Shown: one piece after another, positions 1 to 64,000 of the stretch
Layout of the letters: each line of letters begins with the position of its first letter
How positions within the stretch are numbered: the first letter of the stretch is position 1
Assembly (NCBI GenBank): GCA_964560085.1
Contig: CAZLKF010000006.1
Coordinates: 13,398 to 77,397, forward strand
Reading direction: 5' to 3'
From: an uncultured Muribaculaceae bacterium
GTDB lineage: Bacteria; Bacillota_I; Bacilli_A; RF39; UBA660
DNA: 64,000 nt
Notes under the pieces: model-generated
The model's database searches: none
The model's input: the letters and a program-made list of their open reading frames with translations, nothing else
Told to the model about the DNA's origin: nothing
Translations under genes and position numbers: made by a program

Positions 1-1
1 T

Positions 2-136
2 GAATATATTGATTTTATTAGGGAAATTGAATATGAAATTGCAATTTTAGATAGTAGGATTAACACTGTTTCTGCCAACAGTATTTTAAATAGAATTGGA
101 TTTCCTGACAATTGGTTTGAAATATCCAAAATTTAA
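2..136 (+). CDS. 3' end of an unidentified CDS (start lies upstream of the window)
   Basis: Open frame from the window edge to TAA at 134-136 (...NRIGFPDNWFEISKI*). No motif recognised. Confidence 0.35.
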   Translation, partial: EYIDFIREIEYEIAILDSRINTVSANSILNRIGFPDNWFEISKI

Positions 137-195
137 CATAAAAATCACATAATTAAGAGAATGTTATATGATTAAATATAAGAGATGGTGATAAA

Positions 196-1275
196 ATGAG
201 AGGAAAAATAGTAAACATTGTTGTAATAATATTAGCATTTTTTATAGGAGTTTCAGGAACTATTGCCGTTTATAAATTGGTTCCTAATGAAGTGGAAGTT
301 GTAAATCGAAGTGAAAATTGCGTTACAATTACTGAGGAAACAACGATTAAGCCGGCTATTGATAAAATTTATGAAGCGGTATTTTTAATTGAAGCATCTA
401 AAAAAACAGGTGGAACTTCAACTGGATCAGGCTTTGTCTACAAAAAAGATGACAAAAATGCCTACTTAATTACTAATGAACATGTTGTTGATGGTGCGAG
501 CACTATAAAAATAACCAATTCTAATGGCGAATCATTCGAGGCCAAACTATTAGGTAGTGATACATATGCTGATGTTGCTGTTCTTTCAACGAAAGTTGAA
601 AACGTGACTAAAGTTGCCGAAATTGGTGATAGTACAAAAATCGAATTAGGAGATACGATATTCACAGTAGGATCACCTTTGGGTGAACAATACTTTGGTA
701 CTGTAACAAAAGGAATTATATCTGGCAAAAATAGAATGGTCAGTATAAGTAGTTCACAAATTGTTTTAGACGTTATTCAAACTGATGCCGCAATTAATGA
801 AGGAAATAGTGGCGGACCACTTGTAAATATTAATGGTGAAGTTATTGGTGTAAATTCGATGAAAATTGCAACAACAACGATTGAAGGTATGGGATTTTCT
901 ATTCCAATAAATACCATTATGTCGTATGTTGAACGCCTTGAGAAGGGTGAAAGTATTGAAAGACCAATTATAGGCGTATCAATGGCTGATGTTGGAAATG
1001 CTTGGAATTTGTATCGTTATGGTATTATGTTGGATGCTTCAGTTGAATATGGAGCAGTCTTAGTCGAGATACAAGCAAACTATCCCGCAGCAATTGCTGG
1101 TCTACAAAAAGGTGATGTCATAATAGAAATTGATGGCACAAAAATACAAGATACTTCATATTTCCGTTATGCATTATATAAATATAAAGTTGGAGACACA
1201 ATTAATGTCAGATATTATCGCAACAACAAAATATTAGAAACAAAAATTAAATTAACAAAAACTGCAGAGGCTTAA
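196..1275 (+). CDS. htrA: HtrA/DegP-family (S1C) serine protease with N-terminal membrane anchor and C-terminal PDZ domain
   Basis: Catalytic triad contexts TNEHVV (His), DVAVL (Asp), GNSGGPLVN (Ser). PDZ-like GLQKGDVIIEIDG. N-terminal TM IVNIVVIILAFFIGVSG. RBS gagatggtga upstream. Confidence 0.9.
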   Translation: MRGKIVNIVVIILAFFIGVSGTIAVYKLVPNEVEVVNRSENCVTITEETTIKPAIDKIYEAVFLIEASKKTGGTSTGSGFVYKKDDKNAYLITNEHVVDGASTIKITNSNGESFEAKLLGSDTYADVAVLSTKVENVTKVAEIGDSTKIELGDTIFTVGSPLGEQYFGTVTKGIISGKNRMVSISSSQIVLDVIQTDAAINEGNSGGPLVNINGEVIGVNSMKIATTTIEGMGFSIPINTIMSYVERLEKGESIERPIIGVSMADVGNAWNLYRYGIMLDASVEYGAVLVEIQANYPAAIAGLQKGDVIIEIDGTKIQDTSYFRYALYKYKVGDTINVRYYRNNKILETKIKLTKTAEA

Positions 1276-1288
1276 GCCTCTTTTTTTT
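1266..1288 (+). terminator. Rho-independent terminator after htrA-like gene
   Basis: Perfect hairpin agaggctt/aagcctct enclosing the stop codon, followed by a T8 run. Confidence 0.7.
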
Positions 1289-1355
1289 AATATCGTAAAA
1301 AAGTGCTTAAATATCATAAAAAAATGTTATAATTATTAAGATAGATGGTGAATAT

Positions 1356-2864
1356 ATGATAGAAGGAATAAAAGAAAAGTTTAAAGAATCATTAATGTCA
1401 GTTTTGCCTATTATGATAATAATGATAATTGTTTCATTACTGTTAAAATTTAGCATTGTGACAATTTGTTCAATTTTAATAAGTACGTTATTACTTATTT
1501 TAGGAATAACGTTTTTCACATATGGAGCAGATATTTCGATGATGGAAATAGGAAGAATGATTGGTTCAAAACTTGTGAAGTCAAGAAAACCAATAATTAT
1601 TTGTGTCGTTTCTTTTATCGTTGGAATTGTTATTACTATTGCAGAACCCGACTTAAAAGTATTAGCAGATCAAATGACAGCAATTGATAGTTTTACTTTT
1701 ATTATGTGTGTTGGTGTTGGTGTTGGTTTCTTTTTAAGTTTAGCAGCAGTTCGCATTCTATATCAAATTGATTTAAAAGTATTCATCATTATTTTCTACA
1801 CTCTTGTTTTAGGATTACTAATTTTTGTAAGTTCTGACATAATACCAGTAGCTTTTGATTCTGGTGGAGTTACAACAGGACCAATGTCTGTTCCTTTTAT
1901 TATTGCTATGGGTTTAGGGATTTCCGCTTCAAGAAGTAGAAAAGAATCAAAAGATAATAGCTTTGGTCTTATTGCTTTATGCTCAATTGGTCCAATATTA
2001 GCTGTACTAATATTTGGATTGATATTCAAATCAGAAATGTCTTATACATATGCAATTGATGCTGAAGTTACATCATTTGCAACAATGTTTAGTAATTATG
2101 CCCATAGAATATTACCAACGATAGAAGAGGTTTCATTATCTCTATTACCAATATTAGTAGTATTTATAATATTTAATTTAATAACAAAAAAAGCGAAAGG
2201 TAAAAAATTAATGCGCATTCTTATTGGAATCATTATAACATTCCTTGGGTTAGCTTTATTTTTTGTCGGTGTTAATGTTGGATATATGCCAATTGCTTAT
2301 CTAATTGGTATAAATACTTTTAAAAATTTTGAGATTCTTTTAATACCATTGGGGATTATTGTTGGTTATGTAATTGTAACAGCTGAACCAGCCGTCGCTA
2401 TTTTAACTTCACAAATAGAAAAAATAACCCAAGGAAGTATTTCTAAAAAAGCTATGAATAATACTATTGCGATAGGAGTTGCTATTGCTGTTGCCATTTC
2501 GATGATAAGAGTTATAACGGGTGTTTCAATTTCTTACTTTTTAGTAATAGGGTATATTTTGGCAATAATTTTAATGTTTGTGAGTCCTAAAATATTCACG
2601 ATGATTGCTTTTGATTCTGGTGGGGCTGTTTCTGGGCCAATGACAACATCATTTTTACTTCCTTTAGTAATTGGCGTTTGTTATCAAAAAGGTGGAAACG
2701 TTTTAACTGATGCCTTTGGAGTTGTCGCTTTAGTAGCAATGTCACCGCTTATAACCATACAATTATTGGGAATAGCTTATAATGCTAAGGCTAAGAGAAA
2801 AATTAATATTGCTTCAATTGATGAAACAATAGTAGAATATAATTGGAAGTGTTGCCATGAATGA
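1356..2864 (+). CDS. DUF1538-family polytopic membrane protein
   Basis: About 12 hydrophobic segments. Internal duplication marked by AFDSGGVTTGPMSVPF and AFDSGGAVSGPMTTSF, as I remember for DUF1538. Followed by a P-II-like gene, as is usual for this family. Confidence 0.7.
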   Translation: MIEGIKEKFKESLMSVLPIMIIMIIVSLLLKFSIVTICSILISTLLLILGITFFTYGADISMMEIGRMIGSKLVKSRKPIIICVVSFIVGIVITIAEPDLKVLADQMTAIDSFTFIMCVGVGVGFFLSLAAVRILYQIDLKVFIIIFYTLVLGLLIFVSSDIIPVAFDSGGVTTGPMSVPFIIAMGLGISASRSRKESKDNSFGLIALCSIGPILAVLIFGLIFKSEMSYTYAIDAEVTSFATMFSNYAHRILPTIEEVSLSLLPILVVFIIFNLITKKAKGKKLMRILIGIIITFLGLALFFVGVNVGYMPIAYLIGINTFKNFEILLIPLGIIVGYVIVTAEPAVAILTSQIEKITQGSISKKAMNNTIAIGVAIAVAISMIRVITGVSISYFLVIGYILAIILMFVSPKIFTMIAFDSGGAVSGPMTTSFLLPLVIGVCYQKGGNVLTDAFGVVALVAMSPLITIQLLGIAYNAKAKRKINIASIDETIVEYNWKCCHE

Positions 2865-3525
2865 TTTAGAATTAATGATAATAATTGCTAATACAAACAA
2901 CGAAAAGAAATATGTAAAAGTTTTGGAAAAATATAAAGCAAAATTTAAATATATAACTTATGGAGTTGGTTCAGCTTCATCAAGCTTACTAGAGTATTTT
3001 GGCCTTAATGAGGTTGCAAAAATGGTAATTTTCGCAATATTGCCTAATATAGCTAGTAAGTATGCTTTAAAAGATATGCATTATAAATATAAGATGTATG
3101 AACCAGGTAATGGAATAGCTTTTACAATTCCTTTATCAAGTTCAACTAAATATATGAATCAAATTTATGATGATAAGAAGAGAGATGATTTTAAAATGGA
3201 AAGTGCCAATCAACATTTAATAATTACTATAACAAATGATGGATATGCTGAAATAGTTATGAATGCTGCTAAGAAAGTTGGAGCAACAGGTGGAACTACA
3301 ATTAATGGTCGTGGCTTAGAAACAGAAAAAATCATCAAATTTTTAGGTATCAGCATACAACCAGAAAAGGATATAGTTTTGATATTGGCAGAAGATGATA
3401 AAAAAACTACTATTATGAATGAAATAGTAGTAGCATGTGGTTTAAAAACGCCTGGGGCTGGTATCTGTTTTTCGATTCCTGTTGATTATGTGATTGGTTT
3501 AAAAAAAGAATTAAACATCGAATAA
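2857..3525 (+). CDS. Tandem P-II-like (nitrogen regulatory protein P-II fold) protein
   Basis: Two ~100-aa halves of beta-alpha-beta character (LELMIIIANTNNEKKYVKVL... and HLIITITNDGYAEIVMNAAKKVGATGGTTINGRG...). 8-nt overlap with the DUF1538 gene suggests coupling. Confidence 0.55.
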   Translation: MNDLELMIIIANTNNEKKYVKVLEKYKAKFKYITYGVGSASSSLLEYFGLNEVAKMVIFAILPNIASKYALKDMHYKYKMYEPGNGIAFTIPLSSSTKYMNQIYDDKKRDDFKMESANQHLIITITNDGYAEIVMNAAKKVGATGGTTINGRGLETEKIIKFLGISIQPEKDIVLILAEDDKKTTIMNEIVVACGLKTPGAGICFSIPVDYVIGLKKELNIE

Positions 3526-3547
3526 AAGGTTATAAAACCTTTTTTTC
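3524..3547. terminator. Bidirectional terminator between convergent genes
   Basis: Hairpin aaaaggtt-ataa-aacctttt flanked by an A-run and a T-run. Overlaps both stop codons. Confidence 0.6.
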
Positions 3548-4132
3548 TTCTCTTTCTTGTAAAATTGAGGCCAAATATGATAGAGTAGCCAAACATTTAT
3601 TCTTTGTTTCACTATTTAATTCTTGATATATAATGCCATCAATAGGCATATTATCAAAAATAAAATCTTTCAATTTGTCATAATAGTTTAAAGCAAAATC
3701 TGTTGGTTGATTAAAATAACTATTTATGACTTTTTTTAATGAAGCACCATAATTTAAATTGCCGTCAACATTTTGAATTGCTTGTTCTAAATATGAATTA
3801 ATATAATCGTTTTTGTCACTTTTTTGGGTAATTGGATAATTATCAACAATTCGTTTTAATGAACCGCTCAATTCCTCTGATGACGTGATGAAGTAATTAT
3901 CGGCGATTCTTTTACTAGCTATCTCTAATTGATCAGAATCAACCAAAGGATAATTTGCAATTATTTTGTTTAATGACTCGTCATATTCTTCCACAAATTC
4001 TTCAATATCATGAAAGGTTTTTAAAAAATCCTTACCAATCTTACTCCCAGTATCTAATAGAAATAACAGAATTACTATAGAAATACATCTTTTACTTTGT
4101 TTTTTAAAATTGTTAATTTTATCTTTATTCAT
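3530..4132 (-). CDS. Hypothetical membrane-anchored protein
   Basis: 200-aa ORF with one N-terminal TM (CISIVILLFLLDTGS). No recognised domain. Confidence 0.5.
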   Translation of the reverse strand: MNKDKINNFKKQSKRCISIVILLFLLDTGSKIGKDFLKTFHDIEEFVEEYDESLNKIIANYPLVDSDQLEIASKRIADNYFITSSEELSGSLKRIVDNYPITQKSDKNDYINSYLEQAIQNVDGNLNYGASLKKVINSYFNQPTDFALNYYDKLKDFIFDNMPIDGIIYQELNSETKNKCLATLSYLASILQEREEKKVL

Positions 4133-4242
4133 AAAGTCCCCCTAAACACTTAATATTATATGTAATAAGAAAAATATGTCAAGAACAAATAATTTTTGAA
4201 AATTTAAGAATATATAGTATAATAAATAATAGGAGTACGTAT

Positions 4243-4911
4243 ATGAAGAATGATGAAAAGAGATTTGCTGAAGGATTTTGTTTTTATAAAATCTTTATTA
4301 TTTTTATAGTTGGTTGTATTTTTGGCGTTTTTTATGAAGAAATAGTTTTAAACGTTCTAGAATATTTTAAAACGGGTGTTTTCACTTATGAAACAAGACG
4401 TGGATTGATTTATGGACCATTTAGTCCTGTTTATGGTTTTGGTGCTGTATGCATCTGCTTTTTTGCCAAAAAAAAGCGACCATTTTGGAAAACCATTCTT
4501 TATACAGGTTTAGTTGGTGGATTTGTAGAATTTATGGTAAGTTATCTTCAAGAGAAATTCACAGGAACTATTTTATGGGATTACAGTAATGAATTTTTGA
4601 ATATTGGTGGACGAACAGGAATAAAATATATACTTGTTTGGGGTATTTGTGGAGCAATCTTAGTTTATTTAATTTATCCTTTTGTTTCAAAGATTATTGA
4701 AAAGATACCAATAAAAATAGGAAATAAAATTATGCCATTTGTCATTGCCTTAATGTGTCTTGATATGTTTATATCATTTTCAGCTGTAATAAGACAAAAT
4801 TTAAGGAGAAATAATATTCCAGCGTATACTTTTATCGGAATCCTTTGTGATAAATATTATCCTGATGAAGTTTTGAAAGAAACATACAATAACATGATAG
4901 TTACCGAATGA
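4243..4911 (+). CDS. Polytopic membrane protein, possibly of the 'putative ABC-transporter type IV' (CmpB-like) family
   Basis: Six or more hydrophobic segments. The GLIYGPFSPVYGFGAV motif resembles that family from memory. RBS aggagt 7 nt upstream. Confidence 0.5.
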   Translation: MKNDEKRFAEGFCFYKIFIIFIVGCIFGVFYEEIVLNVLEYFKTGVFTYETRRGLIYGPFSPVYGFGAVCICFFAKKKRPFWKTILYTGLVGGFVEFMVSYLQEKFTGTILWDYSNEFLNIGGRTGIKYILVWGICGAILVYLIYPFVSKIIEKIPIKIGNKIMPFVIALMCLDMFISFSAVIRQNLRRNNIPAYTFIGILCDKYYPDEVLKETYNNMIVTE

Positions 4912-4915
4912 TTTC

Positions 4916-4936
4916 AAGCACAATTATGTGCTTTTT
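4916..4936 (+). terminator. Rho-independent terminator
   Basis: Hairpin aagcaca-atta-tgtgctt followed by tttt. Confidence 0.65.
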
Positions 4937-4961
4937 TCATAAAATAAATTAGGTGAAAAAT

Positions 4962-6158
4962 ATGGCGACGAAAAGAATTGTAATAGATGCAGGACATGGT
5001 GGAGAAGATCCCGGGGCTGTTGGAAACGGAATAATTGAAAAAGATTTAAATTTATTGATTTCAAAATATATTTATGATCGATTAAAAGGGTTAAATATAC
5101 CAGTAACCTTGACAAGAAATAGCGATGTAACTTTATCTCCAAAAGAAAGAGTAAATAAAATACTTGCTGCTTATGGTAATGACGCAGATGTAATTGTATT
5201 ATCTAATCACATAAATGCAGGTGGTGGTGATGGTGCCGAAGTAATTTACGCTCTAAGGAACGATGATGAACTTGCTAATTTGATATTAACAGAAATTGAA
5301 AAAGCTGGTCAGAATGGACGAAAAGTATATCAAAGAAGATTACCAAGTAATACCGCGAAAGATTATTATTTTATTCATCGAGATACTGGAAATACCGAAC
5401 CGATTATAGTAGAATATGGATTTTTGGATTCTCCAGGTGATGATATTAATCAATTAAAAAACGAATATGAAAATTATGCTGAAGCTGTTGTTAAAGCCTT
5501 AACAGAATATTTAGGAATTCCTTATGATAAAGGAACAAGTGATTACTATATAGTAAAAAAAGGCGATAGTTTGTATTCGATTGCCCAAGCAAATAACACT
5601 GATGTGGCGACCTTAAAAGAGTTGAACAATTTAACGACTAATACATTGAGCGTTGGGCAGAGGCTTTTATTGCCAGGGGCAGTAATAACTGAGAAAGAAA
5701 ACTACTATATAGTAAAAAAAGGTGATAGTTTGTATTCGATTGCTCAAGCAAATAATACTGATGTAGCGACTTTAAAAGCTCTAAATAATCTAACGAGCAA
5801 TACATTAAGTATTGGTCAAAAAATATTATTGAGTGATACTGTTGTTGAACCAAGTGAAGAATCTGTGTATATTGTACAAAGTGGCGATAATTTATACGCA
5901 ATCGCCCAAAAAAATGACACAACTGTAGATGAAATAAAACGCCTAAATAACTTAGTAACTAATAATTTAACTATTGGGCAAAGATTGCTTTTGCCGAATA
6001 AGGAAACTCCTAATTTCAATTACTATACTGTTAAAAAAGGCGATAGTTTATACTCGATTGCCAAAAGAAATAATACAACAGCTGAAGAGATAAAGAGAAT
6101 AAATCGGTTGACATCTAATTTGCTATCTATTGGCCAAAAAATAGTATTACCAGCTTAG
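4962..6158 (+). CDS. N-acetylmuramoyl-L-alanine amidase (Amidase_3) with four C-terminal LysM domains
   Basis: N-terminal IVIDAGHGGEDPGAVGNG and SNHINAGGG motifs of Amidase_3. Four repeats of YY(I/T)VKKGDSLYSIA...N(L)...L.(I/V)GQ.L.LP. Start moved to the ATG at 4962 behind aggtga. Confidence 0.9.
   Translation: MATKRIVIDAGHGGEDPGAVGNGIIEKDLNLLISKYIYDRLKGLNIPVTLTRNSDVTLSPKERVNKILAAYGNDADVIVLSNHINAGGGDGAEVIYALRNDDELANLILTEIEKAGQNGRKVYQRRLPSNTAKDYYFIHRDTGNTEPIIVEYGFLDSPGDDINQLKNEYENYAEAVVKALTEYLGIPYDKGTSDYYIVKKGDSLYSIAQANNTDVATLKELNNLTTNTLSVGQRLLLPGAVITEKENYYIVKKGDSLYSIAQANNTDVATLKALNNLTSNTLSIGQKILLSDTVVEPSEESVYIVQSGDNLYAIAQKNDTTVDEIKRLNNLVTNNLTIGQRLLLPNKETPNFNYYTVKKGDSLYSIAKRNNTTAEEIKRINRLTSNLLSIGQKIVLPA
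5544..6155 (+). repeat. Four tandem LysM-coding repeats; the first two (period 159 nt) are near-identical over about 90 nt
   Basis: tactatatagtaaaaaaaggYgatagtttgtattcgattgcYcaagcaaataaYactgatgtRgcgac occurs at 5544 and again at 5703. Confidence 0.85.
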
Positions 6159-6187
6159 AATTATGATATAATATGTTTGGTGATAAA

Positions 6188-8218
6188 ATGGAAGAGGCAA
6201 AAGAAAGAATTAAAGATTTTTTTGAAAATAATTCAAAAAAAATAGTGATTTTTTCAATTGCTTTTTTTGCTGTTATAATAGGCATAATTATTGCATTTGG
6301 TAATAAGTACACAAAATATGAAAAAGAAATGATTTCTTTGGCATCAAAATATTTTCAAACAAACACCAATGTTAATTATGTAACTTTAAAAGAACTAAAC
6401 AAAAGTTATGATACTTGCAATGATTATAGTGGCGTTTATTATAAAAATGGAAAATATACAGCTTATTTATTTTGCAATGATTATGTTAGTAGTGATGAAG
6501 TAGAGAGTAATAAAAACTTAACTCTAAATGGGGGAAATCCTCTTGTTTTAAAAACATCAGATGTTTATCAAGAACCAGGCTACTATTCTTCTTATGAAGT
6601 TGAAATAATCAGTGATTATCAAAGCAATATTGAAGGAATATACTTTATCAAATATATTGCTCGTGATAGTAATAAAAAGCGAGTTGGGGAAACAACAAGA
6701 ATTATAATAGTCAATAACAATTTTAATAGTAATAATTCCATAATTTTAAAAGGTTCAAAAGAACTTTATATATTTAAAAATGATGCTTATCAAGAAGCTG
6801 GTTATAGTGCATATGATGAATTGGGAAATGACATTAGTAATCAAGTTAAAGTAGATGGTGTTGTAAATACTAAAAAACCGGGTCAGCAAAAAATAACTTA
6901 TACTGTTGACGTGGGCAATTATAAAAAGATGACTGCTGAAAGAATAGTAAATGTATTGGATGTTGTTGCAGAAATCGAATTAGAAAACGATAAACCGACA
7001 TTAAACAAAAACACTATAAATGTAACCATTAGTGGTCAAGATTACGAATATACAGTTTTACCAAACAATTTAACTTCCAAAGAAAAATCAATTGAATATC
7101 CAGTTGATAAGAATGGAACTTACATATTCAAAGTATATAGCAATAATATGTACATTACTAAAGCTATAAATGTTAATCAAATTTATGGTGAAATTGTTGG
7201 AAGTTGCACTATAACAGAAAATGTTGGAAAAAAGGTATATGCTGAAGTCAAGGCAAGTGGTGGTTATGGCACCCTACAATATAGCTATTTAGATAAAACG
7301 AACTATACGTCTTATTTGTCAAATTCTAACTATATTTTCACTAATCGCATAAATGAAACTAAAATAAAAATTAAAGATTCCATTAATAATGTTAAAGAAA
7401 TAACTTGTTCCAATCCGACTATAAAAGTCGACAAATTAGAAATCCATTTTATTAAAATAGAGAGTGGACGTTTTGATGCTATTTTATTTAGATTAGGAGA
7501 TAAAACATTGTTTATTGATGGCGGAGATTATTATAATTCTCATTATAATACCATCGATTCATATTTGAAAGCACTTAAAGTTGATCATATTGATATTATT
7601 GTTGGATCACATGGACATCGCAATCATGTTGGTCCGCAAGCCGAATTAATCAGAAATTACAATGTAAAACAAGCTTATTATAATCAAGATATATATCATT
7701 GTGTTTCCTGCCAAGATGGAGTTTATGATAATATAATAAAAGCTTTAAAAGAAAAAAATGTTACACCAGTAGTGTCAACATTGGGGAGCATCTTCTATTT
7801 TGGCGATGTTAAATTTGAAACAATTGGGCCTCATCATTTGGATACATATCCTAATGGATATTCAACTAATTATTTAGTTACATATGAAGGCGTAAAAATG
7901 TTATTTACGGGAGATGGAATTCAACAATCAGATGTTTTAGCAAAGTACGATGCTAGTTTTTTGGATATTGATATTCTTAAATATCCTCATCATGGCCAAC
8001 ACTCTTTAACAGCAGCTTTTGTCAATGCAATTAGACCAGAATATGTTGTTGTCACTAATCATATGGATACAGTTTATAGTGATGCCAAAAAAAATCTTAA
8101 TAATGTTGGGGCAAAATTCTATCAACATTATAAAGATGGAAATATTGTAATAATTATAGATGATGGAAAAATAACATTTAAGACAAATGTCAATCCCTCA
8201 ACTTATACAATAGATTAA
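6188..8218 (+). CDS. Membrane-anchored extracellular protein with Ig-like repeats and a C-terminal ComEC-type metallo-beta-lactamase-fold domain
   Basis: N-terminal TM IVIFSIAFFAVIIGIIIAFG. Repeats with Y(Q)E(P/A)GY (DUF5011-like). MBL-like FIDGGD...IVGSHGHRNHVG...TGDG...KYPHHGQH. Start moved to 6188 behind ggtga. Confidence 0.7.
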   Translation: MEEAKERIKDFFENNSKKIVIFSIAFFAVIIGIIIAFGNKYTKYEKEMISLASKYFQTNTNVNYVTLKELNKSYDTCNDYSGVYYKNGKYTAYLFCNDYVSSDEVESNKNLTLNGGNPLVLKTSDVYQEPGYYSSYEVEIISDYQSNIEGIYFIKYIARDSNKKRVGETTRIIIVNNNFNSNNSIILKGSKELYIFKNDAYQEAGYSAYDELGNDISNQVKVDGVVNTKKPGQQKITYTVDVGNYKKMTAERIVNVLDVVAEIELENDKPTLNKNTINVTISGQDYEYTVLPNNLTSKEKSIEYPVDKNGTYIFKVYSNNMYITKAINVNQIYGEIVGSCTITENVGKKVYAEVKASGGYGTLQYSYLDKTNYTSYLSNSNYIFTNRINETKIKIKDSINNVKEITCSNPTIKVDKLEIHFIKIESGRFDAILFRLGDKTLFIDGGDYYNSHYNTIDSYLKALKVDHIDIIVGSHGHRNHVGPQAELIRNYNVKQAYYNQDIYHCVSCQDGVYDNIIKALKEKNVTPVVSTLGSIFYFGDVKFETIGPHHLDTYPNGYSTNYLVTYEGVKMLFTGDGIQQSDVLAKYDASFLDIDILKYPHHGQHSLTAAFVNAIRPEYVVVTNHMDTVYSDAKKNLNNVGAKFYQHYKDGNIVIIIDDGKITFKTNVNPSTYTID

Positions 8219-8643
8219 TAAATTTCTGGACATACTCCCATACCAGGTTCATAGAAGCAGTGATTTTTGTAACGACCACTGTTTTTTTGATTCCACCAAT
8301 AAGCTAAACAATTGCTAGAGCCACTTGGAGCATAAAACCATAAAGCATTCGTTGCCGGATGATAATACTCGCCACGTAGCACGCGGTCAGCTAATTCCTT
8401 TTCTTTACTAGTTGGATTGCTAAAAAATAACGGACTATTTATTCCACTAAAACCACCAGGATCCTGATAAATTGCATCATATACACTAACTATGTCTTTA
8501 AATGTTAAACATTTTGCTAAAGCGCGGTTAACAACTACATTGCCAACCATTAGCATTCCTAAATTTCCTTCTCCTAAAGCTTCAGATCGCATTAAACGTG
8601 CTAATAAATCACGCTCTTTTGAAGTATAATTAATAATTGCCAT
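8215..8643 (-). CDS. cwlJ: Spore cortex-lytic enzyme CwlJ/SleB family (Hydrolase_2 domain)
   Basis: 142 aa from the internal ATG behind ggtgatatat. LLARLMRSEALGEGNLGMLMVGNVVVNR and HCFY motifs align well with B. subtilis CwlJ (also 142 aa) as I remember it. Confidence 0.8.
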   Translation of the reverse strand: MAIINYTSKERDLLARLMRSEALGEGNLGMLMVGNVVVNRALAKCLTFKDIVSVYDAIYQDPGGFSGINSPLFFSNPTSKEKELADRVLRGEYYHPATNALWFYAPSGSSNCLAYWWNQKNSGRYKNHCFYEPGMGVCPEIY

Positions 8644-8724
8644 ATATATCACCAATCTATTATATGCCTGAATTGATAAAATGCTAAAATAACAAATAGT
8701 CATAAAATTCATACAATATGATAG

Positions 8725-9693
8725 GTGATAAAAGTGAATGAATTAATAGGAAACACTCCGTTAATTGCTATAAAGTACAGATATTTAAACAAAATTAAAA
8801 CAATTTATGCAAAGTTAGAATATTACAATTTAACTGGAAGCATAAAAGACCGTTTAGTTTATTATGTATGTGCTAATGATAAGAGAACTGATAAATTAAA
8901 AGAATCTCAGCCAATAATCGAAGCAACTAGTGGTAATACTGGAATATCTTTAGCTTCTTTTGGCGCATATTACAATCATCCTGTGCATATTTTTATGCCT
9001 GATTGGTCCAGTCAAGAAAGAATCGCCATTATGGAATTATATGGTGCCAAAGTTCATTTGGTTTCAAGAGAAGATGGTGGGTTTAAAGAATGCATAAGAA
9101 GGGCAAAAACATTATGTAAAGAATTAGATGGCTATATGATTGATCAATTTGCCAATAATGATAATATCGTCGCCCATTATGAGACAACAGCAGAGGAAAT
9201 AATCAAGCAATTACCATCTGTTGGTGGCTTTATTAGTGGAATTGGAACAGGTGGAACTTTTATGGGAATTGCTAAGAAACTTAAATATTATAATAGTAAA
9301 ATCAAAACTTATGTATTAGAACCTAAATCATTGCCAATTTTAAGTGGAGGTGAGTTAAAAGGAGCTCACAAAATTTCAGGCATTGGTGATGACTTTATTC
9401 CATCAATAGTTGATAAAAAATTGATAGATAAGATTTTACAAGTTGATGATTTAAATGCTATTAGAACAGCTCAAAAAATGGCAAAAGAATTAGGAATTGC
9501 AGTTGGTATTTCTAGTGGAGCAAATCTATATGCAGCGATTCTTATGAATCAAGAAGTAGATAATGTGGTGACAATAATTGCAGATGATTGCAAAAAATAT
9601 TTATCAACTGACTTATTAAAAAAAATTGCAGACGATGAATTAATAGCTAATGAAATAGAGTTTATATCATACAAAGTTATTCCTGTAAATTGA
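8725..9693 (+). CDS. cysK: Cysteine synthase / O-acetylserine sulfhydrylase family PLP enzyme
   Basis: PLP-lysine context LTGSIKDR, TSGNTGISLA, glycine loop GIGTGGTFMG. GTG start behind ataggtga. Confidence 0.8.
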   Translation: MIKVNELIGNTPLIAIKYRYLNKIKTIYAKLEYYNLTGSIKDRLVYYVCANDKRTDKLKESQPIIEATSGNTGISLASFGAYYNHPVHIFMPDWSSQERIAIMELYGAKVHLVSREDGGFKECIRRAKTLCKELDGYMIDQFANNDNIVAHYETTAEEIIKQLPSVGGFISGIGTGGTFMGIAKKLKYYNSKIKTYVLEPKSLPILSGGELKGAHKISGIGDDFIPSIVDKKLIDKILQVDDLNAIRTAQKMAKELGIAVGISSGANLYAAILMNQEVDNVVTIIADDCKKYLSTDLLKKIADDELIANEIEFISYKVIPVN

Positions 9694-9767
9694 CAACATG
9701 AGTAATTGAAAAAGCTCAACACATATGATAACATTATAGTGGATGATTATATTAAGAAGGTGAATTT

Positions 9768-10547
9768 ATGGATTATACAGTTTCAAAAATATTAATAGGC
9801 TTATACAAAAATATTGAAAAAAATTCAGAAATCTTAACACAAGAAATTGTAGTTGATAAATTGTTGGATATAATAAAAAAGTACATGGAGAAACAGAACC
9901 CTGTATATAGTATTATAGAACAAACCACTTTAAAAACATCAATAATTACTAAGACATATTATCCTAAAGGAAAATTTAAAATATATGTTGAAAATAATGA
10001 TATCTATGCCACTTTGGAAATACTAATTGCTCTGATGATGACTAGAAATCAAGGTATCATTATAGCTGATCAGAATATAGAAATTTTGAAGCTGATTGTT
10101 GACATTTTCAATGATTTAACGCAAACAAAATTATTTTTAATTAATGATAATATTTCTTTTTTTGATGAAATTGTTTGTGTGGGGAAAAAGAGTTATTATG
10201 CTGAAATATTGAATTTTTGTTATAAAGATGTTCTTTTCTTTGGGTATGGCGAATATGACGTTTTTATGGCTGAGCATATGGAAAATAAATTAGAAAAAAT
10301 TAAAGATGAACAGAACTATGTTGTTTATACAAGAATTTCTTTGACAGAAGCGCTAATCAAGATGAATGAGAATGGTACAAATTTTACAAGCACAATTTTT
10401 ACTAAAGATGAAGAAGAAATAAAATACTTTGTTGAAAAATGCAACAGCAAAAATATTTATATAAATATGTTTCCAAGTAAGAAATGTTATTTAGATTTAG
10501 ACCTTACTAATTTTGTAAAAATAAAGAATATTGTCATAAGTAAGTAG
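9768..10547 (+). CDS. Hypothetical protein; C-terminus faintly resembles the ProA/aldehyde dehydrogenase C-terminal region
   Basis: RBS aagaaggtga. ALIKMNENGTNFTSTIFTKDEEEIKYFVEKCNSKNIYINMFPS resembles the ProA segment AI.HIN.YGS.HTD.I.T.D...A..F...VDSA.VY.NAST. At 259 aa it is too short for a full enzyme. Confidence 0.45.
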   Translation: MDYTVSKILIGLYKNIEKNSEILTQEIVVDKLLDIIKKYMEKQNPVYSIIEQTTLKTSIITKTYYPKGKFKIYVENNDIYATLEILIALMMTRNQGIIIADQNIEILKLIVDIFNDLTQTKLFLINDNISFFDEIVCVGKKSYYAEILNFCYKDVLFFGYGEYDVFMAEHMENKLEKIKDEQNYVVYTRISLTEALIKMNENGTNFTSTIFTKDEEEIKYFVEKCNSKNIYINMFPSKKCYLDLDLTNFVKIKNIVISK

Positions 10548-10554
10548 GTGTCAA

Positions 10555-12507
10555 ATGGAAATAAAAGAAAATATTCTAATTAGCATTGCTGAATCTGATA
10601 TTGAGAATGGGACTTTAGTATTACCAATTGGGATAAAAGAGATAAATGATTCTGTTTTTTTAAACAATAAAAGTATTAAAAAAATAGTTTTACCAAATTC
10701 TTTAGAAAAAATTGGCTCTAAAGTTTTTTGTGGTTGTCAAAATTTAGTAGAAATTTCTTTACCAGATTCAATTAAAGAAATTTCTGAAGAGACATTTAGT
10801 AATTGTTCGTCTTTAGAAAATATTAATTTAAGTGAAAACATTCAGTATATAGGAAGTAAAGCTTTTTATAAATGCGAATTGTTAGCGGAGATAATTATAC
10901 CAAGAAATGTTCATAAAATTGGTAGCTATGCATTTTCAAATTGCTTGAATCTTACAAAAATAACTATTTTAGGTTCAATTGAAGAAATAAAAAATGGGAC
11001 GTTTGAAAATTGTCAAAGTTTAAAAGAAATAATTCTGCCAAATACTTTAAAAAGAATAGGAATAGGAGCTTTTAAAAATTGTAAGAACATAAAAGAATTA
11101 AAAATGCCTGGTGAATTAAAAGTAATATGTATGAATGCATTCTGGGGATGTGAAAATTTAAAAAGCATCAATTTTAACGCGAAGTTAGAAGAAATTGGTG
11201 ATTATGCTTTTGGTGATACGAAAATTGAATCAGCGGATTTACCAAAAACTTTAAAAAGGATAGGAATCACTCCCTTTCACTTGTGTCACAATTTAAAGAA
11301 ACTGCAGATATATCAACTTTTAAGTAATGAAGTATTAGATGAAACAAATACGAAGATAAGTGAAATAATTATTGATACAAAAAAAATTGAGATTTTAAAA
11401 TCAATCAAAAAAATTATTAATATTGATCAAATAATATTTATTAGATATAAAGATGATTCCTTTGAAGTAATCGATAAAGTAAATAAGTATTATGATAAAA
11501 GTTATTTTGAGTCGATTTTTCCTAAATATGTGGTGAATATTTCTAAAATTATCCGCAATGATAATATTTTTAACATCTATTATTGGGAATCAATATTAGG
11601 TGATGAGTTAAAAGAAATAAATCCACTTGGAATAATTGCTTTACCGCCAAATATTAATACAATTAAGGCGTTTGCTAATAAAAGAAAATATTATGATAAT
11701 GTCATGAAAGATTACAAAGACAATAATATTGAGGAGCAAATAGCTCTTATTAAATTTATTACTGTTTTTAATGGATTGTGTAAAAAAAATAATACCAATA
11801 TCAATAAAATGATCAATGATATTGATTTACATAATATAACAAAACAGTTTAAAGATGTTTACATTAAAGAATTTAATCAAAAATTTATTGATTTATATAA
11901 TAAACTTTTACAAAATTATCCGATTAAAGATATCAATTTAATTATGCCATTTCTTTATAATAATATAGAAAAGGTAACAAAATTGAAAGATATTATTACA
12001 ATAGATCAAATAGAGACTTTGCAGTTGCAGAGTAATTTAGAATGTAAAAATTTAGAAATAAAGCATTATAAGATACCAAAAAAAATTCAAAATTATGATT
12101 GGCTTGATACGACTAATCCTATCAATCTATTATGGGGAATAATTTTGGCAAGTGTTTCTGGGCGAGACCTTGTAACGGCTGATTTAGACAGAAGTGTTCG
12201 CTCATATTTAATTAAAAATGACAAAGGATTGGTTATTGCTTCGTGCCGTGTATATTACAATGTTGAAGAAAAATACTTGCTTTTCAATTCGATCGTTTTA
12301 TCTCAATCTTTTTTAAATCTTGGATATGATTGCAATAAAATCAAAGATGTTCTTATTGAAACTGTTTTAGCTTCTATTGAAGAAACTCTTAATTTTCTTA
12401 ATGAAAAAGAAGCAATAATTACAAAAGTTCATGTTGGTATTAGCGAGAACAATATTCGTGAGCAATTATTAAATAGAGGAGTAAAAATAATCGAACAGAA
12501 CATATAG
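10555..12507 (+). CDS. BspA-type leucine-rich-repeat protein with an uncharacterised ~400-aa C-terminal region
   Basis: About 10 repeats of ~23 aa with the pattern I(P/L)..(V/L)..IG..AF..C..L..I over aa 20-250. No signal peptide is evident. Confidence 0.65.
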   Translation: MEIKENILISIAESDIENGTLVLPIGIKEINDSVFLNNKSIKKIVLPNSLEKIGSKVFCGCQNLVEISLPDSIKEISEETFSNCSSLENINLSENIQYIGSKAFYKCELLAEIIIPRNVHKIGSYAFSNCLNLTKITILGSIEEIKNGTFENCQSLKEIILPNTLKRIGIGAFKNCKNIKELKMPGELKVICMNAFWGCENLKSINFNAKLEEIGDYAFGDTKIESADLPKTLKRIGITPFHLCHNLKKLQIYQLLSNEVLDETNTKISEIIIDTKKIEILKSIKKIINIDQIIFIRYKDDSFEVIDKVNKYYDKSYFESIFPKYVVNISKIIRNDNIFNIYYWESILGDELKEINPLGIIALPPNINTIKAFANKRKYYDNVMKDYKDNNIEEQIALIKFITVFNGLCKKNNTNINKMINDIDLHNITKQFKDVYIKEFNQKFIDLYNKLLQNYPIKDINLIMPFLYNNIEKVTKLKDIITIDQIETLQLQSNLECKNLEIKHYKIPKKIQNYDWLDTTNPINLLWGIILASVSGRDLVTADLDRSVRSYLIKNDKGLVIASCRVYYNVEEKYLLFNSIVLSQSFLNLGYDCNKIKDVLIETVLASIEETLNFLNEKEAIITKVHVGISENNIREQLLNRGVKIIEQNI

Positions 12508-12559
12508 CATTTTCTTGCAAAAAAGTTACCATTGTATTATAATTTATTTGGTGATTAAA

Positions 12560-12898
12560 ATGAAGAATAAGAAAGAAGCAATAAGACTTTTAAATAAAAA
12601 AGAGAACGATACTTGCTTTTTAACTTACAAAGAGATAGCTGAAATTACAGGTTATCATATTAAATACATATTTAAATTAAAAAGGGATTTGCAGAACAAT
12701 AAATTGAAATTAGAGCATGGTAATAAGAATAAAAAACCAATCAATGCTTTAAGTGAAGAAGAGAAGCAAAAAATTATTAGCCTATATCGGCGAAGTAATG
12801 CAAGTATTCGCAAATTTTGTAAATTTTATAATACCCGTAGTTATTCGTGTATTTATAATTTAATTAAAGAATTTAAGGAGGAAAAACATGAAAAATAA
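12560..12898 (+). CDS. Small helix-turn-helix protein resembling the N-terminal DNA-binding part of a transposase (no catalytic domain)
   Basis: TYKEIAEITGYHIKYIFKLKR (HTH) then EHGNKNKKPINALSEEEKQKIISLYRRSN...IRKFCKFY. This resembles the HGN.G..P.N....E.K..I..LY N-termini of some IS-family transposases. Start moved to 12560 behind tggtga. Confidence 0.5.
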   Translation: MKNKKEAIRLLNKKENDTCFLTYKEIAEITGYHIKYIFKLKRDLQNNKLKLEHGNKNKKPINALSEEEKQKIISLYRRSNASIRKFCKFYNTRSYSCIYNLIKEFKEEKHEK

Positions 12899-14486
12899 CA
12901 TTCGTGCACTGATAGTTACATTTGTAGTAGCTAATATACTATTTTATATATGGTTGCCACCATTAAATCCAACATCATTTGAATTTTGGACATTCTTATT
13001 TTTTATATTTTATACATTTATGATAGTAAAGAATTTTTCTCAGGTATTCAGTACAAGAATTGTCAGCAAATCAATTAATCAATTACCGAAACAGGCAATA
13101 TTATATGCTATACCTTTTTTGATAGCTATTGTCATTTTGATTATTAATTTCTTTTGCTCACCAGTTATAAATTCTCAAAGTTATGCTAAACGTATAATTA
13201 TTGATGAAACTGGTAATTTTACAAAAGATGTGGCCGAAGTAAATTTCGGGGCTATACCTTTACTAGATAAAGACTCAAGCCAAAAACTAGGTGATCGTGT
13301 AATGGGTCAATTACCAGAACTTGTTTCGCAGTTTTATGTGTCTGATCTTTATACTCAAATAAACTATAATGATGATATTGTTAGAGTAACACCTCTTGAA
13401 TATGCAGGTTTTTTTAAATATTTATCAAATCACAGCGAAGGCGTAAAAGGCTATATAACTGTTAATTCTGTCGATGGTAATTCCAAATTGGTAAAACTTG
13501 ATGAAGGAATTAAATATGTTAATTCTGCTTATTTTTTTGAAAATTTAAAACGTCATGTTAGATATCATTATCCAACGGCTATATTAGGTACTGAAACATT
13601 TGAAATTGATAATAATGGCAAACCTTATTGGATTATTCCAATAGAAAAATATGCTGGAATTTCTATAAAAACAGAAATCAAAGGAGTTTTAATAGTTGAT
13701 GCTATAAGCGGAGCTATTCAGAAATATGATGTTAAAGATGTTCCAACTTGGGTAGACCATGTTTATTCGGCCGATTTAATTATTGAACAAGTCGATGATT
13801 GGGGACAATATCGTAATGGTTTCTTTAATACCTTGTTTTCTCAAAAGAATGTTGTTGCAACAACTGATGGCTATAATTATATTGCCTTGAATGATGATAT
13901 TTATTTATATACAGGTATAACTTCTATTGAAGCTGATGAAGCTAACATTGGTTTTATTTTAAGTAATCTTCGCACTAAACAAACAACATTTTATTCGGTC
14001 CCTGGAGCTGAAGAGTATTCTGCAATGGCCAGTGCTGAAGGTCAAGTTCAACAAATGAATTATACAGCCACTTTTCCATTACTCATTAATTTAGATGAAA
14101 GAGCAACTTATTTAATTTCTTTAAAAGATAATGCGGGTTTAGTTAAAATGTATGCATTCGTTGATGTGGCTGATTATCAGAAGGTAACGGTTACAGATGC
14201 AAGTGCTGGTATAGAACAAGCTGCAAAAAATTATTTAGAAAGTAATTTCAGTGAAATTGAAATTGATAAATTAACAACTAAAGATATTAAAGTGGTTGAG
14301 ACCACAAATGCAAATATTGATGGTACAACTTATTATTATATTATTGATGAAAATGCTAAGAAATATAGAGTTTCTGTTAAGGTGAACGAAGAGATAATTC
14401 CTTTTATTAAAAAAGGAATTGAGCTTACTATTAGTTTTAAACAAGAAAAATCAATAACAGAAATTTTAAAGCTAATTCAAAAGTAA
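12888..14486 (+). CDS. Hypothetical membrane protein (3 N-terminal TMs plus ~430-aa extracytoplasmic domain)
   Basis: RBS aggagg. 11-nt overlap with the upstream gene. No recognised domain. Confidence 0.6.
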   Translation: MKNNIRALIVTFVVANILFYIWLPPLNPTSFEFWTFLFFIFYTFMIVKNFSQVFSTRIVSKSINQLPKQAILYAIPFLIAIVILIINFFCSPVINSQSYAKRIIIDETGNFTKDVAEVNFGAIPLLDKDSSQKLGDRVMGQLPELVSQFYVSDLYTQINYNDDIVRVTPLEYAGFFKYLSNHSEGVKGYITVNSVDGNSKLVKLDEGIKYVNSAYFFENLKRHVRYHYPTAILGTETFEIDNNGKPYWIIPIEKYAGISIKTEIKGVLIVDAISGAIQKYDVKDVPTWVDHVYSADLIIEQVDDWGQYRNGFFNTLFSQKNVVATTDGYNYIALNDDIYLYTGITSIEADEANIGFILSNLRTKQTTFYSVPGAEEYSAMASAEGQVQQMNYTATFPLLINLDERATYLISLKDNAGLVKMYAFVDVADYQKVTVTDASAGIEQAAKNYLESNFSEIEIDKLTTKDIKVVETTNANIDGTTYYYIIDENAKKYRVSVKVNEEIIPFIKKGIELTISFKQEKSITEILKLIQK

Positions 14487-14524
14487 AAATTTAAAATATA
14501 GTTTAAAAGAATAGCGGGGTTAAA

Positions 14525-16402
14525 ATGAAAGATAATAAGATTATTAATTTTGAAAATATATTAATAGCTATATTTTCGATTTTAATTATTATTACAGCTG
14601 CAGTTTTATTAAATGAAAAGCCTAAAACTTATTGCCTGGTTAATATAAATCAAACAGCTCTAACAAATCAAAATGTAAAGCTATTTGTTTATGCTCGTGG
14701 TGATAATGCGAAAATTCGAACTGAAAATGGTTCAATAATCAATAGTGATTATTATGAACTTGAGGTAACGGAAAATGGAGAATATACATTTGCGGCAGTA
14801 TCAGGGAATAAAACGCAAGCGTGTTCTTTTAACGTTAATAATATTGATAGAGAAAAACCTAAAGTTTCGATAACCCCAAGCACAAAGAATCGTGTGTTAG
14901 CATTAGATTTGCAAATTTCGGCAAGTGACAATTTTGCTCTTGCAGAAAAACCGTATTCGTGGGATAACAAAACATGGACAAATAGTAAGCAAAAAAGAAT
15001 AACGGCAAATGGTACGTATACTATTTATGTAAAAGATAGTGCAGGTAATATAAGTAATACGTCTTATAAGATAAGCAACATTGGGAATCCTATAATATCA
15101 AGTACTTTAACGATGAATATAAATACAACGAAAAATTTGTCAGCTGATAATAATGTTGTTAAATCATGGATATCTAACAATTCTAATGTTGTGAGTGTTA
15201 CTACATCAGGGGTTGTAACTGCTAAAATTAGAGGCGTAGCAACCATCACAGCGATATTAACTAATGGTGATATGTATACATGGGCTATTAATGTAGTCAA
15301 ACCCAATGTCACGAGTATTGCTCTTAATACTAACAATATACAATTAAAGCCTGGGACGGCATTCAAAATTTTCATAAAACAAATAGTTCCTAACAATACG
15401 ATGTGCGATAATGTTTCTTGGAAGTCTAATAATACTGCAATTGCTAAAATCAATAATGGGACAATAACGGCTATTGCCGAAGGCACAGCAACTATCACAG
15501 TAATGTGCGATCAAGTTAGTGCTAGTGCAACAGTTATAGTTAAGAAGAGTGAAAATCCCATTATTCCTACCTCTAATACTAGAAAATATGAATCAGTTAC
15601 TTTGAAGTATTATGTCCAAAATAAGGGTGCATATTATTTAACATATATTTGGATGGAGGACCCTTATAGCCAAATAAAAAAACTTGATGCCAATACAGCA
15701 ACATATGGTCAAATATTAACTGATCAAGAGCTAACTGGAAAAACATTAAAGAGATTAAGTGTTGGACAAATGCTTGATTCTTATATAGCGAGCGGAAGAA
15801 TTCCTTTAACCAAGGGGTTGGTTGCTTTTAATGCTAGTGGGTTTTATGTGAAAGGTTCATGGAATCCACCATCAGATTATTATAATTTGAAATCGGATAG
15901 TTGGTTCGTCATTAATGAAGGAATTACAACCAGAAATGTTTTAAATGATAATCAGGCTAATCGAAATATTATTGGTATTGATGCTAATGGAATTTTAAAA
16001 TATTATGGAACAGCTGTTGATGCTAATGGCAAGACGAGTATTGTTAATGCTATTAATAACGATAGAGTTAGAAATACATTTTCTTTTGGACCTTTGCTAG
16101 TTCAAAATCGTAATATAGTAGGTGGTGGTTCGGCTTTCGCTCATCGCCAAGCAATATGTCAAATAAACGGTAATAATTATGTGATGTTAACTACTATAAA
16201 TAAGATTAGTTTAGACAATGTCGCTTCTGCGCTTTTAAATATAGGATGTATAAATGCATTCAATTTGGATGGTGGAGGATCAACTTCAATGTTTTATAAA
16301 AGCAATACAAGTACTACTGCTACAAAATATGTTTGTCGAGATGGTTCCACAGGTACATATTGTCGAAGTATAGTTGAAGGCATATATTTTGTTGAAAAAT
16401 AG
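14525..16402 (+). CDS. Surface protein: N-terminal anchor, Ig-like/Big_2 domains, C-terminal phosphodiester glycosidase (NAGPA/DUF2233-like) domain
   Basis: Big_2-like strings VVSVTTSGVVTAKIRGVATITA and IAKINNGTITAIAEGTATITV. C-terminal CINAFNLDGGGSTSM is typical of the phosphodiester glycosidase family. Confidence 0.65.
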   Translation: MKDNKIINFENILIAIFSILIIITAAVLLNEKPKTYCLVNINQTALTNQNVKLFVYARGDNAKIRTENGSIINSDYYELEVTENGEYTFAAVSGNKTQACSFNVNNIDREKPKVSITPSTKNRVLALDLQISASDNFALAEKPYSWDNKTWTNSKQKRITANGTYTIYVKDSAGNISNTSYKISNIGNPIISSTLTMNINTTKNLSADNNVVKSWISNNSNVVSVTTSGVVTAKIRGVATITAILTNGDMYTWAINVVKPNVTSIALNTNNIQLKPGTAFKIFIKQIVPNNTMCDNVSWKSNNTAIAKINNGTITAIAEGTATITVMCDQVSASATVIVKKSENPIIPTSNTRKYESVTLKYYVQNKGAYYLTYIWMEDPYSQIKKLDANTATYGQILTDQELTGKTLKRLSVGQMLDSYIASGRIPLTKGLVAFNASGFYVKGSWNPPSDYYNLKSDSWFVINEGITTRNVLNDNQANRNIIGIDANGILKYYGTAVDANGKTSIVNAINNDRVRNTFSFGPLLVQNRNIVGGGSAFAHRQAICQINGNNYVMLTTINKISLDNVASALLNIGCINAFNLDGGGSTSMFYKSNTSTTATKYVCRDGSTGTYCRSIVEGIYFVEK

Positions 16403-16403
16403 A

Positions 16404-16431
16404 AAAAACTTTAATATTTAAAGTTTTTTTT
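16404..16431 (+). terminator. Rho-independent terminator
   Basis: Hairpin aaaaactttaa-tat-ttaaagttttt followed by a T-run. Confidence 0.6.
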
Positions 16432-16508
16432 GCTTGATATATTATTTAAAAAATCTAGCAATATAGAATTATTTATAGTATAATTACGTTAGAATAGAGG
16501 GAGCTTGC

Positions 16509-18116
16509 ATGATATTAAGAAAACCATATGCTTTTTTCATAAAACATTTTAAACTAATTCATGGAATTATCCTTTTGTGCATGATTTACTTACTTTATAT
16601 TACAAGTAATTTGGCAACATTCTATTCACACGTTGCTGAAGTAAAAACAATTGTCGGTGAATCTAATTTACCTGATTTGTTTAATAAATATATCTATATT
16701 GCTATCTTTATCAGTTTGTTTTTAATTATTTGTATTATTATTTTATTGATAAAAAAAGGTTATAAGTTTCTATACTATATGATAAATGCGATTGCATTAA
16801 TATCACTTATCATTTTTTATCTTTTAGCATACAAAAATATTGAACAAATGCAAAAAGTCGTTGTCGAAGCAACAACATATATGGCATTCAATGATATTGC
16901 AACAATTCTTTTTTATGTTCAAGGAGCTTTAACGTTTATTTGGTTGATAAAAGCCACTGGCTTTGATATTAAAACGTTTGATTTTGGCAAAGATCTAATT
17001 GATTTTGACTCAACAGATGAAGATAATGAGGAAGTAGAATTTGATTTTGAATTTGATAGTAATGAAATAAAAACAACTCGTAAGAGAAAAACTCGTAATT
17101 TGAAATATTATTATGTAGAAAATCGTTTTAAGATTAATTTGATAATATTTATATTTGCAGTCGCTATTACTATATTTGTTGCCATGAAAATCGATGCCAA
17201 TAAAGAAATAATTTATACAGAAGGAACTGAACTATTGACATATCAGTATGGAGTCGAGATAAAGAAAACTTATGTTACTAATTTAAATTACAAATATGAA
17301 AAGAAATATGGCCCAAAAAATTTTATAATTCTTATGCTAGATTTAAAGAAAAATACTATTCAAGAGCAGGTGTTTGAAAGTCAAAATGTGATTTTAGAAT
17401 TAAATGACGAAAGGTATTATCCTACAACGGATTATGCCACAGATTTTTTAGACTTTGGAAACAATTATAACAAGCAAAAGCTAACGAATGATTTTGTTCC
17501 TTATTTTATGATATATGAAATACCATATGAATTCTCAAGTAAAGATGTTTATGCTTATATTGTTAATTATTTTGATTACACAAAAAAAGAATATAATTTT
17601 TATAAAATAAAACTTAATTATCAAAAAATAAATTACGATTACAATTATGAAAACTACGATCTTAATGAAGAAATGACAATCGATCATTATGGAATTCACA
17701 CCAATATTAAAATTACTGATGTTGAATTTGCAGAGAAATATAAATTGGTATACAAATATATTAATAATAATATTGAGTATGATTCAATTGAATATTTAAC
17801 ACCAATAGCCTCTGACAATGAAGATAAAATTATTATGAGACTAAAATTAGAACAGACATTTTCAAAAAGCGAACGCCAATATAAGTTTTACAATCTAATC
17901 ACTAATTTTGGGGAAATTGAGTATGAAATAGATAATGTAAAAAAAGAGGGAAGAATATATTCACTATTGACACCTAAAAATATAAATGAAGAGAATACCT
18001 ATTACATTGAAGTTTCAAAAGAAATACTAAATGCGAAAAAAAGAAATTTGAGAGTTAAAATAAGAGATCAAATATTTGTTTATGATTTGGAGGAAAAGTA
18101 TGAGGAAAAAGCATAA
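16509..18116 (+). CDS. Hypothetical polytopic membrane protein with large extracytoplasmic C-terminal part; first gene of the long co-directional array
   Basis: RBS agagggag. 4-5 TMs in the first 230 aa. Its 3' end overlaps the next gene by 17 nt. Confidence 0.6.
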   Translation: MILRKPYAFFIKHFKLIHGIILLCMIYLLYITSNLATFYSHVAEVKTIVGESNLPDLFNKYIYIAIFISLFLIICIIILLIKKGYKFLYYMINAIALISLIIFYLLAYKNIEQMQKVVVEATTYMAFNDIATILFYVQGALTFIWLIKATGFDIKTFDFGKDLIDFDSTDEDNEEVEFDFEFDSNEIKTTRKRKTRNLKYYYVENRFKINLIIFIFAVAITIFVAMKIDANKEIIYTEGTELLTYQYGVEIKKTYVTNLNYKYEKKYGPKNFIILMLDLKKNTIQEQVFESQNVILELNDERYYPTTDYATDFLDFGNNYNKQKLTNDFVPYFMIYEIPYEFSSKDVYAYIVNYFDYTKKEYNFYKIKLNYQKINYDYNYENYDLNEEMTIDHYGIHTNIKITDVEFAEKYKLVYKYINNNIEYDSIEYLTPIASDNEDKIIMRLKLEQTFSKSERQYKFYNLITNFGEIEYEIDNVKKEGRIYSLLTPKNINEENTYYIEVSKEILNAKKRNLRVKIRDQIFVYDLEEKYEEKA

Positions 18117-19353
18117 AATATTAATGTTTTTATTATTGGTTTTGACACCGATTACATTTGGTAGTGCAGCTATTGATGATAATATGGGATATACTGGTGG
18201 TGGTGGTGGAGCAAGTGGTAGTATTTCCAGCAATACAATAACAGCACAATATAAAGGAAGATATGGAATAAGGATGAGCTTCTATCTTGTTGATAAGGGT
18301 TCGTATATAAAGTCTGGTAATACAATTGATATTTGGTCTAGTAAGCAAACTCCAGATAAGCAAAGTACTATATGTAATGAGATATGTAAAAAAGAAATAA
18401 ATTATTATCATGGTTTAACAGAAAATGGCTACTCTTCCAAATTGGATTATATGACTAACCCTAAGGTTGGATATGACACCGATAATTCTAAGACTCTCAG
18501 TGCTAGTATGACAGCATATAGAGAAAATCAACGAAAATATATTTATTATGTTGATGGGCTTAATCCTGATGCCTTAAAATATGCAGATAATGAAAGTAAT
18601 TTTTCTGAATTTAGGAAACATTTTACAGATGCCAACATCATTAAGAAATATGCAGAAATAGCAGGTGCAAATATAGATATTAGAAAAGCAAATTATGTTA
18701 TTTTATTTGAGCCGGTAGGTTTTTTTGGATATACCAATAGCAATAAAAAAATTGTATACACTGATGTTAAAACTGGAATATATTCGGTAACCGAAAGAGC
18801 ACTTGCAAGAGATGGTCAAGTTGGTCACAAGAATTCTGGATCTTATGCAACTAATGCCTATTGTGTATTTCCTCACTTCATGCATTTAGTAAAAGCTAAT
18901 GAAGAACTAAACTTAGGAATAATTCCTCAATCTATTAAAATTTCAAATTGCGGTAGTAATGGGAGCAAAGGCAAAAATTACTCAACATATGAAATTGTAA
19001 AATATCTTGGCATGGGCATTATTACAGGAAAAGAAATTGTAATAAATACTATGGAAAATTACAAAGTTGTCTATCATCCGATTGATTTAAATAACCCATT
19101 TTTAAATAAAGATGGAACTGTTAGAGTATTATCTGAAAAAAGCAATTGGTATAATAAGCAAGATACAATAGACAAGGAAATATACAATAAAAAGCCATTT
19201 TTAACTGTGACCTTGACACCAACAACAATTAAGGAAATTAGGAATGAGAAAGTAAATGGCAAAAAGATAGATTACAACAATTTATCAATCACCACTTGGA
19301 ATAATTTTAAGCAAAAATACAAAGATATTTTGATTTATAATGTTGTTAATTAA
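18100..19353 (+). CDS. Hypothetical secreted protein
   Basis: RBS ggagga then the ATG at 18100. Signal peptide MRKKHKILMFLLLVLTPITFGSAA. Glycine run GGGGGASG. No recognised domain. Confidence 0.6.
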   Translation: MRKKHKILMFLLLVLTPITFGSAAIDDNMGYTGGGGGASGSISSNTITAQYKGRYGIRMSFYLVDKGSYIKSGNTIDIWSSKQTPDKQSTICNEICKKEINYYHGLTENGYSSKLDYMTNPKVGYDTDNSKTLSASMTAYRENQRKYIYYVDGLNPDALKYADNESNFSEFRKHFTDANIIKKYAEIAGANIDIRKANYVILFEPVGFFGYTNSNKKIVYTDVKTGIYSVTERALARDGQVGHKNSGSYATNAYCVFPHFMHLVKANEELNLGIIPQSIKISNCGSNGSKGKNYSTYEIVKYLGMGIITGKEIVINTMENYKVVYHPIDLNNPFLNKDGTVRVLSEKSNWYNKQDTIDKEIYNKKPFLTVTLTPTTIKEIRNEKVNGKKIDYNNLSITTWNNFKQKYKDILIYNVVN

Positions 19354-19389
19354 GGCAATAAATGTTATAATCATATAATAGGTGATAGT

Positions 19390-20001
19390 ATGAAAATAAA
19401 AATACTTGTTTTATTATTAATATTTTGTTCACCAATAATTGTTGAAGCAGAAGAATGCAGTGATCGTGAGATAGTTAATTTAAAGAAACTGGCTTCAAAT
19501 GTTAATTATGCTTATGAATATTATGAAGTTCAAAATAAAATGTATTTTGACATTACAATCAACAATGTTTATAAAGATATATATGTATTAAATTTAGCAA
19601 ACAACAAAAAATATACAAGTGAAGAGATTAAATTACAAAAAATAAGTGATGGTCAAGTCATAACTCTTGAAGTATATGCTAAAAATTGCCAAAATGAATT
19701 ATTAACAAAAAAAACTATAACTCTACCAACATTTAATAAATATTTTGATAATCCTTTATGTGAAGATATTCATGAATACAAATATTGCTCTAGATGGGGA
19801 AAATATAGCATTGATGAATCAGAATTAGAAAAATATACAAAAGAATACAAAAATAAGATTGAAACAATAACGGATGAGAAAACGATCAAATATCAAACAG
19901 ACATTAAAGGATTTTATGTTTTTGTTGCTTTAATATTGTTGATATTAATTCTCATATTGTTATCAATTTTTAAAAGAAAAAAAAATAAAAACATTATATA
20001 A
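19390..20001 (+). CDS. Hypothetical exported protein with signal peptide, 6 Cys, and C-terminal TM anchor
   Basis: Signal peptide MKIKILVLLLIFCSPIIVEA. C-terminal FYVFVALILLILILILLSIF followed by KRKKNKN. Confidence 0.6.
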   Translation: MKIKILVLLLIFCSPIIVEAEECSDREIVNLKKLASNVNYAYEYYEVQNKMYFDITINNVYKDIYVLNLANNKKYTSEEIKLQKISDGQVITLEVYAKNCQNELLTKKTITLPTFNKYFDNPLCEDIHEYKYCSRWGKYSIDESELEKYTKEYKNKIETITDEKTIKYQTDIKGFYVFVALILLILILILLSIFKRKKNKNII

Positions 20002-20012
20002 GAAGGTGACAT

Positions 20013-20435
20013 ATGAAAGAATCAGTATGGGGATACTTAGTAATTATAATAGGAATAGTTTTGATATTTTTAATCTTCTTTTTTCAGAATACAACAAATA
20101 TTGATGAACACAATATGTCATTGTTAAAAGAAACAAGTGAAGCATCTATGAACGATGCAATAGATTGGGAAACATATAAGAATAATGGCGCGGTTAGAAT
20201 AGACCAAGGAATATTTATTGAGAGTTTTATTCGCCGATTTGCAGAAAATGCAATGTTGTCATCTACTTATAAAATTGAATTTTATAAAGTTCAAGAAGAA
20301 CCACCACTTGTAAATATAAGAATATTAAGTAGTGAAACAACAACTGCAACAGGACAACCTGTAACATTTACATTAACAAATACAATTAATGCGATATTGG
20401 AAACAGATACTACAATTGTAGTTGAAGCAGAATAA
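20013..20435 (+). CDS. Small N-terminally anchored protein (pilin-like/TadE-like, or a VirB8-like accessory)
   Basis: RBS aagaaggtga. Short leader MKESVWG then a 20-residue hydrophobic helix and a ~110-aa soluble domain. Confidence 0.5.
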   Translation: MKESVWGYLVIIIGIVLIFLIFFFQNTTNIDEHNMSLLKETSEASMNDAIDWETYKNNGAVRIDQGIFIESFIRRFAENAMLSSTYKIEFYKVQEEPPLVNIRILSSETTTATGQPVTFTLTNTINAILETDTTIVVEAE

Positions 20436-20451
20436 AAAGGGAGGAATTTTT

Positions 20452-21396
20452 ATGAATCAGAATTTAAATAATCAACAACCGAGAATTAATGCTGTTCCTA
20501 ATCAACAACAGTATCAGCAACAACAAACTCAAGGGCAGAATGTTCGCCCACCGATGCCTCAAAATCAGAATGTTGGGCAATTTATTAAGCCTACTCCTCA
20601 ACAACCTGTCAAAAAGAAGAAGAAAAGAATCAGTAAAGAATTAGTAACAATAATTGGCGTAATTTTAATTGTTGGTATCATTTATTTTGCTTACAATTAT
20701 CAATTAAATAAGGATTTAGAAATCACTAATAAAGTTCCAACAGCAAAATTAAAAATATCCGCTGGTCAACAAATTACAGCAGAAGATATTACAACAATTG
20801 ATGTTCCTGCATCTGTTTTGAAAGAAACTAATGCAATAATGACATTAGATCAAGTAATCAATAAATATGTAAATATTGATACAGTAATTCCTGAAGGTTC
20901 GTTCTTTTATTCATCAGCATTAACAGATGAAGAACCATCACCAGATGCAATTTTTAAAGAGTTAGGTGAAAATCAAGTGGCAGTTACCATTGCTGTTGAT
21001 TTAGAAAGTACATATGGCAATTCAATTATGCCGGGTAATTTTGTGGACATCTATGTTCGTGCTAATAAAATAAACTCTAAAGGAAACATTGAATATTTAA
21101 TAGGTCCACTTGTTTATAATGCTAAAGTTTTAGCAGTTAAAGATTCTAGTGGTAAAAGTGTGTTTGCTGATAAAGATGCTTTTGGAGTACCAAATATGTT
21201 TATATTTGGTATGGATGCTAATATTAATACAATAATGCTAAAAGCTAAATTATTAGGATCAACCGAGTATAATCTTGAATTATTCCCTGTCGTTAATTCA
21301 AAGTTTGATATTGCCGAAAATGAAACAATGTTGAGTCAAAATGAAATAAAAGATTTAATCGAAAATGCAACAGTCAAAATAGAAGATGAGGAATAA
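20452..21396 (+). CDS. CpaB/RcpC-like pilus assembly protein (SAF-like domain) with Gln/Pro-rich N-terminal extension
   Basis: RBS gggagg then the ATG at 20452. Q/P-rich 55 aa, K-rich stop-transfer, one TM. VPTAKLKISAGQQITAEDITTIDVP...IPEGSFF resembles the CpaB SAF-domain pattern. Lies immediately upstream of the CpaF-like ATPase. Confidence 0.6.
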   Translation: MNQNLNNQQPRINAVPNQQQYQQQQTQGQNVRPPMPQNQNVGQFIKPTPQQPVKKKKKRISKELVTIIGVILIVGIIYFAYNYQLNKDLEITNKVPTAKLKISAGQQITAEDITTIDVPASVLKETNAIMTLDQVINKYVNIDTVIPEGSFFYSSALTDEEPSPDAIFKELGENQVAVTIAVDLESTYGNSIMPGNFVDIYVRANKINSKGNIEYLIGPLVYNAKVLAVKDSSGKSVFADKDAFGVPNMFIFGMDANINTIMLKAKLLGSTEYNLELFPVVNSKFDIAENETMLSQNEIKDLIENATVKIEDEE

Positions 21397-22505
21397 TGAC
21401 AGATTCATTATTCGCTCAAATAGATTTTGGCTCTTTAGATCAATATCTAAAAGATGACGACGTAACTGACATCTCATATACCAATAATGGTCAGTTATGG
21501 ATAAAAACATTGTCTAAAGGAATAAACAGGGAAGACAATAAAGAAATAACCAATGCTTTAATGGAAAAAATTGCCTTTCAATGTTCTAACATTATGGGCA
21601 AAAGTTTTAATTCGGCTAATCCATTTTTAGATGCAGAAGGCTCAGAAATTCGTCTTAATTTTGTTCACGATTCTGTTGCCAAAAATGGAATTGCCTGCGT
21701 TATAAGAAAAACACCAGCGAAAATAAGATTACAAAAAGAGAAAATTTTAGCTGATGATTATATTACTTTAGATGTTCATGAATTTTTAATGAAAGCAGTG
21801 CTTGGACATTGCAATATTATTGTATGCGGAGAAACTGGTAGTGGAAAAACTGAATTTGTTAAATATTTGGCATCTAAGATAAGAGAAAATGAAAAAATAA
21901 TTACAGTTGAAGATACACTAGAATTACATTTAGATAAAATATTTCCTGAACGTGATATTGTTGCTATGAAAACTAATAATATTGTTTCATACAGTGACAT
22001 TTTAGTAACTTGTATGCGCCAAAATCCTAAATGGATATTATTGTCAGAGGTACGTAGTGCTGAAGCTGTTATGGCGGTTCGCAACTCTATTTCATCAGGA
22101 CATTATATTTTATCAACTATTCATGCAGATAAAGCTTCATCAATACCTAATCGTATGTATAGCTTACTTGAAACTAATCAAGACATTGATCAATTTTTAA
22201 AATCAGTTTATCGTTACATACAATTAGGCGTATATATAAGAGGATATCAAGACCCTGCAACTAAAAGTTTCAAACGTGAAATTGCGGAAGTAACCGAATT
22301 TTATGTTGATGAAGATAATAATGCTATATATAATACAATCTATAAAAAATCGACAACAGGCAAAGTAGTAAAAAAGGCTCCATCAAAAAATTTAATTGAA
22401 TATCTTGATGCTCAAGGTGTTGTTTTAGAAAGTAATGCAATAATTCCAACGGAGGATCCAAAGCAAAACGAATTAATCGACGATACTGAAGTATTGTTTA
22501 TGTAG
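21396..22505 (+). CDS. CpaF/TadA-type secretion ATPase (GspE/VirB11 superfamily)
   Basis: Walker A GETGSGKTE, Asp box ITVEDTLEL, Walker B WILLSEVR, His box ILSTIHA. Start overlaps the upstream stop (TAATG). Confidence 0.88.
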   Translation: MTDSLFAQIDFGSLDQYLKDDDVTDISYTNNGQLWIKTLSKGINREDNKEITNALMEKIAFQCSNIMGKSFNSANPFLDAEGSEIRLNFVHDSVAKNGIACVIRKTPAKIRLQKEKILADDYITLDVHEFLMKAVLGHCNIIVCGETGSGKTEFVKYLASKIRENEKIITVEDTLELHLDKIFPERDIVAMKTNNIVSYSDILVTCMRQNPKWILLSEVRSAEAVMAVRNSISSGHYILSTIHADKASSIPNRMYSLLETNQDIDQFLKSVYRYIQLGVYIRGYQDPATKSFKREIAEVTEFYVDEDNNAIYNTIYKKSTTGKVVKKAPSKNLIEYLDAQGVVLESNAIIPTEDPKQNELIDDTEVLFM

Positions 22506-22519
22506 AAAGAGGTGATACT

Positions 22520-23425
22520 ATGCCAGCAATAGTAATGGTTGTCATTGCAATGATATTGCTTTATATGTTTATTTATTGGAATAATGCTGGTAAAGGTGTA
22601 TACAACGCAATTGTTGAAAAAATTGGTGTTGCCTATGAAAAGTATGCACCTTATTCTTTTAAACAAATCCGAGAAAAAATAAAACAATTAGGGCAAGAAT
22701 ATACTATAAGACAATATACTATTCAAGTTGTTGGCTTTGCAGGGGCAGCATTTATAATTTCCTATATTTATTTTTACAGCATTATCATAAGTTTAATATA
22801 TGCATTTGCAGCGATTTTTGCTGTTCCTTATTTGTCATATTTACGTTGTAAGAGGTTATATAGTGAATTTGTATTTGAGCAAATTCAAATATATACAACA
22901 AATACAATAATGGAGTTTTCAACTACACAGGCATTTGTGCGAACAATTGAAGGAGTTTATGAATCAGGAGTTCTAGAAGATCCAATTAAAAGCGATGTTA
23001 AAGTCATGATTGATTTGGCTTATAAAAATGGTTCAATTGAAGAATCAATAGAATATTTCAACAGCAAATATGATTATTATATTGTTAAGAATATGCATCA
23101 ACTATTTTTGCAAATAACTAACGAAGGTTCAAAAGATTCAGCGTTAGCTTTAGAAAACATGGCTTCTGACATTGATATGTTAGTTGAAGCTGTTTATCGC
23201 GACCGAATGGATAGAGCAAAATTTCATAAAAAATTTGTGCAATTCGGTTGCATATTATATTGTATGGTGATATTAGTAGAATATTTAATTGGGCGTGATA
23301 CTTATATAGATCTCGTTAACAATAATATTTTAGTTAATATTTTACTTCACTTTATTTTAATTGGTAATACATATTTCTTACTTAATGGTGAAAAATATTA
23401 TAATGAGAATGTAGGTGCTGAGTAA
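22520..23425 (+). CDS. TadB-like platform membrane protein (T2SSF/GspF-like)
   Basis: Topology of N-terminal TM, TM pair, ~130-aa cytoplasmic helical domain, then two C-terminal TMs. Sits after the CpaF-like ATPase. Paralogous layout to the next ORF. Confidence 0.65.
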   Translation: MPAIVMVVIAMILLYMFIYWNNAGKGVYNAIVEKIGVAYEKYAPYSFKQIREKIKQLGQEYTIRQYTIQVVGFAGAAFIISYIYFYSIIISLIYAFAAIFAVPYLSYLRCKRLYSEFVFEQIQIYTTNTIMEFSTTQAFVRTIEGVYESGVLEDPIKSDVKVMIDLAYKNGSIEESIEYFNSKYDYYIVKNMHQLFLQITNEGSKDSALALENMASDIDMLVEAVYRDRMDRAKFHKKFVQFGCILYCMVILVEYLIGRDTYIDLVNNNILVNILLHFILIGNTYFLLNGEKYYNENVGAE

Positions 23426-24231
23426 TGGATATAGTAGAAATATTATTAGTTGGTGGCGTTCCTGCTATTCTTGTTATAATTCTAGTTGCTAATGGAGTTT
23501 TAACCTCCGAAGGAATTACTAAAGAGATAGTGCCGATTTTTAAATTTTTAATGGAAAAAGATTATCAATTTTTACTAGAACTTCGTTATGGTGCTGGCAT
23601 TGATGTTAATGAATTGTTTGGAAAAAGACTTCTAACAGCAGGAATAACATTTGCCTTTATGATTCTAATTTTGGCTTTAGTTGGGCAATTAACTTTAATA
23701 TATGCATTTGCTGCTATTGCTGTTGCTTATCTTATGTATAAGCAAGCTTATAGCAAGTTAAAATCTTACTATAAACGAAACTTGAGCAAAATAAATCAGA
23801 TGTTGCCATATTATTTAAAAAGTTTAGAAATTCTTGTTCAACACTATACGGTGCCTGTTGCTATTGCAAAATCTGTAAATACCGCACCACCGATTTTCAA
23901 AGATGGATTAAAACAACTTATAAAAAGAATCGATGATGGTGAATCAACAGTTGATCCATATATGGAATTTGCTAAAACTTATCCAGTAAGAGACTCAATG
24001 CGTATGATGCGACTTCTATATCGTTTAAGTTTAGGATCACAAGAAAGCAAGCAAGAACAATTGGCTTTATTTTCAAGAAATGTTTCTGTTCTTCAAAATA
24101 AGGCACGTGAGCAAAAATACCAAGAGCGATTAGATCAAATGGAGAGTAAGACAATGATTATGTTAACCTGCACTGGTGGTGGAATTTTAGCTTTATTAAT
24201 GTTTGCAATGTTAAGTATGATGTCAATATAA
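23425..24231 (+). CDS. TadC-like platform membrane protein (T2SSF/GspF-like)
   Basis: Same topology as the previous ORF. QMLPYYLKSLEILVQHYTVPVAIAKS resembles the T2SSF motif (lP..l..l...v.aG.s...Al). ATGA-type start/stop overlap. Confidence 0.65.
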   Translation: MDIVEILLVGGVPAILVIILVANGVLTSEGITKEIVPIFKFLMEKDYQFLLELRYGAGIDVNELFGKRLLTAGITFAFMILILALVGQLTLIYAFAAIAVAYLMYKQAYSKLKSYYKRNLSKINQMLPYYLKSLEILVQHYTVPVAIAKSVNTAPPIFKDGLKQLIKRIDDGESTVDPYMEFAKTYPVRDSMRMMRLLYRLSLGSQESKQEQLALFSRNVSVLQNKAREQKYQERLDQMESKTMIMLTCTGGGILALLMFAMLSMMSI

Positions 24232-24286
24232 TTGAAATAACGAGAAAAAGTGTTATAATAATTTTATAAGGTAGGGTGGTGATAAA

Positions 24287-24493
24287 ATGAAAGAAGCGTC
24301 AGGAGAAGCAAATATGACAGTAATTACAATCGTTTTAATTGGCTTAGTTGCAGCCGTTGGAGCAGTTTTAATACCAAGATTATTAAATTCAACATCAGCC
24401 CAAGCTTGTTGTTCATCAGCGGGTGGAACATGGACAGGCGGAGCGTGTACAGGACACAATGCTGCAAACTACAATGCATGCGTAAATGGATAA
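24287..24493 (+). CDS. Small pilin-like protein (68 aa) with Cys-rich C-terminal tail; candidate major pilin
   Basis: Strong RBS gggtggtga. Leader MKEASG, hydrophobic MTVITIVLIGLVAAVGAVLIP, tail AQACCSSAGGTWTGGACTGHNAANYNACVNG (4 Cys). Position equals that of flp in Tad loci. Confidence 0.55.
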   Translation: MKEASGEANMTVITIVLIGLVAAVGAVLIPRLLNSTSAQACCSSAGGTWTGGACTGHNAANYNACVNG

Positions 24494-24507
24494 TAAGAAG
24501 GTGAATT

Positions 24508-24966
24508 ATGCGAGAAGCGACCGGACAAGCAAGTCTTATGAATATAATGCTAACAATTATAGGCGTAATTATTCTGCTTTTGGCCGGATCTATCGCATAT
24601 AGTAAAGCATTTAGAGTAAAGAATAAAATAATTGATATAATTGAAAAAAACAACGTTTATGATGGTGATGCTAGGATAATAATTGATGAAGCATTGTTGG
24701 ATATTGGATATCGTTTGCGCGATTCATCAATATCAATGACGGAAATGTGTCATAGTAATGATGGATATACGTTAATTCAAAGTTGGCAATCAAATTACTT
24801 GTATTGCGTATATAAATCAAATAATTCTACTAGTGAAGAATATTATTATAAAGTTGTAACTTTTATGTATTTTGATTTGCCAGTTATTGGTTCTTATATT
24901 AGAATACCTGTATCTGGTGAAACAAAAATTCTTTATCGCGATTCAGATTGGAAAACAGTTGATTAA
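24508..24966 (+). CDS. TadE-like / minor-pilin-like protein
   Basis: RBS aagaaggtga. Leader MREATG plus hydrophobic helix. Paralogous to 25024..25446 (shared AYSKAFRV/SYTKAFKV, IIEK, IGY, and a C-terminal beta-rich region). Confidence 0.5.
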   Translation: MREATGQASLMNIMLTIIGVIILLLAGSIAYSKAFRVKNKIIDIIEKNNVYDGDARIIIDEALLDIGYRLRDSSISMTEMCHSNDGYTLIQSWQSNYLYCVYKSNNSTSEEYYYKVVTFMYFDLPVIGSYIRIPVSGETKILYRDSDWKTVD

Positions 24967-24978
24967 CTGTTTTTTTTT
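24953..24978 (+). terminator. Intrinsic terminator inside the array, right after the pilin-like genes
   Basis: Hairpin aaacagtt-gatt-aactgttt followed by a T-run. The stop codon lies in the loop. Confidence 0.65.
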
Positions 24979-24989
24979 GAACATAAATA

Positions 24990-24998
24990 TGCTATAAT
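24990..24998 (+). promoter_or_regulatory. Extended -10 promoter element (TGcTATAAT)
   Basis: tgctataat lies 26 nt upstream of the TTG start at 25024. No good -35. Confidence 0.4.
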
Positions 24999-25023
24999 TA
25001 AAAAAGAATAGAGAGTGGTTATA

Positions 25024-25446
25024 TTGAAAAAAGCTGTTGGTGGCGTATATATCTATAATTTAGTAATCGTTTTTTTACTAATCGCCTTTGCTTTTGTTTG
25101 TGCTTTACTCAGTTACACCAAAGCTTTCAAAGTCAGCAAAAGTATTTCATCAATAATTGAAAAAAGTTCAGGGTATAATTCAGTTAGTCAAAAAAGCATA
25201 GAGCAATATCTAAACTCCATTGGTTATCAAGTAGTTATAACCGAACCCGCAAAATGCCCAACAAAAAATGGTCGTGCAGCCTCAGATGTTTTTAAGGGTG
25301 TATGTATTTATGAAATTTCTGACAAGAATAATAATAAATATATTAATTATGGAATAGTTTCATATATGACTATCGACTTTCCAATAATTGATTTAATAAA
25401 AGTTCCTGTTTATATAGAAACAGAAAGAATATATGTGTTTAATTAA
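25024..25446 (+). CDS. TadE-like / minor-pilin-like protein (paralogue of 24508..24966)
   Basis: A TTG start at 25024 behind gagagtgg gives leader MKKAVG plus hydrophobic helix, matching the other pilin-like leaders. The ORF-track GTG at 25015 overlaps the RBS. Confidence 0.5.
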   Translation: MKKAVGGVYIYNLVIVFLLIAFAFVCALLSYTKAFKVSKSISSIIEKSSGYNSVSQKSIEQYLNSIGYQVVITEPAKCPTKNGRAASDVFKGVCIYEISDKNNNKYINYGIVSYMTIDFPIIDLIKVPVYIETERIYVFN

Positions 25447-25499
25447 AGGTAAGGAAGCTTGCCTTTTTGACAATTTTAATAAAATTTCTTAAAAAGGAT

Positions 25500-25526
25500 T
25501 TGTAAACAAAAAAAATATGATATAAT
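25500..25526 (+). promoter_or_regulatory. Candidate promoter for the T4SS half (ttgtaa -35, extended -10 TGaTATAAT)
   Basis: ttgtaa, 15 nt, tataat with an upstream TG. Lies 49 nt upstream of the ATG at 25575. Confidence 0.4.
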
Positions 25527-25574
25527 TATCATGAATAATTGTGACGTTTTCATTTTGTTATTGGAGGTGCACTT

Positions 25575-27896
25575 ATGATATTAGGTGTCGATATAGTTTT
25601 TATATGTTTGAAGCTTTTACGTCAAATACTTGGAATTATTGACGGATATATATATACAGCAGCAGCAGAGATATATGGTTTAATGCTAGATATTGCTAGT
25701 GCTGAAGTTTTTACTAAGACAATGATTGATGAGATGGCTGGTCGTGTTTATCAATTGTTGGGTCTTGTTATGCTATTTAAACTTATATTTTCTTTTTTAA
25801 CTTATGTTATTAACCCAGAAGCTATGAATGATAAAACAAAAGGATTTGGCAATATTTTGAAAAAAATTGTCATTTCTTTGGGGTTAATAATTATAACTCC
25901 ATGGGCTTTTACTCAAAGCCGTAATTTACAAACATATATAATACAAGATGGATTGATAGAATATTTTGTTCATGGAACAGCCAACATTGATTCAATTGAT
26001 CCTGGCTATAATTTGATGTTTACTACAGCGAAACTTTTTATTACGCCATATCAATGTGCCAATGAAGCTGAAGGTGGTTGCAGTCAGTGTGCTACTGATA
26101 ATATTTTGCAATCACCAGATAAAACAGGAAAGCCATGCAAAATCTGTGACGGAGAAAAAGCAGATTGGGAGAAACATGTCACAACTTCAGGAGAAGCTGG
26201 TCGATGTGCTTTTGGAAGCACATCTGATGCAAAGGGGCATAATATTACTGCCTATGGGGAACAGCTAATACGAGCAGTTACCCCAGCACCTACTAATCGT
26301 GGACAAGGATATGATTTGATAGCGTTAATGGGATTAAGCGGTTATGGAGAAAATTCTCAATTTTATGTTGAGTTGCGATATCCTCTTATTGGAACGACTT
26401 TAGTTGGTATTGCTATTGGTTATATGTTAATTGTAATGTGTATTGATATTGCAGTTCGTTCTGTCAAATTATCTTTCTATGAGATAATAGCACCAATTCC
26501 AATTATGTCATATATAGGTTTTAAAGATGGAAAAGATGCAATGATTTCGAAGTGGTTTAGTCAGGTTTTAAAAACGTATGCTGACTTGTTTACACGTGTT
26601 TTGGCATTACAATTTTCTGTCGCATTTATCGGAATGTTAATAAAAAATGGTGTCTCACAAAATAGTTTTTTTGTAACATTATTCTTAATTATAGGCGCTT
26701 TAACTTTTGCAAAACAATTACCTAATATTTTAAAGGATATTGGTATTAACTTTGAAGGTGGCGGATTCAGCTTAAAGAAAAAACTTCGTGATGACATGGC
26801 TGGAGGTCGTGCCTTAAATGCAGCTGCAGGAGCAGCTGGAGGTTTGGCTGCTAATGCGGCACACAAGGTTGGTGCGGTAGGAAAAAGGACTTTTGGATTT
26901 GCAAAAGATTTAAAAAATGGTAAGAGTTTAAAAGATTCGTATAAAGATAATTCTTTATTTGCAAAAAGACTTGCAAATGCAGGTAGGGCGTATAAACAAT
27001 CAAAAGCATCTGGCAATAATTTTTTGAAAAGTGCATTTTCTGCTTCCAAGGCAAATACACAATTTACCCGTGATCATGCTTCGGAAAAGGGTGGAAATCT
27101 TGTGGCTGGAGCTTTAAGTGGTGCTAGATCTGGATTGAAAGAAGAAAAACTAGATTTTGGAGCTATTACAAAAGGAGCAAAAAGCGCAAATGCCGGAAGA
27201 ATAGAAAGAGATAACGCATTAGAACAAGGTGCAACAGGAGCAGGTAGAACAATTTCTGGAATTCAACAATCTGTTGGTATAAAAACAGCTGCACAGAGGG
27301 CAGATGCAAGATTTAAAGCTAGGGAAGATTTACAAAAAAGTGTTGATAGTGTTGAAACTGAAATGGATAAAGAAGCAAGAAAACATAATGTTAATATTGG
27401 TACATTTGGTTTTAATGGAACTACTTTAGGAAATGAAGCTCAACATCAAGATTATGGTACGATAATGTCAGCAATTGAAACTGCACGTTCAGCTGGTAGA
27501 ACTAGTGTTAGATTAAGAGATAGTTCAGGAAGCTTTATTTCTGTACCGGATTCTGAATTTGCTCATTTAGAAAAAGAACTTAAAAAGACTATATTTGATA
27601 AAATGGCTGGTGGAAGTGCAACTTCTGGAAGTACAGGAGCCGCATATACAGTTGAAGCTAAAACAAATGCGATGCTTACACAGTTGGATTCTCAGCTAGA
27701 ATATGCTGAACGAAGTGGAAGCATGAATGATATGAGCGGCAGGGCAATTGCTGGAACTGCCCATGGAACAGATTATAAATCAAAAGTCGATGCTATCAAG
27801 AGTGCTAATACAGGCACATATATTGACAAGTCAACTGATAGTTACAGAAGAGCAGTAGCAAATGATGCTAATGCAAAAAAAGATGACAAAAAATAA
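25575..27896 (+). CDS. VirB6/TrbL/TcpH-like polytopic T4SS channel protein with Cys-rich loop and ~370-aa low-complexity tail
   Basis: RBS ggaggtg. 6-7 TMs in the first 400 aa. Loop with CxxC-x15-CxxC. C-terminal half is Ala/Gly/Lys/Ser-rich. Lies directly upstream of the VirB3/VirB4-like genes, as in Gram-positive T4SS loci. Confidence 0.6.
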   Translation: MILGVDIVFICLKLLRQILGIIDGYIYTAAAEIYGLMLDIASAEVFTKTMIDEMAGRVYQLLGLVMLFKLIFSFLTYVINPEAMNDKTKGFGNILKKIVISLGLIIITPWAFTQSRNLQTYIIQDGLIEYFVHGTANIDSIDPGYNLMFTTAKLFITPYQCANEAEGGCSQCATDNILQSPDKTGKPCKICDGEKADWEKHVTTSGEAGRCAFGSTSDAKGHNITAYGEQLIRAVTPAPTNRGQGYDLIALMGLSGYGENSQFYVELRYPLIGTTLVGIAIGYMLIVMCIDIAVRSVKLSFYEIIAPIPIMSYIGFKDGKDAMISKWFSQVLKTYADLFTRVLALQFSVAFIGMLIKNGVSQNSFFVTLFLIIGALTFAKQLPNILKDIGINFEGGGFSLKKKLRDDMAGGRALNAAAGAAGGLAANAAHKVGAVGKRTFGFAKDLKNGKSLKDSYKDNSLFAKRLANAGRAYKQSKASGNNFLKSAFSASKANTQFTRDHASEKGGNLVAGALSGARSGLKEEKLDFGAITKGAKSANAGRIERDNALEQGATGAGRTISGIQQSVGIKTAAQRADARFKAREDLQKSVDSVETEMDKEARKHNVNIGTFGFNGTTLGNEAQHQDYGTIMSAIETARSAGRTSVRLRDSSGSFISVPDSEFAHLEKELKKTIFDKMAGGSATSGSTGAAYTVEAKTNAMLTQLDSQLEYAERSGSMNDMSGRAIAGTAHGTDYKSKVDAIKSANTGTYIDKSTDSYRRAVANDANAKKDDKK

Positions 27897-27913
27897 AAAG
27901 GGAGGAATAAAAT

Positions 27914-28246
27914 ATGAATCAATTTTTAATACCTGCCAATTCAAAAAAATCAATGTTAATATTTGGACTATTCAATGTTACTGATTTGATAATATTTGGT
28001 TCAGGGCTCACAACAACGATGTTGTTGTTGGCTATAATTGGGCCAACTGAAACATTAGATACTTTTATTGTTTTAATACCGCTTTTGGTAACAACACTTT
28101 TAGTTGCCCCTGTTCCTTATTATCACAATGTACGAACAGCAATTAAATCAATATGGACATTTTTCTTGAATAGACAAGTATTTGTATGGAAAGGATGGTG
28201 CATTAGAGATGTCTACAACGACAACGAACAATCAGCAAAGAAGTAA
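27914..28246 (+). CDS. PrgI/TcpE/VirB3-like small two-TM protein
   Basis: RBS gggagg. ...MLIFGLFNVTDLIIFGSGL... then a second TM. Size and position immediately before VirB4 fit the family. Confidence 0.55.
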   Translation: MNQFLIPANSKKSMLIFGLFNVTDLIIFGSGLTTTMLLLAIIGPTETLDTFIVLIPLLVTTLLVAPVPYYHNVRTAIKSIWTFFLNRQVFVWKGWCIRDVYNDNEQSAKK

Positions 28247-28769
28247 ATATACTGAAGATTTCTTGCCAATTAAAGAAATTAATAATAATTGTATATTTCT
28301 AAATAGTAAATATAAAGTAACAGGCATAAAAATAATGCCAAAAAACATCTTTATTATGGGCCCTGAAATGATGAATTCGGTCATAAGTAATTTAAGAGTT
28401 GTGTATAACTTGATAGATTATGAATTTTGGATTATATCAGCTGATAGACCTGTGGATATTAGTGTTTATATGTCTCAATTAGAACTTGCATATCAAAATG
28501 AGCAGGATCCTGTTCGAAAGAAATTAATTATGCAAGATATTAATAAAGGTGAACAATTTATTCAAAATGAAGTTGTTGATACAGAATTCTTCCTTCTTTT
28601 TAAAGAAAAAGATGATGAAATAATTCAAAAAAGAATTAGAACATTAATTAACAATTTTGCTAATGCTGGCTTAGCAACTCGTCAAGTTAGTAATGAAGAT
28701 TTGCGAATATTATTAGATAATTTCTTTAATGCAGGAACATCAACAAAGTTTGGGACGGTGATGTCATAA
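28209..28769 (+). CDS. N-terminal domain of a VirB4/PrgJ/TcpF-type ATPase, encoded as a separate ORF
   Basis: TEDFLPIKEINNNCIFLNSKYKVTGIKIMPKNIF resembles the start of Gram-positive VirB4 proteins (..d.lPi..i.dg.i....g.y..il.v.piNf). 186 aa + 595 aa gives a normal VirB4 length. Start is uncertain (28182 or 28209). Confidence 0.55.
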   Translation: MSTTTTNNQQRSKYTEDFLPIKEINNNCIFLNSKYKVTGIKIMPKNIFIMGPEMMNSVISNLRVVYNLIDYEFWIISADRPVDISVYMSQLELAYQNEQDPVRKKLIMQDINKGEQFIQNEVVDTEFFLLFKEKDDEIIQKRIRTLINNFANAGLATRQVSNEDLRILLDNFFNAGTSTKFGTVMS

Positions 28770-30556
28770 TGGGAAATATAAAATCAGAAGTAGCACCTAA
28801 AGGATTACAGTTTAAACCAGCTGAGTTTATCATTAGTGATCAATGGGCAACCATATTAACGGTTGTTTCTTATCCGAAATACATAGATCCTGGATACTTG
28901 TCATCTCTGACAAGTATTCCTGGAATAAAGGTTGTTATTAAACATATACCATTACCTTTTAGTGTAATTAGTAAGATGTTAAATAAAGAAATTGCTGATT
29001 TAAAGCAAAGATATCAAGATGAAAATGACAAAACGATTCAAGAAAGAATGCGTCAAGATTATGAATCATTGGAATACTTTATTCAAATGTTGGCATCTAA
29101 TAATTCGGCAATTTTCGATTTTCAAATGCATATAATGCTAACTGCTAACACACAAGATGAATTAGCAAACAAAAAAATGCAAATGAAAAATTATCTAGAA
29201 TCAATGGAGTTAAAGGCAATACCATTAAGATTTGAACAAGAAAAAGTTTTAAAATCAATTGTTCCAATTTTTCCAAAACAAGAGATTGAATCACGAATTG
29301 GAGTACCAATTCCGTCGCCAACAATTGCAGCAATGTATCCATTTATTTTCGATAGTGTAAAAGATGCTGGCTTAGCGACATTATTAGGCGTTGATTTTTC
29401 TGGAGGAGTTATTCTATTTAATCAATTTTTATATCAAATAAAAAAAGAGCATAATCGTAATAATGCTAATATGATAATATTAGGTACTTCTGGTAGTGGT
29501 AAATCAACAGCTGCAAAAATTTTGTTGCGTGCTAACGTTAGAAATAATCATCAAATTGTTTGCATCGATCCTGAAGGCGAACTTGGTGATATGGTTAGAA
29601 TATATAACGGCGATTTTATTGATTTAGGTAAGGGTGGAGAATACGGAATGATTAATCCGCTCGAAGTCGTTGTTGATAGTGATGAAGATGAATTGGAATC
29701 TGGTGCCGGATATTCAGTTTTAACTCGAACTTTGCAAACTTTAAAAGCATTTATGAAGTATTATGCTCCAGATATTCAAGATGATGTTTTAACTCTTTTT
29801 AGTGAAGTTGTTCAAGAAACATATATGCGTTTTGGTATTAACTATCAAAGTGATTTTACTAAATTTACATCCGATGATTATCCAACTTTGAATGATGTTT
29901 ATGAAACAATTAAAGGACGATTATTATCAATGAATGATCGTACACACGAGAAAGATATTATGGAAAGACTTGAATTAAAGGTAAGACCTTTAGTAAAAGA
30001 GTTAAAGTATTATTTCTCAGGTCATACTACTATTAAAGCTCAAAGTAAGTTTATTGCGTTTAATATTCGTGAAGTTATGAATGCTGATGCAAATGTTCGA
30101 AATGCTTTATTCTTCAATATTTTGAAATATGCTTGGAGTTTAACTTTGGATCGTAGCGTTAATACAGTTTTAATGGTTGATGAAGCACATGTTTTGTTAG
30201 GAAGCAACAATACACTAGGTGCTGATTTCTTAGCTCAAATTCAAAGACGTTCAAGAAAATACAATACAGGTACAATAATTATTACGCAGCAACCAAGTGA
30301 TTTTAGTGATCCTGCTGTAATTACTCAAGGAAAAGCAATTTTTGATAATGCTTCTTATTACTTAGTAATGGGATTAAAAAAACAAGCAGTTGAAGATCTT
30401 GCTCAATTGATTGATTTAAATGAGAGTGAACAAGATAGTATAAAGAGATATTCACAAGGTGAAGCTTTGTTTGTGTGTGGAAGTCGTCGTATGCGTATAA
30501 ATGTAATTGCAACGGACGATGAATTAGATTCATTTGGACGCGGAGGCGGACTATAA
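28769..30556 (+). CDS. VirB4/PrgJ/TcpF-type T4SS ATPase (C-terminal three quarters)
   Basis: Walker A ILGTSGSGKST, Walker B VLMVDEAHVLL, IIITQQPSDF. The ATG shares one base with the upstream TAA. Confidence 0.88.
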   Translation: MGNIKSEVAPKGLQFKPAEFIISDQWATILTVVSYPKYIDPGYLSSLTSIPGIKVVIKHIPLPFSVISKMLNKEIADLKQRYQDENDKTIQERMRQDYESLEYFIQMLASNNSAIFDFQMHIMLTANTQDELANKKMQMKNYLESMELKAIPLRFEQEKVLKSIVPIFPKQEIESRIGVPIPSPTIAAMYPFIFDSVKDAGLATLLGVDFSGGVILFNQFLYQIKKEHNRNNANMIILGTSGSGKSTAAKILLRANVRNNHQIVCIDPEGELGDMVRIYNGDFIDLGKGGEYGMINPLEVVVDSDEDELESGAGYSVLTRTLQTLKAFMKYYAPDIQDDVLTLFSEVVQETYMRFGINYQSDFTKFTSDDYPTLNDVYETIKGRLLSMNDRTHEKDIMERLELKVRPLVKELKYYFSGHTTIKAQSKFIAFNIREVMNADANVRNALFFNILKYAWSLTLDRSVNTVLMVDEAHVLLGSNNTLGADFLAQIQRRSRKYNTGTIIITQQPSDFSDPAVITQGKAIFDNASYYLVMGLKKQAVEDLAQLIDLNESEQDSIKRYSQGEALFVCGSRRMRINVIATDDELDSFGRGGGL

Positions 30557-30582
30557 TATAATTTGAAACGGTGGTGAAAAAC

Positions 30583-33471
30583 ATGGCTTCAAAAGAAAAT
30601 AAATTTGCAAAATCTGAAGGCGGGGCCATGTTGACACCAAATAACAATGCCCAGTCTTCTTTTGGCTTAAATGTTCCTAGAAATCAAAATAATATAGGAA
30701 TGAATAATAGGCAGAATAATGCTGGAGTCGGGCCACAAAATCAAGCTGGTGATGGTGGCGATTCATTAAACAATGGTGAAGAAAATTCACAAAATCAAGG
30801 CGATAATAACAAAAATCAACAGGGAGCATCTACTAATGGTAAGCAAGGTGAAAATAATTCGTCAACAGATGAACTTCAAAAAAAAGCCTTAAAAGAAGGT
30901 GGAAAAGTAGCCTTGATGGCTGCTGGAGCTCCTGCGCCTGTAGCCGATAAAGTAGTTGAAACGGCCGAAAAAACAGGCGCTCTTGATAAGATTAATGCTA
31001 AGGTAAATGAAATTAAAAAAAAGAAACTTTTAAAATTTTTACCTTTATTAAGTGGTCTGCTTCCAATAGCCTTTGGATTTATCATGGTAATTATGGTTTT
31101 ATCTATAGTAATGGCTGCTATGACAGGAGTAGAAAGTACTGCCAAATCGGTAATCAATTTTTTTACTTCGACCTGGGAAGACTTTATTGGGTTATTTTCA
31201 CCAGACTATAAATCAGAAGCAGTATTTTTATCGGCATTGCCGAAAGTCAATGCTAACGCTGACTCTGAAGAAAAAAAGAATATGAGCAAATATTTATCAG
31301 CTATTATGGGGTCTGTATATTATGAAGCTACTACGTTAAATAGCAACGGCACACTTGATACAAGAGAATACGCATTTTATCGTGGACTTTCACGAATTGC
31401 TGAGATTACTTATAATGGGTTAAATTCATCAGCAGGTCGGTTGCGTCCAGAAGTAATAGCTACCAAAATAGCTACATTAAATGAAGAATTACCTTTAGAT
31501 TATATAAAAGACGAGAATGGCAACTATATAACAGACGAGAATGGCAACAAAACGCTAGCTTATGCTGGTACTAATTATGAAAGCGTGCGCAAAGGTCAAA
31601 ACAGCGCTTGGGATAAGATACAAAAATTTGTTAAAGCTTTAAAAGATGATCTGGCAGATTTAGCAAAAGCCGAAAACGGTGGTTATACTTTCGACTTTGA
31701 TGGTGCATTTAAACCTTACTTAGATGAATACATTCAAAAAAATATTATTGATACAAAAATTTCAACAGCAAGTATGGAAGTGTTAAAAGAGAACTTGCTA
31801 ATAACTTGTAATTACTATGAAGAACAATTAAAAACAGCTGCATCAGATGAAGAAACTGCTTCTGCTTCGGGTGAGGACATAATATCTTATTTCGGCTCAA
31901 TTTATGGTGATCAATCGTGTGCAATGTTAACAAAATATGAGCCAAATAATCATGAATTTACAGAGTCACAAGGAATTTCTGATAAAAAAATACATAGTAT
32001 TTATGATGGCGAAGTAATTTATGTCAATCAAGGAATAAACTTATATGATAAATGGGATTCTAAAACTCAAAGATGTCTTTGCGATGGCAAAATATGTGAT
32101 AATTATAATGGATCACAAATTAAAATAAAGTTTGTAGTTGATGAAATTGAATATATAGCAACTTATTCAAATATGGCAACAACGGCAGTCGAAGTTGGCG
32201 ATTCAGTTTCAAAGGGTGAAGTTATTGGCACAGAAGGGAATACTGGTTGTACCAATATAGACAAATTAACTTTTCAACTTACAAGTGAAAGTGGAATAAA
32301 TTATAACACCAATGATTTACTTTATAAATGTAGTAGTTTTGCAAATACTGCTAATACATGTAATTTTAATAATCTCAAAATAAATTTGCTTGATTGCAAC
32401 AATAAAACACTAATTAAGCAAATTCCATTTTATGATTATGTAAAGGAACAAGTATTTGTTAATCATAAGCAAAATCTAAGTGAGATTGAGTATGTAAAAG
32501 CTGCAGTAATCATAAGTGCAAACAATATTCTAAAAAGTGCTAATTATCAAGTTGGTGTTAAAGAATTGGATATTGAAGTTTGTGATTATAAAGAAAAAAA
32601 TATTATTGATTCTTCAATTATTGACAGCAGCATTGATAAAGTACGTGGTCAAATAATGACTTATAATAAAAAAATCGTTGCATTACGTTTTAATGATACA
32701 TGTAATCGAACATTTGAGAACGCAAATGCCAATAGTATATATAATTTAATGTGCAGTAATAATGCATTTAAAATGGCTCAAAATGGGAAAAGTTATACAG
32801 AAATACTTAATACTTATTATCCAAACTACCAATTAGATAACAATTATTGCGTAAATTATGCTGACAACATTAATGAGTACTCTTTAAAAAATGATAAACA
32901 ATATTTAACAAGTGAAACATATACAGATGATGAATATATAAAATTTGAAAAAGAATTAAAAGAGAAAATTAATATGGCTGGTTTTAAGACAAGAGCAGCT
33001 GCAGTGGAAACTGCCCGTTACTTAAGTTTAGGTTTGGATAGTAAAATAGCATATAAAGTAGGTGGAAATTATTTCTACGAAGGCTTGAATAAAAACTGGT
33101 ATGTTGATGGCCTTGATAGTTGTGGCTTTATATCGTGGGTTTTATTTAATGCCGGAGCTAACATTGAACAAAGTATGAATGTTATGCAGTTGATTAGTTC
33201 ACAAAACATAACAGGAAATTTAAAAATAACGAATGAATTTTATAAATATTATGATAAAGTCCAAGTTGGTGATTTCGCTTGGAAAGAAGGACATATTGGA
33301 ATTATAATTGGAAAAAATGATGGTTTGTTATATATTGCGGAAGCAAATAGTAAAGAAGGACTTATAGTAACAACAATAACAGCGTACGGGGAATCATCAT
33401 CAAATTATACACATATATATTTTGCCGATAATTATTATGACAAGACTGGCAATATAACAAGCATGTGGTAA
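30583..33471 (+). CDS. Large multidomain cell-wall hydrolase (PrgK/TcpG/VirB1 analogue): degenerate M23/LytM-like domain plus C-terminal NlpC/P60 domain
   Basis: Asn/Gln/Gly-rich N-terminus, TM LLPIAFGFIMVIMVLSIVMAAM. LytM-like IHSIYDGEVIYV...VGDSVSKGEVIGTEGNTGCTNIDKLTFQL. NlpC/P60 Cys and His contexts GLDSCGFISWV and EGHIGIIIG. Confidence 0.78.
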   Translation: MASKENKFAKSEGGAMLTPNNNAQSSFGLNVPRNQNNIGMNNRQNNAGVGPQNQAGDGGDSLNNGEENSQNQGDNNKNQQGASTNGKQGENNSSTDELQKKALKEGGKVALMAAGAPAPVADKVVETAEKTGALDKINAKVNEIKKKKLLKFLPLLSGLLPIAFGFIMVIMVLSIVMAAMTGVESTAKSVINFFTSTWEDFIGLFSPDYKSEAVFLSALPKVNANADSEEKKNMSKYLSAIMGSVYYEATTLNSNGTLDTREYAFYRGLSRIAEITYNGLNSSAGRLRPEVIATKIATLNEELPLDYIKDENGNYITDENGNKTLAYAGTNYESVRKGQNSAWDKIQKFVKALKDDLADLAKAENGGYTFDFDGAFKPYLDEYIQKNIIDTKISTASMEVLKENLLITCNYYEEQLKTAASDEETASASGEDIISYFGSIYGDQSCAMLTKYEPNNHEFTESQGISDKKIHSIYDGEVIYVNQGINLYDKWDSKTQRCLCDGKICDNYNGSQIKIKFVVDEIEYIATYSNMATTAVEVGDSVSKGEVIGTEGNTGCTNIDKLTFQLTSESGINYNTNDLLYKCSSFANTANTCNFNNLKINLLDCNNKTLIKQIPFYDYVKEQVFVNHKQNLSEIEYVKAAVIISANNILKSANYQVGVKELDIEVCDYKEKNIIDSSIIDSSIDKVRGQIMTYNKKIVALRFNDTCNRTFENANANSIYNLMCSNNAFKMAQNGKSYTEILNTYYPNYQLDNNYCVNYADNINEYSLKNDKQYLTSETYTDDEYIKFEKELKEKINMAGFKTRAAAVETARYLSLGLDSKIAYKVGGNYFYEGLNKNWYVDGLDSCGFISWVLFNAGANIEQSMNVMQLISSQNITGNLKITNEFYKYYDKVQVGDFAWKEGHIGIIIGKNDGLLYIAEANSKEGLIVTTITAYGESSSNYTHIYFADNYYDKTGNITSMW

Positions 33472-33480
33472 GGAGCGTTT

Positions 33481-34188
33481 ATGAAAAAGAAAATAATTGT
33501 ATTATTCATTTTATTACTACTTACTGGATGTAAGGCGAAATATGGATTACAAATTAATTTTGGTGGTTCAGTAATTGAAACAGGTAATATCCTAATTGAT
33601 AAAAATCTTGTTGGACTTGGAGGAACTTCCAATAATACAGACATTTTTCTAGAAGATTTACTTGAAAAATATGGAGCAACTAAATATCGTTTGAAAACTA
33701 AAATTAATGAAACAAATTATATTGGTTATAAATTCTATCATCGCTATAATAATTTAGAATATTACAGTAATCAATCTCCTGCTATAAATCTTCTGTATGA
33801 TTATGTCAACTATAGTAGTTTGGATGGATTTTCAACAATACAAAGTAGTGATAAAAGTAAAATAGATACTTATAATTCTACTGCAAGTGATGTTCCAACA
33901 AAAGTTGAAGAAATAAATATTTCTATAGCATTGCCATATAAAGTGATAGAAAATAATGCAACAACAATAGACCGTGAAAATAATATTTATACATGGGTTA
34001 TAGTACCGGGTGCTGAATCAGAGAAAATAAAATTATCTTATCGCGATAGTGAGCTATTTACAAATAATCCCTTATATTTGGCTAGATATGTAAGCCCGTA
34101 TATATATATAGTAGTTTTGATTGCAGTTGTTGCTATAATAGTAATAATAGTTATAAAAGGAAAAATGCGATATATAAATAAACTATAG
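33481..34188 (+). CDS. Lipoprotein with additional C-terminal TM anchor
   Basis: Lipobox LLLLTGC. C-terminal YIYIVVLIAVVAIIVIIVI followed by KGK. Confidence 0.65.
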   Translation: MKKKIIVLFILLLLTGCKAKYGLQINFGGSVIETGNILIDKNLVGLGGTSNNTDIFLEDLLEKYGATKYRLKTKINETNYIGYKFYHRYNNLEYYSNQSPAINLLYDYVNYSSLDGFSTIQSSDKSKIDTYNSTASDVPTKVEEINISIALPYKVIENNATTIDRENNIYTWVIVPGAESEKIKLSYRDSELFTNNPLYLARYVSPYIYIVVLIAVVAIIVIIVIKGKMRYINKL

Positions 34189-34239
34189 TCTTTAATTTCT
34201 AGGACTTATTTGTTATAATATATCAATTGAGGTGATAAA

Positions 34240-36519
34240 ATGTTTAAATTGACGGCTAATAAAGAAGATGTTATTAAATTCTCGATTTTCTGTGTAGCAA
34301 TGTTCTTGGTTGTCTCAATAATAATAAACAATATTTCTGTTTTTTCAAGTACTGGAGAATTTGCAGGATTTAATCCATTCGCAGTGTTTAGTGATGTAGA
34401 TTCTTTATTGTTAACTTTTGTTGTAACAATTGTAATTCTTCTTAGTATTATTTTTAGTACTTCTTCACAATTTTTTGAAAGAGAAAAAGGCTTTGGATTT
34501 TCATTTTCTAAAAAAGACAAAGGTGGATATTCAAGATGGGCTACTGAGAAAGAATTTAAGGCAGAACTAAAGCACATTTATGCCGATGATAAATCAACAA
34601 GTGCTGCTGGGATACCTTTAATTAATAATGGCCGAGATATATGGATAGATGATGGTGAGTTTCATAATTTAATTATAGGTTCAACAGGTTCAGGAAAAAC
34701 TGAAATGTTGGTTCAACCGATGGTAAAGATTTTAGCCAAAAAAGGCGAATCAATGATTATTACTGACCCTAAAGGAGAAATATACGAAAATAATGCTAAT
34801 GAACTACGCGAAAAGGGCTATAATGTTGTTTTGCTAAACTTTCGTGATCCTCAAAAGGGAAATTCTTGGAATCCTTTAACTTTACCATATGAATTGTATA
34901 AAAGTGGTAATAAAGATAAAGCTAATGAATTATTAGATGATTTGGCAATGAATATTTTGTATGATGAAAAAGCCCAAAATCAAGATCCATTCTGGGAAAA
35001 AACTTCAGCTGACTATTTTACAGGTTTAGCTTTAGGTTTGTTTGATGATGCTGAAGAAAGAGAAATTAATTTAAATAGTATTAATTTAATGACAACTGTC
35101 GGCGAAGAAAAATTAATGGCTTCAACTTATATAAAAGAATACTTTGCTGATAAGGATCCAGCTTCACCAGCTTATGTTAATGTATCTAGTACAATTATGG
35201 CACCAAGTGATACAAAAAACAGCATTTTATCAGTATTTAAACAAAAAATAAAACTTTTTGCGTCTCGTGAAAACTTAAGCGAAATGCTATGTCAAAGTGA
35301 TTTTGATATGAAAGATATAGGACGCAAGAAAACAGCAGTTTTTGTTGTTATTCAAGACGAGAAAAAAACATATCATTCATTAGTTACTATTTTTGTAAAG
35401 CAATGTTATGAAACTTTAATTGATGTTGCTCAAGAAAATGGTGGAAAATTGTCTTATCGAACTAATTTTATCTTGGATGAATTTGCAAACATGCCACCTT
35501 TAAAAGATGTAACAACAATGGTTACAGCAGCGCGAAGTCGAAAAATTCGTTTTAGTTTTATTATCCAAAACTTTGCACAGTTAAGTCAGGTATATGGTTC
35601 AGAAAACGGCGATACAATTAGAGGAAACTGTGGTAATATTATTTACCTAATTAGTAGTGAAATGAAAGCTTTAGAAGAAATCAGCAAGATGTGTGGTGAA
35701 GTTAAGTCTAAGGAAAAAGATAAAACAGCATCAACACCACTTGTTACAGTAAGTGATTTACAAAGATTAAAAATGTGGACAATTATAGTTTTACGTACAC
35801 GTTGTATGCCATTTAAGACAGTTTTAAAACCAAATTATCAAATGGAAAAAGAAAATAAATGGGGTAAGAAATATGAAAAAGCTTCTTATCCTACAAGAGC
35901 GGAAAATAAAGTAAAATTGTTTGATTTAAAAGCTTTTGTTAATAAAAAACGTGAAGAAAAATTAGGATCAACTGGCACTGATACCGGAACAGGTTTTGGT
36001 GGCGGGATGTTTGGCAATAATATGTTTAATTCAAAACCAATTAATCCATTTATGCCTTCTTCACAAAATCAAGCATCGCCTAAGCCTAATACTGATTTTG
36101 ATATAGATGAGATTGTTAAAAAGATAGATGCTAAAATTGCTGAATTAGAAGAGGAAGAGAAAAGGGAAAATCCAATTTCTAATCCAGACAATCAAAGAGA
36201 AAGCAATAATGAAGTTTTACAACCGAAGTCAATTCCAGCAAGTTTTGAACCTACTGTTGTCAATAGACCTGTTGTTGATCCTCAGCCAATATCTAACAAA
36301 GTAGAAGAATTAAAGCCTGATGTTCATAAACAAATAGTGAATACTACTAATGAAGATACTGCTACAGAAAAGTTTGATTATTCAGATGATTATAAAAAGT
36401 ACAATGACGAATTGAATAAAAATCCTCAAATTGACATTATTGAAGAACCTAGTAGTAAGAATTCGGGCAATCCAAGCGATGATGAATTCTTTGATGACTT
36501 TTTTGATGATGGAGAGTAG
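34240..36519 (+). CDS. VirD4/TraG-family type IV coupling protein with long disordered acidic C-terminal tail
   Basis: Two N-terminal TMs. Walker A IIGSTGSGKTE, Walker B FILDEFANMP, IIQNFAQL. The last ~190 aa are low complexity and end in DDEFFDDFFDDGE. Confidence 0.88.
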   Translation: MFKLTANKEDVIKFSIFCVAMFLVVSIIINNISVFSSTGEFAGFNPFAVFSDVDSLLLTFVVTIVILLSIIFSTSSQFFEREKGFGFSFSKKDKGGYSRWATEKEFKAELKHIYADDKSTSAAGIPLINNGRDIWIDDGEFHNLIIGSTGSGKTEMLVQPMVKILAKKGESMIITDPKGEIYENNANELREKGYNVVLLNFRDPQKGNSWNPLTLPYELYKSGNKDKANELLDDLAMNILYDEKAQNQDPFWEKTSADYFTGLALGLFDDAEEREINLNSINLMTTVGEEKLMASTYIKEYFADKDPASPAYVNVSSTIMAPSDTKNSILSVFKQKIKLFASRENLSEMLCQSDFDMKDIGRKKTAVFVVIQDEKKTYHSLVTIFVKQCYETLIDVAQENGGKLSYRTNFILDEFANMPPLKDVTTMVTAARSRKIRFSFIIQNFAQLSQVYGSENGDTIRGNCGNIIYLISSEMKALEEISKMCGEVKSKEKDKTASTPLVTVSDLQRLKMWTIIVLRTRCMPFKTVLKPNYQMEKENKWGKKYEKASYPTRAENKVKLFDLKAFVNKKREEKLGSTGTDTGTGFGGGMFGNNMFNSKPINPFMPSSQNQASPKPNTDFDIDEIVKKIDAKIAELEEEEKRENPISNPDNQRESNNEVLQPKSIPASFEPTVVNRPVVDPQPISNKVEELKPDVHKQIVNTTNEDTATEKFDYSDDYKKYNDELNKNPQIDIIEEPSSKNSGNPSDDEFFDDFFDDGE

Positions 36520-36573
36520 TCGAATATAATTTTAATTTCTTCTTATTGTTCATACAATATATTGGTGAATCAA

Positions 36574-36867
36574 ATGGGAAGAGAAATCACAATTGGTGAA
36601 TTTAGAAAATTAAATAATCTGAATGTTATTGATATTCGTGATCAAAAATCATTTTTAGAAGAACATATTCCTAATTCAACTAATATTCCTTATCTTGAAT
36701 TAATAGTTAATTATCGAAAATTTTTATCCAAAGATAAAATCTATTATCTTTGTTGTGAACAAGGTTTAAGAGGCCGCGATGTTACTGCTTATTTAGGGAC
36801 AAAAGGATATAAAGTTATTAACTTGATTGGTGGATTTGAAGAGTATAAAAACTATAAATACAAGTAA
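36574..36867 (+). CDS. Single-domain rhodanese-like sulfurtransferase
   Basis: Active-site loop CCEQGLRGR (C-x5-R). About 97 aa. Start moved to 36574 behind ggtga. Confidence 0.75.
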   Translation: MGREITIGEFRKLNNLNVIDIRDQKSFLEEHIPNSTNIPYLELIVNYRKFLSKDKIYYLCCEQGLRGRDVTAYLGTKGYKVINLIGGFEEYKNYKYK

Positions 36868-36916
36868 TTTATAGTTTTTTTTTAGAATTTATATTATAAT
36901 GATTATAGGTGATAAA

Positions 36917-37990
36917 ATGGAATACGTAATTGTCGCATTATTAATTGTTTTAATAATTATAAGTGTTTTTTCATTAACAAAAAATATAAATGAATCTAAC
37001 ATTACTGAAAGACTTGGGAAATTAGAGACAAATACAATTAAAGAATTAGGTGATTTTAAAAACGATATTAACAAAAACATTAACGAAGACTTTACTAAAT
37101 TAAATGATCGTATTGAAGAGAGATTAAGAATCATTAATGATAAAGTAAATGAGAGACTAGATCAAAATTTTGAAAAAACTAATAAAACATTCAATTCAGT
37201 ATTAGAACGTTTGTCAAAAATTGATGAAGCTCAAAAGAAAATTGATTTATTATCAAATGATATAGTTTCACTACAATCAGTTTTAACAGATAAGAAATCA
37301 CGCGGAATTTTTGGTGAAGTGAATTTAAAGCATATATTAGTAAGTGTTTTTGGTGAAAATACTAGCCATATTTATCAAATGCAGTATTCTTTTAATAACG
37401 GTACAATTGCTGATTGTGTGTTATTTGCCCCTGAACCACTAGGTTTAATCGCTATTGATTCTAAATTTCCATTAGAAAATTATCAGAATATGGTAGATAA
37501 AAATAATAGTGAATTAATGCGTATCCAAGCTGAGAAAAACTTTAAAATTGATATGAAAAAGCACATTGATGCCATCAGTACAAAATACATTATTCCTGGC
37601 GTAACAACCGATCAAGCTATTCTTTTCTTACCAGCCGAAGCAATATTTGCTGAGTTGAATGCATATCATCAAGACTTAATCGATTATTCATATAAAAAAA
37701 AGGTATGGATTACAAGTCCAACAACTTTAATTAGCACATTAACAACTTTACAAATAATTATGAAAAATATTGAAAGAGATAAATATACAAAGGTCATTCA
37801 TCAAGAATTAAAACTATTAGATGTTGAATTTGGGCGCTATCGTGAAAGATGGGACAAATTGTCAAGAAGCATTGATACTGTATCTAAAGACGTTAAAGAG
37901 TTAAATACAACAACAGATAAAATAACAAAAAGATTTAATTCTATTAATCAAGTTGATGTTGATAAAATAGGAGTAGAAGAAAGAGAGTAA
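36917..37990 (+). CDS. rmuC: DNA recombination protein RmuC
   Basis: N-terminal TM, long coiled-coil, then SRGIFGEVNL...DCVLF...IAIDSKFPLE...ILFLPAEAIF, typical of RmuC. Start moved to 36917 behind aggtga. Confidence 0.82.
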   Translation: MEYVIVALLIVLIIISVFSLTKNINESNITERLGKLETNTIKELGDFKNDINKNINEDFTKLNDRIEERLRIINDKVNERLDQNFEKTNKTFNSVLERLSKIDEAQKKIDLLSNDIVSLQSVLTDKKSRGIFGEVNLKHILVSVFGENTSHIYQMQYSFNNGTIADCVLFAPEPLGLIAIDSKFPLENYQNMVDKNNSELMRIQAEKNFKIDMKKHIDAISTKYIIPGVTTDQAILFLPAEAIFAELNAYHQDLIDYSYKKKVWITSPTTLISTLTTLQIIMKNIERDKYTKVIHQELKLLDVEFGRYRERWDKLSRSIDTVSKDVKELNTTTDKITKRFNSINQVDVDKIGVEERE

Positions 37991-38328
37991 TGAATATGGA
38001 GATTGACAAGGATCAGCTAAAAAAATTGAAAAAATTTATGACTGACTATCCGCAAGAAGCAAAAAAACTTTTAAGAAATGATCCTCAATTATTTCAGGCA
38101 ATTAGTGAGTTGATGTACGACGATGAAGTTCCAGTGGTAAATTTCGGTTCAAATGGTGCTACAGGTAGAGAAATAACTGGAAATCGAAAAACATTAACAA
38201 AACCGGGAGTTCCAGATGGATTATATGTAAATAATGATAAAGGTTTTTCAAATTATTTATTACTAGCCATCCTTGCATTCGCAATTCAATTAGTTATAAC
38301 ACTTATATGTATTTTCTTTTATAAGTAG
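37990..38328 (+). CDS. Hypothetical tail-anchored membrane protein
   Basis: 112 aa with a C-terminal TM YLLLAILAFAIQLVITLICIFF. Start overlaps the rmuC stop. Confidence 0.5.
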   Translation: MNMEIDKDQLKKLKKFMTDYPQEAKKLLRNDPQLFQAISELMYDDEVPVVNFGSNGATGREITGNRKTLTKPGVPDGLYVNNDKGFSNYLLLAILAFAIQLVITLICIFFYK

Positions 38329-38454
38329 TATGTATTTGCAAAAATTAAAGCATATGTTTATACGCATAAACAGTATTATCATATAACAGATGAAGTGAGA
38401 TACAATATTGTTGATTAAGAGGCATAAATGGTAGTAATTGAAAGGACATCGAAA

Positions 38455-39246
38455 ATGAAGAAATTAATTGGAATATTGTTTATTATTTTTCCGTTATTTG
38501 TTGATGCTGAATATGTATTTGCAGCACGGTGTGAATATAAATATCCAGGTGAAGATTGTAAATTAATTGTGCATCAAGAAGAAAATGAGGGCATCTCTCC
38601 GGAAATAGAAGGCACATCTATTAATTGCACTCCAGTTGGTTCAGTATATATGTTTAATGATTTTTCATTTTATTCAACAATTTTTTATGACAATAATGGA
38701 AATTTTAAGTGTCCTACCCTTATGGCTACTACAAGAGTAACCGCTGGTCGCACTAATGCAACCTTACTTAGTGATGGAGTAGGTGCTACTCTTTGCCCAA
38801 GAGGTTGTCCACAAGTTGCTGGAGAACTAAAACAAGATGATCCTCCACCAACTCCTGATAAGCCCATCACCCCACCAGATCCATATAAGGGCGTCGAAAA
38901 ATGTGAAAAGGGAACAACTGATGAAATAAACTATATTGTCGCGTGTGGGTGTATTCCTGCAAACGTAGCAGATATTACAAGTAAGGTCTATTATATTCTT
39001 AGAGTAATAGGTCCAATTCTTTTAATTATAGTTGGTGGAGTTGAAATGGCTAAGGCAGTAGGAACCCAAGATGAAAGCGCAATTGAAAAAGCTAAAAAGA
39101 AGCTTGTCAATAAAGCAATTGCAGCAGCTGCTATATTTTTAGTATTTACATTAATAAAGTTAGGAATCAGTATCGTCCGCGATCAAAGTCAAACAGTAGA
39201 ACTTTATGAATGCCTTGAATATTTGTTGAATGGCTATAAAATTTAA
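38455..39246 (+). CDS. Exported protein: variable Cys-containing ectodomain, Pro-rich linker, conserved VirB2/TrbC-like two-TM C-terminal domain (paralogue A)
   Basis: Signal peptide MKKLIGILFIIFPLFVDA. Linker DDPPPTPDKPITPPDP. C-terminal VIGPILLIIVGGVEMAKAV - charged loop - AIAAAAIFLVFTLIKLGISIV. About 90% aa identity to the C-terminus of 41918..42709. Confidence 0.6.
   Translation: MKKLIGILFIIFPLFVDAEYVFAARCEYKYPGEDCKLIVHQEENEGISPEIEGTSINCTPVGSVYMFNDFSFYSTIFYDNNGNFKCPTLMATTRVTAGRTNATLLSDGVGATLCPRGCPQVAGELKQDDPPPTPDKPITPPDPYKGVEKCEKGTTDEINYIVACGCIPANVADITSKVYYILRVIGPILLIIVGGVEMAKAVGTQDESAIEKAKKKLVNKAIAAAAIFLVFTLIKLGISIVRDQSQTVELYECLEYLLNGYKI
38875..39246 (+). repeat. 372-nt diverged direct repeat, copy 1 (3' coding part of paralogue A)
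   Basis: Aligns without gaps to 42338..42709. Most differences are at third codon positions. Confidence 0.85.
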
Positions 39247-39287
39247 AGAAGGTTAGACATTAATCAATGTACAACTTTCTTTTTTTT
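39245..39287 (+). terminator. Rho-independent terminator after paralogue A
   Basis: Stem aaagaaggtt/aactttcttt (one G-U pair), 18-nt loop, T8 run. Overlaps the ORF-track N-terminal extension of rnr. Confidence 0.6.
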
Positions 39288-39344
39288 GTAAAATCACTAG
39301 GAAATCAGTTAAAAATAAATTATAATATTATAGAAGGTGAAAAT

Positions 39345-41456
39345 ATGAAGGAGCAAATTATCAATTTATTAAAAAAGCAAAAGTATGCATTATCTACTCA
39401 AGAAATATACGATGTGTTAAATTTAGATAGTGTGGAAGAATTAAAAAGTTTAATTAAAGAACTTGATCAATTAGAAAAAGATTTATTAATTTATCGCACA
39501 AAAAAAGATAATTATATGCTTTTTCAAGAAAGTCATTTAAAGGCTGGAAAATTCATAAGCAATAAAAATGGTTATGGTTTTGTTGACATCAATGAAACTG
39601 AAGATATATATATATCAAAAACTAATACTAATAAAGCAATTCATGGCGATACAGTATTTGTTGAAGTAATTAATGAAACAGCTGGTAAAAGAGAAGGAAA
39701 GATTGTTAAAATCGTTGATAGATCAGCTAAGGAATTAGTTGGAGAATACAATGTTGTTGAAAACAATGGAATTGTAACTCCAGATGATGATCATTATAAA
39801 TTTAAAATTGCGGTTAGTTTTGAAAATAGTATGGGTGCAATTGATGGACATAAAGTATTAGTAAAAATATTAAACCGTAAATCAGAAAATTTATATAGTG
39901 GAGAGATTGTACGTGTTATTGGTCATAAAAATGACCCAGGGATTGATGTTTTGTCGATTGCATGTAAATATAACCTTGCAGATGAATTTTCATCAGAAAT
40001 AGAGAAAGAATTAGAAAATATTCCATATGAAGTTGATGAAAAAGAAAAAAAGAATCGTCGCGATTTAAGAGAAAAAAAGATTTTCACAATAGATGGAGCT
40101 GATACTAAAGATATCGATGATGCCATATCTCTAGATGTTCTGGATAATGGTAATTATTTACTAGGTGTTCATATTGCTGATGTTAGCCATTATGTAAGTG
40201 AAGCAAGTGCAATTGGCTTAGAAGCAGAGGATCGCGGAACAAGTGTCTACTTAGGTGGCAGAGTAATACCAATGTTGCCTCAAAAGCTATCAAATGGTAT
40301 TTGTTCACTTAACCCTAATACTGATCGTTTAACTATATCATGTGATATGGAAATTGATCTTAGTGGAAATATTGTTAAATCAGACATTTATTTGAGTCTT
40401 ATTAATTCAAAAAAACAAATGACTTATCATGATGTTAATAAAATTTTAACAGAGAATGTTATTCCAGCTGGATATGAAGAATTCAGTGAAACTTTAATCA
40501 AAATGAATGAGTTAGCTCATCTATTAAGAAAAAATAAAGAATCAAGAGGATATATTGATTTTGACATTGAAGAAGCAAAAATTGAGATCGATGAACGTGG
40601 TGAAGCAATTGATATAAAACCGCGAGTTCGTGGTGAAGGTGAAAAATTAATTGAAGACTTTATGATTGCTGCTAATGAAGCGGTTGCTTCAACAATTTAT
40701 TACATGGATTTGCCTTTCTTATATCGTGTTCACGGCACACCATCAGAAGAAAAAATAATGAATTTCACTAAGTTTATTGGAATTCTTGGCTATAAAATTA
40801 ACGGGAAAATTAAGAATATAACACCAAAAACTATTCAGAGAATTTTGGAATCATTAGAAGATAAACCAGAATATGGTATATTGTCACAATTATTGCTTAG
40901 AAGTATGCAGAAAGCCATTTATGATAAGAATAATATTGGACATTTTGGCATAGCAAGTAAGTGTTATACTCATTTTACATCGCCAATCAGAAGATTTCCA
41001 GATTTAACAGTTCATCGCTTATTAAAGACATACTTGTTTGAACAAAAATTAGATGTTAATACTATTGAACGCGTTGAAACAAGATTAGATATAATTGGAC
41101 CACATTCATCTAAAAAAGAGCGAGATGCTTTTGAGTGCGAATGTGAAGTTGATGATATGAAAATGGCTGAATATATGGCAAAACACATTGGTGAAGAGTA
41201 TAATGGTATTGTGAGTGAAGTTTTAAACTTTGGAATGTTTATTCAACTTGATAATTTGGTTGATGGTTTAGTCAGAATAGATAGTTTAAATGAGAGATAC
41301 ATTTTTGATGAAGAAACTTTCACAATTAGAAGCAAGCATGACAAAAGAGGCTATCGTTTAGGTGATAAAGTAAAAATCAAAGTGATTGCAGCTGATAAAA
41401 CAACTCATAAAATTGATTTCGAAATGGTGGAAAAATTAAATGATAGAAATAAATAA
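39345..41456 (+). CDS. rnr: Ribonuclease R
   Basis: RNB-domain motifs IDGADTKDIDDAIS and HIADVSHYV. C-terminal S1 domain (YNGIVSEVLNFGMFIQL). Start at 39345 behind gaaggtga. Confidence 0.92.
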   Translation: MKEQIINLLKKQKYALSTQEIYDVLNLDSVEELKSLIKELDQLEKDLLIYRTKKDNYMLFQESHLKAGKFISNKNGYGFVDINETEDIYISKTNTNKAIHGDTVFVEVINETAGKREGKIVKIVDRSAKELVGEYNVVENNGIVTPDDDHYKFKIAVSFENSMGAIDGHKVLVKILNRKSENLYSGEIVRVIGHKNDPGIDVLSIACKYNLADEFSSEIEKELENIPYEVDEKEKKNRRDLREKKIFTIDGADTKDIDDAISLDVLDNGNYLLGVHIADVSHYVSEASAIGLEAEDRGTSVYLGGRVIPMLPQKLSNGICSLNPNTDRLTISCDMEIDLSGNIVKSDIYLSLINSKKQMTYHDVNKILTENVIPAGYEEFSETLIKMNELAHLLRKNKESRGYIDFDIEEAKIEIDERGEAIDIKPRVRGEGEKLIEDFMIAANEAVASTIYYMDLPFLYRVHGTPSEEKIMNFTKFIGILGYKINGKIKNITPKTIQRILESLEDKPEYGILSQLLLRSMQKAIYDKNNIGHFGIASKCYTHFTSPIRRFPDLTVHRLLKTYLFEQKLDVNTIERVETRLDIIGPHSSKKERDAFECECEVDDMKMAEYMAKHIGEEYNGIVSEVLNFGMFIQLDNLVDGLVRIDSLNERYIFDEETFTIRSKHDKRGYRLGDKVKIKVIAADKTTHKIDFEMVEKLNDRNK

Positions 41457-41886
41457 TAGACAAGCAAAGTTTAATTATGAGATTTTAGAAACATATGAAG
41501 CTGGAATTGTTTTAACAGGAACAGAAATTAAATCCTTGAAAAATGGGAATGCTAATATTAAAGATAGCTATGCCATTATTAAGGAACAAGAAATATATTT
41601 GCTTAATATGCATATTAGTCATTATGAAGAAGGCAATATTTTCAATCATGATGAAACAAGAACGAGAAAGTTATTATTGCACAAAAATGAAATCTTAAAG
41701 TTAAAAAATAAGATAGACTTGAATGGATTTACTATAATACCTTTAAAAATTTATTTTGTAAAAAGACACGCCAAAGTATTAATTGGTTTGGCAAAAGGCA
41801 AAAAATTATATGACAAACGTGAAGATATCAAAAAGAAAGATATTGAGCGCGAAATAAGAAAAGATTTTAAAGAAAGATTAAAATAA
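41440..41886 (+). CDS. smpB: SsrA-binding protein SmpB
   Basis: NRQAKFNYEILETYEAGIVLTGTEIKSLKNG...HISHYE...RTRKLLLHK is typical of SmpB. 17-nt overlap with rnr. Confidence 0.92.
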   Translation: MIEINNRQAKFNYEILETYEAGIVLTGTEIKSLKNGNANIKDSYAIIKEQEIYLLNMHISHYEEGNIFNHDETRTRKLLLHKNEILKLKNKIDLNGFTIIPLKIYFVKRHAKVLIGLAKGKKLYDKREDIKKKDIEREIRKDFKERLK

Positions 41887-41917
41887 AAAATTCTAATAAT
41901 ACTGAAAGGATTTAGAT

Positions 41918-42709
41918 GTGACAAAAATGGTTAGTTATGCAATGGACAATTTGAAAAAAAGATTATACATGATGATATTTGTACTATTATTAAGTTTTTT
42001 TTCGTGTATAACTATGGCAAAAGGAGAAACATATTATCGTTATTATTATGAAGGCGATAATGTGATAGTGACTTCCGAAACTTTATCAGCAAATGTATCA
42101 GTATATGAAACAGGAACCAATTTATGCAAAATAGGTGACTATTACATTCTTAATCAATCTTACGTAGATGAGTGTCCCGAATATATAAGCTATTGGAATA
42201 ATGGTAATTATGAATATTTTGTTGTTAAATTAGAAACCGCAAAAAATGCTTCAGATGACTATGGAGCATTTTATTGCCTTTCTTCTGTATGCAATCCTAC
42301 TAATAATAATCCTGGTACGGATACTCCTATTATTTCGCCAGATCCATATAAAGGTGTGGAAAAATGTGAAAAAGGTGTAACTGATGAGATAAATTACATT
42401 GTGGCGTGTGGGTGTATTCCAGCAAACATAGCTGATATTATGAGTAGAGTTTATTATATCTTGAGGGTAGTAGGACCAATTCTTTTAATCATAGTTGGTG
42501 GAATTGAAATGGCAAAAGCAGTAGCAACTCAAGATGAAAGTTCTATCGAAAAAGCCAAGAAAAAACTTGTTAATAAAGCAATTGCAGCAGCTGCCATATT
42601 TGTAGTATTTACAATAATAAAGCTAGGCGTTAGTATTGTTCGTGATCAAAGTCAAACAGTAGAACTATATGAGTGCCTTGAGTATTTATTAAATGGTTAT
42701 AATATTTAA
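41918..42709 (+). CDS. Paralogue B of the exported protein with VirB2/TrbC-like C-terminal domain
   Basis: Signal/anchor LYMMIFVLLLSFFSCITMA. Unrelated N-terminal ectodomain. C-terminal 123 aa differ from paralogue A at about 12 positions. GTG start 7 nt after aaagga (uncertain). Confidence 0.6.
   Translation: MTKMVSYAMDNLKKRLYMMIFVLLLSFFSCITMAKGETYYRYYYEGDNVIVTSETLSANVSVYETGTNLCKIGDYYILNQSYVDECPEYISYWNNGNYEYFVVKLETAKNASDDYGAFYCLSSVCNPTNNNPGTDTPIISPDPYKGVEKCEKGVTDEINYIVACGCIPANIADIMSRVYYILRVVGPILLIIVGGIEMAKAVATQDESSIEKAKKKLVNKAIAAAAIFVVFTIIKLGVSIVRDQSQTVELYECLEYLLNGYNI
42338..42709 (+). repeat. 372-nt diverged direct repeat, copy 2 (3' coding part of paralogue B)
   Basis: See copy 1. The two copies bracket rnr-smpB. 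Confidence 0.85.
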
Positions 42710-42730
42710 GAAAGCTTAGCTTTCTTTTTT
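42708..42730. terminator. Bidirectional terminator between convergent genes
   Basis: Hairpin aagaaagc-tta-gctttctt followed by tttt. Overlaps the last codons of the minus-strand FtsW-like gene. Confidence 0.55.
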
Positions 42731-43768
42731 ACTGATGTTTCTGATAATTGCCAGCATAATTGTATAACTAAGTAAACTTGAACCTCCATAACTGATAAAA
42801 GGCAAAGTAATTCCTGTTATGGGAACTAAACCAAGAGTCATTCCTATATTTTGAAATTGCTGATACAAAAGAATGGAGAAAAACCCAATGATTATTAATT
42901 TATCCCGAGTGTTTTTAGTTTTAGTAGCAATATTTAGTAAATATAAATCAAAGCATATGAAGATGATTAATAGAAAAACACTCAAAATAAACCCAAAAGA
43001 AGAAGCAAAAGAAGCAAATATGAAATCAGTATGCGCCTCAGGATAGTAAACATTAATGTCATTAAAATTAATGTTAATTCCTGTTGATCCCATAGCGGTT
43101 AAAGCATTATTTAATTGATATCCCGTCTGATTTTGCCAATTGATTAACCTTTCTATTCTTAAAAACATAGAATCACCAAAAATTTTAATCATTAATTCTT
43201 GATTCTGATAATATAATAAAAAGATGAAACTTATAATTAATCCAATTGCAAACCCACTTATAATAATGTACTTATACTTTGAGGAATAGCAAAAAAGTAT
43301 CCCTAAAACACTAATAGTATATATAATTACTAATCCGGTATCAGGTTGCAGAAAAGTAAGAATGGCGGGAATTAGCAAGATTAAAAAAACTTTGAAAAAT
43401 TTATTATTGCTTTTACTTAAAACATTAGCTATAAAAATAACAATAATTATTTTTACAAATTCACTTGGCTGAATTGTACCGAAAAAAGGTATATTAAACC
43501 AGCACCTTGCGTTGTTTATAGGAGTAGCAAGCAGTAAGAGCCCAATTAAAGAAACAACGCCTATAATGTATAATAATACTATATTCTTATTTATAATATC
43601 ATTACTTTTAAACTTAAAAAAAATTAAAAAACATAATAAATACATAATTATTTGTTTAATATATATATTTTTTAAATGTTCTGGTAAAATTGACTTTGCA
43701 GAATAAATAGTAATAATACTTATGATAAAAAATATAAGCAAATAGATTAACATTTTTTTATTCCGCAT
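42716..43768 (-). CDS. FtsW/RodA/SpoVE-family (SEDS) peptidoglycan polymerase
   Basis: 10-TM protein with QPSEF, HTDFIF and LPFISYGGSS motifs characteristic of SEDS proteins. Confidence 0.88.
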   Translation of the reverse strand: MRNKKMLIYLLIFFIISIITIYSAKSILPEHLKNIYIKQIIMYLLCFLIFFKFKSNDIINKNIVLLYIIGVVSLIGLLLLATPINNARCWFNIPFFGTIQPSEFVKIIIVIFIANVLSKSNNKFFKVFLILLIPAILTFLQPDTGLVIIYTISVLGILFCYSSKYKYIIISGFAIGLIISFIFLLYYQNQELMIKIFGDSMFLRIERLINWQNQTGYQLNNALTAMGSTGININFNDINVYYPEAHTDFIFASFASSFGFILSVFLLIIFICFDLYLLNIATKTKNTRDKLIIIGFFSILLYQQFQNIGMTLGLVPITGITLPFISYGGSSLLSYTIMLAIIRNISKKES

Positions 43769-43859
43769 AATATCACCATTATTATAATGGTTGAATCGAA
43801 AAAAAATAATAAAGTTTTCAAAAGAAAAAATTTATAGTATAATTAATACGGAGGAATTT

Positions 43860-44174
43860 ATGGAATATATATATTATTTAATAATAATTGTTGTTTTGTT
43901 GTTAATTGCTTTTGCAATCACAAATTCTAAACGAAAAGACTTTAAAATGGAAGCAAATAAATTAGTTGAATATCTTGGAGGTAAAAATAACATTATAAAA
44001 TACGAATGTAATTTATCAAGATTCATTGTTGAAGTTAAAGACATTACAATTGTTAATAAAGATTCAATTCAAAAAATGGGTGCTAAAGGAATAGTAGAAA
44101 TCGATAATCAATTAAAAATAATTTTTGGAGAAGATGCTATTCAATTAAAGAAATATATAGATGAGTTAAAGTGA
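43860..44174 (+). CDS. Membrane-anchored PTS EIIB-like domain protein
   Basis: RBS ggagga then the ATG at 43860. N-terminal TM, then LVEYLGGKNNIIKYECNLSRFIVEVKD resembling the glucose-family EIIB signature (L.GG..NI.....C.TRLR....D). Confidence 0.5.
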   Translation: MEYIYYLIIIVVLLLIAFAITNSKRKDFKMEANKLVEYLGGKNNIIKYECNLSRFIVEVKDITIVNKDSIQKMGAKGIVEIDNQLKIIFGEDAIQLKKYIDELK

Positions 44175-44188
44175 TTTAACTCATTTTT
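44161..44188 (+). terminator. Rho-independent terminator
   Basis: 10-bp stem atgagttaaa/tttaactcat, loop gtga, then tttt. Confidence 0.7.
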
Positions 44189-44241
44189 CGACAAAACTAG
44201 ACATATGATAATTGTATTATTATGTCGAGAGGAGCCGAAAA

Positions 44242-45492
44242 ATGGATTTTTTTGAACTAACTATTTGCAATTGCATTGCTGTAACATTTCCAATTTTAAT
44301 ATATTTTATCTATCTTATTTATAATTACCAGTTCGATAAAAAAGCCAATGATATAATTTTAGATATCTGTTTAATTACATCATACTATTTATGCTTTAAA
44401 ATTCAATCTGATTCCCTAGTGAATTTTCCATATTTTATAATATCATTACCACTCCTAATTGCTTATTTAAAAGATAAGCAATCAGCAATTATTCTACTTT
44501 CTTTTTTTCCAACTTTGTATTTTTATTTAACATATAATGAAGGATTAGTTATATTTTTTGTTGAGAAGATAATTCTCTATATTTTATACAAGATAATAAA
44601 AGATAAAAGCAAATTTACTATTTCCTTTTTAATTGTAAGAGCAAGTAGTGTTATGATTTTTTTTAGATTTGTAGCACTTAAAGAATTTAGCACAGTCTAC
44701 GTTTTGAAATATATTCTTGTCCTAGTAATTGGTGTAGCTATCACATATATTATCATTGCTATTTTTAAGAAAAATGACAAAATAATGAAATTGTATATGG
44801 ATTTTAATGATTTAAAAAAGGAAAAGCAAATAAAGGAATCTTTATTTAAAATAACGCATGAAATAAAAAATCCCATTGCAGTATGCAAAGGATATTTAGA
44901 TATGTATGATGTTGAAAATATAGACCATAGTAAAAAGTATATTCCAATAATTAAAAGTGAGATTGAAAGAACTTTAGTACTTTTACAAGATTTTCTGTGT
45001 TTAAGAAAATTAAAAATAGATAAAGATATAATGGACTTGACAATTCTCTTGGAAGAGACACTAGATGAAATAACCTTATATGAAGAAATAAAAAAAGTAA
45101 GTTATATCAAAAAATATAATGTAGATGATGAAATATTAATAGAAGGGGATTATAATCGTTTAAAACAAGTTTTAGTTAATATTATTAAAAATAGTATTGA
45201 AGCTTTAGAGGATAATAAAGGAATTATTATTGTAAAAATGCAAGTTAAGAAAAACATTGTTAATTTATCAATTATCGATAACGGGTTGGGAATGTCACAA
45301 GAAATGCTTAATAAAATTAAAGAACCTTTTTTCACAACAAAAATAAAAGGAACAGGATTAGGTGTCCCTTTATCTTATGAGATTATTGAATCGCATGGCT
45401 TTACAATTGATTATACTTCAAAATTATATGAGGGAACAACGGTGTCAATAACCATGCCAACCTATAAAAAAAGCAAGATTAATTCGCGATAA
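44242..45492 (+). CDS. Orphan sensor histidine kinase with polytopic N-terminal sensor domain
   Basis: 5-6 TMs. H-box ITHEIKNPIAV, N-box VNIIKNSIEA, G1 DNGLGM, G2 GTGLGV. No response regulator is adjacent. Confidence 0.85.
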   Translation: MDFFELTICNCIAVTFPILIYFIYLIYNYQFDKKANDIILDICLITSYYLCFKIQSDSLVNFPYFIISLPLLIAYLKDKQSAIILLSFFPTLYFYLTYNEGLVIFFVEKIILYILYKIIKDKSKFTISFLIVRASSVMIFFRFVALKEFSTVYVLKYILVLVIGVAITYIIIAIFKKNDKIMKLYMDFNDLKKEKQIKESLFKITHEIKNPIAVCKGYLDMYDVENIDHSKKYIPIIKSEIERTLVLLQDFLCLRKLKIDKDIMDLTILLEETLDEITLYEEIKKVSYIKKYNVDDEILIEGDYNRLKQVLVNIIKNSIEALEDNKGIIIVKMQVKKNIVNLSIIDNGLGMSQEMLNKIKEPFFTTKIKGTGLGVPLSYEIIESHGFTIDYTSKLYEGTTVSITMPTYKKSKINSR

Positions 45493-45505
45493 TCTTACTT
45501 TTTTT
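45475..45505 (+). terminator. Weak AT-rich terminator after the kinase gene
   Basis: Stem aagatta/taatctt, 8-nt loop, then acttttttt. Confidence 0.35.
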
Positions 45506-45767
45506 ATTCCATTGTATTAACTTTTTTAGTTAATCTTGATTTATTACGAGCAACATAATTTTTGCTGGCGACACCTTTTTTGGCTGCTTTGTCAATCTTT
45601 TTAATAGCTACATTTAAACTACTTTTAGCTTTTTCACTATCTTTTGCTGCAACTGCTTTTTCAACTTTTTTCATAGCATTCTTCATAGCTGCTTCGTAAT
45701 CATTGTTGCTTTCACTTTTTTTGGCAATTATTTTTACTTTCTTCTTTGCATTTTTCATATTAGGCAT
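45504..45767 (-). CDS. rpsT: 30S ribosomal protein S20
   Basis: 87 aa, very basic. MPNMKNAKKKVK... with Ala/Lys-rich helices typical of S20. Lies next to gpr as in Bacillus. Confidence 0.9.
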   Translation of the reverse strand: MPNMKNAKKKVKIIAKKSESNNDYEAAMKNAMKKVEKAVAAKDSEKAKSSLNVAIKKIDKAAKKGVASKNYVARNKSRLTKKVNTME

Positions 45768-45871
45768 ACTTTAGTTCACCTCCAAGTCATTTCTTTCATA
45801 TTTTAGCATACTTATTTTAAAAAAGCAAATAAAAACAATGAAATTGTCAATTATAATTAAAGGTGATATTA

Positions 45872-46891
45872 ATGAAACACGAAGTTGATTTAAATAGATA
45901 TAAAGTGCATACTGACTTGGCAATTGAAGATACTAATTTATTAAAAGAAAACATGAAAATCGAAAAAATTGATGATATAACAATTACTTCGATAGACATT
46001 GATCAAAAAATTTCAATAAAAACGCAAAAAAAGGTTGGAAAATATGTAACACTAGAATTTAATGATATAACTGATTATAATAACAGAACTAAATTAAAAG
46101 AAATATTTGTTAAAACTCTAAAAAAATTGATTAAAGATTTGAATTTATTAAATAAGAAATGCCTTGTTATTGGCTTAGGAAATAGTGATTCAACTCCTGA
46201 TTCTTTAGGACCACTAACTGTAAAAAAAATTATTGTTACTCGTCATATTGCCGCTTTAGGACAATTAGGTGAGGGTTTTAGCAATGTTTGTGCTTATGAT
46301 GTTGGCGTTAAAGGTCAAACAGGAATTGAAAGCTTCGAAATAATTTCTGCTATAGTGAAAACTGTGAACCCGGAATTTATTATTGTTGTTGATGCTTTAG
46401 CAAGTCAGGCTGTTGAAAGATTAAATAAAACGATTCAGATAACTGATGCTGGTATTAATCCTGGCAGTGGTATTGGAAACAATTGCCAAGAAATAAGTAG
46501 AGAAAGTTTGCAAATCCCAGTGATTGCCATTGGGGTCCCCACAGTTGTTGATGCTGTTACTATCGTTAATGATACAATAAATTATATTTATAAACATTTT
46601 ATATATGTTAAAAATAACCTCAATAATCCGGCCAACAAGCTAAAAGTAGGAAATGAGAATTACTTGAAAAAAAATATAAAAATTGATAAAAGTAGTCGTC
46701 AAGAAATACTTGGTCTTATAGGAAACTTAGATGAAGAAGAAACAAAAGAATTAATTTACGAAACTCTTTCTCCCACTGGCTATAATTTAATGGTAACGCC
46801 CAAAGAAATTGATTTTGTCATTGGTAATTTAGTTGATGTAATAAGTGGAGGAATAAATCAAGCAGTTCATGATAATGTCACTAATATGTGA
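45872..46891 (+). CDS. gpr: Germination protease GPR
   Basis: HTDLAIED, VIGLGNSDSTPDSLGP, VVDALAS and IAIGVPTVVDA match GPR signatures. Start at 45872 behind aaaggtga. Confidence 0.88.
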   Translation: MKHEVDLNRYKVHTDLAIEDTNLLKENMKIEKIDDITITSIDIDQKISIKTQKKVGKYVTLEFNDITDYNNRTKLKEIFVKTLKKLIKDLNLLNKKCLVIGLGNSDSTPDSLGPLTVKKIIVTRHIAALGQLGEGFSNVCAYDVGVKGQTGIESFEIISAIVKTVNPEFIIVVDALASQAVERLNKTIQITDAGINPGSGIGNNCQEISRESLQIPVIAIGVPTVVDAVTIVNDTINYIYKHFIYVKNNLNNPANKLKVGNENYLKKNIKIDKSSRQEILGLIGNLDEEETKELIYETLSPTGYNLMVTPKEIDFVIGNLVDVISGGINQAVHDNVTNM

Positions 46892-46935
46892 CATTTTATT
46901 TTCAAAAACACTATATACTATAATTGGTGATTAAT

Positions 46936-47760
46936 GTGAAATTAAAAATTGCTTTCTATATAATACTGATAACGCTTTTTTTAGTTGTCATTGGTACTGC
47001 TTTTTCTCGTAGTGACAATTATGTCTACAAATTAATTCACGAAAAAATTACTAATGTATTCAACAATATATATGATAATTCGCATTATCAAGGGAATGTA
47101 AACTCGGAAATTATTTATCCAGAAAAAGATATTATTATTACCTCGAAACCATTAATATATATTTATAATACACATGAAAATGAAGCTTATAGTAACGTTG
47201 GTTATGAAGAAACAGGGATAAATCCTTCGGTTAAAGATGCATCATTCTTGCTTCAAAAATATCTTAGTAATCATAAAATTGAAGCGGTTGTTGAAGAAAA
47301 TAGCTTTATTGAAATGTTAAATATTAATAATTGGCCCTATGAATCACTTTATCAGGTTAGTCGTTTTTATTTAGAAAATGCTATTAAGCGATATGAAGAT
47401 GTTAAACTTTATATTGATTTGCATCGAGATTCCATCAAAAAAAGTGAAAGTACCATCGAAATTGATGGCTTGAAATATGCCAAAATACTATTTGTAATTG
47501 GTATTTCGCATGATAAATACGAGGAAAATTTAAAAAATACCAAGACACTAAATGAAATAATAGTTTCTAAAGCTAATATAAGTAGAGGAATATTAAAAAA
47601 AACTACTAACAATGCTAATGGTATCTATAATCAAGATTTAAAGAATAATGTTATCCTAGTTGAAATAGGTGGTTATCAAAATAGTTATGAAGAAGTTTCT
47701 AACACTTTAAAAATATTAGCTGAATCAATTAAAGATTATATAGAGGCTAAAAATGGCTAA
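46936..47760 (+). CDS. spoIIP: Stage II sporulation protein P
   Basis: N-terminal TM. IYNTHENEAY and IDLHRDS motifs. Lies downstream of gpr. GTG start behind ggtga. Confidence 0.8.
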   Translation: MKLKIAFYIILITLFLVVIGTAFSRSDNYVYKLIHEKITNVFNNIYDNSHYQGNVNSEIIYPEKDIIITSKPLIYIYNTHENEAYSNVGYEETGINPSVKDASFLLQKYLSNHKIEAVVEENSFIEMLNINNWPYESLYQVSRFYLENAIKRYEDVKLYIDLHRDSIKKSESTIEIDGLKYAKILFVIGISHDKYEENLKNTKTLNEIIVSKANISRGILKKTTNNANGIYNQDLKNNVILVEIGGYQNSYEEVSNTLKILAESIKDYIEAKNG

Positions 47761-48091
47761 AGAAAAAATAATATCACGAATCAAAAACATCCTAATTTTA
47801 ACAGTGACATTATCTTTTGTAATAATATATATAGCCTCAGAAGCAGGATATTTTGACTATATTAAAAATCGTCGTGTTTCTTTAACTAGTGAGCAGATAA
47901 AAAAATTTGAACAAGATATTGAAGAAGGAAAAGTAATAGATATTGATAATTATTACGTGGATTTTGATAGTCAATATCATAACACTTTTTCCGATTTAGG
48001 AAATAATTTATCTGCGAAATTGCGTACAATCGTTAAAAGAAGCTTAAATAAAATTGTGAAATTTTTAAATGACTTCTTAAATGAAGAATAA
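47753..48091 (+). CDS. YqxA-like small membrane-anchored protein (DUF3679-like)
   Basis: 112 aa with an N-terminal TM, overlapping the spoIIP stop. Same size and position as B. subtilis yqxA. Assignment is by synteny only. Confidence 0.45.
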   Translation: MAKEKIISRIKNILILTVTLSFVIIYIASEAGYFDYIKNRRVSLTSEQIKKFEQDIEEGKVIDIDNYYVDFDSQYHNTFSDLGNNLSAKLRTIVKRSLNKIVKFLNDFLNEE

Positions 48092-48121
48092 TTTGTTATA
48101 ATAATTAAAGGAAGTGTTATT

Positions 48122-49012
48122 ATGAATTTAATCGTTGGAAGTCACGTTTCATTTACAAAGGAAACTCAATTATTAGGTAGTGTTAAAGAAGCTCTTAGTT
48201 ATGGAGCGAACACTTTAATGCTCTACACAGGGGCACCCCAAAATACAAATCGTTATCCAATTGATGATGTATTAACTGAAGAAGCAAAAGACTTAATGTT
48301 AAATAATGGAATTAATATTGATAATTTGGTTGTTCATGCACCATACATAATAAATTTGGCTAATAAAAATAGTCAAGAATTTGCAATAAATTTTCTAAAG
48401 CAAGAACTAAGTCGCATAAAGAAACTAGGTATAAAATGTTTAGTAATTCATCCAGGAAGTCATGTTGGTGCTGGGATAACAGAAGGAATAAAAAATATTG
48501 CTGATGCTTTAAATGCTGTTGCAGGGGAAGCAAAAGATATATATATTTGCTTAGAAACAATGGCTGGTAAAGGTAGTGAAATTGCTAGTAATTTTCTAGA
48601 GATAAAGCAAATAATGAATTTAGTATCTTATCCCTTATATGTTTGTATGGATACATGTCATTTAAATGATGCTGGTTATAGTATTGAGGAATTTGATAAG
48701 TTAATTGCTGAATTTGATAGCATAATTGGCCTTAAACATCTAAAATGCATTCACATTAATGATAGTGCAAATGCAAAGGATTCTCATAAAGATCGTCATG
48801 CAAATATTGGTTATGGTTCTTTGGGATTTTCTACCTTATTAAATGTTATTTATAATGAATCCCTTGCTGATGTTCCCAAAATACTAGAAACGCCATATAC
48901 ATCAATTAGTGGAGAGAGAATATATCCTCCATACAAATTTGAAATAGAAATGATTAAGAATAAAAAATTTAATGAAAACTTAGCGGAAGATATCGAAAAT
49001 TATTATAAATAA
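48122..49012 (+). CDS. nfo: Deoxyribonuclease (endonuclease) IV
   Basis: Motifs VHAPYIINL, IHPGSH, LETMAGKG, DTCHLNDAGY, IHINDS and LETP, typical of Nfo. Confidence 0.9.
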   Translation: MNLIVGSHVSFTKETQLLGSVKEALSYGANTLMLYTGAPQNTNRYPIDDVLTEEAKDLMLNNGINIDNLVVHAPYIINLANKNSQEFAINFLKQELSRIKKLGIKCLVIHPGSHVGAGITEGIKNIADALNAVAGEAKDIYICLETMAGKGSEIASNFLEIKQIMNLVSYPLYVCMDTCHLNDAGYSIEEFDKLIAEFDSIIGLKHLKCIHINDSANAKDSHKDRHANIGYGSLGFSTLLNVIYNESLADVPKILETPYTSISGERIYPPYKFEIEMIKNKKFNENLAEDIENYYK

Positions 49013-49263
49013 TTTTGATATTTTTTTTTGTACTCTATAAATAATTTGTTTATTTTAAGTGCTTTCTCCTTATTAAAGTTGTTTTTTAAAAACAAAGTAA
49101 TATCAAGATTATTATAAAGGATAGATTCCCAATTATCTTTAATATATCTAACAATTAAAGATGCTTCATTATTTGAAATCATAATGTTTTCTCTGTGTCC
49201 AAACATAATTACATCACTAACGGAAATACTATTTATATATTGTTTAATAATATTTTTAAACAT
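49003..49263 (-). CDS. Hypothetical small protein
   Basis: Start moved to the ATG at 49263 behind ggtgaagaaa (86 aa). The ORF-track extension has no RBS and would overlap the divergent PBP start. Confidence 0.4.
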   Translation of the reverse strand: MFKNIIKQYINSISVSDVIMFGHRENIMISNNEASLIVRYIKDNWESILYNNLDITLFLKNNFNKEKALKINKLFIEYKKKYQNYL

Positions 49264-49303
49264 TTTCTTCACCATCAAATTATATGAAAAAGGATGATAA
49301 ACT

Positions 49304-51067
49304 ATGTTGAACACGCGAATAAATAAAAAAATAATGATATTCAAATTTATAACGGTTATTTTATTTCTTATAATTTTTATTAAATTAGTAGATATTCAAT
49401 TAATAAAACATAAAGATTATCAAAAAGAATTGATGAGTCAAAAAAAAGAAGTATATTCACTAACTTCCCCTCGTGGGCGTATTTATGATCGTAATGGAGT
49501 ATTATTAGTTGATAATGAACCAATAAAAATAATTAGATATAGTAAATTAGATAATACGAAGTCTGAAGAAAAAGAAATATCAATAAAATTAGCTGAAATC
49601 TTAAATCTTGATAGTGAGCAAATATTAAAAAAAATGAATAATGGGTACTATTATGATATCAAAACATTAAAGGAAGATGTAACTGATCAAGAATACACAT
49701 TAATAGAAGAATTATCATTAAAAGGTGTCTTTGGGGAAATAGGATGGAAGCGAATTTATAAAAATGCAAGTTTTCGGAAAATATTGGGAAATATTTCCTT
49801 AGTTCCTGTCGAAAAAAAAGATTATTATTTAAAAAATGGTTATAGTTTAAATGATATTGTTGGAGTTTCATATATTGAAGAAGTATACGATGATATATTG
49901 AAAGGGAAAAAAAGCAAATACATTTATGATGGGGATAGTTATAAGTTGGTGGAAGAGGGAACAAGAGGGAACGATATATATTTAACTATTGATATTAAAT
50001 TGCAAGAAGAGATAGAAAAAATATTGGAAGAGCAAATTAAGAGAGCAAAGGGTGAAAAAAATACTAAATATTATAACCACTCATATGTTATTATAAGCAA
50101 CCCTAATAATGGAGAAATTTTGGCTATGTCAGGAAAGCAACTAATTGATTCACAATTTTATGATTATACGCCTAACATTTTAACCTCAACCGTAACGATG
50201 GGTTCTAGCATTAAAGGGGCATCTAATATTGTTGGATATAAAACTGGCACTTTAACAATAGGTGAACGCAGGCAAGATTATTGCATCAAAATCCTTGCGA
50301 CGGAGCCAAAATGCTCTTGGCGTGCGCTGGGAATTTTAGATGATCTAACAGCTTTAAAATATTCATCTAATAGTTATCAATTTCAAACCGCCATAAAAGT
50401 TGGACAAGGAAATTATAATTATAATAAAAAACTTTTTCTGGAAGAAACTGCTTTAGATAAATATCGTGAAATATTTGGCCAATTTGGTTTAGGAGTTAAA
50501 ACGGAAATAGATTTTTTTGAAAGCAGTGGCTATAAAGGTTCAAAAAAGAATGCAGGTTTAATATTAGATTTCGCGATTGGCCAATATGACACGTATACAC
50601 CAATGCAGTTATCACAATACATAAATACAATTGCTAATGGTGGTAAACGAATAAAACCATTAATATTGAAAGGTTATTATGATAATGGGAAATATATTAA
50701 TGTTGAGCCATTGGTTTTAAATAGAATTGATGTCGCTGATACTTATATGAAAAGAGTTCAACTTGGTTTTAAAATGGTCATGGATAGCAATGGAACCGGA
50801 TATAATTATATCAGTTCACAATATAAACCGGCAGGAAAAACAGGAACGAGTACAAGTTATATTGATCAAAATTTAGATGGAGTTGTTGAAACGGCGACAA
50901 CAACAAATACATTTGTTGGCTATGCTCCATATGATAAACCAATTGTCACGTTTACGGTTATATCGCCAAATGTGAAACCAGCTAATAGTGTTAGCAGTTA
51001 TAAAACAAATGTTAATAAGAAAATAAGTTACGAAGTTGCACGAAAGTTCTTTGAAATTTATAAATAA
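49304..51067 (+). CDS. Class B penicillin-binding protein (PBP2B/SpoVD-like transpeptidase)
   Basis: N-terminal TM. Transpeptidase motifs SSIK (SxxK), SSN (SxN), KTGT. Confidence 0.88.
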   Translation: MLNTRINKKIMIFKFITVILFLIIFIKLVDIQLIKHKDYQKELMSQKKEVYSLTSPRGRIYDRNGVLLVDNEPIKIIRYSKLDNTKSEEKEISIKLAEILNLDSEQILKKMNNGYYYDIKTLKEDVTDQEYTLIEELSLKGVFGEIGWKRIYKNASFRKILGNISLVPVEKKDYYLKNGYSLNDIVGVSYIEEVYDDILKGKKSKYIYDGDSYKLVEEGTRGNDIYLTIDIKLQEEIEKILEEQIKRAKGEKNTKYYNHSYVIISNPNNGEILAMSGKQLIDSQFYDYTPNILTSTVTMGSSIKGASNIVGYKTGTLTIGERRQDYCIKILATEPKCSWRALGILDDLTALKYSSNSYQFQTAIKVGQGNYNYNKKLFLEETALDKYREIFGQFGLGVKTEIDFFESSGYKGSKKNAGLILDFAIGQYDTYTPMQLSQYINTIANGGKRIKPLILKGYYDNGKYINVEPLVLNRIDVADTYMKRVQLGFKMVMDSNGTGYNYISSQYKPAGKTGTSTSYIDQNLDGVVETATTTNTFVGYAPYDKPIVTFTVISPNVKPANSVSSYKTNVNKKISYEVARKFFEIYK

Positions 51068-51109
51068 TTTGCTATAATATAGAAGATTGTCAAGAAGGAG
51101 GGATTTTAT

Positions 51110-51277
51110 ATGGCTAAAAAAGGCGAAAGCAGAGAAAGAGTTACTCTTCAATGCACTGTCTGTAAAAATCAAAGTTATCGTACACAAAAGAATAAAAAAA
51201 ATACAACTGAACGTTTAGAATTAAAGAAATTTTGTCCTAAATGTGCTCAAACAACTACACATAAGGAAACAAAATAA
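51110..51277 (+). CDS. rpmG: 50S ribosomal protein L33 (absent from the ORF track because it is under 60 aa)
   Basis: Own translation: [55 protein letters not shown], with the CxxC...CxxC zinc ribbon of L33. RBS aaggaggg. Confidence 0.9.
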
Positions 51278-51510
51278 TGACAATTAATAGAATTAAATTA
51301 TTTTCTGGTGTACTAAGAACCATTCTTAATATTCCTGATCACGAGAAAATTATTAAAGCCCAATCAAACCAAGAATCTTTTGGTGCAACAGTATCAACTA
51401 AAGTTGAACCTTATAGATGTCCAAGAAGAAATCAAACACCAAAAAGATCAAAAACATTGATGAAAAAACGTCATATTAACAATTGGCCAAAAGAAAAAAT
51501 AGATAGGTGA
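51277..51510 (+). CDS. Hypothetical very basic 77-aa protein, possibly translationally coupled to rpmG (doubtful)
   Basis: The ATG shares a base with the rpmG TAA. The ORF ends 4 nt before efp. No recognised motif. Confidence 0.3.
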   Translation: MTINRIKLFSGVLRTILNIPDHEKIIKAQSNQESFGATVSTKVEPYRCPRRNQTPKRSKTLMKKRHINNWPKEKIDR

Positions 51511-51514
51511 TATA

Positions 51515-52072
51515 ATGATAAATGTAAATGATATAAAAAATGGAATGACCTTAATTATTGAAGAACAACTTTATCAAGTATTAGAATTTGTTCATGTTAA
51601 GCCAGGAAAAGGTGCAGCATTTATGAAAATTAAATTACGCAATTTAAGAACTGGCGGAACTATTGAAAGAACATTTAATACAAGCATGAAGTTTGAAAAA
51701 GCAATGATTGAAAAGAAGAATATGCAATTTTTATATGCTACAGGTGATATTTATAATTTTATGAATATGGAAACATATGAACAAATAGAATTATCTAAAG
51801 AACAAATTGGTGAAGAAGTTGAATATTTAAAAGAAGATTTAATGGTTGATGTCACTTTCTTTCAAGGAGAATTACTAGGAGTTATTTTACCCGAAAAAAT
51901 TGAAATGAAAGTTGTTGAAACTGAACCTGCTGTAAAAGGCAATACAACTAACAATGCTATGAAGGATGCAGTTTTAGAAACTGGTTTAAAAGTAAAAGTA
52001 CCATTATTTATTGAACAAAACGAAATAATTATTGTTTCAACTAAAGATGGTAAATATGTATCAAGAGCATAA
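51515..52072 (+). CDS. efp: Elongation factor P
   Basis: 185 aa. VKPGKGAAFMKIKLRNL loop with the conserved modified Lys. C-terminal OB domains. Confidence 0.93.
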   Translation: MINVNDIKNGMTLIIEEQLYQVLEFVHVKPGKGAAFMKIKLRNLRTGGTIERTFNTSMKFEKAMIEKKNMQFLYATGDIYNFMNMETYEQIELSKEQIGEEVEYLKEDLMVDVTFFQGELLGVILPEKIEMKVVETEPAVKGNTTNNAMKDAVLETGLKVKVPLFIEQNEIIIVSTKDGKYVSRA

Positions 52073-52409
52073 TGCAGAAATATATTATAAAGCTTTGGAG
52101 CGAGATAGTAATAAAATAGAGTTAGCTGAGCAATTAATTGCAAGTAACGATTTATATTATTTGCGTGAAATGGTTAAAAACATTGATGGAATACCTGTTG
52201 GCAGATTGCTTGCTCATATTGGAAGTGAGAATTTTGCTCGTGAAGCTTTAAATGAATGGTATGAACAAAATAATCATTTGAAAATACTTATGTATAAACA
52301 ACACATTATTATGTATTCAATACCGGCATTAATTGAAGATGATAACATATATCTAACGCATTTTATTAAACAATCATCAGCAAAAAAATTGCAATATAAA
52401 AATTTGTAA
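52032..52409 (+). CDS. Hypothetical protein (start uncertain: 52032, 52047 or 52056)
   Basis: ORF overlaps the efp 3' end. No clear RBS and no recognised domain. Confidence 0.35.
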   Translation: MFQLKMVNMYQEHNAEIYYKALERDSNKIELAEQLIASNDLYYLREMVKNIDGIPVGRLLAHIGSENFAREALNEWYEQNNHLKILMYKQHIIMYSIPALIEDDNIYLTHFIKQSSAKKLQYKNL

Positions 52410-52464
52410 GACACATATCTTGTGCCTTTTTTTGTATATATGTTATAATTATTAAGGTGATATC

Positions 52465-53172
52465 ATGAAAATAAAGAAAGCAGTACTCTTAATCCACGGA
52501 TTTGCAGGAGGAACATATGACATGGAAACCCTTGCGTGGTTACTCGGGAAAAACTTTATGTTAGATGTTTATCAATTTACTTTACCAGGGCATGGTTTTA
52601 AGGATAAAAACCTGGCTACATATAAAGAGTGGATAAAGTCAACTGATGAGAAGATTGAGACTTTAATCAATTATGGTTACAATGACATTTATGTTGTTGG
52701 TCATAGTATGGGAGGTATTTTAGCAACTTACGTGGCCTCAAAGTACAAACAAGTCAAGAAAGTAGTTCTAGCCGCACCTGCTTTTAAATACATAGCTGAG
52801 AAAGAAAATTTTTCTTTAAAAAAAACAACTTCAATTATTAATGATTATGGTTTTGATGAAGTTGCTAATCGATTTTTAAAATTACCAATTAGTGCTTTAA
52901 ATGAATTTGTTCAATTTGTAAAACAATATCAAAATTTACCTCCAAAAATTAACATTCCCATTCTAATTCTTCAAGGGACAAAAGATGACATAGTGCCAAT
53001 CAGTAGTGCGGAATATGTTTATGACAATGTCAAAACAACAAATAGGAATTTAGTTTATTTAATTGATTCTAATCATGATATTTTTAATGGTCCAAAAAAA
53101 GAAGTTGCCAACATAAAAATCGAACAATTTTTTATGGGTAATAAAGCTTACAATAAAAAGGAGTACATATGA
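52465..53172 (+). CDS. Alpha/beta-hydrolase (carboxylesterase/monoacylglycerol-lipase-like)
   Basis: LIHGFAGG oxyanion region, nucleophile elbow GHSMGG, C-terminal DSNHD (His). Confidence 0.8.
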   Translation: MKIKKAVLLIHGFAGGTYDMETLAWLLGKNFMLDVYQFTLPGHGFKDKNLATYKEWIKSTDEKIETLINYGYNDIYVVGHSMGGILATYVASKYKQVKKVVLAAPAFKYIAEKENFSLKKTTSIINDYGFDEVANRFLKLPISALNEFVQFVKQYQNLPPKINIPILILQGTKDDIVPISSAEYVYDNVKTTNRNLVYLIDSNHDIFNGPKKEVANIKIEQFFMGNKAYNKKEYI

Positions 53173-53576
53173 TAAATATACGTTTAATGAATCATGATGA
53201 GGTTGAGAAAGTAAGAAATTTAATGCATAAAACCTTATCTCAGAATTGTAAAAAAGAATACAAAAATAGTAACAATACTTTTGTTGTAGTTGCTGATATC
53301 AATGGTGAAATATGTGGAGCAGCAACGATATATGTTCATGAAGATGAATTGGTAGGTCAAAAAGATTATTTTATTAGCAATCTATGTGTTGAATATAAGT
53401 TACAAAGGCAAGGAATTGCAACACAGATTATTAAATATATCGAAGAAAAAGCTATTACTGAAGAAGTTAAATATGTTTATACTTTGGTTCCAATAAAAAG
53501 AGAGGAAACAACAAAATTGTATAATAAATTGAAATACGAATTGCGGAATATCAGTTGTTTTAGGAAAGAAATATGA
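53169..53576 (+). CDS. GNAT-family N-acetyltransferase
   Basis: Acetyl-CoA motif LQRQGIATQII. 135 aa. 4-nt overlap with the upstream gene. Confidence 0.72.
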   Translation: MINIRLMNHDEVEKVRNLMHKTLSQNCKKEYKNSNNTFVVVADINGEICGAATIYVHEDELVGQKDYFISNLCVEYKLQRQGIATQIIKYIEEKAITEEVKYVYTLVPIKREETTKLYNKLKYELRNISCFRKEI

Positions 53577-53812
53577 TTGAAGACAACGAATCTTATGAAG
53601 AAAAAATGCATACTTACATTAAATCAAATAAATTATTGTTAACAAAGAAACAAATAGAAATTTTAAATAATTACAATATCGATTATACAAAAGATGTAAA
53701 ATTTATTTTATATCAAATAGATCAATACTTAAATGATGACTATAATCAAGAATTAGATGAGTTAGCTTGTGAGATAGCTGAAAATGATTATTATAATAAT
53801 ACAAATAAATAG
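53573..53812 (+). CDS. Hypothetical small acidic protein
   Basis: 79 aa with ATGA overlap to the GNAT gene. No recognised domain. Confidence 0.4.
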   Translation: MIEDNESYEEKMHTYIKSNKLLLTKKQIEILNNYNIDYTKDVKFILYQIDQYLNDDYNQELDELACEIAENDYYNNTNK

Positions 53813-53814
53813 AA

Positions 53815-53848
53815 AAACAAATATCAGTCATTGATAATTTGTTTTTTT
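53815..53848 (+). terminator. Rho-independent terminator
   Basis: Stem aaacaaat/atttgttt, 14-nt loop, T-run. Confidence 0.55.
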
Positions 53849-53898
53849 GATTGTATAATATAAAATAGATAATAGTAGGGTTTAAAGGAAGTGATTGG

Positions 53899-54438
53899 AT
53901 GATTGATTTTACAACAAGATTTGCTCAAGCAAAAACTGGCAGTCCTGAAGCAACGGAAGTTGTTATTGGCTATTTTATGAAAAGCATCGATCAACAATTA
54001 CAAAATATGAACTTGCAATCAAACGAATATTACAAAAGATATCATGAATGTTTAAAAGCGATTTTATTAAATATTCATAAATACTATGATTATGAACACT
54101 TTATGTCGGTAACATTGAAAGAAATAAAAGAGATTATTTATTTAAATAAACCTATTTCTGAATTAAATAGTAGTCAAATCATAACAGAATCAGATTCTTA
54201 TATAAAGTCTAGGGTTTCAAGTGAAGATTTTGATTCTTTAGATGTCCCTCTTATTTATCGAGAGTGTGCAAAATCATATTATATTGATAATATGACAATT
54301 GAAGATTTAGCAAACATGTATAGATGCACAGCAACAATCATTTATAAGCGTTTAAGGACTGTTGCCAATGCAATCTTTATAAGGCGACAAAATCATTTGA
54401 AGGAAACAGATTTTGCCTTAAATAATAGAGCAATATAA
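53899..54438 (+). CDS. Small sigma-70-like / HTH protein (region-4-like C-terminus)
   Basis: AKTGSPEATEVVIGYFMKSI resembles sigma region 2.1 (GD..A...L...Y). MTIEDLANMYRCTATIIYKRLRTV resembles a region 4.2 HTH. Confidence 0.35.
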   Translation: MIDFTTRFAQAKTGSPEATEVVIGYFMKSIDQQLQNMNLQSNEYYKRYHECLKAILLNIHKYYDYEHFMSVTLKEIKEIIYLNKPISELNSSQIITESDSYIKSRVSSEDFDSLDVPLIYRECAKSYYIDNMTIEDLANMYRCTATIIYKRLRTVANAIFIRRQNHLKETDFALNNRAI

Positions 54439-54450
54439 GGAAAGAGGTAT

Positions 54451-54705
54451 ATGATGGATACAAAGAAAAAACCAGTTAATAAAAAACGAACTCCAATAAA
54501 AAGTAAAGGCAAAAAATCAGAGATAAAATGTTACATTGAATTTAATACATATAACTTATTATTTCAAATGTTATCACTTATAATTGCAATAGCAGCGGTG
54601 ACTCTAAATGCCGTAGGTAGTATTAATGTTGCAACTTTAGTAGACTTATTTATTATTGCTCTTATTTTTGCCGTTTTTAGTTTGTTTCCTAAAAAAAGAC
54701 GTTAA
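54451..54705 (+). CDS. Small membrane protein (basic N-terminus, two TMs)
   Basis: RBS aaagaggt. 84 aa. No recognised domain. Confidence 0.45.
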   Translation: MMDTKKKPVNKKRTPIKSKGKKSEIKCYIEFNTYNLLFQMLSLIIAIAAVTLNAVGSINVATLVDLFIIALIFAVFSLFPKKRR

Positions 54706-54717
54706 GTCTTTTTTTTG
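54691..54717 (+). terminator. Rho-independent terminator
   Basis: Stem aaaaaaagac/gtcttttttt with the stop codon in the loop, followed by a T-run. Confidence 0.7.
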
Positions 54718-55069
54718 TAAACAAATGTCAAAAAATCAAAAATCGACTATTATCTATCGTATAAATATGCTACGATTTAGATGAAGATAGGAGGGATATA
54801 AAGAGATAGAAATAAAAAATTATGTCGGGTTGAATAAAAAGGGAATTCGCCATTTAATAGGGAATAATTAATTAACCTCTCTCAATAATTAATTAAAGTC
54901 TCTAATGTACAAGTGTATATGATTTTGAGATTTTCTCTATTAAGAACATATAATAAGCATATAGAGTGTATTTTTACTAACTGGGTACTCTACTACGGCC
55001 GTAGAAAAATGCTTTAACATTTGCTAAATTCTTTAAACTATTATATAATACGCAAGTGAGGCGAAAAAA

Positions 55070-55786
55070 ATGGAAAGATTACAAAAGATAATTGCTAGTA
55101 GTGGTTATTGTTCACGTCGTAAAGCTGAGGATTTAATAAAAAAAGGTTCAGTTTTTGTTAATGGTCAAAAAATCACAGAGTTAGGAACTAAAGTAAATAC
55201 AAGTGATGAAATTAAAATAAATGGGGAAGTATTAACACAAGAGAATAAAGAATATTATTTGTTATATAAACCTAGAGGTGTTGTTACAACTACTAGTGAC
55301 GATAAAAATAGGAAAACGGTAATAGATTTAATAAATACTAACAAAAGAATATATCCTGTCGGTAGATTAGATTATGATACAACAGGAGTTTTATTGTTGA
55401 CTAACGATGGTGAATTTGCCAATATCTTGATGCATCCGAGTAATAATATTGAAAAGGTTTATCTAGTAAAAATTATTGGTTTATTAGCTAAAGATGAATT
55501 GGCAGCACTAAGAAATGGTGTTATTATTGATGGGATTAAAACTGCTAGAGCAAAGGTAAAAATCAAACAATATAATAAAAGTTCAAATATGTCTTTAATT
55601 GAAATAACAATTCATGAAGGTAAGAATCATCAAGTTAAAAAAATGTTTGAAGCAGTTAATCATCAAGTTGACAAATTGAAAAGAGAACGCATAGCATTTT
55701 TTGATTTGAAAGGTTTAAAATCAGGAGAATATCGTCGCTTAACAATTAAAGAAGTTAAAAAAATATATAGTTTTAAAGAAGAATAA
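55070..55786 (+). CDS. rluB: 23S rRNA pseudouridine synthase RluB family
   Basis: N-terminal S4 domain (RLQKIIASSGYCSRRKAEDLI). Catalytic VGRLDYDTTGVLLLTNDG. ...GKNHQVKKMF. Confidence 0.9.
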   Translation: MERLQKIIASSGYCSRRKAEDLIKKGSVFVNGQKITELGTKVNTSDEIKINGEVLTQENKEYYLLYKPRGVVTTTSDDKNRKTVIDLINTNKRIYPVGRLDYDTTGVLLLTNDGEFANILMHPSNNIEKVYLVKIIGLLAKDELAALRNGVIIDGIKTARAKVKIKQYNKSSNMSLIEITIHEGKNHQVKKMFEAVNHQVDKLKRERIAFFDLKGLKSGEYRRLTIKEVKKIYSFKEE

Positions 55787-55788
55787 AT

Positions 55789-55816
55789 TTGCTTTATTTA
55801 TTTTTTAGTGTATAAT
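55789..55816 (+). promoter_or_regulatory. Candidate ssrA promoter
   Basis: ttgctt, 16 nt, tataat with an upstream tg (gtgtataat). The -10 ends 10 nt before the mature 5' end. Confidence 0.5.
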
Positions 55817-55826
55817 TTTTATACAT

Positions 55827-56169
55827 GGGGCTGCTTTGGTTTCGACAGAAATATTAGTCTTTAGATTGCAAGTCGAAGGCACGCGTTAAGTGCAAAAAAA
55901 AATAACTGGAAACAGTAATCAATTAGCTTTCGCCTAATTAGGTTATAAGAAAGCTGCTTCTTATTAATTTTTGCTCACGAAGTTATTAAGAGGCTCGATA
56001 AAGTGAGATATATTGTAATTGAGCTTGGCAGTTGCAAAGAATTTAACAAGCTAACTAATGATTAATTTGTCAATTAGTGGATCATTAGCAAATTATTAAT
56101 TGACTAAACTTGTAGTAATTTACTGAAAGGTATTTTTGGACAGGAGTTCAATTCTCCTCAGCTCCACCA
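55827..56169 (+). ncRNA. ssrA: tmRNA (SsrA), 343 nt; tag reading frame 55908..55937 encodes (A)GNSNQLAFA
   Basis: 5' GGGGCUGCUUUGGUUUCGACAG... and 3' ...GGACAGGAGUUCAAUUCUCCUCAGCUCCACCA form the tRNA-like domain. The resume context AAAAAUAACU-GGA parallels the B. subtilis AUAUAACU-GGC. The frame ends GCU UUC GCC UAA. Confidence 0.93.
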
Positions 56170-56183
56170 AATTGTAATTTAAT

Positions 56184-56205
56184 CGTTGATTTTCAACGGT
56201 TTTTA
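56184..56205 (+). terminator. Terminator after ssrA
   Basis: Stem cgttga/tcaacg, loop ttt, then gtttttatttt. Confidence 0.55.
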
Positions 56206-56355
56206 TTTTATCTACTAATTGTGCACTTGATGTATAAATTATCAACTATACCCGGAAATTAATTTGAAATAATTTATTAGTAAAGACTACAAAATTAAAA
56301 TTAACTATTATAGATTTATTTTATGATATAATATGAAATATGAGGTGCAAAATTT

Positions 56356-57333
56356 ATGAGTAAAGTCAGATTCAGTAAGGAAAACATTTCAAAATTCTAT
56401 TGTGAGAAGAAACTAATAGAAAGCCCTTATTTTAAGGGAGATAATCCTTTAAAAATGTTGATTGCATCTGATATTCATTATCATCCACATGTTGATAAAG
56501 AACTATATGAAATCTTGGTAGCATATTGCCGCCAAATTAAGCCTGATTTTATAATTATGCCTGGGGACCAGATAGAAACTATAGATTTTATTGATGACCA
56601 AAAGGAAAAAGGATTCTTTGAAAGTATAATAAGAGATATGTCAGAAGTGGCACCTGTTATAATAATACCAGGTAATCACGAGATTGGTTTTTTTAGAAAA
56701 GAAAATTTTTTCAAAAGATTATCTGGAGAATCAAGCAATGAAAATATTAAATCATTAAAATTCTTCGAATCTTTGAATAGATTTAATAATGTTTATTTTT
56801 TAAATAATGAGCAAACATCAATAAAAGGAATGACATTTTTAGGATTTAATCCTAGACTTGCCACATATTTAAAAAAAGGCAACGAAGCAACAAATGATAT
56901 GTTTATTGAAGATTATTTAAAAAGTGGTTTAAAAATGGCAGAAGCTGATTATAATGTTTTACTAACTCATAGTCCAATTATTTTGTCAGATTCACATGTT
57001 TTAAGCAGTGTTCAAGATTTTAATTCTCTAACTGATTTAGTAGTAACAGGGCATTTACATGATGGATATTTGCCAAAAAGCTTGGACAAATATTTAGGTA
57101 ATACTGGAGCTGGTTTGTTTTTTACTCCTCTAGTAGCACCATTTCCCGGAATGATATGTAGAGGGGTACATGATTTTGGAAGGGGATATTTATTTGTATC
57201 ACAAGGTTTCAGAAAATGGACTGCAGATATGAAGTTATTTAATGCTTTCGAAAAGATAACAGCAAATGATGTAGAAGAATTATTTATAATTAATCCTAAT
57301 GCTGAAATAGCTGATAAAAATTTAAGAAGATAA
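56356..57333 (+). CDS. Calcineurin-like metallophosphoesterase
   Basis: Motifs SDIHYH, PGDQ, GNHE and GHLHDG. Confidence 0.8.
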   Translation: MSKVRFSKENISKFYCEKKLIESPYFKGDNPLKMLIASDIHYHPHVDKELYEILVAYCRQIKPDFIIMPGDQIETIDFIDDQKEKGFFESIIRDMSEVAPVIIIPGNHEIGFFRKENFFKRLSGESSNENIKSLKFFESLNRFNNVYFLNNEQTSIKGMTFLGFNPRLATYLKKGNEATNDMFIEDYLKSGLKMAEADYNVLLTHSPIILSDSHVLSSVQDFNSLTDLVVTGHLHDGYLPKSLDKYLGNTGAGLFFTPLVAPFPGMICRGVHDFGRGYLFVSQGFRKWTADMKLFNAFEKITANDVEELFIINPNAEIADKNLRR

Positions 57334-57363
57334 AGTATTATTAAACTTTTTGGAGGTTGAAAT

Positions 57364-57711
57364 ATGGATTCAAATAAAAAATTAAGAGCTTTTAGTAATG
57401 GTGAGTATGTTTTTTCGGAAACTGCTAGTGCTAATCAATTTCAGTTTTATCGAGAGGATGGGCAACCATTGGGTGAAGTTGGTAGAATGCCAATGGAAAT
57501 GTATCAACAATATATATGTACGAAAATGTTTGAAGGAACAATAACTGAAATAGTAGTAAATAACATAAGTTTTGAAAGATCTATCGATGATCGATGTATA
57601 AGATTGACAACATTTTCTTTTGGTGAAGAACAACTAGTCACTGATAATAAAGAAGATAAAGGTGTTAAAAAATTAATTAAAACATTGTTTAACAAAAAAA
57701 GAAAGAATTGA
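57364..57711 (+). CDS. Hypothetical protein
   Basis: RBS ggaggt. 115 aa. No recognised domain. Confidence 0.45.
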   Translation: MDSNKKLRAFSNGEYVFSETASANQFQFYREDGQPLGEVGRMPMEMYQQYICTKMFEGTITEIVVNNISFERSIDDRCIRLTTFSFGEEQLVTDNKEDKGVKKLIKTLFNKKRKN

Positions 57712-57714
57712 TAA

Positions 57715-59511
57715 CTATTTTTTACGTTTCTTTCTTTTTTTTGCCCAAATTTTTATAATAGAGAGTAAAATCGAAAACTCAATTAAATTCATTCCACTTA
57801 GAGCTGCAAAAATAATTTTTCTAGTCTCCGCTTTTTTTAATTCACGTAGTTGAATTAAATCTGGGATGTTCTCATATTTTGTAATTAATTCATCAATAGT
57901 TTTATCAACATCTTCAATTTCATTATAGTTTTTTAGAAAAGCATTTATTTCATTTTTAATATTAGTATATTCAATATCTTTATTTTCATTTTGCAAATAT
58001 TCTAAAACGATATTTAATTTTTCGGGAATTTCATATAATGGAGCAGCAATAGCTGGATTAGTATAATAATTATTAATTTCTTGATAATTATAAGCAATTT
58101 TATAAAGTAATTTTTCTTCTGCCGGCTTACCCATTATTTCAAAGCCATAAGGTAAAGAATCTATATATCCCATTTGAACATTCATAGACGGAAAGCCAAT
58201 TAAAGGTGAAAGAGAAGAACTAGGAGTATAAAGTTTTGTACTAGACAAATTGCTAATTTTAATTTGTTCAGTTTTTAAAGTTGGATATATAATTACATCA
58301 AGGTCGTTATTACTATAAACATTGTTTGCCCGCCTAATATTATTGTTTCTTGAAGCCAAATAACTTTTATAAGAGTTTGTCTGAGTGTAATCATGAGTAC
58401 AATAATAACCCAAATAACTAGCCAAGCCTTTTACATAGCCACCATTTTTTATAATGTCGTTATAAGTTCTAATAGGACCGGTTGTCCCTTTAACGTAATT
58501 ATTGAAATCATAGCACATAGTTGTAGAATTCCAAATGTATGGTAGATTAAACGAATTAATATAAACTATTTCAGCTCCTAAACTTTCTAGGTCTTTAACC
58601 GCCTTCATAAATAAATTGTAGATGGTTTTATCAGTTTTCCCAGTTGCTGTATATGTACTAGTTGTTTTAGTATTAATAAAAGCTTTAACGACACCTATTC
58701 TAATTCCTTCTAAAGATTCCTTTTCACTTACTTGATAAGTAGAATCAGTATCATCAATTATTTCAAAAATTATAGCGTTATCTTCAACAAAGCGAGTAAT
58801 CGGACCAACTACATCACGAGTACCTTCGAACTTTATAATTCCATTCATATTGAGAGTTCCGTATGTAGGGCGTAATCCAACTAAGTTGTTTGCACTTGAA
58901 GGAATTCTAATAGAAGATCCAGTATCAGTTCCAAGAGAAGCAACAGCAAAATTTGCAGCTGTTCCAACAGCTGAACCGCCAGATGATCCGTATGATGAAT
59001 AAGCAGTATTATAGGCATTATAAACATGACCATAACTGCTATAAGAGTTGTTTGCACTGAAAGCGAATTCGCTCATGTTAGTTTTTCCAATAACAATTGC
59101 TCCAGCATCAACTAATTTTTGTACAACTGGGGCATTAGCAATTGGATAATTATCTTTTAAAGCTTTAGTTCCTGCTGTTGTTGGTAATCCTTTAACATCG
59201 ATATTATCTTTGACTAATATTGGCAATCCGTGAATTAAACTTCGTCGCCCTGTTTTTTCATACTCTGCTTGTAACTCTTTTGCTTGATTTAAGGCTTCTT
59301 TATTAATATTCAAAATTGCATTATACTTTTTGTTATAAGCATCAATACGTTCAAGATATATATTCATTATTGTTTCATAATCAATTAAATCATTATCAAC
59401 AGCATCTTGTATTTCATATATATTCATTTTAGTTATATCAATTGGTGCCTTTGTTGTAGCTTTTAGCTCAATGGGAAAAAGAATTAATATCAAAATAAGC
59501 ATTTTTTTCAT
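57715..59511 (-). CDS. Amidase-signature (GatA-like) amidase with signal peptide and C-terminal membrane anchor
   Basis: Signal peptide MKKMLILILILFPIELKA. AS motifs GSSGGSAVG and GTDTGSSIRIPS. C-terminal TM plus KKRKKRKK. Confidence 0.82.
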   Translation of the reverse strand: MKKMLILILILFPIELKATTKAPIDITKMNIYEIQDAVDNDLIDYETIMNIYLERIDAYNKKYNAILNINKEALNQAKELQAEYEKTGRRSLIHGLPILVKDNIDVKGLPTTAGTKALKDNYPIANAPVVQKLVDAGAIVIGKTNMSEFAFSANNSYSSYGHVYNAYNTAYSSYGSSGGSAVGTAANFAVASLGTDTGSSIRIPSSANNLVGLRPTYGTLNMNGIIKFEGTRDVVGPITRFVEDNAIIFEIIDDTDSTYQVSEKESLEGIRIGVVKAFINTKTTSTYTATGKTDKTIYNLFMKAVKDLESLGAEIVYINSFNLPYIWNSTTMCYDFNNYVKGTTGPIRTYNDIIKNGGYVKGLASYLGYYCTHDYTQTNSYKSYLASRNNNIRRANNVYSNNDLDVIIYPTLKTEQIKISNLSSTKLYTPSSSLSPLIGFPSMNVQMGYIDSLPYGFEIMGKPAEEKLLYKIAYNYQEINNYYTNPAIAAPLYEIPEKLNIVLEYLQNENKDIEYTNIKNEINAFLKNYNEIEDVDKTIDELITKYENIPDLIQLRELKKAETRKIIFAALSGMNLIEFSILLSIIKIWAKKRKKRKK

Positions 59512-59636
59512 ACTACCATCTCTTTTCTATTATATTTTAACATACTTGTATATAAATAAAAACAATATGAGATATTTTGTTTATAATTGTTTAAAAAATA
59601 CTTATTTAGTTAATAATAAAGATGAAAGGAGAATTC

Positions 59637-59855
59637 ATGCAAAATTATGAGGCAGTGCCAGATATTATTAGTACTAAAGATTTAGATTATTTAGCTGATA
59701 TGTTTTCTTGGAATTATGGAGCTTTGAAAAATACTTTTAATAGTCTTAATCAAGTAAATAATTCTGAATTAAAATCAATGTTGCAAAAAGGCTTTAATTT
59801 ATTTAAAGAAAACATGGAGCAAGTATTAACTATTTTAGGAGGTAACAATGAATAA
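59637..59855 (+). CDS. Small spore-coat-associated protein (partner of the CotF-like protein), tentative
   Basis: RBS aaaggaga. 72 aa. 8-nt overlap with the CotF-like gene. Assigned mainly by context. Confidence 0.4.
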   Translation: MQNYEAVPDIISTKDLDYLADMFSWNYGALKNTFNSLNQVNNSELKSMLQKGFNLFKENMEQVLTILGGNNE

Positions 59856-60165
59856 TAATGAGATAAGTAATCCGAAGACAGAAGTAGGTAAGGGCATAAC
59901 CTTAAATGAAAAAGATTATATGAATTGTTTGCTTTCAACTTTAAAAGAGATGTCAAAAAATTATGCTGTCAGCTTAACAGAAGTTAGTAATGAAAACTTA
60001 TATCAACAATATCTTCAAACATTTATTAAAATAAGTAAGCTTCAAAGGGAAACGTATGAATTAATGTTTAAGAATGGTTGGTATAAATTAGAAAAATCTG
60101 ATGATAGCAAAGTTACTCAGAAATGCAGTATGTTAAAACAAGAATTTACTGATTTGAATTTTTAA
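59848..60165 (+). CDS. Spore coat protein F (Coat_F domain) family
   Basis: NEKDYMNCLLSTLKEMSKNYAVSLTEVSNENLYQQY...RETYELMFKNGWY matches the Coat_F helical pattern. Confidence 0.68.
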   Translation: MNNNEISNPKTEVGKGITLNEKDYMNCLLSTLKEMSKNYAVSLTEVSNENLYQQYLQTFIKISKLQRETYELMFKNGWYKLEKSDDSKVTQKCSMLKQEFTDLNF

Positions 60166-60166
60166 G

Positions 60167-60189
60167 ACCAAGATATTTTCTTGGTTTTT
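60167..60189 (+). terminator. Rho-independent terminator
   Basis: Stem accaaga/tcttggt, loop tattt, then tttt. Confidence 0.7.
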
Positions 60190-60220
60190 AAATAAATTTA
60201 TATAAATTACATTTAAAATA

Positions 60221-60229
60221 TGTTATAAT
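60221..60229 (+). promoter_or_regulatory. Extended -10 element (TGtTATAAT) upstream of tRNA-Val
   Basis: tgttataat ends 16 nt before the tRNA 5' end. Confidence 0.45.
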
Positions 60230-60245
60230 TATAGGGATAATTTGT

Positions 60246-60322
60246 GGACAATTAGCTCAGTTGGTTAGAGTGCTTGCTTCACATGCAAGAGGTCATGAGT
60301 TCAAGTCTCATATTGTCTACCA
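60246..60322 (+). tRNA. tRNA-Val (anticodon CAC), CCA encoded
   Basis: Manual cloverleaf: acceptor GGACAAT/ATTGTCT, D arm GCTC-AGTTGGTTA-GAGT, anticodon arm CTTGC-TTCACAT-GCAAG, T arm ATGAG-TTCAAGT-CTCAT, discriminator A, CCA. Confidence 0.88.
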
Positions 60323-60329
60323 TAAAAAC

Positions 60330-60352
60330 AAAGCAACTTTTGTTGCTTTTTT
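60330..60352 (+). terminator. Terminator after tRNA-Val
   Basis: Stem aaagcaac/gttgcttt, loop tttt, T-run. Confidence 0.75.
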
Positions 60353-60414
60353 AATACGTATTGAAATAATTTGCGCTTGTGTGATAAAATATAATAAATA
60401 AATAGGAGGAAAAC

Positions 60415-61032
60415 ATGAAAAAAATATTTATATTATTTATTATGACGTTATTATTATTTGGATGTTCAGATTCAAAAGAAATTGAACAGAATAACGATCA
60501 AATACCAAATGATGAAGAAATTGTATATTTAAAAGGAAAACATTACGTAGAAATGATCGTTAAAAATTATGGAACAATCAAATTGGAATTAGATGCTGAC
60601 GTCGCACCCATTACTGTTACTAATTTTATAAAATTAGTTAATGAAAAATTCTATGACGGGAAGACATTCCACCGTATCATAAAAGGATTTATGGTGCAAG
60701 GTGGATCATCTGATGGCCTAGGATATACCGGATCCGATGAAACAATCAAAGGTGAATTCTTGGCTAATGGCGTGAGAAATAGTATTTTGCATGAAAGAGG
60801 AGTTATTTCAATGGCACGAACTTCACAATCATATAATAGCGCTTCATCACAATTCTTTATTATGCACGAAAAAAATATTAATTTAGATGGTGCATATGCT
60901 GCTTTTGGCCATGTTACATCGGGAATTGAAGTTGTTGATAAATTAGCAGAAGTAAAAGTTGAAAATGAAGATGGCAAGGTTGCAGCTGAAAATCAACCTA
61001 TAATTGAATCTATCAGAGTAATAAATGAATAA
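60415..61032 (+). CDS. Cyclophilin-type peptidyl-prolyl cis-trans isomerase lipoprotein
   Basis: Lipobox LLLFGC. FHRIIKGFMVQGG, GVISMAR, SQFFI motifs. Confidence 0.9.
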   Translation: MKKIFILFIMTLLLFGCSDSKEIEQNNDQIPNDEEIVYLKGKHYVEMIVKNYGTIKLELDADVAPITVTNFIKLVNEKFYDGKTFHRIIKGFMVQGGSSDGLGYTGSDETIKGEFLANGVRNSILHERGVISMARTSQSYNSASSQFFIMHEKNINLDGAYAAFGHVTSGIEVVDKLAEVKVENEDGKVAAENQPIIESIRVINE

Positions 61033-61546
61033 AAAAGAAATGCGTGAATATTATAAAGATATTCGCCGCAATATATTAGAAAAGAAACATCGTGATCAAG
61101 AAATTTTTAAATTATTACTTACAAATAAATTTATAGGAAAATCTTCGTTAATTCTAACATATGTTTCCTTGGAAGATGAAGTTGATACTTTAGAATTTAT
61201 TAATGAAATGTTGAGAACAAAGAAAGTTGCAGTTCCTAAAATAGTTGAAAATGAAATGAAATTTTATATTATAAGATCTTTAAAAGATTTACGTGAAGGA
61301 ATTTTTAAGGTAATGGAACCAACAACGAATGAAGAAGTAGTTGACTTCAACAATAGTGTTTGTATTGTTCCGGGAATTTGTTTTGATCAATATAATAATC
61401 GTTTAGGTTATGGGAAAGGTTATTATGATAGATTTTTAGCTAATTACCAAGGTTATACAATTGGTATATGCTATGATGAATGCTTTATATCAAAAGTTGT
61501 AACTGATGCACATGATGTTCAATTACAAAAAATAATTCATAAATAA
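61025..61546 (+). CDS. 5-formyltetrahydrofolate cyclo-ligase
   Basis: 173 aa. C-terminal GYGKGYYDR motif and ...DAHD... Confidence 0.82.
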   Translation: MNKKEMREYYKDIRRNILEKKHRDQEIFKLLLTNKFIGKSSLILTYVSLEDEVDTLEFINEMLRTKKVAVPKIVENEMKFYIIRSLKDLREGIFKVMEPTTNEEVVDFNNSVCIVPGICFDQYNNRLGYGKGYYDRFLANYQGYTIGICYDECFISKVVTDAHDVQLQKIIHK

Positions 61547-61570
61547 AAAGGCTTTTTAAAAAGCCTTTTT
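61545..61570. terminator. Bidirectional terminator between convergent genes
   Basis: Palindrome aaaaaggcttttt/aaaaagccttttt. Confidence 0.75.
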
Positions 61571-61997
61571 AAATGCAAACAAAAGTGTCGTTTAAGCACC
61601 TTAATGAGCAAACACAATTTAAATTCATTGTAAAGAAACTATTAGTTGCTACATAAGGATATCCATCTGTTTCATCTGTATTTGGTGCTAATACTCTAAA
61701 TGTTGCGCAACAGCCATCAATTTTTTCAACTCTAAATACATTTGAAGTAGTAGTAATACTTGGATCTTTGCTAACTGGCATGCTCCATGCTACACCATTT
61801 CCACAACATGTATATAACATCACTGGTCGCGTGTTACAATTAACGGAAGTTGTTGAGCAACCAAGAAACCCTCTATCACATGTATCTAAGCAATTTTCTG
61901 AACAGTTTGCATTTTGTTGTAATATGCAAATTACTGTTAATATTTCATTTATGCATTGGCATTCATTATCATTATTATTATTGCACATATAATCCAC
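61569..61997 (-). CDS. Cys-rich spore coat/crust protein of the CotZ/CotY family
   Basis: NVFRVEKIDGCCATFRVL and MNLNCVCSLRCLND align with B. subtilis CotZ TVFFRVERVHGSCATLSLL and VDLDCFCAINCLNP as I remember them. 17 Cys in 142 aa. Confidence 0.75.
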   Translation of the reverse strand: MDYMCNNNNDNECQCINEILTVICILQQNANCSENCLDTCDRGFLGCSTTSVNCNTRPVMLYTCCGNGVAWSMPVSKDPSITTTSNVFRVEKIDGCCATFRVLAPNTDETDGYPYVATNSFFTMNLNCVCSLRCLNDTFVCI

Positions 61998-62126
61998 CCC
62001 TTCTTTATTTCACTAATAGCATATTCGAACTATTTAATATGGTGTGAATAAAAAACCTATTTGTAAAATTTTTTGCGCTTTTATTCAAAAGATTAATAAT
62101 CAATGATATAATTATTATGGTGAATT

Positions 62127-63857
62127 ATGAAGAATATAAAAAGAATCTTATCTTATTTAAAAAAATATAAATTATGGGCCTTTTTAGCGCCAACTTTAAT
62201 TATTTTGGAAGTTATTATGGAACTGATGTTACCAAACATTATGTCGGATATTATTAATATTGGTATTGAAAATGGCGATATTAAATATGTCGTTATAAAT
62301 GTCATTATAATGTTTTTATTAACAATTATAGGAGTAATTGGTGGTTTAGGAAGTTCTTTTTTTGCAGCAAAGACAAGTGAGAGTGTAGCTTGCGATTTAA
62401 GAAATGATGTTTTTTCAAAGATAAGCCGACTTTCATTTTTAAATTTAGAAAAGTTAAAACCAGGTCATCTTTTAACAATATTAACTAATGACATTAATAC
62501 AATTGGAAATTTAATAATGGTAGGCTTAAGACTTTTATTTAGAGTTCCTGTAATTTTTATTGGTAGTTTAATAATGGCTTTATTTATAAGCGTGAAATTA
62601 ACAATAATTTTAGTGGTGTTAATTCCTATTGTTTTTATTCTTATCTTCTTGATATTAAGAAAAGCTTTTCCTTATTTTAATAAAATGCAAGATTGTGTTG
62701 ATGAAGTAAATTCTACTGTTAGAGAAAATGTTGGTGGTATACGTGTCGTTAAATCTTTTACTATGGAAAAAAAGGAAATTTCAAGATTTGATAATGTTAA
62801 TAAAAAACTTTTAAATACTACTTTAAAAGGTGTAAAATTAATAACAATTTCAATGCCAATTATGATGTTTTCTATCAATGTTGCAACTTTACTTATTCTT
62901 TGGTTTGGTGGCAATTATTTTGTTTCAGGATCGTTACTGATTGGTGATATTGTTGCTTTTGTTCAATATACTTCTAATATATTGTCTTCACTTTTAATGG
63001 CATCAATGGTTATTATGATGTCTTCTAGAAGTGTTGTAAGTGCTGAACGCATATTTGAGACTTTAGATGCCGAAGAGGACTTTAAAGATAAAGAAGTACC
63101 TTTAAATCTTGAAGAATTGAAAGGTAAAGTTGAATTTAGAAATGTGACTTTTGCTTATGCTGGCGGTTCAGGCGATGCAGTTTTAAAGAACATTAATTTT
63201 GTTGTTAACCCTAACGAAACAATTGCTATTATTGGAGCTATTGGGAGTGGAAAAACGTCTTTAGTTAATCTAATACCAAGATTTTATGATACAACAAGTG
63301 GCGAAGTATTGATTGATGATATTGATGTTAAGGATTATAAATTAGAATTTTTGCGCAGATCAATTGCTTTTTCATTTCAACAGACATTTATTTTTTCAAA
63401 AACAATAAAAGAAAATATTGCATATGGTAATCCTAATGCAACATTAGAAGAAGTCAAGAATGCAGCTTCTATTAGTGCTGCAAGCGATTTTATAGACAAA
63501 AAAGATAAAAAATATGATCATGTTTTAGAACAACGAGGGGTAAATTTAAGTGGTGGGCAAAAGCAAAGAATATCGATTGCGCGATCAATATTAATAAATC
63601 CTAAAATATTAATTCTTGATGATTCGACTAGTGCAGTTGATGTTAAAACAGATAAACAGATAAAAAAAGCTTTAAACGAAAATAAAAAATGTACGACTTT
63701 TCTAGTAACAAGTCGCATTTCATCAGCAATTGATGCTGATAAAGTTATTGTTTTAGATGATGGGAATATCGTTGGTTTTGACACTCCTGAAAAGCTATTA
63801 AAAAGTAATAAATATTATCAAGATATTTATTATTCACAATTAAAGGAGGCCAAATAA
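62127..63857 (+). CDS. ABC exporter, fused permease/ATPase (MsbA/multidrug type), first of a pair
   Basis: Six TMs. Walker A GAIGSGKTS, signature LSGGQKQR, Walker B ILILDDSTS. Confidence 0.9.
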   Translation: MKNIKRILSYLKKYKLWAFLAPTLIILEVIMELMLPNIMSDIINIGIENGDIKYVVINVIIMFLLTIIGVIGGLGSSFFAAKTSESVACDLRNDVFSKISRLSFLNLEKLKPGHLLTILTNDINTIGNLIMVGLRLLFRVPVIFIGSLIMALFISVKLTIILVVLIPIVFILIFLILRKAFPYFNKMQDCVDEVNSTVRENVGGIRVVKSFTMEKKEISRFDNVNKKLLNTTLKGVKLITISMPIMMFSINVATLLILWFGGNYFVSGSLLIGDIVAFVQYTSNILSSLLMASMVIMMSSRSVVSAERIFETLDAEEDFKDKEVPLNLEELKGKVEFRNVTFAYAGGSGDAVLKNINFVVNPNETIAIIGAIGSGKTSLVNLIPRFYDTTSGEVLIDDIDVKDYKLEFLRRSIAFSFQQTFIFSKTIKENIAYGNPNATLEEVKNAASISAASDFIDKKDKKYDHVLEQRGVNLSGGQKQRISIARSILINPKILILDDSTSAVDVKTDKQIKKALNENKKCTTFLVTSRISSAIDADKVIVLDDGNIVGFDTPEKLLKSNKYYQDIYYSQLKEAK

Positions 63858-64000
63858 TGGAAGAAAAGCCACAAAAAATAGATACTAAAAAAACATTGTT
63901 GCGTTTATGGAAATTTTTAGGTGAATTTAAAGGAAAGATTATAGTTGTTGTTGTATTTAATATTGTAGCAACTTTGTCTTCAGTCATAGGACCTTTGTTT
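63857..64000 (+). CDS. Second ABC exporter subunit, 5' fragment (runs off the window)
   Basis: The ATG overlaps the upstream TAA. LLRLWKFLGEFKGKIIVVVVFNIVATLSSVIGPLF is a typical first TM of the ABC exporter family. Confidence 0.7.
   Translation, partial: MEEKPQKIDTKKTLLRLWKFLGEFKGKIIVVVVFNIVATLSSVIGPLF

Follow-up and report, generated by a model that had tools for sequence, protein, structure and literature searches.

A chromosomal type IV secretion locus with a Tad-like pilus module and no relaxase gene, probably domesticated in uncultured gut Bacilli

The 64,000-nt window analysed here carries a type IV secretion system (T4SS) that, judging from the compared sequences, has very probably been domesticated and passed on by vertical descent, as a core locus of the chromosome. 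The supercluster is found in at least 124 species-level GTDB genomes, all of them metagenome-assembled genomes (MAGs), and on more than 574 metagenome contigs, with the gene order g16509, DUF5411, CpaB, ATPase, platform proteins, pilins, VirB2-like, VirB6, VirB3, VirB4N, VirB4C, hydrolase, VirD4, rhodanese, rmuC, rnr and smpB being kept. The order virD4-rhodanese-rmuC was found in 49 and 36 of 80 loci, contig ends having cut many of these short. VirB4 is as conserved as RmuC (mean pairwise distance 0.28 versus 0.29) and the distances co-vary, with a Mantel r of 0.82 for VirB4 and 0.78 for VirD4, both against RmuC. Conserved synteny, the equal conservation of VirB4 and RmuC and the co-varying distances argue for a domesticated, vertically inherited locus and against a decayed integrative and conjugative element (ICE). 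With the genes for its own mobility lost and inheritance as a core locus in more than 100 species, the machine would now serve the cell and not a mobile element. The members of the clade are gut Bacilli, uncultured, walled and spore-forming, with small genomes low in GC, the complete genome of one relative being 1.49 Mb; cell-wall and sporulation genes are kept by the organism, and the MAG names suggest an RF39-like order.

Gene content of the locus

The block is a composite of a lineage-variable head with surface-protein genes (9.8–16.4 kb), a VirB11/Tad-like pilus module (16.5–25.4 kb) and a Gram-positive T4SS (25.6–36.5 kb), with all genes described below on the plus strand and all ORFs and ATPase/NTPase motifs across the block intact. 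The first-pass annotation had placed a T4SS without mobility genes between core genes; the lack of mobility genes holds, but the T4SS proper covers only 25575–36519 and is interleaved with core genes, and the pilus-assembly module that makes up half of the block, the conserved two-ORF VirB4 and the outlying VirB2-like pilin genes had been overlooked. A TM scan gave membrane segments for every product of the block apart from g9768, the LRR protein, the HTH ORF, those of the two ATPase genes, the VirB4 N-piece and the rhodanese.

The head (9768–16402) begins with g9768 (9768..10547), a cytoplasmic protein of 259 aa that resembles a truncated aldehyde dehydrogenase or ProA, and has only 22 homologs, all in close relatives. 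It gave a weak ProA HMM match, and the top Foldseek matches of its AF2 model (pLDDT 75.5) are all ALDH or gamma-glutamyl phosphate reductase (E 6e-6). It had been named as an ORF that might hide a relaxase fold and is rejected as such on account of the predicted aldehyde-dehydrogenase/ProA fold; g9768 belongs to the variable head and not to the machine. The next gene encodes a BspA-type LRR protein of 650 aa (10555..12507; LRR_5, 1e-71) with an HupY/LrrG adhesin-like match (2e-28), no signal peptide, no TM segment, and a 380-aa C-terminal half with no match in the PDB. It occurs only in close relatives (L086) and is a variable accessory gene, possibly for an adhesin or a cargo protein. A small HTH protein (12515..12898; 112 aa from the ATG at 12560) matches HTH_28 (1e-6) and weakly the ISNCY transposase N-terminus (1.2e-4), and has a 71% identical counterpart at the same position in L086. 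It is either the N-terminal remnant of a transposase or a small regulator, and is the sole mobility-like trace, as the first reading had it. The head ends with g12888, which has 2 TM segments and an ectodomain, and a protein with Big_2 (1.9e-9) and NAGPA phosphodiester glycosidase (2.7e-18) domains in Pfam (together 12888..16402), both confined to the close relatives L086 and L087.

The pilus module (16509–25446) opens with g16509 (16509..18116), the first gene of the clade-wide conserved supercluster, encoding a polytopic protein with 5–6 TM segments and a 300-aa ectodomain. It aligns over its full length in many species with 26–48% identity, adjoins either the pilus module or virD4, and has no match in Pfam, NCBIfam or the PDB. 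According to the TM scan the region 18076..20001 encodes the secreted, poorly conserved g18076/18100 and g19390, which has a signal peptide and a C-terminal anchor and is conserved at the same position across loci (25–42% identity). The DUF5411 pilin-like protein (20013..20435; PF17424, 1.7e-45) consists of an MKES leader, conserved as MKES(F/L)W, and a hydrophobic helix, and shows 43–77% identity across loci. It is followed by a CpaB/RcpC-like SAF-domain pilus assembly protein (20422..21396; RcpC 5e-9, SAF 2e-5), which reaches 8e-15 against TIGR03177 CpaB, below the family cut-off, and by a VirB11/TadA-family secretion ATPase with an intact Walker A motif, GETGSGKT (21396..22505). The ATPase matches VirB11 (1.2e-35), T2SSE (8e-28) and the TadA-family conjugal-transfer-associated ATPase (1.5e-28), with 72–90% identity in the best 80 of the more than 574 metagenome contigs and 32% identity to the pLS20-family ATPase. 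Two polytopic membrane proteins (22520..24231) occupy the position of TadB/TadC and of pLS20 p38/p39, and this position and their topology are the only grounds for calling them platform proteins; they are 53–80% identical across loci, show weak mutual similarity, and have no T2SSF HMM match and no PDB profile match. A promoter-like sequence, TTGAAA-16-TG-TATAAT, at 24232–24259 precedes the candidate major pilin of 68 aa (24287..24493), which combines an invariant leader, MKEAxGEAN, with a hydrophobic helix and a tail rich in Cys, and whose gene has the highest GC content of all genes in the window. The minor-pilin-like g24508 and g25015 (24508..25446) have an MKE(S/A) leader and a helix, and relatives carry 2–4 such paralogs at each locus. 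None of the pilins shows the canonical Flp G/xxxxEY motif.

The T4SS proper (25575–36519) starts with a VirB6-like polytopic channel protein of 773 aa with 6 TM segments and a Gly/Ala-rich C-terminal extension (25575..27896), matching the MMCAP2_0566 family (5.6e-6) and pLS20_p028 (2.8e-4); the L164 ortholog has a weak TrbL_4 match. The membrane protein of 110 aa at 27914..28246 has no HMM match and is assigned as VirB3-like by position and topology, being always located directly 5' of VirB4 (34–78% identity). VirB4 is split, and in all 64 of 64 species loci the N-terminal piece is an ORF of its own. Here this piece (28182..28769, about 190 aa) covers positions 95–279 of the Mbov_0397 VirB4 profile (1e-14), and its L164 ortholog matches the TraC-like PF26593. 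The start of the ATPase piece (28769..30556, 595 aa; Walker A GTSGSGKS, Walker B MVDEAH) overlaps the stop codon of the N-piece (TAATG). It belongs to the Mbov_0397 family (1.9e-107; CD1110 8e-52), is 65–92% identical across species, and forms an isolated family among 1.84e9 representatives. The cell-wall hydrolase of 966 aa, in the VirB1/CwlT role (30571..33471), has a TM segment, an M23 peptidase (Peptidase_M23, 2e-8), a SpoIID-like segment with a weak match, and a C-terminal domain without a PDB match; its L164 ortholog has both M23 and SpoIID. A lipoprotein-like protein of 235 aa, bitopic by topology (33481..34188), is by position a possible VirB8-position component; it has no family or PDB match and is found at the same position in relatives (26–46% identity). 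The VirD4 coupling protein (34240..36519) has 2 TM segments, an NTPase domain, a hypervariable linker and an acidic-aromatic tail, and matches T4SS-DNA_transf (2.7e-53), TraG-D_C (6e-23) and the CD1115 family (289 bits, cut-off 250). Its C-terminal tail, SDDEFFDDFFDDGE (about 36478–36516), contains a near-invariant FFDDFF motif and is found in 119 of 120 homologs.

Directly 3' of virD4 are the core genes for a rhodanese (36574–36867) and RmuC (36917–37990), assigned with Pfam in the region 36562..37990; the start of RmuC is borne out by exact look-up. They are conserved core neighbours of the machine. Two VirB2-like pilin genes (38428 and 41918) lie outside the block as first delimited, on either side of rnr-smpB, and the system is therefore interleaved with rhodanese, rmuC, rnr and smpB, and not merely flanked by them. 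Protein A (38428..39246; T4SS_pilin PF18895, 1e-4 to 1.3e-5, just under the gathering score) has a signal peptide, a variable Cys-containing ectodomain, a Pro-rich linker and a conserved two-helix hairpin (H178-212/H216-249 in the AF2 model), and its homologs in most relatives are located between the minor pilins and VirB6. Its paralog B (41918..42709) shares 53% identity with A over the whole protein; the C-terminal halves are almost the same and the N-domains have diverged, and the two genes have a 300-nt repeat of 83% identity in common. The ectodomains of these pilins are hypervariable.

Mobility genes and surroundings

In conjugative systems a relaxase gene usually accompanies the T4CP gene. 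Among the 25 plus-strand ORFs of 9768–38328, Pfam and NCBIfam gave no match to a relaxase, Rep_trans, tyrosine or serine recombinase, DDE transposase, Rep or ParA/ParB, in agreement with the first-pass annotation, and only housekeeping genes were found in about 5 kb to the left and 7 kb to the right of the window, with no relaxase or integrase. MobL relaxase, Aux, Toprim and SSB had no match in 2.57 Mb of clade loci. The locus lacks oriT, relaxosome, primase, replication, partition and integration genes. The remaining observations on the surroundings were also borne out: the block does not adjoin the tmRNA (55827–56169, 19.3 kb to the right of virD4) or tRNA-Val (60246–60322, 23.7 kb), no direct or att-like repeats were found at its edges, its GC content of 27–32% is like that of the flanks (28–30%), and its GC3 and codon-usage distances are within the flank range.

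Possible function and alternatives

Of the interpretations first offered, domestication is strongly supported by the gene order kept across at least 124 genomes of species level and the co-divergence of VirB4 with RmuC, and the others fared less well. That the locus is what remains of an ICE or plasmid, decayed, immobilised and on its way to being lost, or a Xanthomonas-type T4SS for contact-dependent killing, is extremely improbable: in favour are the lack of mobility genes and the HTH ORF at 12515, possibly left over from a transposase, but the ORFs and NTPase motifs are all intact, order and sequence are conserved with co-divergence in at least 124 species, which refutes decay, and neither toxin/immunity pairs nor the diderm VirB7/9/10 components were found with Pfam and NCBIfam. 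Uptake of DNA by a ComB-like system is a poor fit, because ComB systems are not known to have a VirD4, whereas VirD4 is conserved here with a near-invariant docking tail.

The best explanation, on which we are evenly divided when its proposed working is included, is a conjugation-derived apparatus fixed in the chromosome. The pilus module and the VirB2-like proteins would make specific contact with another cell, the hydrolase would open the wall, the FFDDFF tail of VirD4 would recruit a cytoplasmic partner, and VirB4 and VirD4 would power translocation via the VirB6/VirB3 channel. The cargo that we favour would be chromosomal DNA, which related cells exchange or import with no relaxase encoded in cis. 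This part is put forward tentatively, and it counts against it that in no species does the cluster have a conserved DNA-processing enzyme, be it a nickase, an SSB or a primase. The main rival to DNA exchange or import, somewhat unlikely in our judgement, is a cell-contact organelle like that of Patescibacteria, delivering proteins or molecules of another kind to adjacent bacteria or to host cells, or drawing resources from them, in an episymbiotic or cross-feeding dependence. The Patescibacteria T4SS is likewise chromosomal, lineage-wide and relaxase-free, with a core of the MPF-FATA type and VirB2-like pilins that are paralogous and divergent in sequence. VirB4 and the ATPase are very highly conserved, at housekeeping level, as is more usual for an organelle central to the physiology of the cell than for a device that serves gene exchange now and then; the genome of the relative is only 1.49 Mb, RF39 is reported as reduced and auxotrophic, and an LRR protein without signal peptide adjoins the locus. 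Yet neither effector nor chaperone nor immunity genes are conserved in the cluster, the named relatives closest in VirB4 are Erysipelotrichales and Mycoplasmatota elements and not Patescibacteria, the retained cell-wall and sporulation genes do not point to an obligate epibiont, and pLS20, the closest characterised blueprint, transports DNA.

An intact VirD4 of the conjugative CD1115 family, with an acidic tail resembling relaxosome-docking tails such as that in F TraD-TraM, would also suit a conjugation pore served by a relaxase elsewhere, in trans on the chromosome or on mobilisable elements, giving Hfr-like transfer or helping an IME. The part of this genome that was inspected amounts to about 76 kb; neither the window nor 165 related loci showed a relaxase close to the locus (MobL seeds; Pfam on selected ORFs), and order-wide purifying selection for a parasite helper is hard to explain, making this reading unlikely. 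The many pilin-like genes, the hypervariable ectodomains and the attached surface-protein genes agree with a T4SS core that only builds VirB2-like or Tad-like fibres, with which cells would adhere or aggregate, and transfers no substrate, but the near-invariant cytoplasmic docking tail of the coupling protein has no role in pure pilus biogenesis and VirD4 is dispensable for pili in model systems, so that assembly alone is very unlikely.

The conjugation-derived apparatus has its closest blueprint in the conjugation operon of Bacillus pLS20, which, relaxosome aside, matches the locus (PMC8557374): a VirB11/TadA-type ATPase, two platform-like proteins, small pilin-like proteins, a T4SS_pilin (VirB2-like) protein, VirD4, VirB6, VirB3, a two-piece VirB4 and a cell-wall hydrolase. 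Its mobile cousins carry what the locus is without, the MobL relaxase in pLS20 and SSB, Toprim and a serine recombinase in the Thomasclavelia ICE. For the cargo the models are the chromosomal transfer of Mycoplasma and the archaeal Ups-pilus with the Ced system. There are precedents for DNA transfer that is relaxase-less or chromosomal and uses a T4SS-like machine together with type IV pili (PMC12857230, PMC9905601, PMC11823120).

Gene content of the locus

The window has a GC content of about 29% and nearly every gene lies on the plus strand. Pfam and NCBIfam scans of all ORFs in the block 9768-38328 show an accessory-gene head (9768-16402), a pilus-assembly module (16509-25446, from g16509 through the minor-pilin-like proteins, where ORFs are named by their start coordinate) and a Gram-positive T4SS (25575-36519, from the VirB6-like protein through VirD4), all on the plus strand. 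Two paralogous T4SS_pilin-like genes on the same strand, at 38428 and 41918 and with PF18895 as their sole family match, flank rnr-smpB outside the block as it was delimited in the first-pass annotation; machine and core genes are thus interleaved, and the system is not simply placed between core genes as described earlier. Promoter and terminator scans gave counts equal to the shuffled expectation in this AT-rich DNA, so that operon boundaries cannot be set, and Rfam showed nothing beyond the tmRNA and tRNA.

The head begins next to cysK with g9768 (9768-10547), which encodes a truncated ALDH/ProA-like protein of 259 aa with invariant cysteines that is found in close relatives only; its predicted structure (pLDDT 75.5) matched only aldehyde dehydrogenases and ProA. 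It is followed by a BspA-type LRR protein (10555-12507) lacking a signal peptide, a possible adhesin or secreted substrate; no match was found for its soluble C-terminal half (380 aa), which is not conserved in the clade. A small HTH protein, the membrane protein g12888 and a Big_2 and NAGPA surface protein, all encoded on the plus strand, complete the head. A hydropathy scan showed the products of 12888, 16509, 18076 and 19390 to be secreted or located in the membrane; in the pilus module, g16509 is polytopic and the next two proteins are secreted or anchored.

The ATPase of the pilus module scores higher with VirB11 (1.2e-35) than with the TadA family (1.5e-28) or T2SSE (8e-28), and the SAF protein matches RcpC (5e-9) and CpaB (8e-15, under its cut-off), so that both a TadA/CpaF-type ATPase and a CpaB/RcpC protein, as in Tad/Flp systems, are present in the window. 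Two polytopic proteins occupy the position of TadB/TadC, without a match to the T2SSF HMM or to any PDB profile, and they do not resemble the T2SS-F protein encoded on plasmid L166. The DUF5411 protein, the 68-aa pilin and the two minor-pilin-like proteins g24508 and g25015 (20013-25446) start with MKE(A/S) followed by a hydrophobic helix, and the leader of the 68-aa pilin is an invariant MKEAxGEAN(L/M)TV. The Flp motif G/xxxxEY, which is present in the Mycoplasmatota plasmid pilins, is missing from the pilin-like proteins, so the module is Tad-like and not a canonical Tad system. Neither Peptidase_A24 nor TadZ was found in the window, including the right-end ORFs 56356-61997, or in the recorded Pfam matches for the left-flank genes, the ABC gene at 62127 and the genes past it. 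The 68-aa pilin gene has the highest GC content in the window (41.5%), and the best promoter-like site in the region (24232-24259; TTGAAA, 16 nt, TG-extended TATAAT) is located just 5' of it.

VirB4 is encoded by two overlapping ORFs in different frames, VirB4N (28182-28769) covering positions 95-279 of the Mycoplasma-ICE VirB4 profile and VirB4C (28769-30556), the ATPase, covering positions 294-891. The Mbov_0397 family is matched at 1.9e-107 by the ATPase piece and at 1e-14 by the N-terminal piece, CD1110 at 8e-52, and the Walker motifs are intact; the scores (360+53 against 590 bits) are under the cut-offs of the Mbov_0397 family, indicating a distinct subfamily. Among 1.84 billion representatives the clade VirB4 has one 70% representative, the next being at 45% and 41% and then at most 34%. 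The split is kept in 64 of 64 clade loci and is thus an architecture, not a frameshift. A similar arrangement, in which the N-piece has about 190-225 aa and the ATPase about 600 aa, is seen in the pLS20-family plasmid pJNFE0126A (L165:20899-23386) and in the comparison locus L167 (9327-11821). It is common to the clade, the pLS20-family plasmids and the Thomasclavelia ICE, and is a so far unremarked feature of the architecture of this T4SS lineage.

VirD4 belongs to the CD1115 family (289 bits, cut-off 250) and matches T4SS-DNA_transf at 2.7e-53. It ends in an acidic-aromatic tail, (T/S)DDQFFDDFFxD(D/E)E (36478-36516), that is found in 119 of 120 homologs, preceded by a hypervariable linker of about 150 aa, and absent from the VirD4 of pLS20; the tail is probably a short linear motif to which a conserved partner docks. 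The VirB6-like protein has weak matches to MMCAP2_0566 (5.6e-6) and pLS20_p028, with a weak TrbL_4 match in an ortholog, and the VirB3-like protein (110 aa) was assigned by position and topology alone. A wall hydrolase of 966 aa is encoded between virB4 and virD4, with a Peptidase_M23 match (2e-8) and SpoIID in an ortholog; an NlpC/P60 domain suspected by eye at its C-terminus found no support in family and PDB searches. The lipoprotein-like protein at 33481-34188, a candidate for the VirB8 position, has no family or PDB match. The locus thus carries the VirB4, the VirD4-type coupling protein and the cell-wall hydrolase of a Gram-positive (MPF-FATA/pLS20-type) T4SS.

In the T4SS_pilin-like proteins a signal peptide and a hypervariable ectodomain with Cys residues (80-300 aa) are joined through a Pro/Ser/Thr linker to a highly conserved two-helix hairpin with the loop KKAKKKL. 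PF18895 is the only family matched, in 10 of 15 clade members and at best with 25.6 bits against a gathering score of 26.6. The hairpin is predicted at a pLDDT of about 75-79; a Foldseek search with the pilin model (pLDDT 58) gave nothing, nor did a PDB profile search with the pilin domain. The two copies in the window have nearly identical C-terminal halves and diverged N-domains. Their 3' halves form a 300-nt direct repeat of 83% identity (38857-39156 and 42320-42619) that brackets rnr-smpB, and recombination between the copies would delete both core genes; in most relatives the pilin-like genes are instead located upstream of VirB6.

Absence of mobility genes and conservation of the locus

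In agreement with the first-pass annotation, no ORF of the block has a family match (Pfam, NCBIfam) to a relaxase, Rep_trans, recombinase, transposase, Rep or Par protein; the same recombinase scan returned Resolvase and Recombinase for the Thomasclavelia ramosa ICE, used as a positive control. A self-transmissible ICE is recognized by a relaxase with an oriT, and no relaxase family is found among the block ORFs. The reading by eye also held in that no tRNA or tmRNA adjoins the block (the tmRNA and tRNA-Val are 19-24 kb away), no direct repeats bracket it, and its GC3 and RSCU/codon usage are indistinguishable from those of the flanks. The remainder of the window contains housekeeping and sporulation genes with no mobility family, and beyond both ends, in DNA from other assemblies of the same strain, only housekeeping genes follow, so that this flanking DNA does not contain the relaxase sought just outside the window. 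A relaxase concealed in a hypothetical ORF, another possibility raised earlier, was answered for g9768 by its ALDH fold and for 12888, 16509 and 18076 by hydropathy as membrane or secreted proteins; the only cytoplasmic unknowns are g9768 and the C-terminal half of the LRR protein, and the idea was rejected. An exact look-up of rmuC and cysK in search of an empty site returned only one further contig, from the same strain.

Other features were noted in and around the window. Sporulation genes are located at 8215-8712, 45863-47760, 59848-60165 and 61569-61997 (Gpr germination protease, SpoIIP, CotF, a CotZ-like protein and a CwlJ/SleB-type hydrolase), with related genomes of about 1.5 Mb, in line with reports of both sporulating and non-sporulating species within RF39-like orders. 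The genes for SmpB (41440-41886) and tmRNA (55827-56169) are 14 kb apart and not adjacent. Within ORF 4953-6158 a unit of about 160 nt is repeated four times in tandem (5544-6149, 60-83% identity); these may be LysM repeats, as the matching gene in contig L082 has Amidase_3 and LysM matches. Some 1 kb before the left end of the window there is an abortive-infection gene, Abi_2 (L082:4358-5290).

VirD4 homologs with 45-85% identity are present in at least 124 GTDB species-representative genomes, all of them MAGs of uncultured 'Bacilli bacterium' from gut or rumen, among them Mycoplasma sp. CAG:611, Clostridium sp. CAG:433 and UMGS 'Tenericutes/Mollicutes'; from these MAG names we take the clade to be RF39-like. 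All compared genomes are MAGs. More than 574 metagenome contigs carry the ATPase, with 72-90% identity among the best 80. The gene order found by tblastn recurs, with g16509, g19390, DUF5411, CpaB, the ATPase, two platform proteins and the 68-aa pilin, then 2-4 minor pilins and 1-3 T4SS_pilin-like genes, and then VirB6-like, VirB3-like, VirB4N, VirB4C, hydrolase, lipoprotein, VirD4, rhodanese, rmuC, rnr and smpB. The complete 1.49-Mb genome OW818670.1 has the identical T4SS-rhodanese-RmuC-RNase R-SmpB string. In one subclade virD4 has other neighbours, among which there is no mobility gene: in L024 (12347-14605) and L016 (15293-17548) the genes after it encode a thioredoxin/TraF-like protein (PF13728, 2.7e-9), a protein with a bacterial PH domain, an unknown of 419 aa and a protein like g16509. 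The Cys-rich pilins would be consistent with a disulfide isomerase.

Since identity to a single reference was too noisy a measure of co-divergence, Mantel tests on full distance matrices were used. VirB4 and VirD4 co-vary with RmuC (r=0.82 and 0.78) and with each other (0.86; all p≤0.001), the value for the core genes rmuC and rnr being 0.96; the mean distance is 0.28 for VirB4 and 0.29 for RmuC, and VirB4 evolves more slowly than RNase R. The decayed ICE that had been listed among the explanations is ruled out by this co-variation with neighbouring core genes and by conserved synteny and sequence in at least 124 species. The block lacks the relaxase and the recombinase or att repeats of an ICE, and its distribution is not patchy, foreign or decoupled from the host; it is a vertically inherited core locus and not an ICE remnant, and a relaxase-less T4SS in Bacilli MAGs should not be scored as a decayed ICE.

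Possible function and cargo

The machine is intact, strongly selected and not self-mobile, and its genes predict three NTPases, a channel set, a wall hydrolase and two kinds of pilin-like proteins. The fibres with their variable ectodomains might provide specific cell-cell contact, the VirD4 tail would recruit a cytoplasmic partner, and VirB4 and VirD4 would drive translocation. By analogy, the cargo may be chromosomal DNA, exchanged or imported without a relaxase in cis, a reading to which we give somewhat less than even weight. It is favoured because the closest characterised blueprint, pLS20, moves DNA, because Mycoplasma ICE T4SSs mediate chromosomal transfer with no known relaxase, and because the archaeal Ups pilus and Ced pair is a domesticated precedent. 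The main rival is a contact organelle for proteins or resources like that of Patescibacteria, which is favoured by conservation at the level of housekeeping genes, by small genomes and by variable pilin arrays, and which we consider the less probable of the two. That a relaxase encoded elsewhere serves the machine in trans is improbable, and no homologs of MobL, Aux, Toprim or SSB were found in 2.57 Mb of clade loci.

Uptake in the manner of ComB had also been suggested earlier. ComB-type DNA-uptake T4SSs consist of VirB2-4 and VirB6-10 only and have no coupling protein; the conserved VirD4 of the window locus therefore makes this option a poor fit. A homolog of the SpoIIIA-SpoIIQ channel or feeding tube was rejected, there being no Spore_III_A* family and a VirB11/TadA-like ATPase with CpaB as its neighbour.

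If the relaxase-less machine has become a core organelle of the cell, the abundant and uncultured small-genome gut Bacilli of the RF39-like group would live by obligate direct cell-to-cell contact, be it as episymbionts, by drawing nutrients from partner bacteria or through a 'sexual' exchange of chromosomal DNA that the host itself encodes. The invariant tail of the coupling protein, the split VirB4 and the variable pilin ectodomains offer handles for functional work, and the machine could explain how these uncultured organisms interact with their neighbours, and hence bear on their cultivation.

Comparison with known systems

Among plasmids, those of the pLS20 family from Bacillus match the ATPase best; their conjugation operon comprises genes 37-55 (Val-Calvo et al. 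2021, PMC8557374). In both loci two polytopic and several small TM proteins come after a VirB11-type ATPase, and both have a CD1115-family VirD4, a large VirB6-like and a small VirB3-like protein, a cell-wall hydrolase, and a separate ORF before VirB4 (192 aa in pLS20, about 190 aa in the window). Identities are 32% for the ATPase, 26% for VirD4 and 23% for VirB4; the gene order differs, with virD4 last in the window locus, and the window pilin-like proteins, unlike those of pLS20, have large variable ectodomains. The pLS20 operon continues with oriT, Aux1, Aux2, the MobL relaxase and a primase (PMC8557374), and these, together with the replication, partition, surface exclusion and quorum regulation of the plasmid, are absent from the window locus. 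From the shared two-module plan, the window locus is therefore a pLS20-type apparatus minus the DNA-processing, maintenance and regulatory modules. The pLS20-family plasmids are stated to encode no VirB2 homolog (PMC8557374), whereas pJNFE0126A has a 76-aa two-TM ORF (L165:12417-12647) that matches PF18895 with 32.1 bits, over the gathering score of 26.6, and corresponds to pLS20 gene 45 by size and topology. If the machine is a core organelle with VirB2-like pilins, the claim that Gram-positive T4SSs lack VirB2-type pili would need revision, pLS20 included.

Among named organisms outside the clade, the nearest VirB4 proteins by sequence search are from Thomasclavelia, Coprobacillus, Solobacterium and a Mycoplasmatota plasmid, and not from Patescibacteria, so that membership in the Patescibacteria clade appears excluded in favour of Erysipelotrichales/Mycoplasmatota relatives. 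The nearest, T. ramosa (33% identity), has an Erysipelotrichales ICE whose core string is that of the window, with a VirB6-like protein of 704 aa, proteins of 121 and 225 aa, a VirB4 of 606 aa, also split, and a hydrolase; this ICE, inserted against core genes, additionally encodes sortase pili, SSB, Toprim_2 and a serine recombinase of the large type, and unlike the window it has no VirB11/Tad-like module. In the Mycoplasmatota plasmid, VirB4 is joined to a canonical Tad locus. The Mycoplasma ICEs, from a related host lineage (Bacilli/Mycoplasmatota), have VirD4 (CDS5), VirB4 (CDS17) and a VirB6-like protein (CDS16) as T4SS components, supply the best NCBIfam models for the window VirB4 (Mbov_0397 family) and VirB6 (MMCAP2_0566), and mediate chromosomal DNA exchange with no canonical relaxase known. 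They differ in being mobile, with a DDE transposase, in their patchy distribution, in lacking VirB1, VirB8 and a pilus module, and in having VirB4 as a single ORF of about 890 aa where the window has two.

The archaeal Ced/Ted DNA-import systems, which work with Ups type IV pili (PMC9905601, PMC11823120), are also domesticated, chromosomal and relaxase-less, with a VirB2-like pilin, a VirB6-like channel, VirB4/HerA-type ATPases and a paired type IV pilus gathering conspecific cells. The similarity is however remote (CedD 1e-11 and CedB 5e-6, far under the cut-offs), and in archaea Ups and Ced are at separate loci.

Nearly all known T4SSs of monoderms belong to plasmids or ICEs, and a 2025 review describes that of Patescibacteria as unique among monoderms in being chromosomal, essential and potentially piliated (PMC12857230). 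The T4SSs of Patescibacteria/Saccharibacteria are chromosomal and mostly relaxase-less (PMC12102498; PMC10633639; PMC12857230); they share with the window a monoderm MPF-FATA-type core that is lineage-wide, arrays of sequence-divergent VirB2-like pilins (PF18895/PF04956), reduced host genomes and a type IV pilus system alongside. They belong to another phylum, and in the window the pilus module and the T4SS are physically joined in one locus and the host retains a cell wall and sporulation genes. Our literature searches turned up no T4SS described for RF39-like gut Bacilli. We suggest, tentatively, that these are a second monoderm lineage after Patescibacteria in which a relaxase-less conjugation machine is a core organelle, here pilus-fused, with hypervariable VirB2-like pilins and an invariant docking tail on the coupling protein; if such a machine had been domesticated independently once more, in an order prevalent in the human and animal gut, this would show that domestication recurs in reduced-genome lineages.

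Follow-up and report, generated by a model that had tools for sequence, protein, structure and literature searches.

We identified two paralogous genes, here designated A and B, whose products end in a common hydrophobic module and which are members of a large, almost unannotated membrane-protein family of Erysipelotrichaceae-like Bacilli. In the reading that we favor, the module is probably the VirB2-equivalent subunit of a chromosomal machine encoded at 20.0-36.5 kb of the window (i.e. the whole 64-kb stretch of DNA that was analyzed), in which a Tad-like system is combined with a T4SS, and A and B would be such subunits carrying variable heads. Gene context provides the strongest evidence for this reading, which also draws on predicted topology and on family-level sequence affinity.

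Paralogs A and B share a constant module under purifying selection

Paralog A is located on the forward strand at 38455..39246 and encodes 263 aa according to the ORF list (272 aa if an alternative ATG at 38428 is used), comprising a signal peptide, a Cys-rich head, a Pro-rich linker, and the conserved module. Paralog B (41918..42709, same strand, ORF list) likewise encodes 263 aa, starting from a GTG, with a signal peptide, an unrelated Cys-containing head, and the conserved module. Both ORFs had been placed at these positions by a preliminary description of the sequence, as had a gap-free C-terminal region of 123 aa with about 12 changes; the A and B modules differ at exactly 12 of the 123 residues. 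The two copies of the underlying direct repeat, each of 123 codons plus stop on the forward strand (38875..39246 and 42338..42709), align in register over 372 nt at 84.6% nucleotide identity, with a longest perfect shared run of 23 nt. A repeat search in the window recovered the core of this repeat as 300 nt at 83%. Outside the module the resemblance ends: BLASTP between A and B (E = 6e-79) confines identity to the C-terminal half, and the 420 nt upstream of the repeats are 33% identical, which is random for AT-rich DNA.

Counted by the NG86 method, the two modules are separated by 42.5 synonymous and 14.5 non-synonymous differences (dS 0.90, dN 0.052). Because the resulting dN/dS is 0.058, the module is under purifying selection, as had been supposed from the prevalence of synonymous changes. 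The duplication that produced A and B, or the last conversion between them, is old. A and B are the only matches of the module HMM in the 64-kb window (E = 6e-57 and 2e-56, respectively). A probable third paralog of this genome (P0002) was found at the same depth as these two in three samples.

Variable heads on a common module

The head of A contains six cysteines and is followed by the Pro-rich linker DDPPPTPDKPITPPDP, while that of B contains four cysteines after its signal-peptide-like segment and has a linker less Pro-rich than that of A. The earlier characterization of the N-terminal regions as unrelated and Cys-containing therefore stands for both proteins, and that of the linkers as Pro-rich stands for A and less so for B. 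Neither head matched a Pfam family, the head of B had no BLAST relative among all of the proteins and loci fetched, and the head of A was modeled by AF2 with low confidence (full-length A pLDDT 56). Each of the three paralogs that can be assigned to this genome has a head (140-280 aa), and the 64-kb window contained no bare 'major pilin'.

Among 99 family members, 77 are bare modules, 19 carry a head in front of a C-terminal module, and three have the module at the N-terminus. Across the family the heads are highly variable and the module is constant, so that the proposal of alternative heads on a common stalk finds its counterpart among the relatives. Variable heads at either end of the module would also suit a generic two-TM anchor that displays surface proteins and belongs to no secretion machine, its proximity to T4SS genes being historical. 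Arrays of 4-5 short module genes do adjoin genes for sortase, capsule (Wzz/CpsB), and surface Ig-like proteins, T4SS genes being absent within 10 kb, and in one locus the module is flanked by RNase Y and a 696-aa N_methyl/Big_13 protein. An anchor without cargo is implausible, however, and bare modules make up the bulk of these 99 members; we regard the anchor reading as quite unlikely, also in view of the conservation of the cytoplasmic loop and of the genomic neighborhoods described below.

Fold, topology, and conserved cysteines

The module consists of a pre-helix Cys motif (C-x13-C-x-C-IP), TM helix 1, a basic loop, TM helix 2, and a short third helix bearing a conserved cysteine. An AF2 model of the module alone (pLDDT 83) places helices at residues 29-63, 67-102, and 105-119. 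By hydropathy prediction, both A and B begin with a signal-peptide-like segment and contain two hydrophobic helices. The predicted inter-helix loop is basic (5 K/R against 3 D/E) and its outer flanks are acidic, which fits the positive-inside rule. Two hydrophobic helices separated by a charged loop had been recognized from the translations, and hydropathy, charge distribution, and the AF2 model all agree on this architecture. The module is thus predicted to be a helical hairpin exported by a signal peptide, with both termini outside and the basic loop in the cytoplasm, which is the arrangement expected of the VirB2 class.

In close and distant members alike, a cysteine preceding helix 1 is conserved at 90% or more, and another that follows helix 2 shows no variation. 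The loop is the most conserved part of the module, and within the close family its pattern DE..I.KA..KL..K never varies; such conservation suggests a conserved partner in the cytoplasm and so argues against a mere display anchor. Foldseek searches of the PDB with the models of full-length A and of the module returned no match at E <= 0.001; the top matches, none with E of 1 or below, were generic TM hairpins such as those of HtrII and ATP synthase subunit c, and the comparison is uninformative because a fold this simple does not discriminate.

Affinity to a T4SS pilin family

The top Pfam match of both proteins is PF18895 (T4SS_pilin), at 22.7 bits (E = 1e-4) for A and 21.7 bits (E = 2e-4) for B, both below the gathering cutoff of 26.6 bits. 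It is the sole Pfam match of A, and B additionally matches Srg at chance level (E = 0.13). The alignments run near end to end over the profile, covering positions 5-68 of 71 in A (aa 171-234) and 5-69 in B, and include both TM helices. PF18895 is also the top family for 21 of 32 close members (best E = 3.8e-5) and 24 of 49 distant ones. The distant relative P0098, which the module profile matches at E = 1e-19, barely passes the cutoff (26.7 against 26.6 bits) and is the sole family member known above it. None of eight reversed-sequence controls matched PF18895 at E <= 1, and the chance floor of these controls for any family was E ~ 0.005. The similarity is weak and independent of composition, and on this sequence evidence we consider the hairpin to be related to PF18895, a VirB2-like family known from monoderm Patescibacteria.

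Other profiles gave less. The TrbC/VirB2 family PF04956 matched neither A nor B at E <= 1 and none of 81 family members at E <= 0.01, and three module profiles (A2, A4, and A5) searched against PDB sequences matched no solved pilin. Of the two paralogs, A was scanned against NCBIfam and had no match at E <= 0.1; three of the 49 distant members matched NF045849 (Mbov_0395 family pilin-like conjugal transfer protein; best E = 4.6e-6). The earlier assignment to VirB2/TrbC-type pilins is in this way partly retained, as a sub-cutoff affinity to PF18895, and partly not, there being no match to PF04956 or to a solved pilin in either sequence or fold. Searches with the module profile extend the family to about 6,450 protein clusters, almost all of which are unannotated or labeled hypothetical.

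The upstream array and its empty slot

The array upstream of A lies on the forward strand and begins with a Tad-like half (20013..25446), in which Pfam matches and ORF translations indicate DUF5411, a CpaB/RcpC-like protein, a CpaF-type ATPase, two TadB/C-like membrane proteins, and three prepilin-like small ORFs, with 57-77% identity to related arrays. The T4SS half starts at 25575..28246 with a 773-aa VirB6-like polytopic protein and a 110-aa VirB3-like small membrane protein; their profile matches (NF045848 and NF045890) are weak, and the assignments follow from position and orthology. VirB4 (28182..30556) is split into a 195-aa N-part (28182-28769; NF045975 VirB4_plasma, E = 1e-14) and a 595-aa ATPase (28769-30556; AAA_10/P-loop_TraG), and the two parts match adjacent positions in 18 related loci. 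These genes are followed at 30571..34188 by a 966-aa M23 peptidase, a cell-wall hydrolase identified by Pfam, together with a 235-aa lipoprotein-like protein, and at 34240..36519 by a VirD4-type coupling protein (PF02534, E = 3e-53; TrwB_AAD_bind; TraG-D_C). The position of the hydrolase is kept in related arrays, where SpoIID/CHAP or LysM-M23 variants occur.

In sister lineages, short module genes are part of this same Tad-like and T4SS array and immediately precede the VirB6-like gene. Gene-by-gene comparison shows the arrays to be orthologous (CpaF 70-73% and VirB4 74-76% identity), and relatives carry module paralogs in arrays of 2-5 genes. In L011/L012, L015, and L016, the module genes are followed directly by those for the VirB6-like protein, the VirB3-like protein, and the split VirB4. 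Genes of the VirB2 class are expected beside virB3, virB4, and virB6 homologs, and this is where the module genes of relatives are found. Gene-by-gene mapping to the orthologous arrays, together with the module HMM scan, defines an empty slot in the window: a 128-nt intergenic gap at 25447..25574, where orthologous arrays hold between one and four module genes together with a partner gene of ~320 aa. This bears out the suggestion that the paralogs represent a component missing from the upstream array; in the window the module genes instead follow VirD4 at a distance of 2 kb, in the same orientation.

Among 17 informative metagenome loci, picked by module motifs only via a narrow alignment (A6), the module genes occupy this same position, immediately ahead of the VirB6-like gene, in 13, and such T4SS adjacency is a further point against a free-standing anchor. 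The preliminary description had held that wide occurrence of the paralogs in genomes without the T4SS array would speak against a pilin. Among the relatives, part of the family does lie away from T4SS genes on a 10-kb scale, in the sortase-adjacent arrays and in loci retaining only the Tad-like half (L037 and L047), alongside the T4SS-adjacent majority of the informative loci.

The loci with only a Tad-like half raise the possibility that the module is instead a part of the Tad-like pilus system, e.g. as a membrane platform or anchor component for a Flp-type pilus. In composite arrays the module genes directly follow prepilin-like ORFs and the conserved ~320-aa partner gene. The CpaF-like block, the ~320-aa gene, and the module are all retained in L037 and L047, which continue with an LtaS-like sulfatase or tsaE-tsaB-tsaD-ftsY and have no VirB4 within 10 kb. 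In two further loci with shorter flanks (L044 and L049), the module is likewise accompanied by the ~320-aa gene and the LtaS-like gene. Elsewhere, however, the association is reversed: in L011/L012, L025, L026, L042, and L043, the module genes directly precede VirB6-VirB3-VirB4-VirD4 with no CpaF homolog within 10 kb upstream, and in the lineage of the window they follow VirD4, 14 kb from the Tad block. Moreover, the sole family-level similarity of the module is to a T4SS pilin family. Membership in the Tad-like half is, in our estimation, rather unlikely.

Alternatively, the module may be a non-pilin T4SS accessory, such as an entry- or surface-exclusion factor or a VirB6-associated gating subunit, with heads that set specificity. 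Exclusion proteins are small inner-membrane proteins that act via VirB6/TraG-type partners, and the position of the module gene immediately upstream of the VirB6-like gene, the several variable alleles per genome, and the uninformative comparison with solved pilin structures would all be compatible with such a role. Exclusion factors are usually poorly conserved, whereas the module is recognizable across the thousands of clusters noted above, aligns consistently from end to end with the PF18895 profile, and occurs in arrays of up to five paralogs that resemble the pilin arrays of Patescibacteria. An accessory role thus appears improbable, and a VirB2-equivalent subunit remains the reading that we pursue.

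A conserved location around rnr and smpB

The two repeats flank rnr and smpB, as had been reported from the sequence. The rnr gene (RNase R; 39267..41456, forward strand) has orthologs in L001 and L002 with OB_RNB/RNB/S1 domains, and inspection of ribosome-binding sites suggests that its true start may be 39345, where the site is better. Its end is overlapped by smpB (41440..41886, forward strand), with orthologs in the same two loci carrying PF01668 SmpB. A terminator-like hairpin (42708..42726, forward strand) directly follows B and is common to the convergent ftsW/rodA gene; none was detected in the A-rnr or smpB-B intervals. Co-transcription of A-rnr-smpB-B is something that we only infer, because the terminator evidence comes from a consensus scan.

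A block encoding a rhodanese, RmuC, and a 112-aa tail-anchored ORF (36562..38328, forward strand; Pfam, with synteny in L001, L002, and L003) joins VirD4 to paralog A in all four genomes of the lineage. The bracketing of rnr-smpB by module paralogs is kept in these four genomes, and in the close family the module genes are 2-3 kb downstream of VirD4 in 4/4 genomes. What had been described as an odd location for T4SS accessories is therefore a conserved feature of the lineage rather than an anomaly.

None of the ORFs scanned in the 64-kb window contained a relaxase or integrase domain. The T4SS is chromosomal, with no associated relaxase within 64 kb and with conserved housekeeping synteny, and on these grounds an origin of this window from a mobile element was rejected. 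An origin from phage, e.g. as a holin, was likewise rejected, A and B having no PHROG match and no relative in 2.9 million IMG/VR viral contigs. The host is a spore-forming Firmicute, as evidenced by GPR and SpoIIP.

Homogenization of the module

In sister genomes (L001, L002, and L004), module DNA is 95-100% identical between paralogs, and this identity falls to random at a sharp boundary ~360 nt from the stop. High identity together with sharp boundaries indicates, at the level of sequence, gene conversion acting on the constant module between paralogs. Recombination between the repeats of the window itself was sought in contigs from four public runs (this organism occurs in public metagenomes from bioreactor, manure, and wastewater sources). 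These contained no in-register A-to-B joint, within the limits of a contig-based check that rare variants may escape and of a longest perfect run of only 23 nt between the repeats; the A/B joints that were listed have sides of only 20-33 nt and look like noise.

Comparison with known systems

The closest parallel is found in Patescibacteria, whose T4SSs include arrays of VirB2-like pilins of PF18895 (Wang et al. 2023 as cited in PMC12857230), with 2-11 genes per array (Quinonero-Coronel et al. 2025, PMC12102498). As in the system described here, the host is monoderm, the T4SS is chromosomal with no nearby relaxase and consists of monoderm-type components (VirB3, VirB4, VirB6, VirD4, and a wall hydrolase), and genomes carry several pilin-like paralogs as well as a type IV filament system. 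Even the fraction of pilin genes near virB4 (58% in Patescibacteria; PMC12102498) is similar to the 13 of 17 loci found here. Unlike those ultrasmall epibionts, the present host is a spore-forming Firmicute, and its single array combines the T4SS with a DUF5411/Tad-like system and encodes VirB4 as two ORFs. A and B also differ from the patescibacterial pilins in falling below the PF18895 cutoff, in their signal-peptide-led ectodomains of 140 aa, and in their conserved, predicted extracellular cysteines. Paralogous modules are 85-97% identical in nucleotide sequence here, whereas patescibacterial paralogs average ~25% protein identity.

With the TrbC/VirB2/TraA pilins (PF04956; T-pilus, F-pilus, and R388), A and B share by prediction a signal peptide, two hydrophobic helices, a short basic loop, and ends outside, and the module in relatives shares the location of the gene beside virB3/virB4/virB6 homologs. 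In contrast to these pilins, the module adds a third helix and a Cys motif, and there is no detectable sequence similarity. To our knowledge, large N-terminal heads are not a feature of classical conjugative pilins. The Mbov_0395 proteins of Mycoplasma ICEs (NF045849) resemble the module as small pilin-like membrane proteins of monoderm T4SSs, and NF045975, which the N-part of VirB4 matches, is a companion model from those elements; the system described here is chromosomal, in contrast, and has no sign of a mobile element. By analogy only, A and B are also reminiscent of type IV minor pilins, in which a constant polymerization module carries variable outward domains and paralogs lie beside the machine, though type IV pilins, characterized by a class III signal peptide and a single N-terminal helix, are unrelated in fold and machinery.

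A model for assembly and its implications

We hypothesize that the signal peptide would direct Sec export of the head and that the hairpin would insert so that its two ends lie outside and the basic loop faces the cytoplasm. A disulfide between the conserved cysteines before helix 1 and after helix 2 could then tie the ends together, a staple analogous to the head-to-tail cyclization of TrbC/VirB2. The VirB4/VirB6 machinery would pull such hairpins out of the membrane for assembly into a wall-spanning fiber or a collar around the channel, for which the M23 hydrolase may open the wall. The module would form the shaft, and the heads would point outward as alternative binding specificities, in analogy with minor pilins, while gene conversion would keep the assembly module compatible between paralogs as the heads diverge.

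Counting against a VirB2-equivalent subunit are the sub-cutoff scores of A and B, the lack of a match to PF04956 or to solved pilins, and the members located beside the Tad-like half only or beside sortase genes with no T4SS gene within 10 kb. A fiber built of head-bearing subunits alone may also be sterically difficult. More broadly, and as a tentative proposal that we think could well prove wrong, Erysipelotrichaceae-like Firmicutes might possess a widespread, chromosomal, relaxase-less fusion of a Tad-like system and a monoderm T4SS that builds a VirB2-type fiber from disulfide-stapled hairpins, some with exchangeable heads shuffled by gene conversion to vary target specificity. These bacteria would then join Patescibacteria as the second group of monoderms to have conjugative-type pili.

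A review of December 2025 states that VirB2 and VirB5 are absent from Gram-positive T4SSs with Patescibacteria as the only exception, and describes patescibacterial T4SSs as unique among monoderms in their potential for conjugative pili (PMC12857230). The present analysis places a PF18895-like hairpin family in T4SS arrays of ordinary walled, spore-forming Firmicutes of gut and digester communities. If the modules are pilin subunits, T4SS pili of monoderms would not be peculiar to epibionts, and the way in which a T4SS passes a thick wall would become open to testing in a far wider range of bacteria. Paralogs with heads, if such subunits, would represent a means by which surface specificity is varied by recombination on a constant assembly module.

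Two paralogues with a common C-terminal module

The ORFs A (38455-39246, plus strand, with an alternative ATG at 38428) and B (41918-42709, plus strand) lie on either side of rnr (39267-41456) and smpB (41440-41886) and align by BLASTP at E = 6e-79, with identity only in the C-terminal half. This half contains the module, a membrane hairpin of about 120 aa encoded by a direct repeat at 38875-39246 and 42338-42709 (372 nt each, including the stop codon), the copies of which are gap-free and 84.6% identical in nucleotides, with a longest perfect run of 23 nt. The preliminary description had reported a gap-free 123-aa region with about 12 changes, mostly synonymous, and this was borne out: 12 of 123 residues differ, and there are 42.5 synonymous and 14.5 non-synonymous substitutions (NG86 dS 0.90, dN 0.052, dN/dS 0.058). 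By these measures, the two copies are of old origin and evolve under purifying selection.

Each protein begins with a signal-peptide-like N-terminus, followed by a Cys-containing head and a linker. The head of A has six Cys, and that of B has four after the signal-peptide-like segment. The heads had been described as unrelated, Cys-containing and joined by Pro-rich linkers; the first two points hold, as the 420 nt 5' of the repeats are 33% identical, the random level for this DNA, while the Pro-rich linker is a feature of A. The module has two hydrophobic helices joined by a basic loop (5 K/R, 3 D/E) and bordered on the outside by acidic stretches.

Family affinity and predicted fold

The best Pfam match of both proteins is PF18895 (T4SS_pilin), with E = 1e-4 and 22.7 bits for A and E = 2e-4 and 21.7 bits for B, spanning profile positions 5-68 and 5-69 of 71, respectively; both scores lie under the 26.6-bit cutoff for membership. 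It is the sole Pfam match of A, and B also matches Srg at chance level (E = 0.13). The earlier reading of a VirB2/TrbC-like hairpin is supported by the two helices and the sub-cutoff pilin match, and finds no support from TrbC/VirB2 itself (PF04956), which neither protein matches in Pfam even at E <= 1. PF18895 is likewise matched by 21 of 32 members of the close family (the lineage of this genome and of the related loci L001, L002 and L003) and by 24 of 49 distant members (best E 2e-6), one of which, P0098, scores above the cutoff (26.7 bits) and carries a precomputed PF18895 label. Three of the 49 match the NCBIfam 'Mbov_0395 family pilin-like conjugal transfer protein'. To control for transmembrane composition, eight reversed family sequences were scanned against Pfam; PF18895 was absent from their matches at E <= 1, and chance matches to any family reached E ~ 0.005-0.05 at best. 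Since the reversed controls lack the match, the PF18895 signal is real but modest.

A search of 1.84 billion representative proteins with the module profile returned 6,456 matches at E <= 1e-3, 1,411 at E <= 1e-10 and 54 at E <= 1e-30, the last being the close family. Distant matches are mostly 100-175 aa long, scarcely more than the module itself, and only one distant relative carries a source label, 'Erysipelotrichaceae bacterium'. Among some 185,000 species genomes scanned, the close family was confined to two MAGs whose labels read uncultured Bacilli/Firmicutes.

Modelled by itself in AF2 (34 aligned sequences), the module gives a confident prediction (mean pLDDT 83) with helices at residues 29-63, 67-102 and 105-119; no usable model of the heads was obtained (pLDDT < 50). 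Foldseek matched the module model to generic TM hairpins only and so does not discriminate, and no solved pilin was matched by module sequence profiles or Foldseek. Two Cys positions are conserved across the superfamily, the one immediately preceding helix 1 at 90% or more and the one following helix 2 without exception; the close family has four invariant Cys. These conserved positions suggest an extracellular disulfide joining both ends of the hairpin.

Genomic context of the module

Genomic context provides the main evidence for the module's identity. A Tad-like block and a monoderm T4SS block are joined head to tail and co-oriented in one array (20013-36519), which at least nine further metagenomic lineages share gene by gene; in some lineages just one half adjoins module genes. 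The first block encodes DUF5411 (20013), a CpaB/RcpC-like protein (20422), a CpaF-type ATPase (21396), two TadB/C-like membrane proteins (22520, 23425) and three prepilin-like small ORFs (24287-25446), one of which (MKEASGEANMTVITIVLIGLVAAV..., 68 aa) ends in a Cys/Gly-rich stretch; none of the array genes was recognised as encoding a prepilin peptidase. The second block comprises VirB6-like (25575) and VirB3-like (27914) proteins, VirB4 in two ORFs (28182 and 28769), an M23 hydrolase (30571), a lipoprotein-like protein (33481) and VirD4 (34240). VirB4 (28182-30556) consists of a 195-aa N-part abutting a 595-aa ATPase, with a stop/start overlap at 28769; because the halves are adjacent in 18 of the related loci examined, the split is no artefact of assembly and reflects either two genuine genes or a programmed event. 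In all four genomes of the lineage, VirD4 is followed (36562-38328) by genes for a rhodanese, RmuC and a small tail-anchored protein of 112 aa. RmuC belongs to a family of DNA recombination proteins, and its proximity to the coupling protein of a T4SS that lacks a relaxase is suggestive. Upstream of the array (6173-16402) runs a series of large surface-protein genes, which encode Bact_surface_Ig-like (681 aa), BspA-type LRR (650 aa) and Big_2/NAGPA (625 aa) proteins.

The proposal that the module is a component missing from the main array was strengthened by related loci. In L015 and L016, the composite array matches gene by gene (CpaF 70-73%, VirB4 74-76% and VirD4 62-67% identity), and the prepilin block and the VirB6-like gene are separated by short module genes. 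The same slot in the window is a 128-nt gap (25447-25574), and module HMMs find A and B only. Two module genes in L011/L012 directly precede VirB6-like, VirB3-like, split VirB4, hydrolase and VirD4 genes, and no Tad block occurs in the surrounding 10 kb. L037 and L047 have a CpaF-like block upstream and, downstream, an LtaS-like sulfatase or tsaE-tsaB-tsaD-ftsY. That the module is a Tad-associated component is considered unlikely.

From 34 metagenome loci retrieved by module motifs alone, an unbiased sample, 13 (L017, L020, L021, L024, L025, L026, L029, L033, L036, L039, L040, L042 and L043) have VirB6/VirB3/VirB4 homologues immediately downstream, four (L019, L037, L044 and L047) have at least 4 kb downstream without a T4SS gene, and 17 were too short to judge and lie outside the comparison. 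In Patescibacteria genomes with both genes, the pilin gene is near virB4 in 58% (PMC12102498). Elsewhere, tandems of four to five bare module genes occur between a sortase gene with a ~250-aa ORF and recD2 (L008-L010, L013 and L014, at about 8.7-11.9 kb within each locus), beside capsule (Wzz/CpsB) and surface Ig-like protein genes, with no T4SS gene within 10 kb, and L006 has a single module gene after RNase Y. Such loci would suit a generic surface anchor, which we hold to be improbable alongside the 13 T4SS-linked loci. A near-universal partner of in-array module genes is a ~320-aa protein without a Pfam match, encoded immediately 5' in 27 loci (L016 8572-9543, L015 9007-9948, L011 8964-9935 and 24 others); neither the window nor its three closest relatives encodes an equivalent. 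A non-pilin T4SS accessory, e.g. an exclusion factor, would also fit a place beside VirB6; with the PF18895 signal in view, we give it as little credence as the surface anchor.

Diversification around rnr-smpB

The module genes had been reported as repeats flanking rnr-smpB in an odd location. The flanking was confirmed; the location is not odd, as L001, L002 and L003 share the order VirD4, rhodanese, RmuC, small ORF, module genes, rnr, smpB, module gene and ftsW (minus strand). They carry four, three and two module copies, respectively, always with at least one on either side. Because the order is repeated in three further genomes, the bracket is ancestral to the lineage and no single-genome oddity.

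Among 99 non-redundant module proteins from the loci, 77 are short (< 190 aa), 19 have an N-terminal head and C-terminal module, as in A and B, and three have the module at the N-terminus. Modules are often far more alike within one genome (protein identity 90% for A vs B, 97% across rnr-smpB in L002, 98% for two L004 copies, 97% for two adjacent L001 copies) than between genomes (mostly 45-60%), with the orthologous post-smpB copies of L001 and L003 at 98%. Module DNA in L002, L001 and L004 is 95-100% identical between copies, including a 159-nt perfect run in L002, and identity falls to random ~360 nt from the stop codon, which points to gene conversion, or head replacement, on a constant module. 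With dS 0.9, the last such event in the window is old. In unitig graphs from three metagenome samples (X1-X3), alternative sequence at genome depth spans 38919-39287 and is ~93% identical to the module of A and the first 41 bases beyond it. Its substitutions match P0002, a related 406-aa protein; therefore, a third paralogue is probably present elsewhere in the same genome.

A chromosomal machine and its proposed variable subunit

The sequence (GC ~29%) is present in bioreactor, manure and wastewater metagenomes. Downstream genes including germination protease (GPR), SpoIIP and a PBP indicate the chromosome of a spore-forming Firmicute, and ORF domain scans found no relaxase or integrase in the whole 64 kb. 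The gene for tmRNA, the partner of SmpB, is found 14 kb further downstream than smpB (55827-56169); an island there was ruled out, since the next gene encodes a metallophosphoesterase, not an integrase.

Patescibacteria are known to have PF18895 pilin arrays beside chromosomal T4SSs without a relaxase (PMC12102498), and a December 2025 review names them as the only monoderm exception to VirB2 absence (PMC12857230); the DUF5411/CpaF half corresponds to a computationally predicted pilus-like operon in Clostridia (PMC9523054). Our literature search turned up no account of the module family, its heads or the composite array. We consider it reasonably likely that the module serves this chromosomal Tad-like/T4SS machine as its VirB2-equivalent, PF18895-like subunit. 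In this lineage, the subunit genes may have relocated to the 3' end of the array, acquired signal peptides and variable heads, and ended up either side of rnr-smpB. The head would be exported by Sec, the hairpin would insert with its basic loop cytoplasmic, and a disulfide would staple its two ends; VirB4 and VirB6 might then pull hairpins from the membrane and build a wall-spanning fibre or collar displaying the heads.
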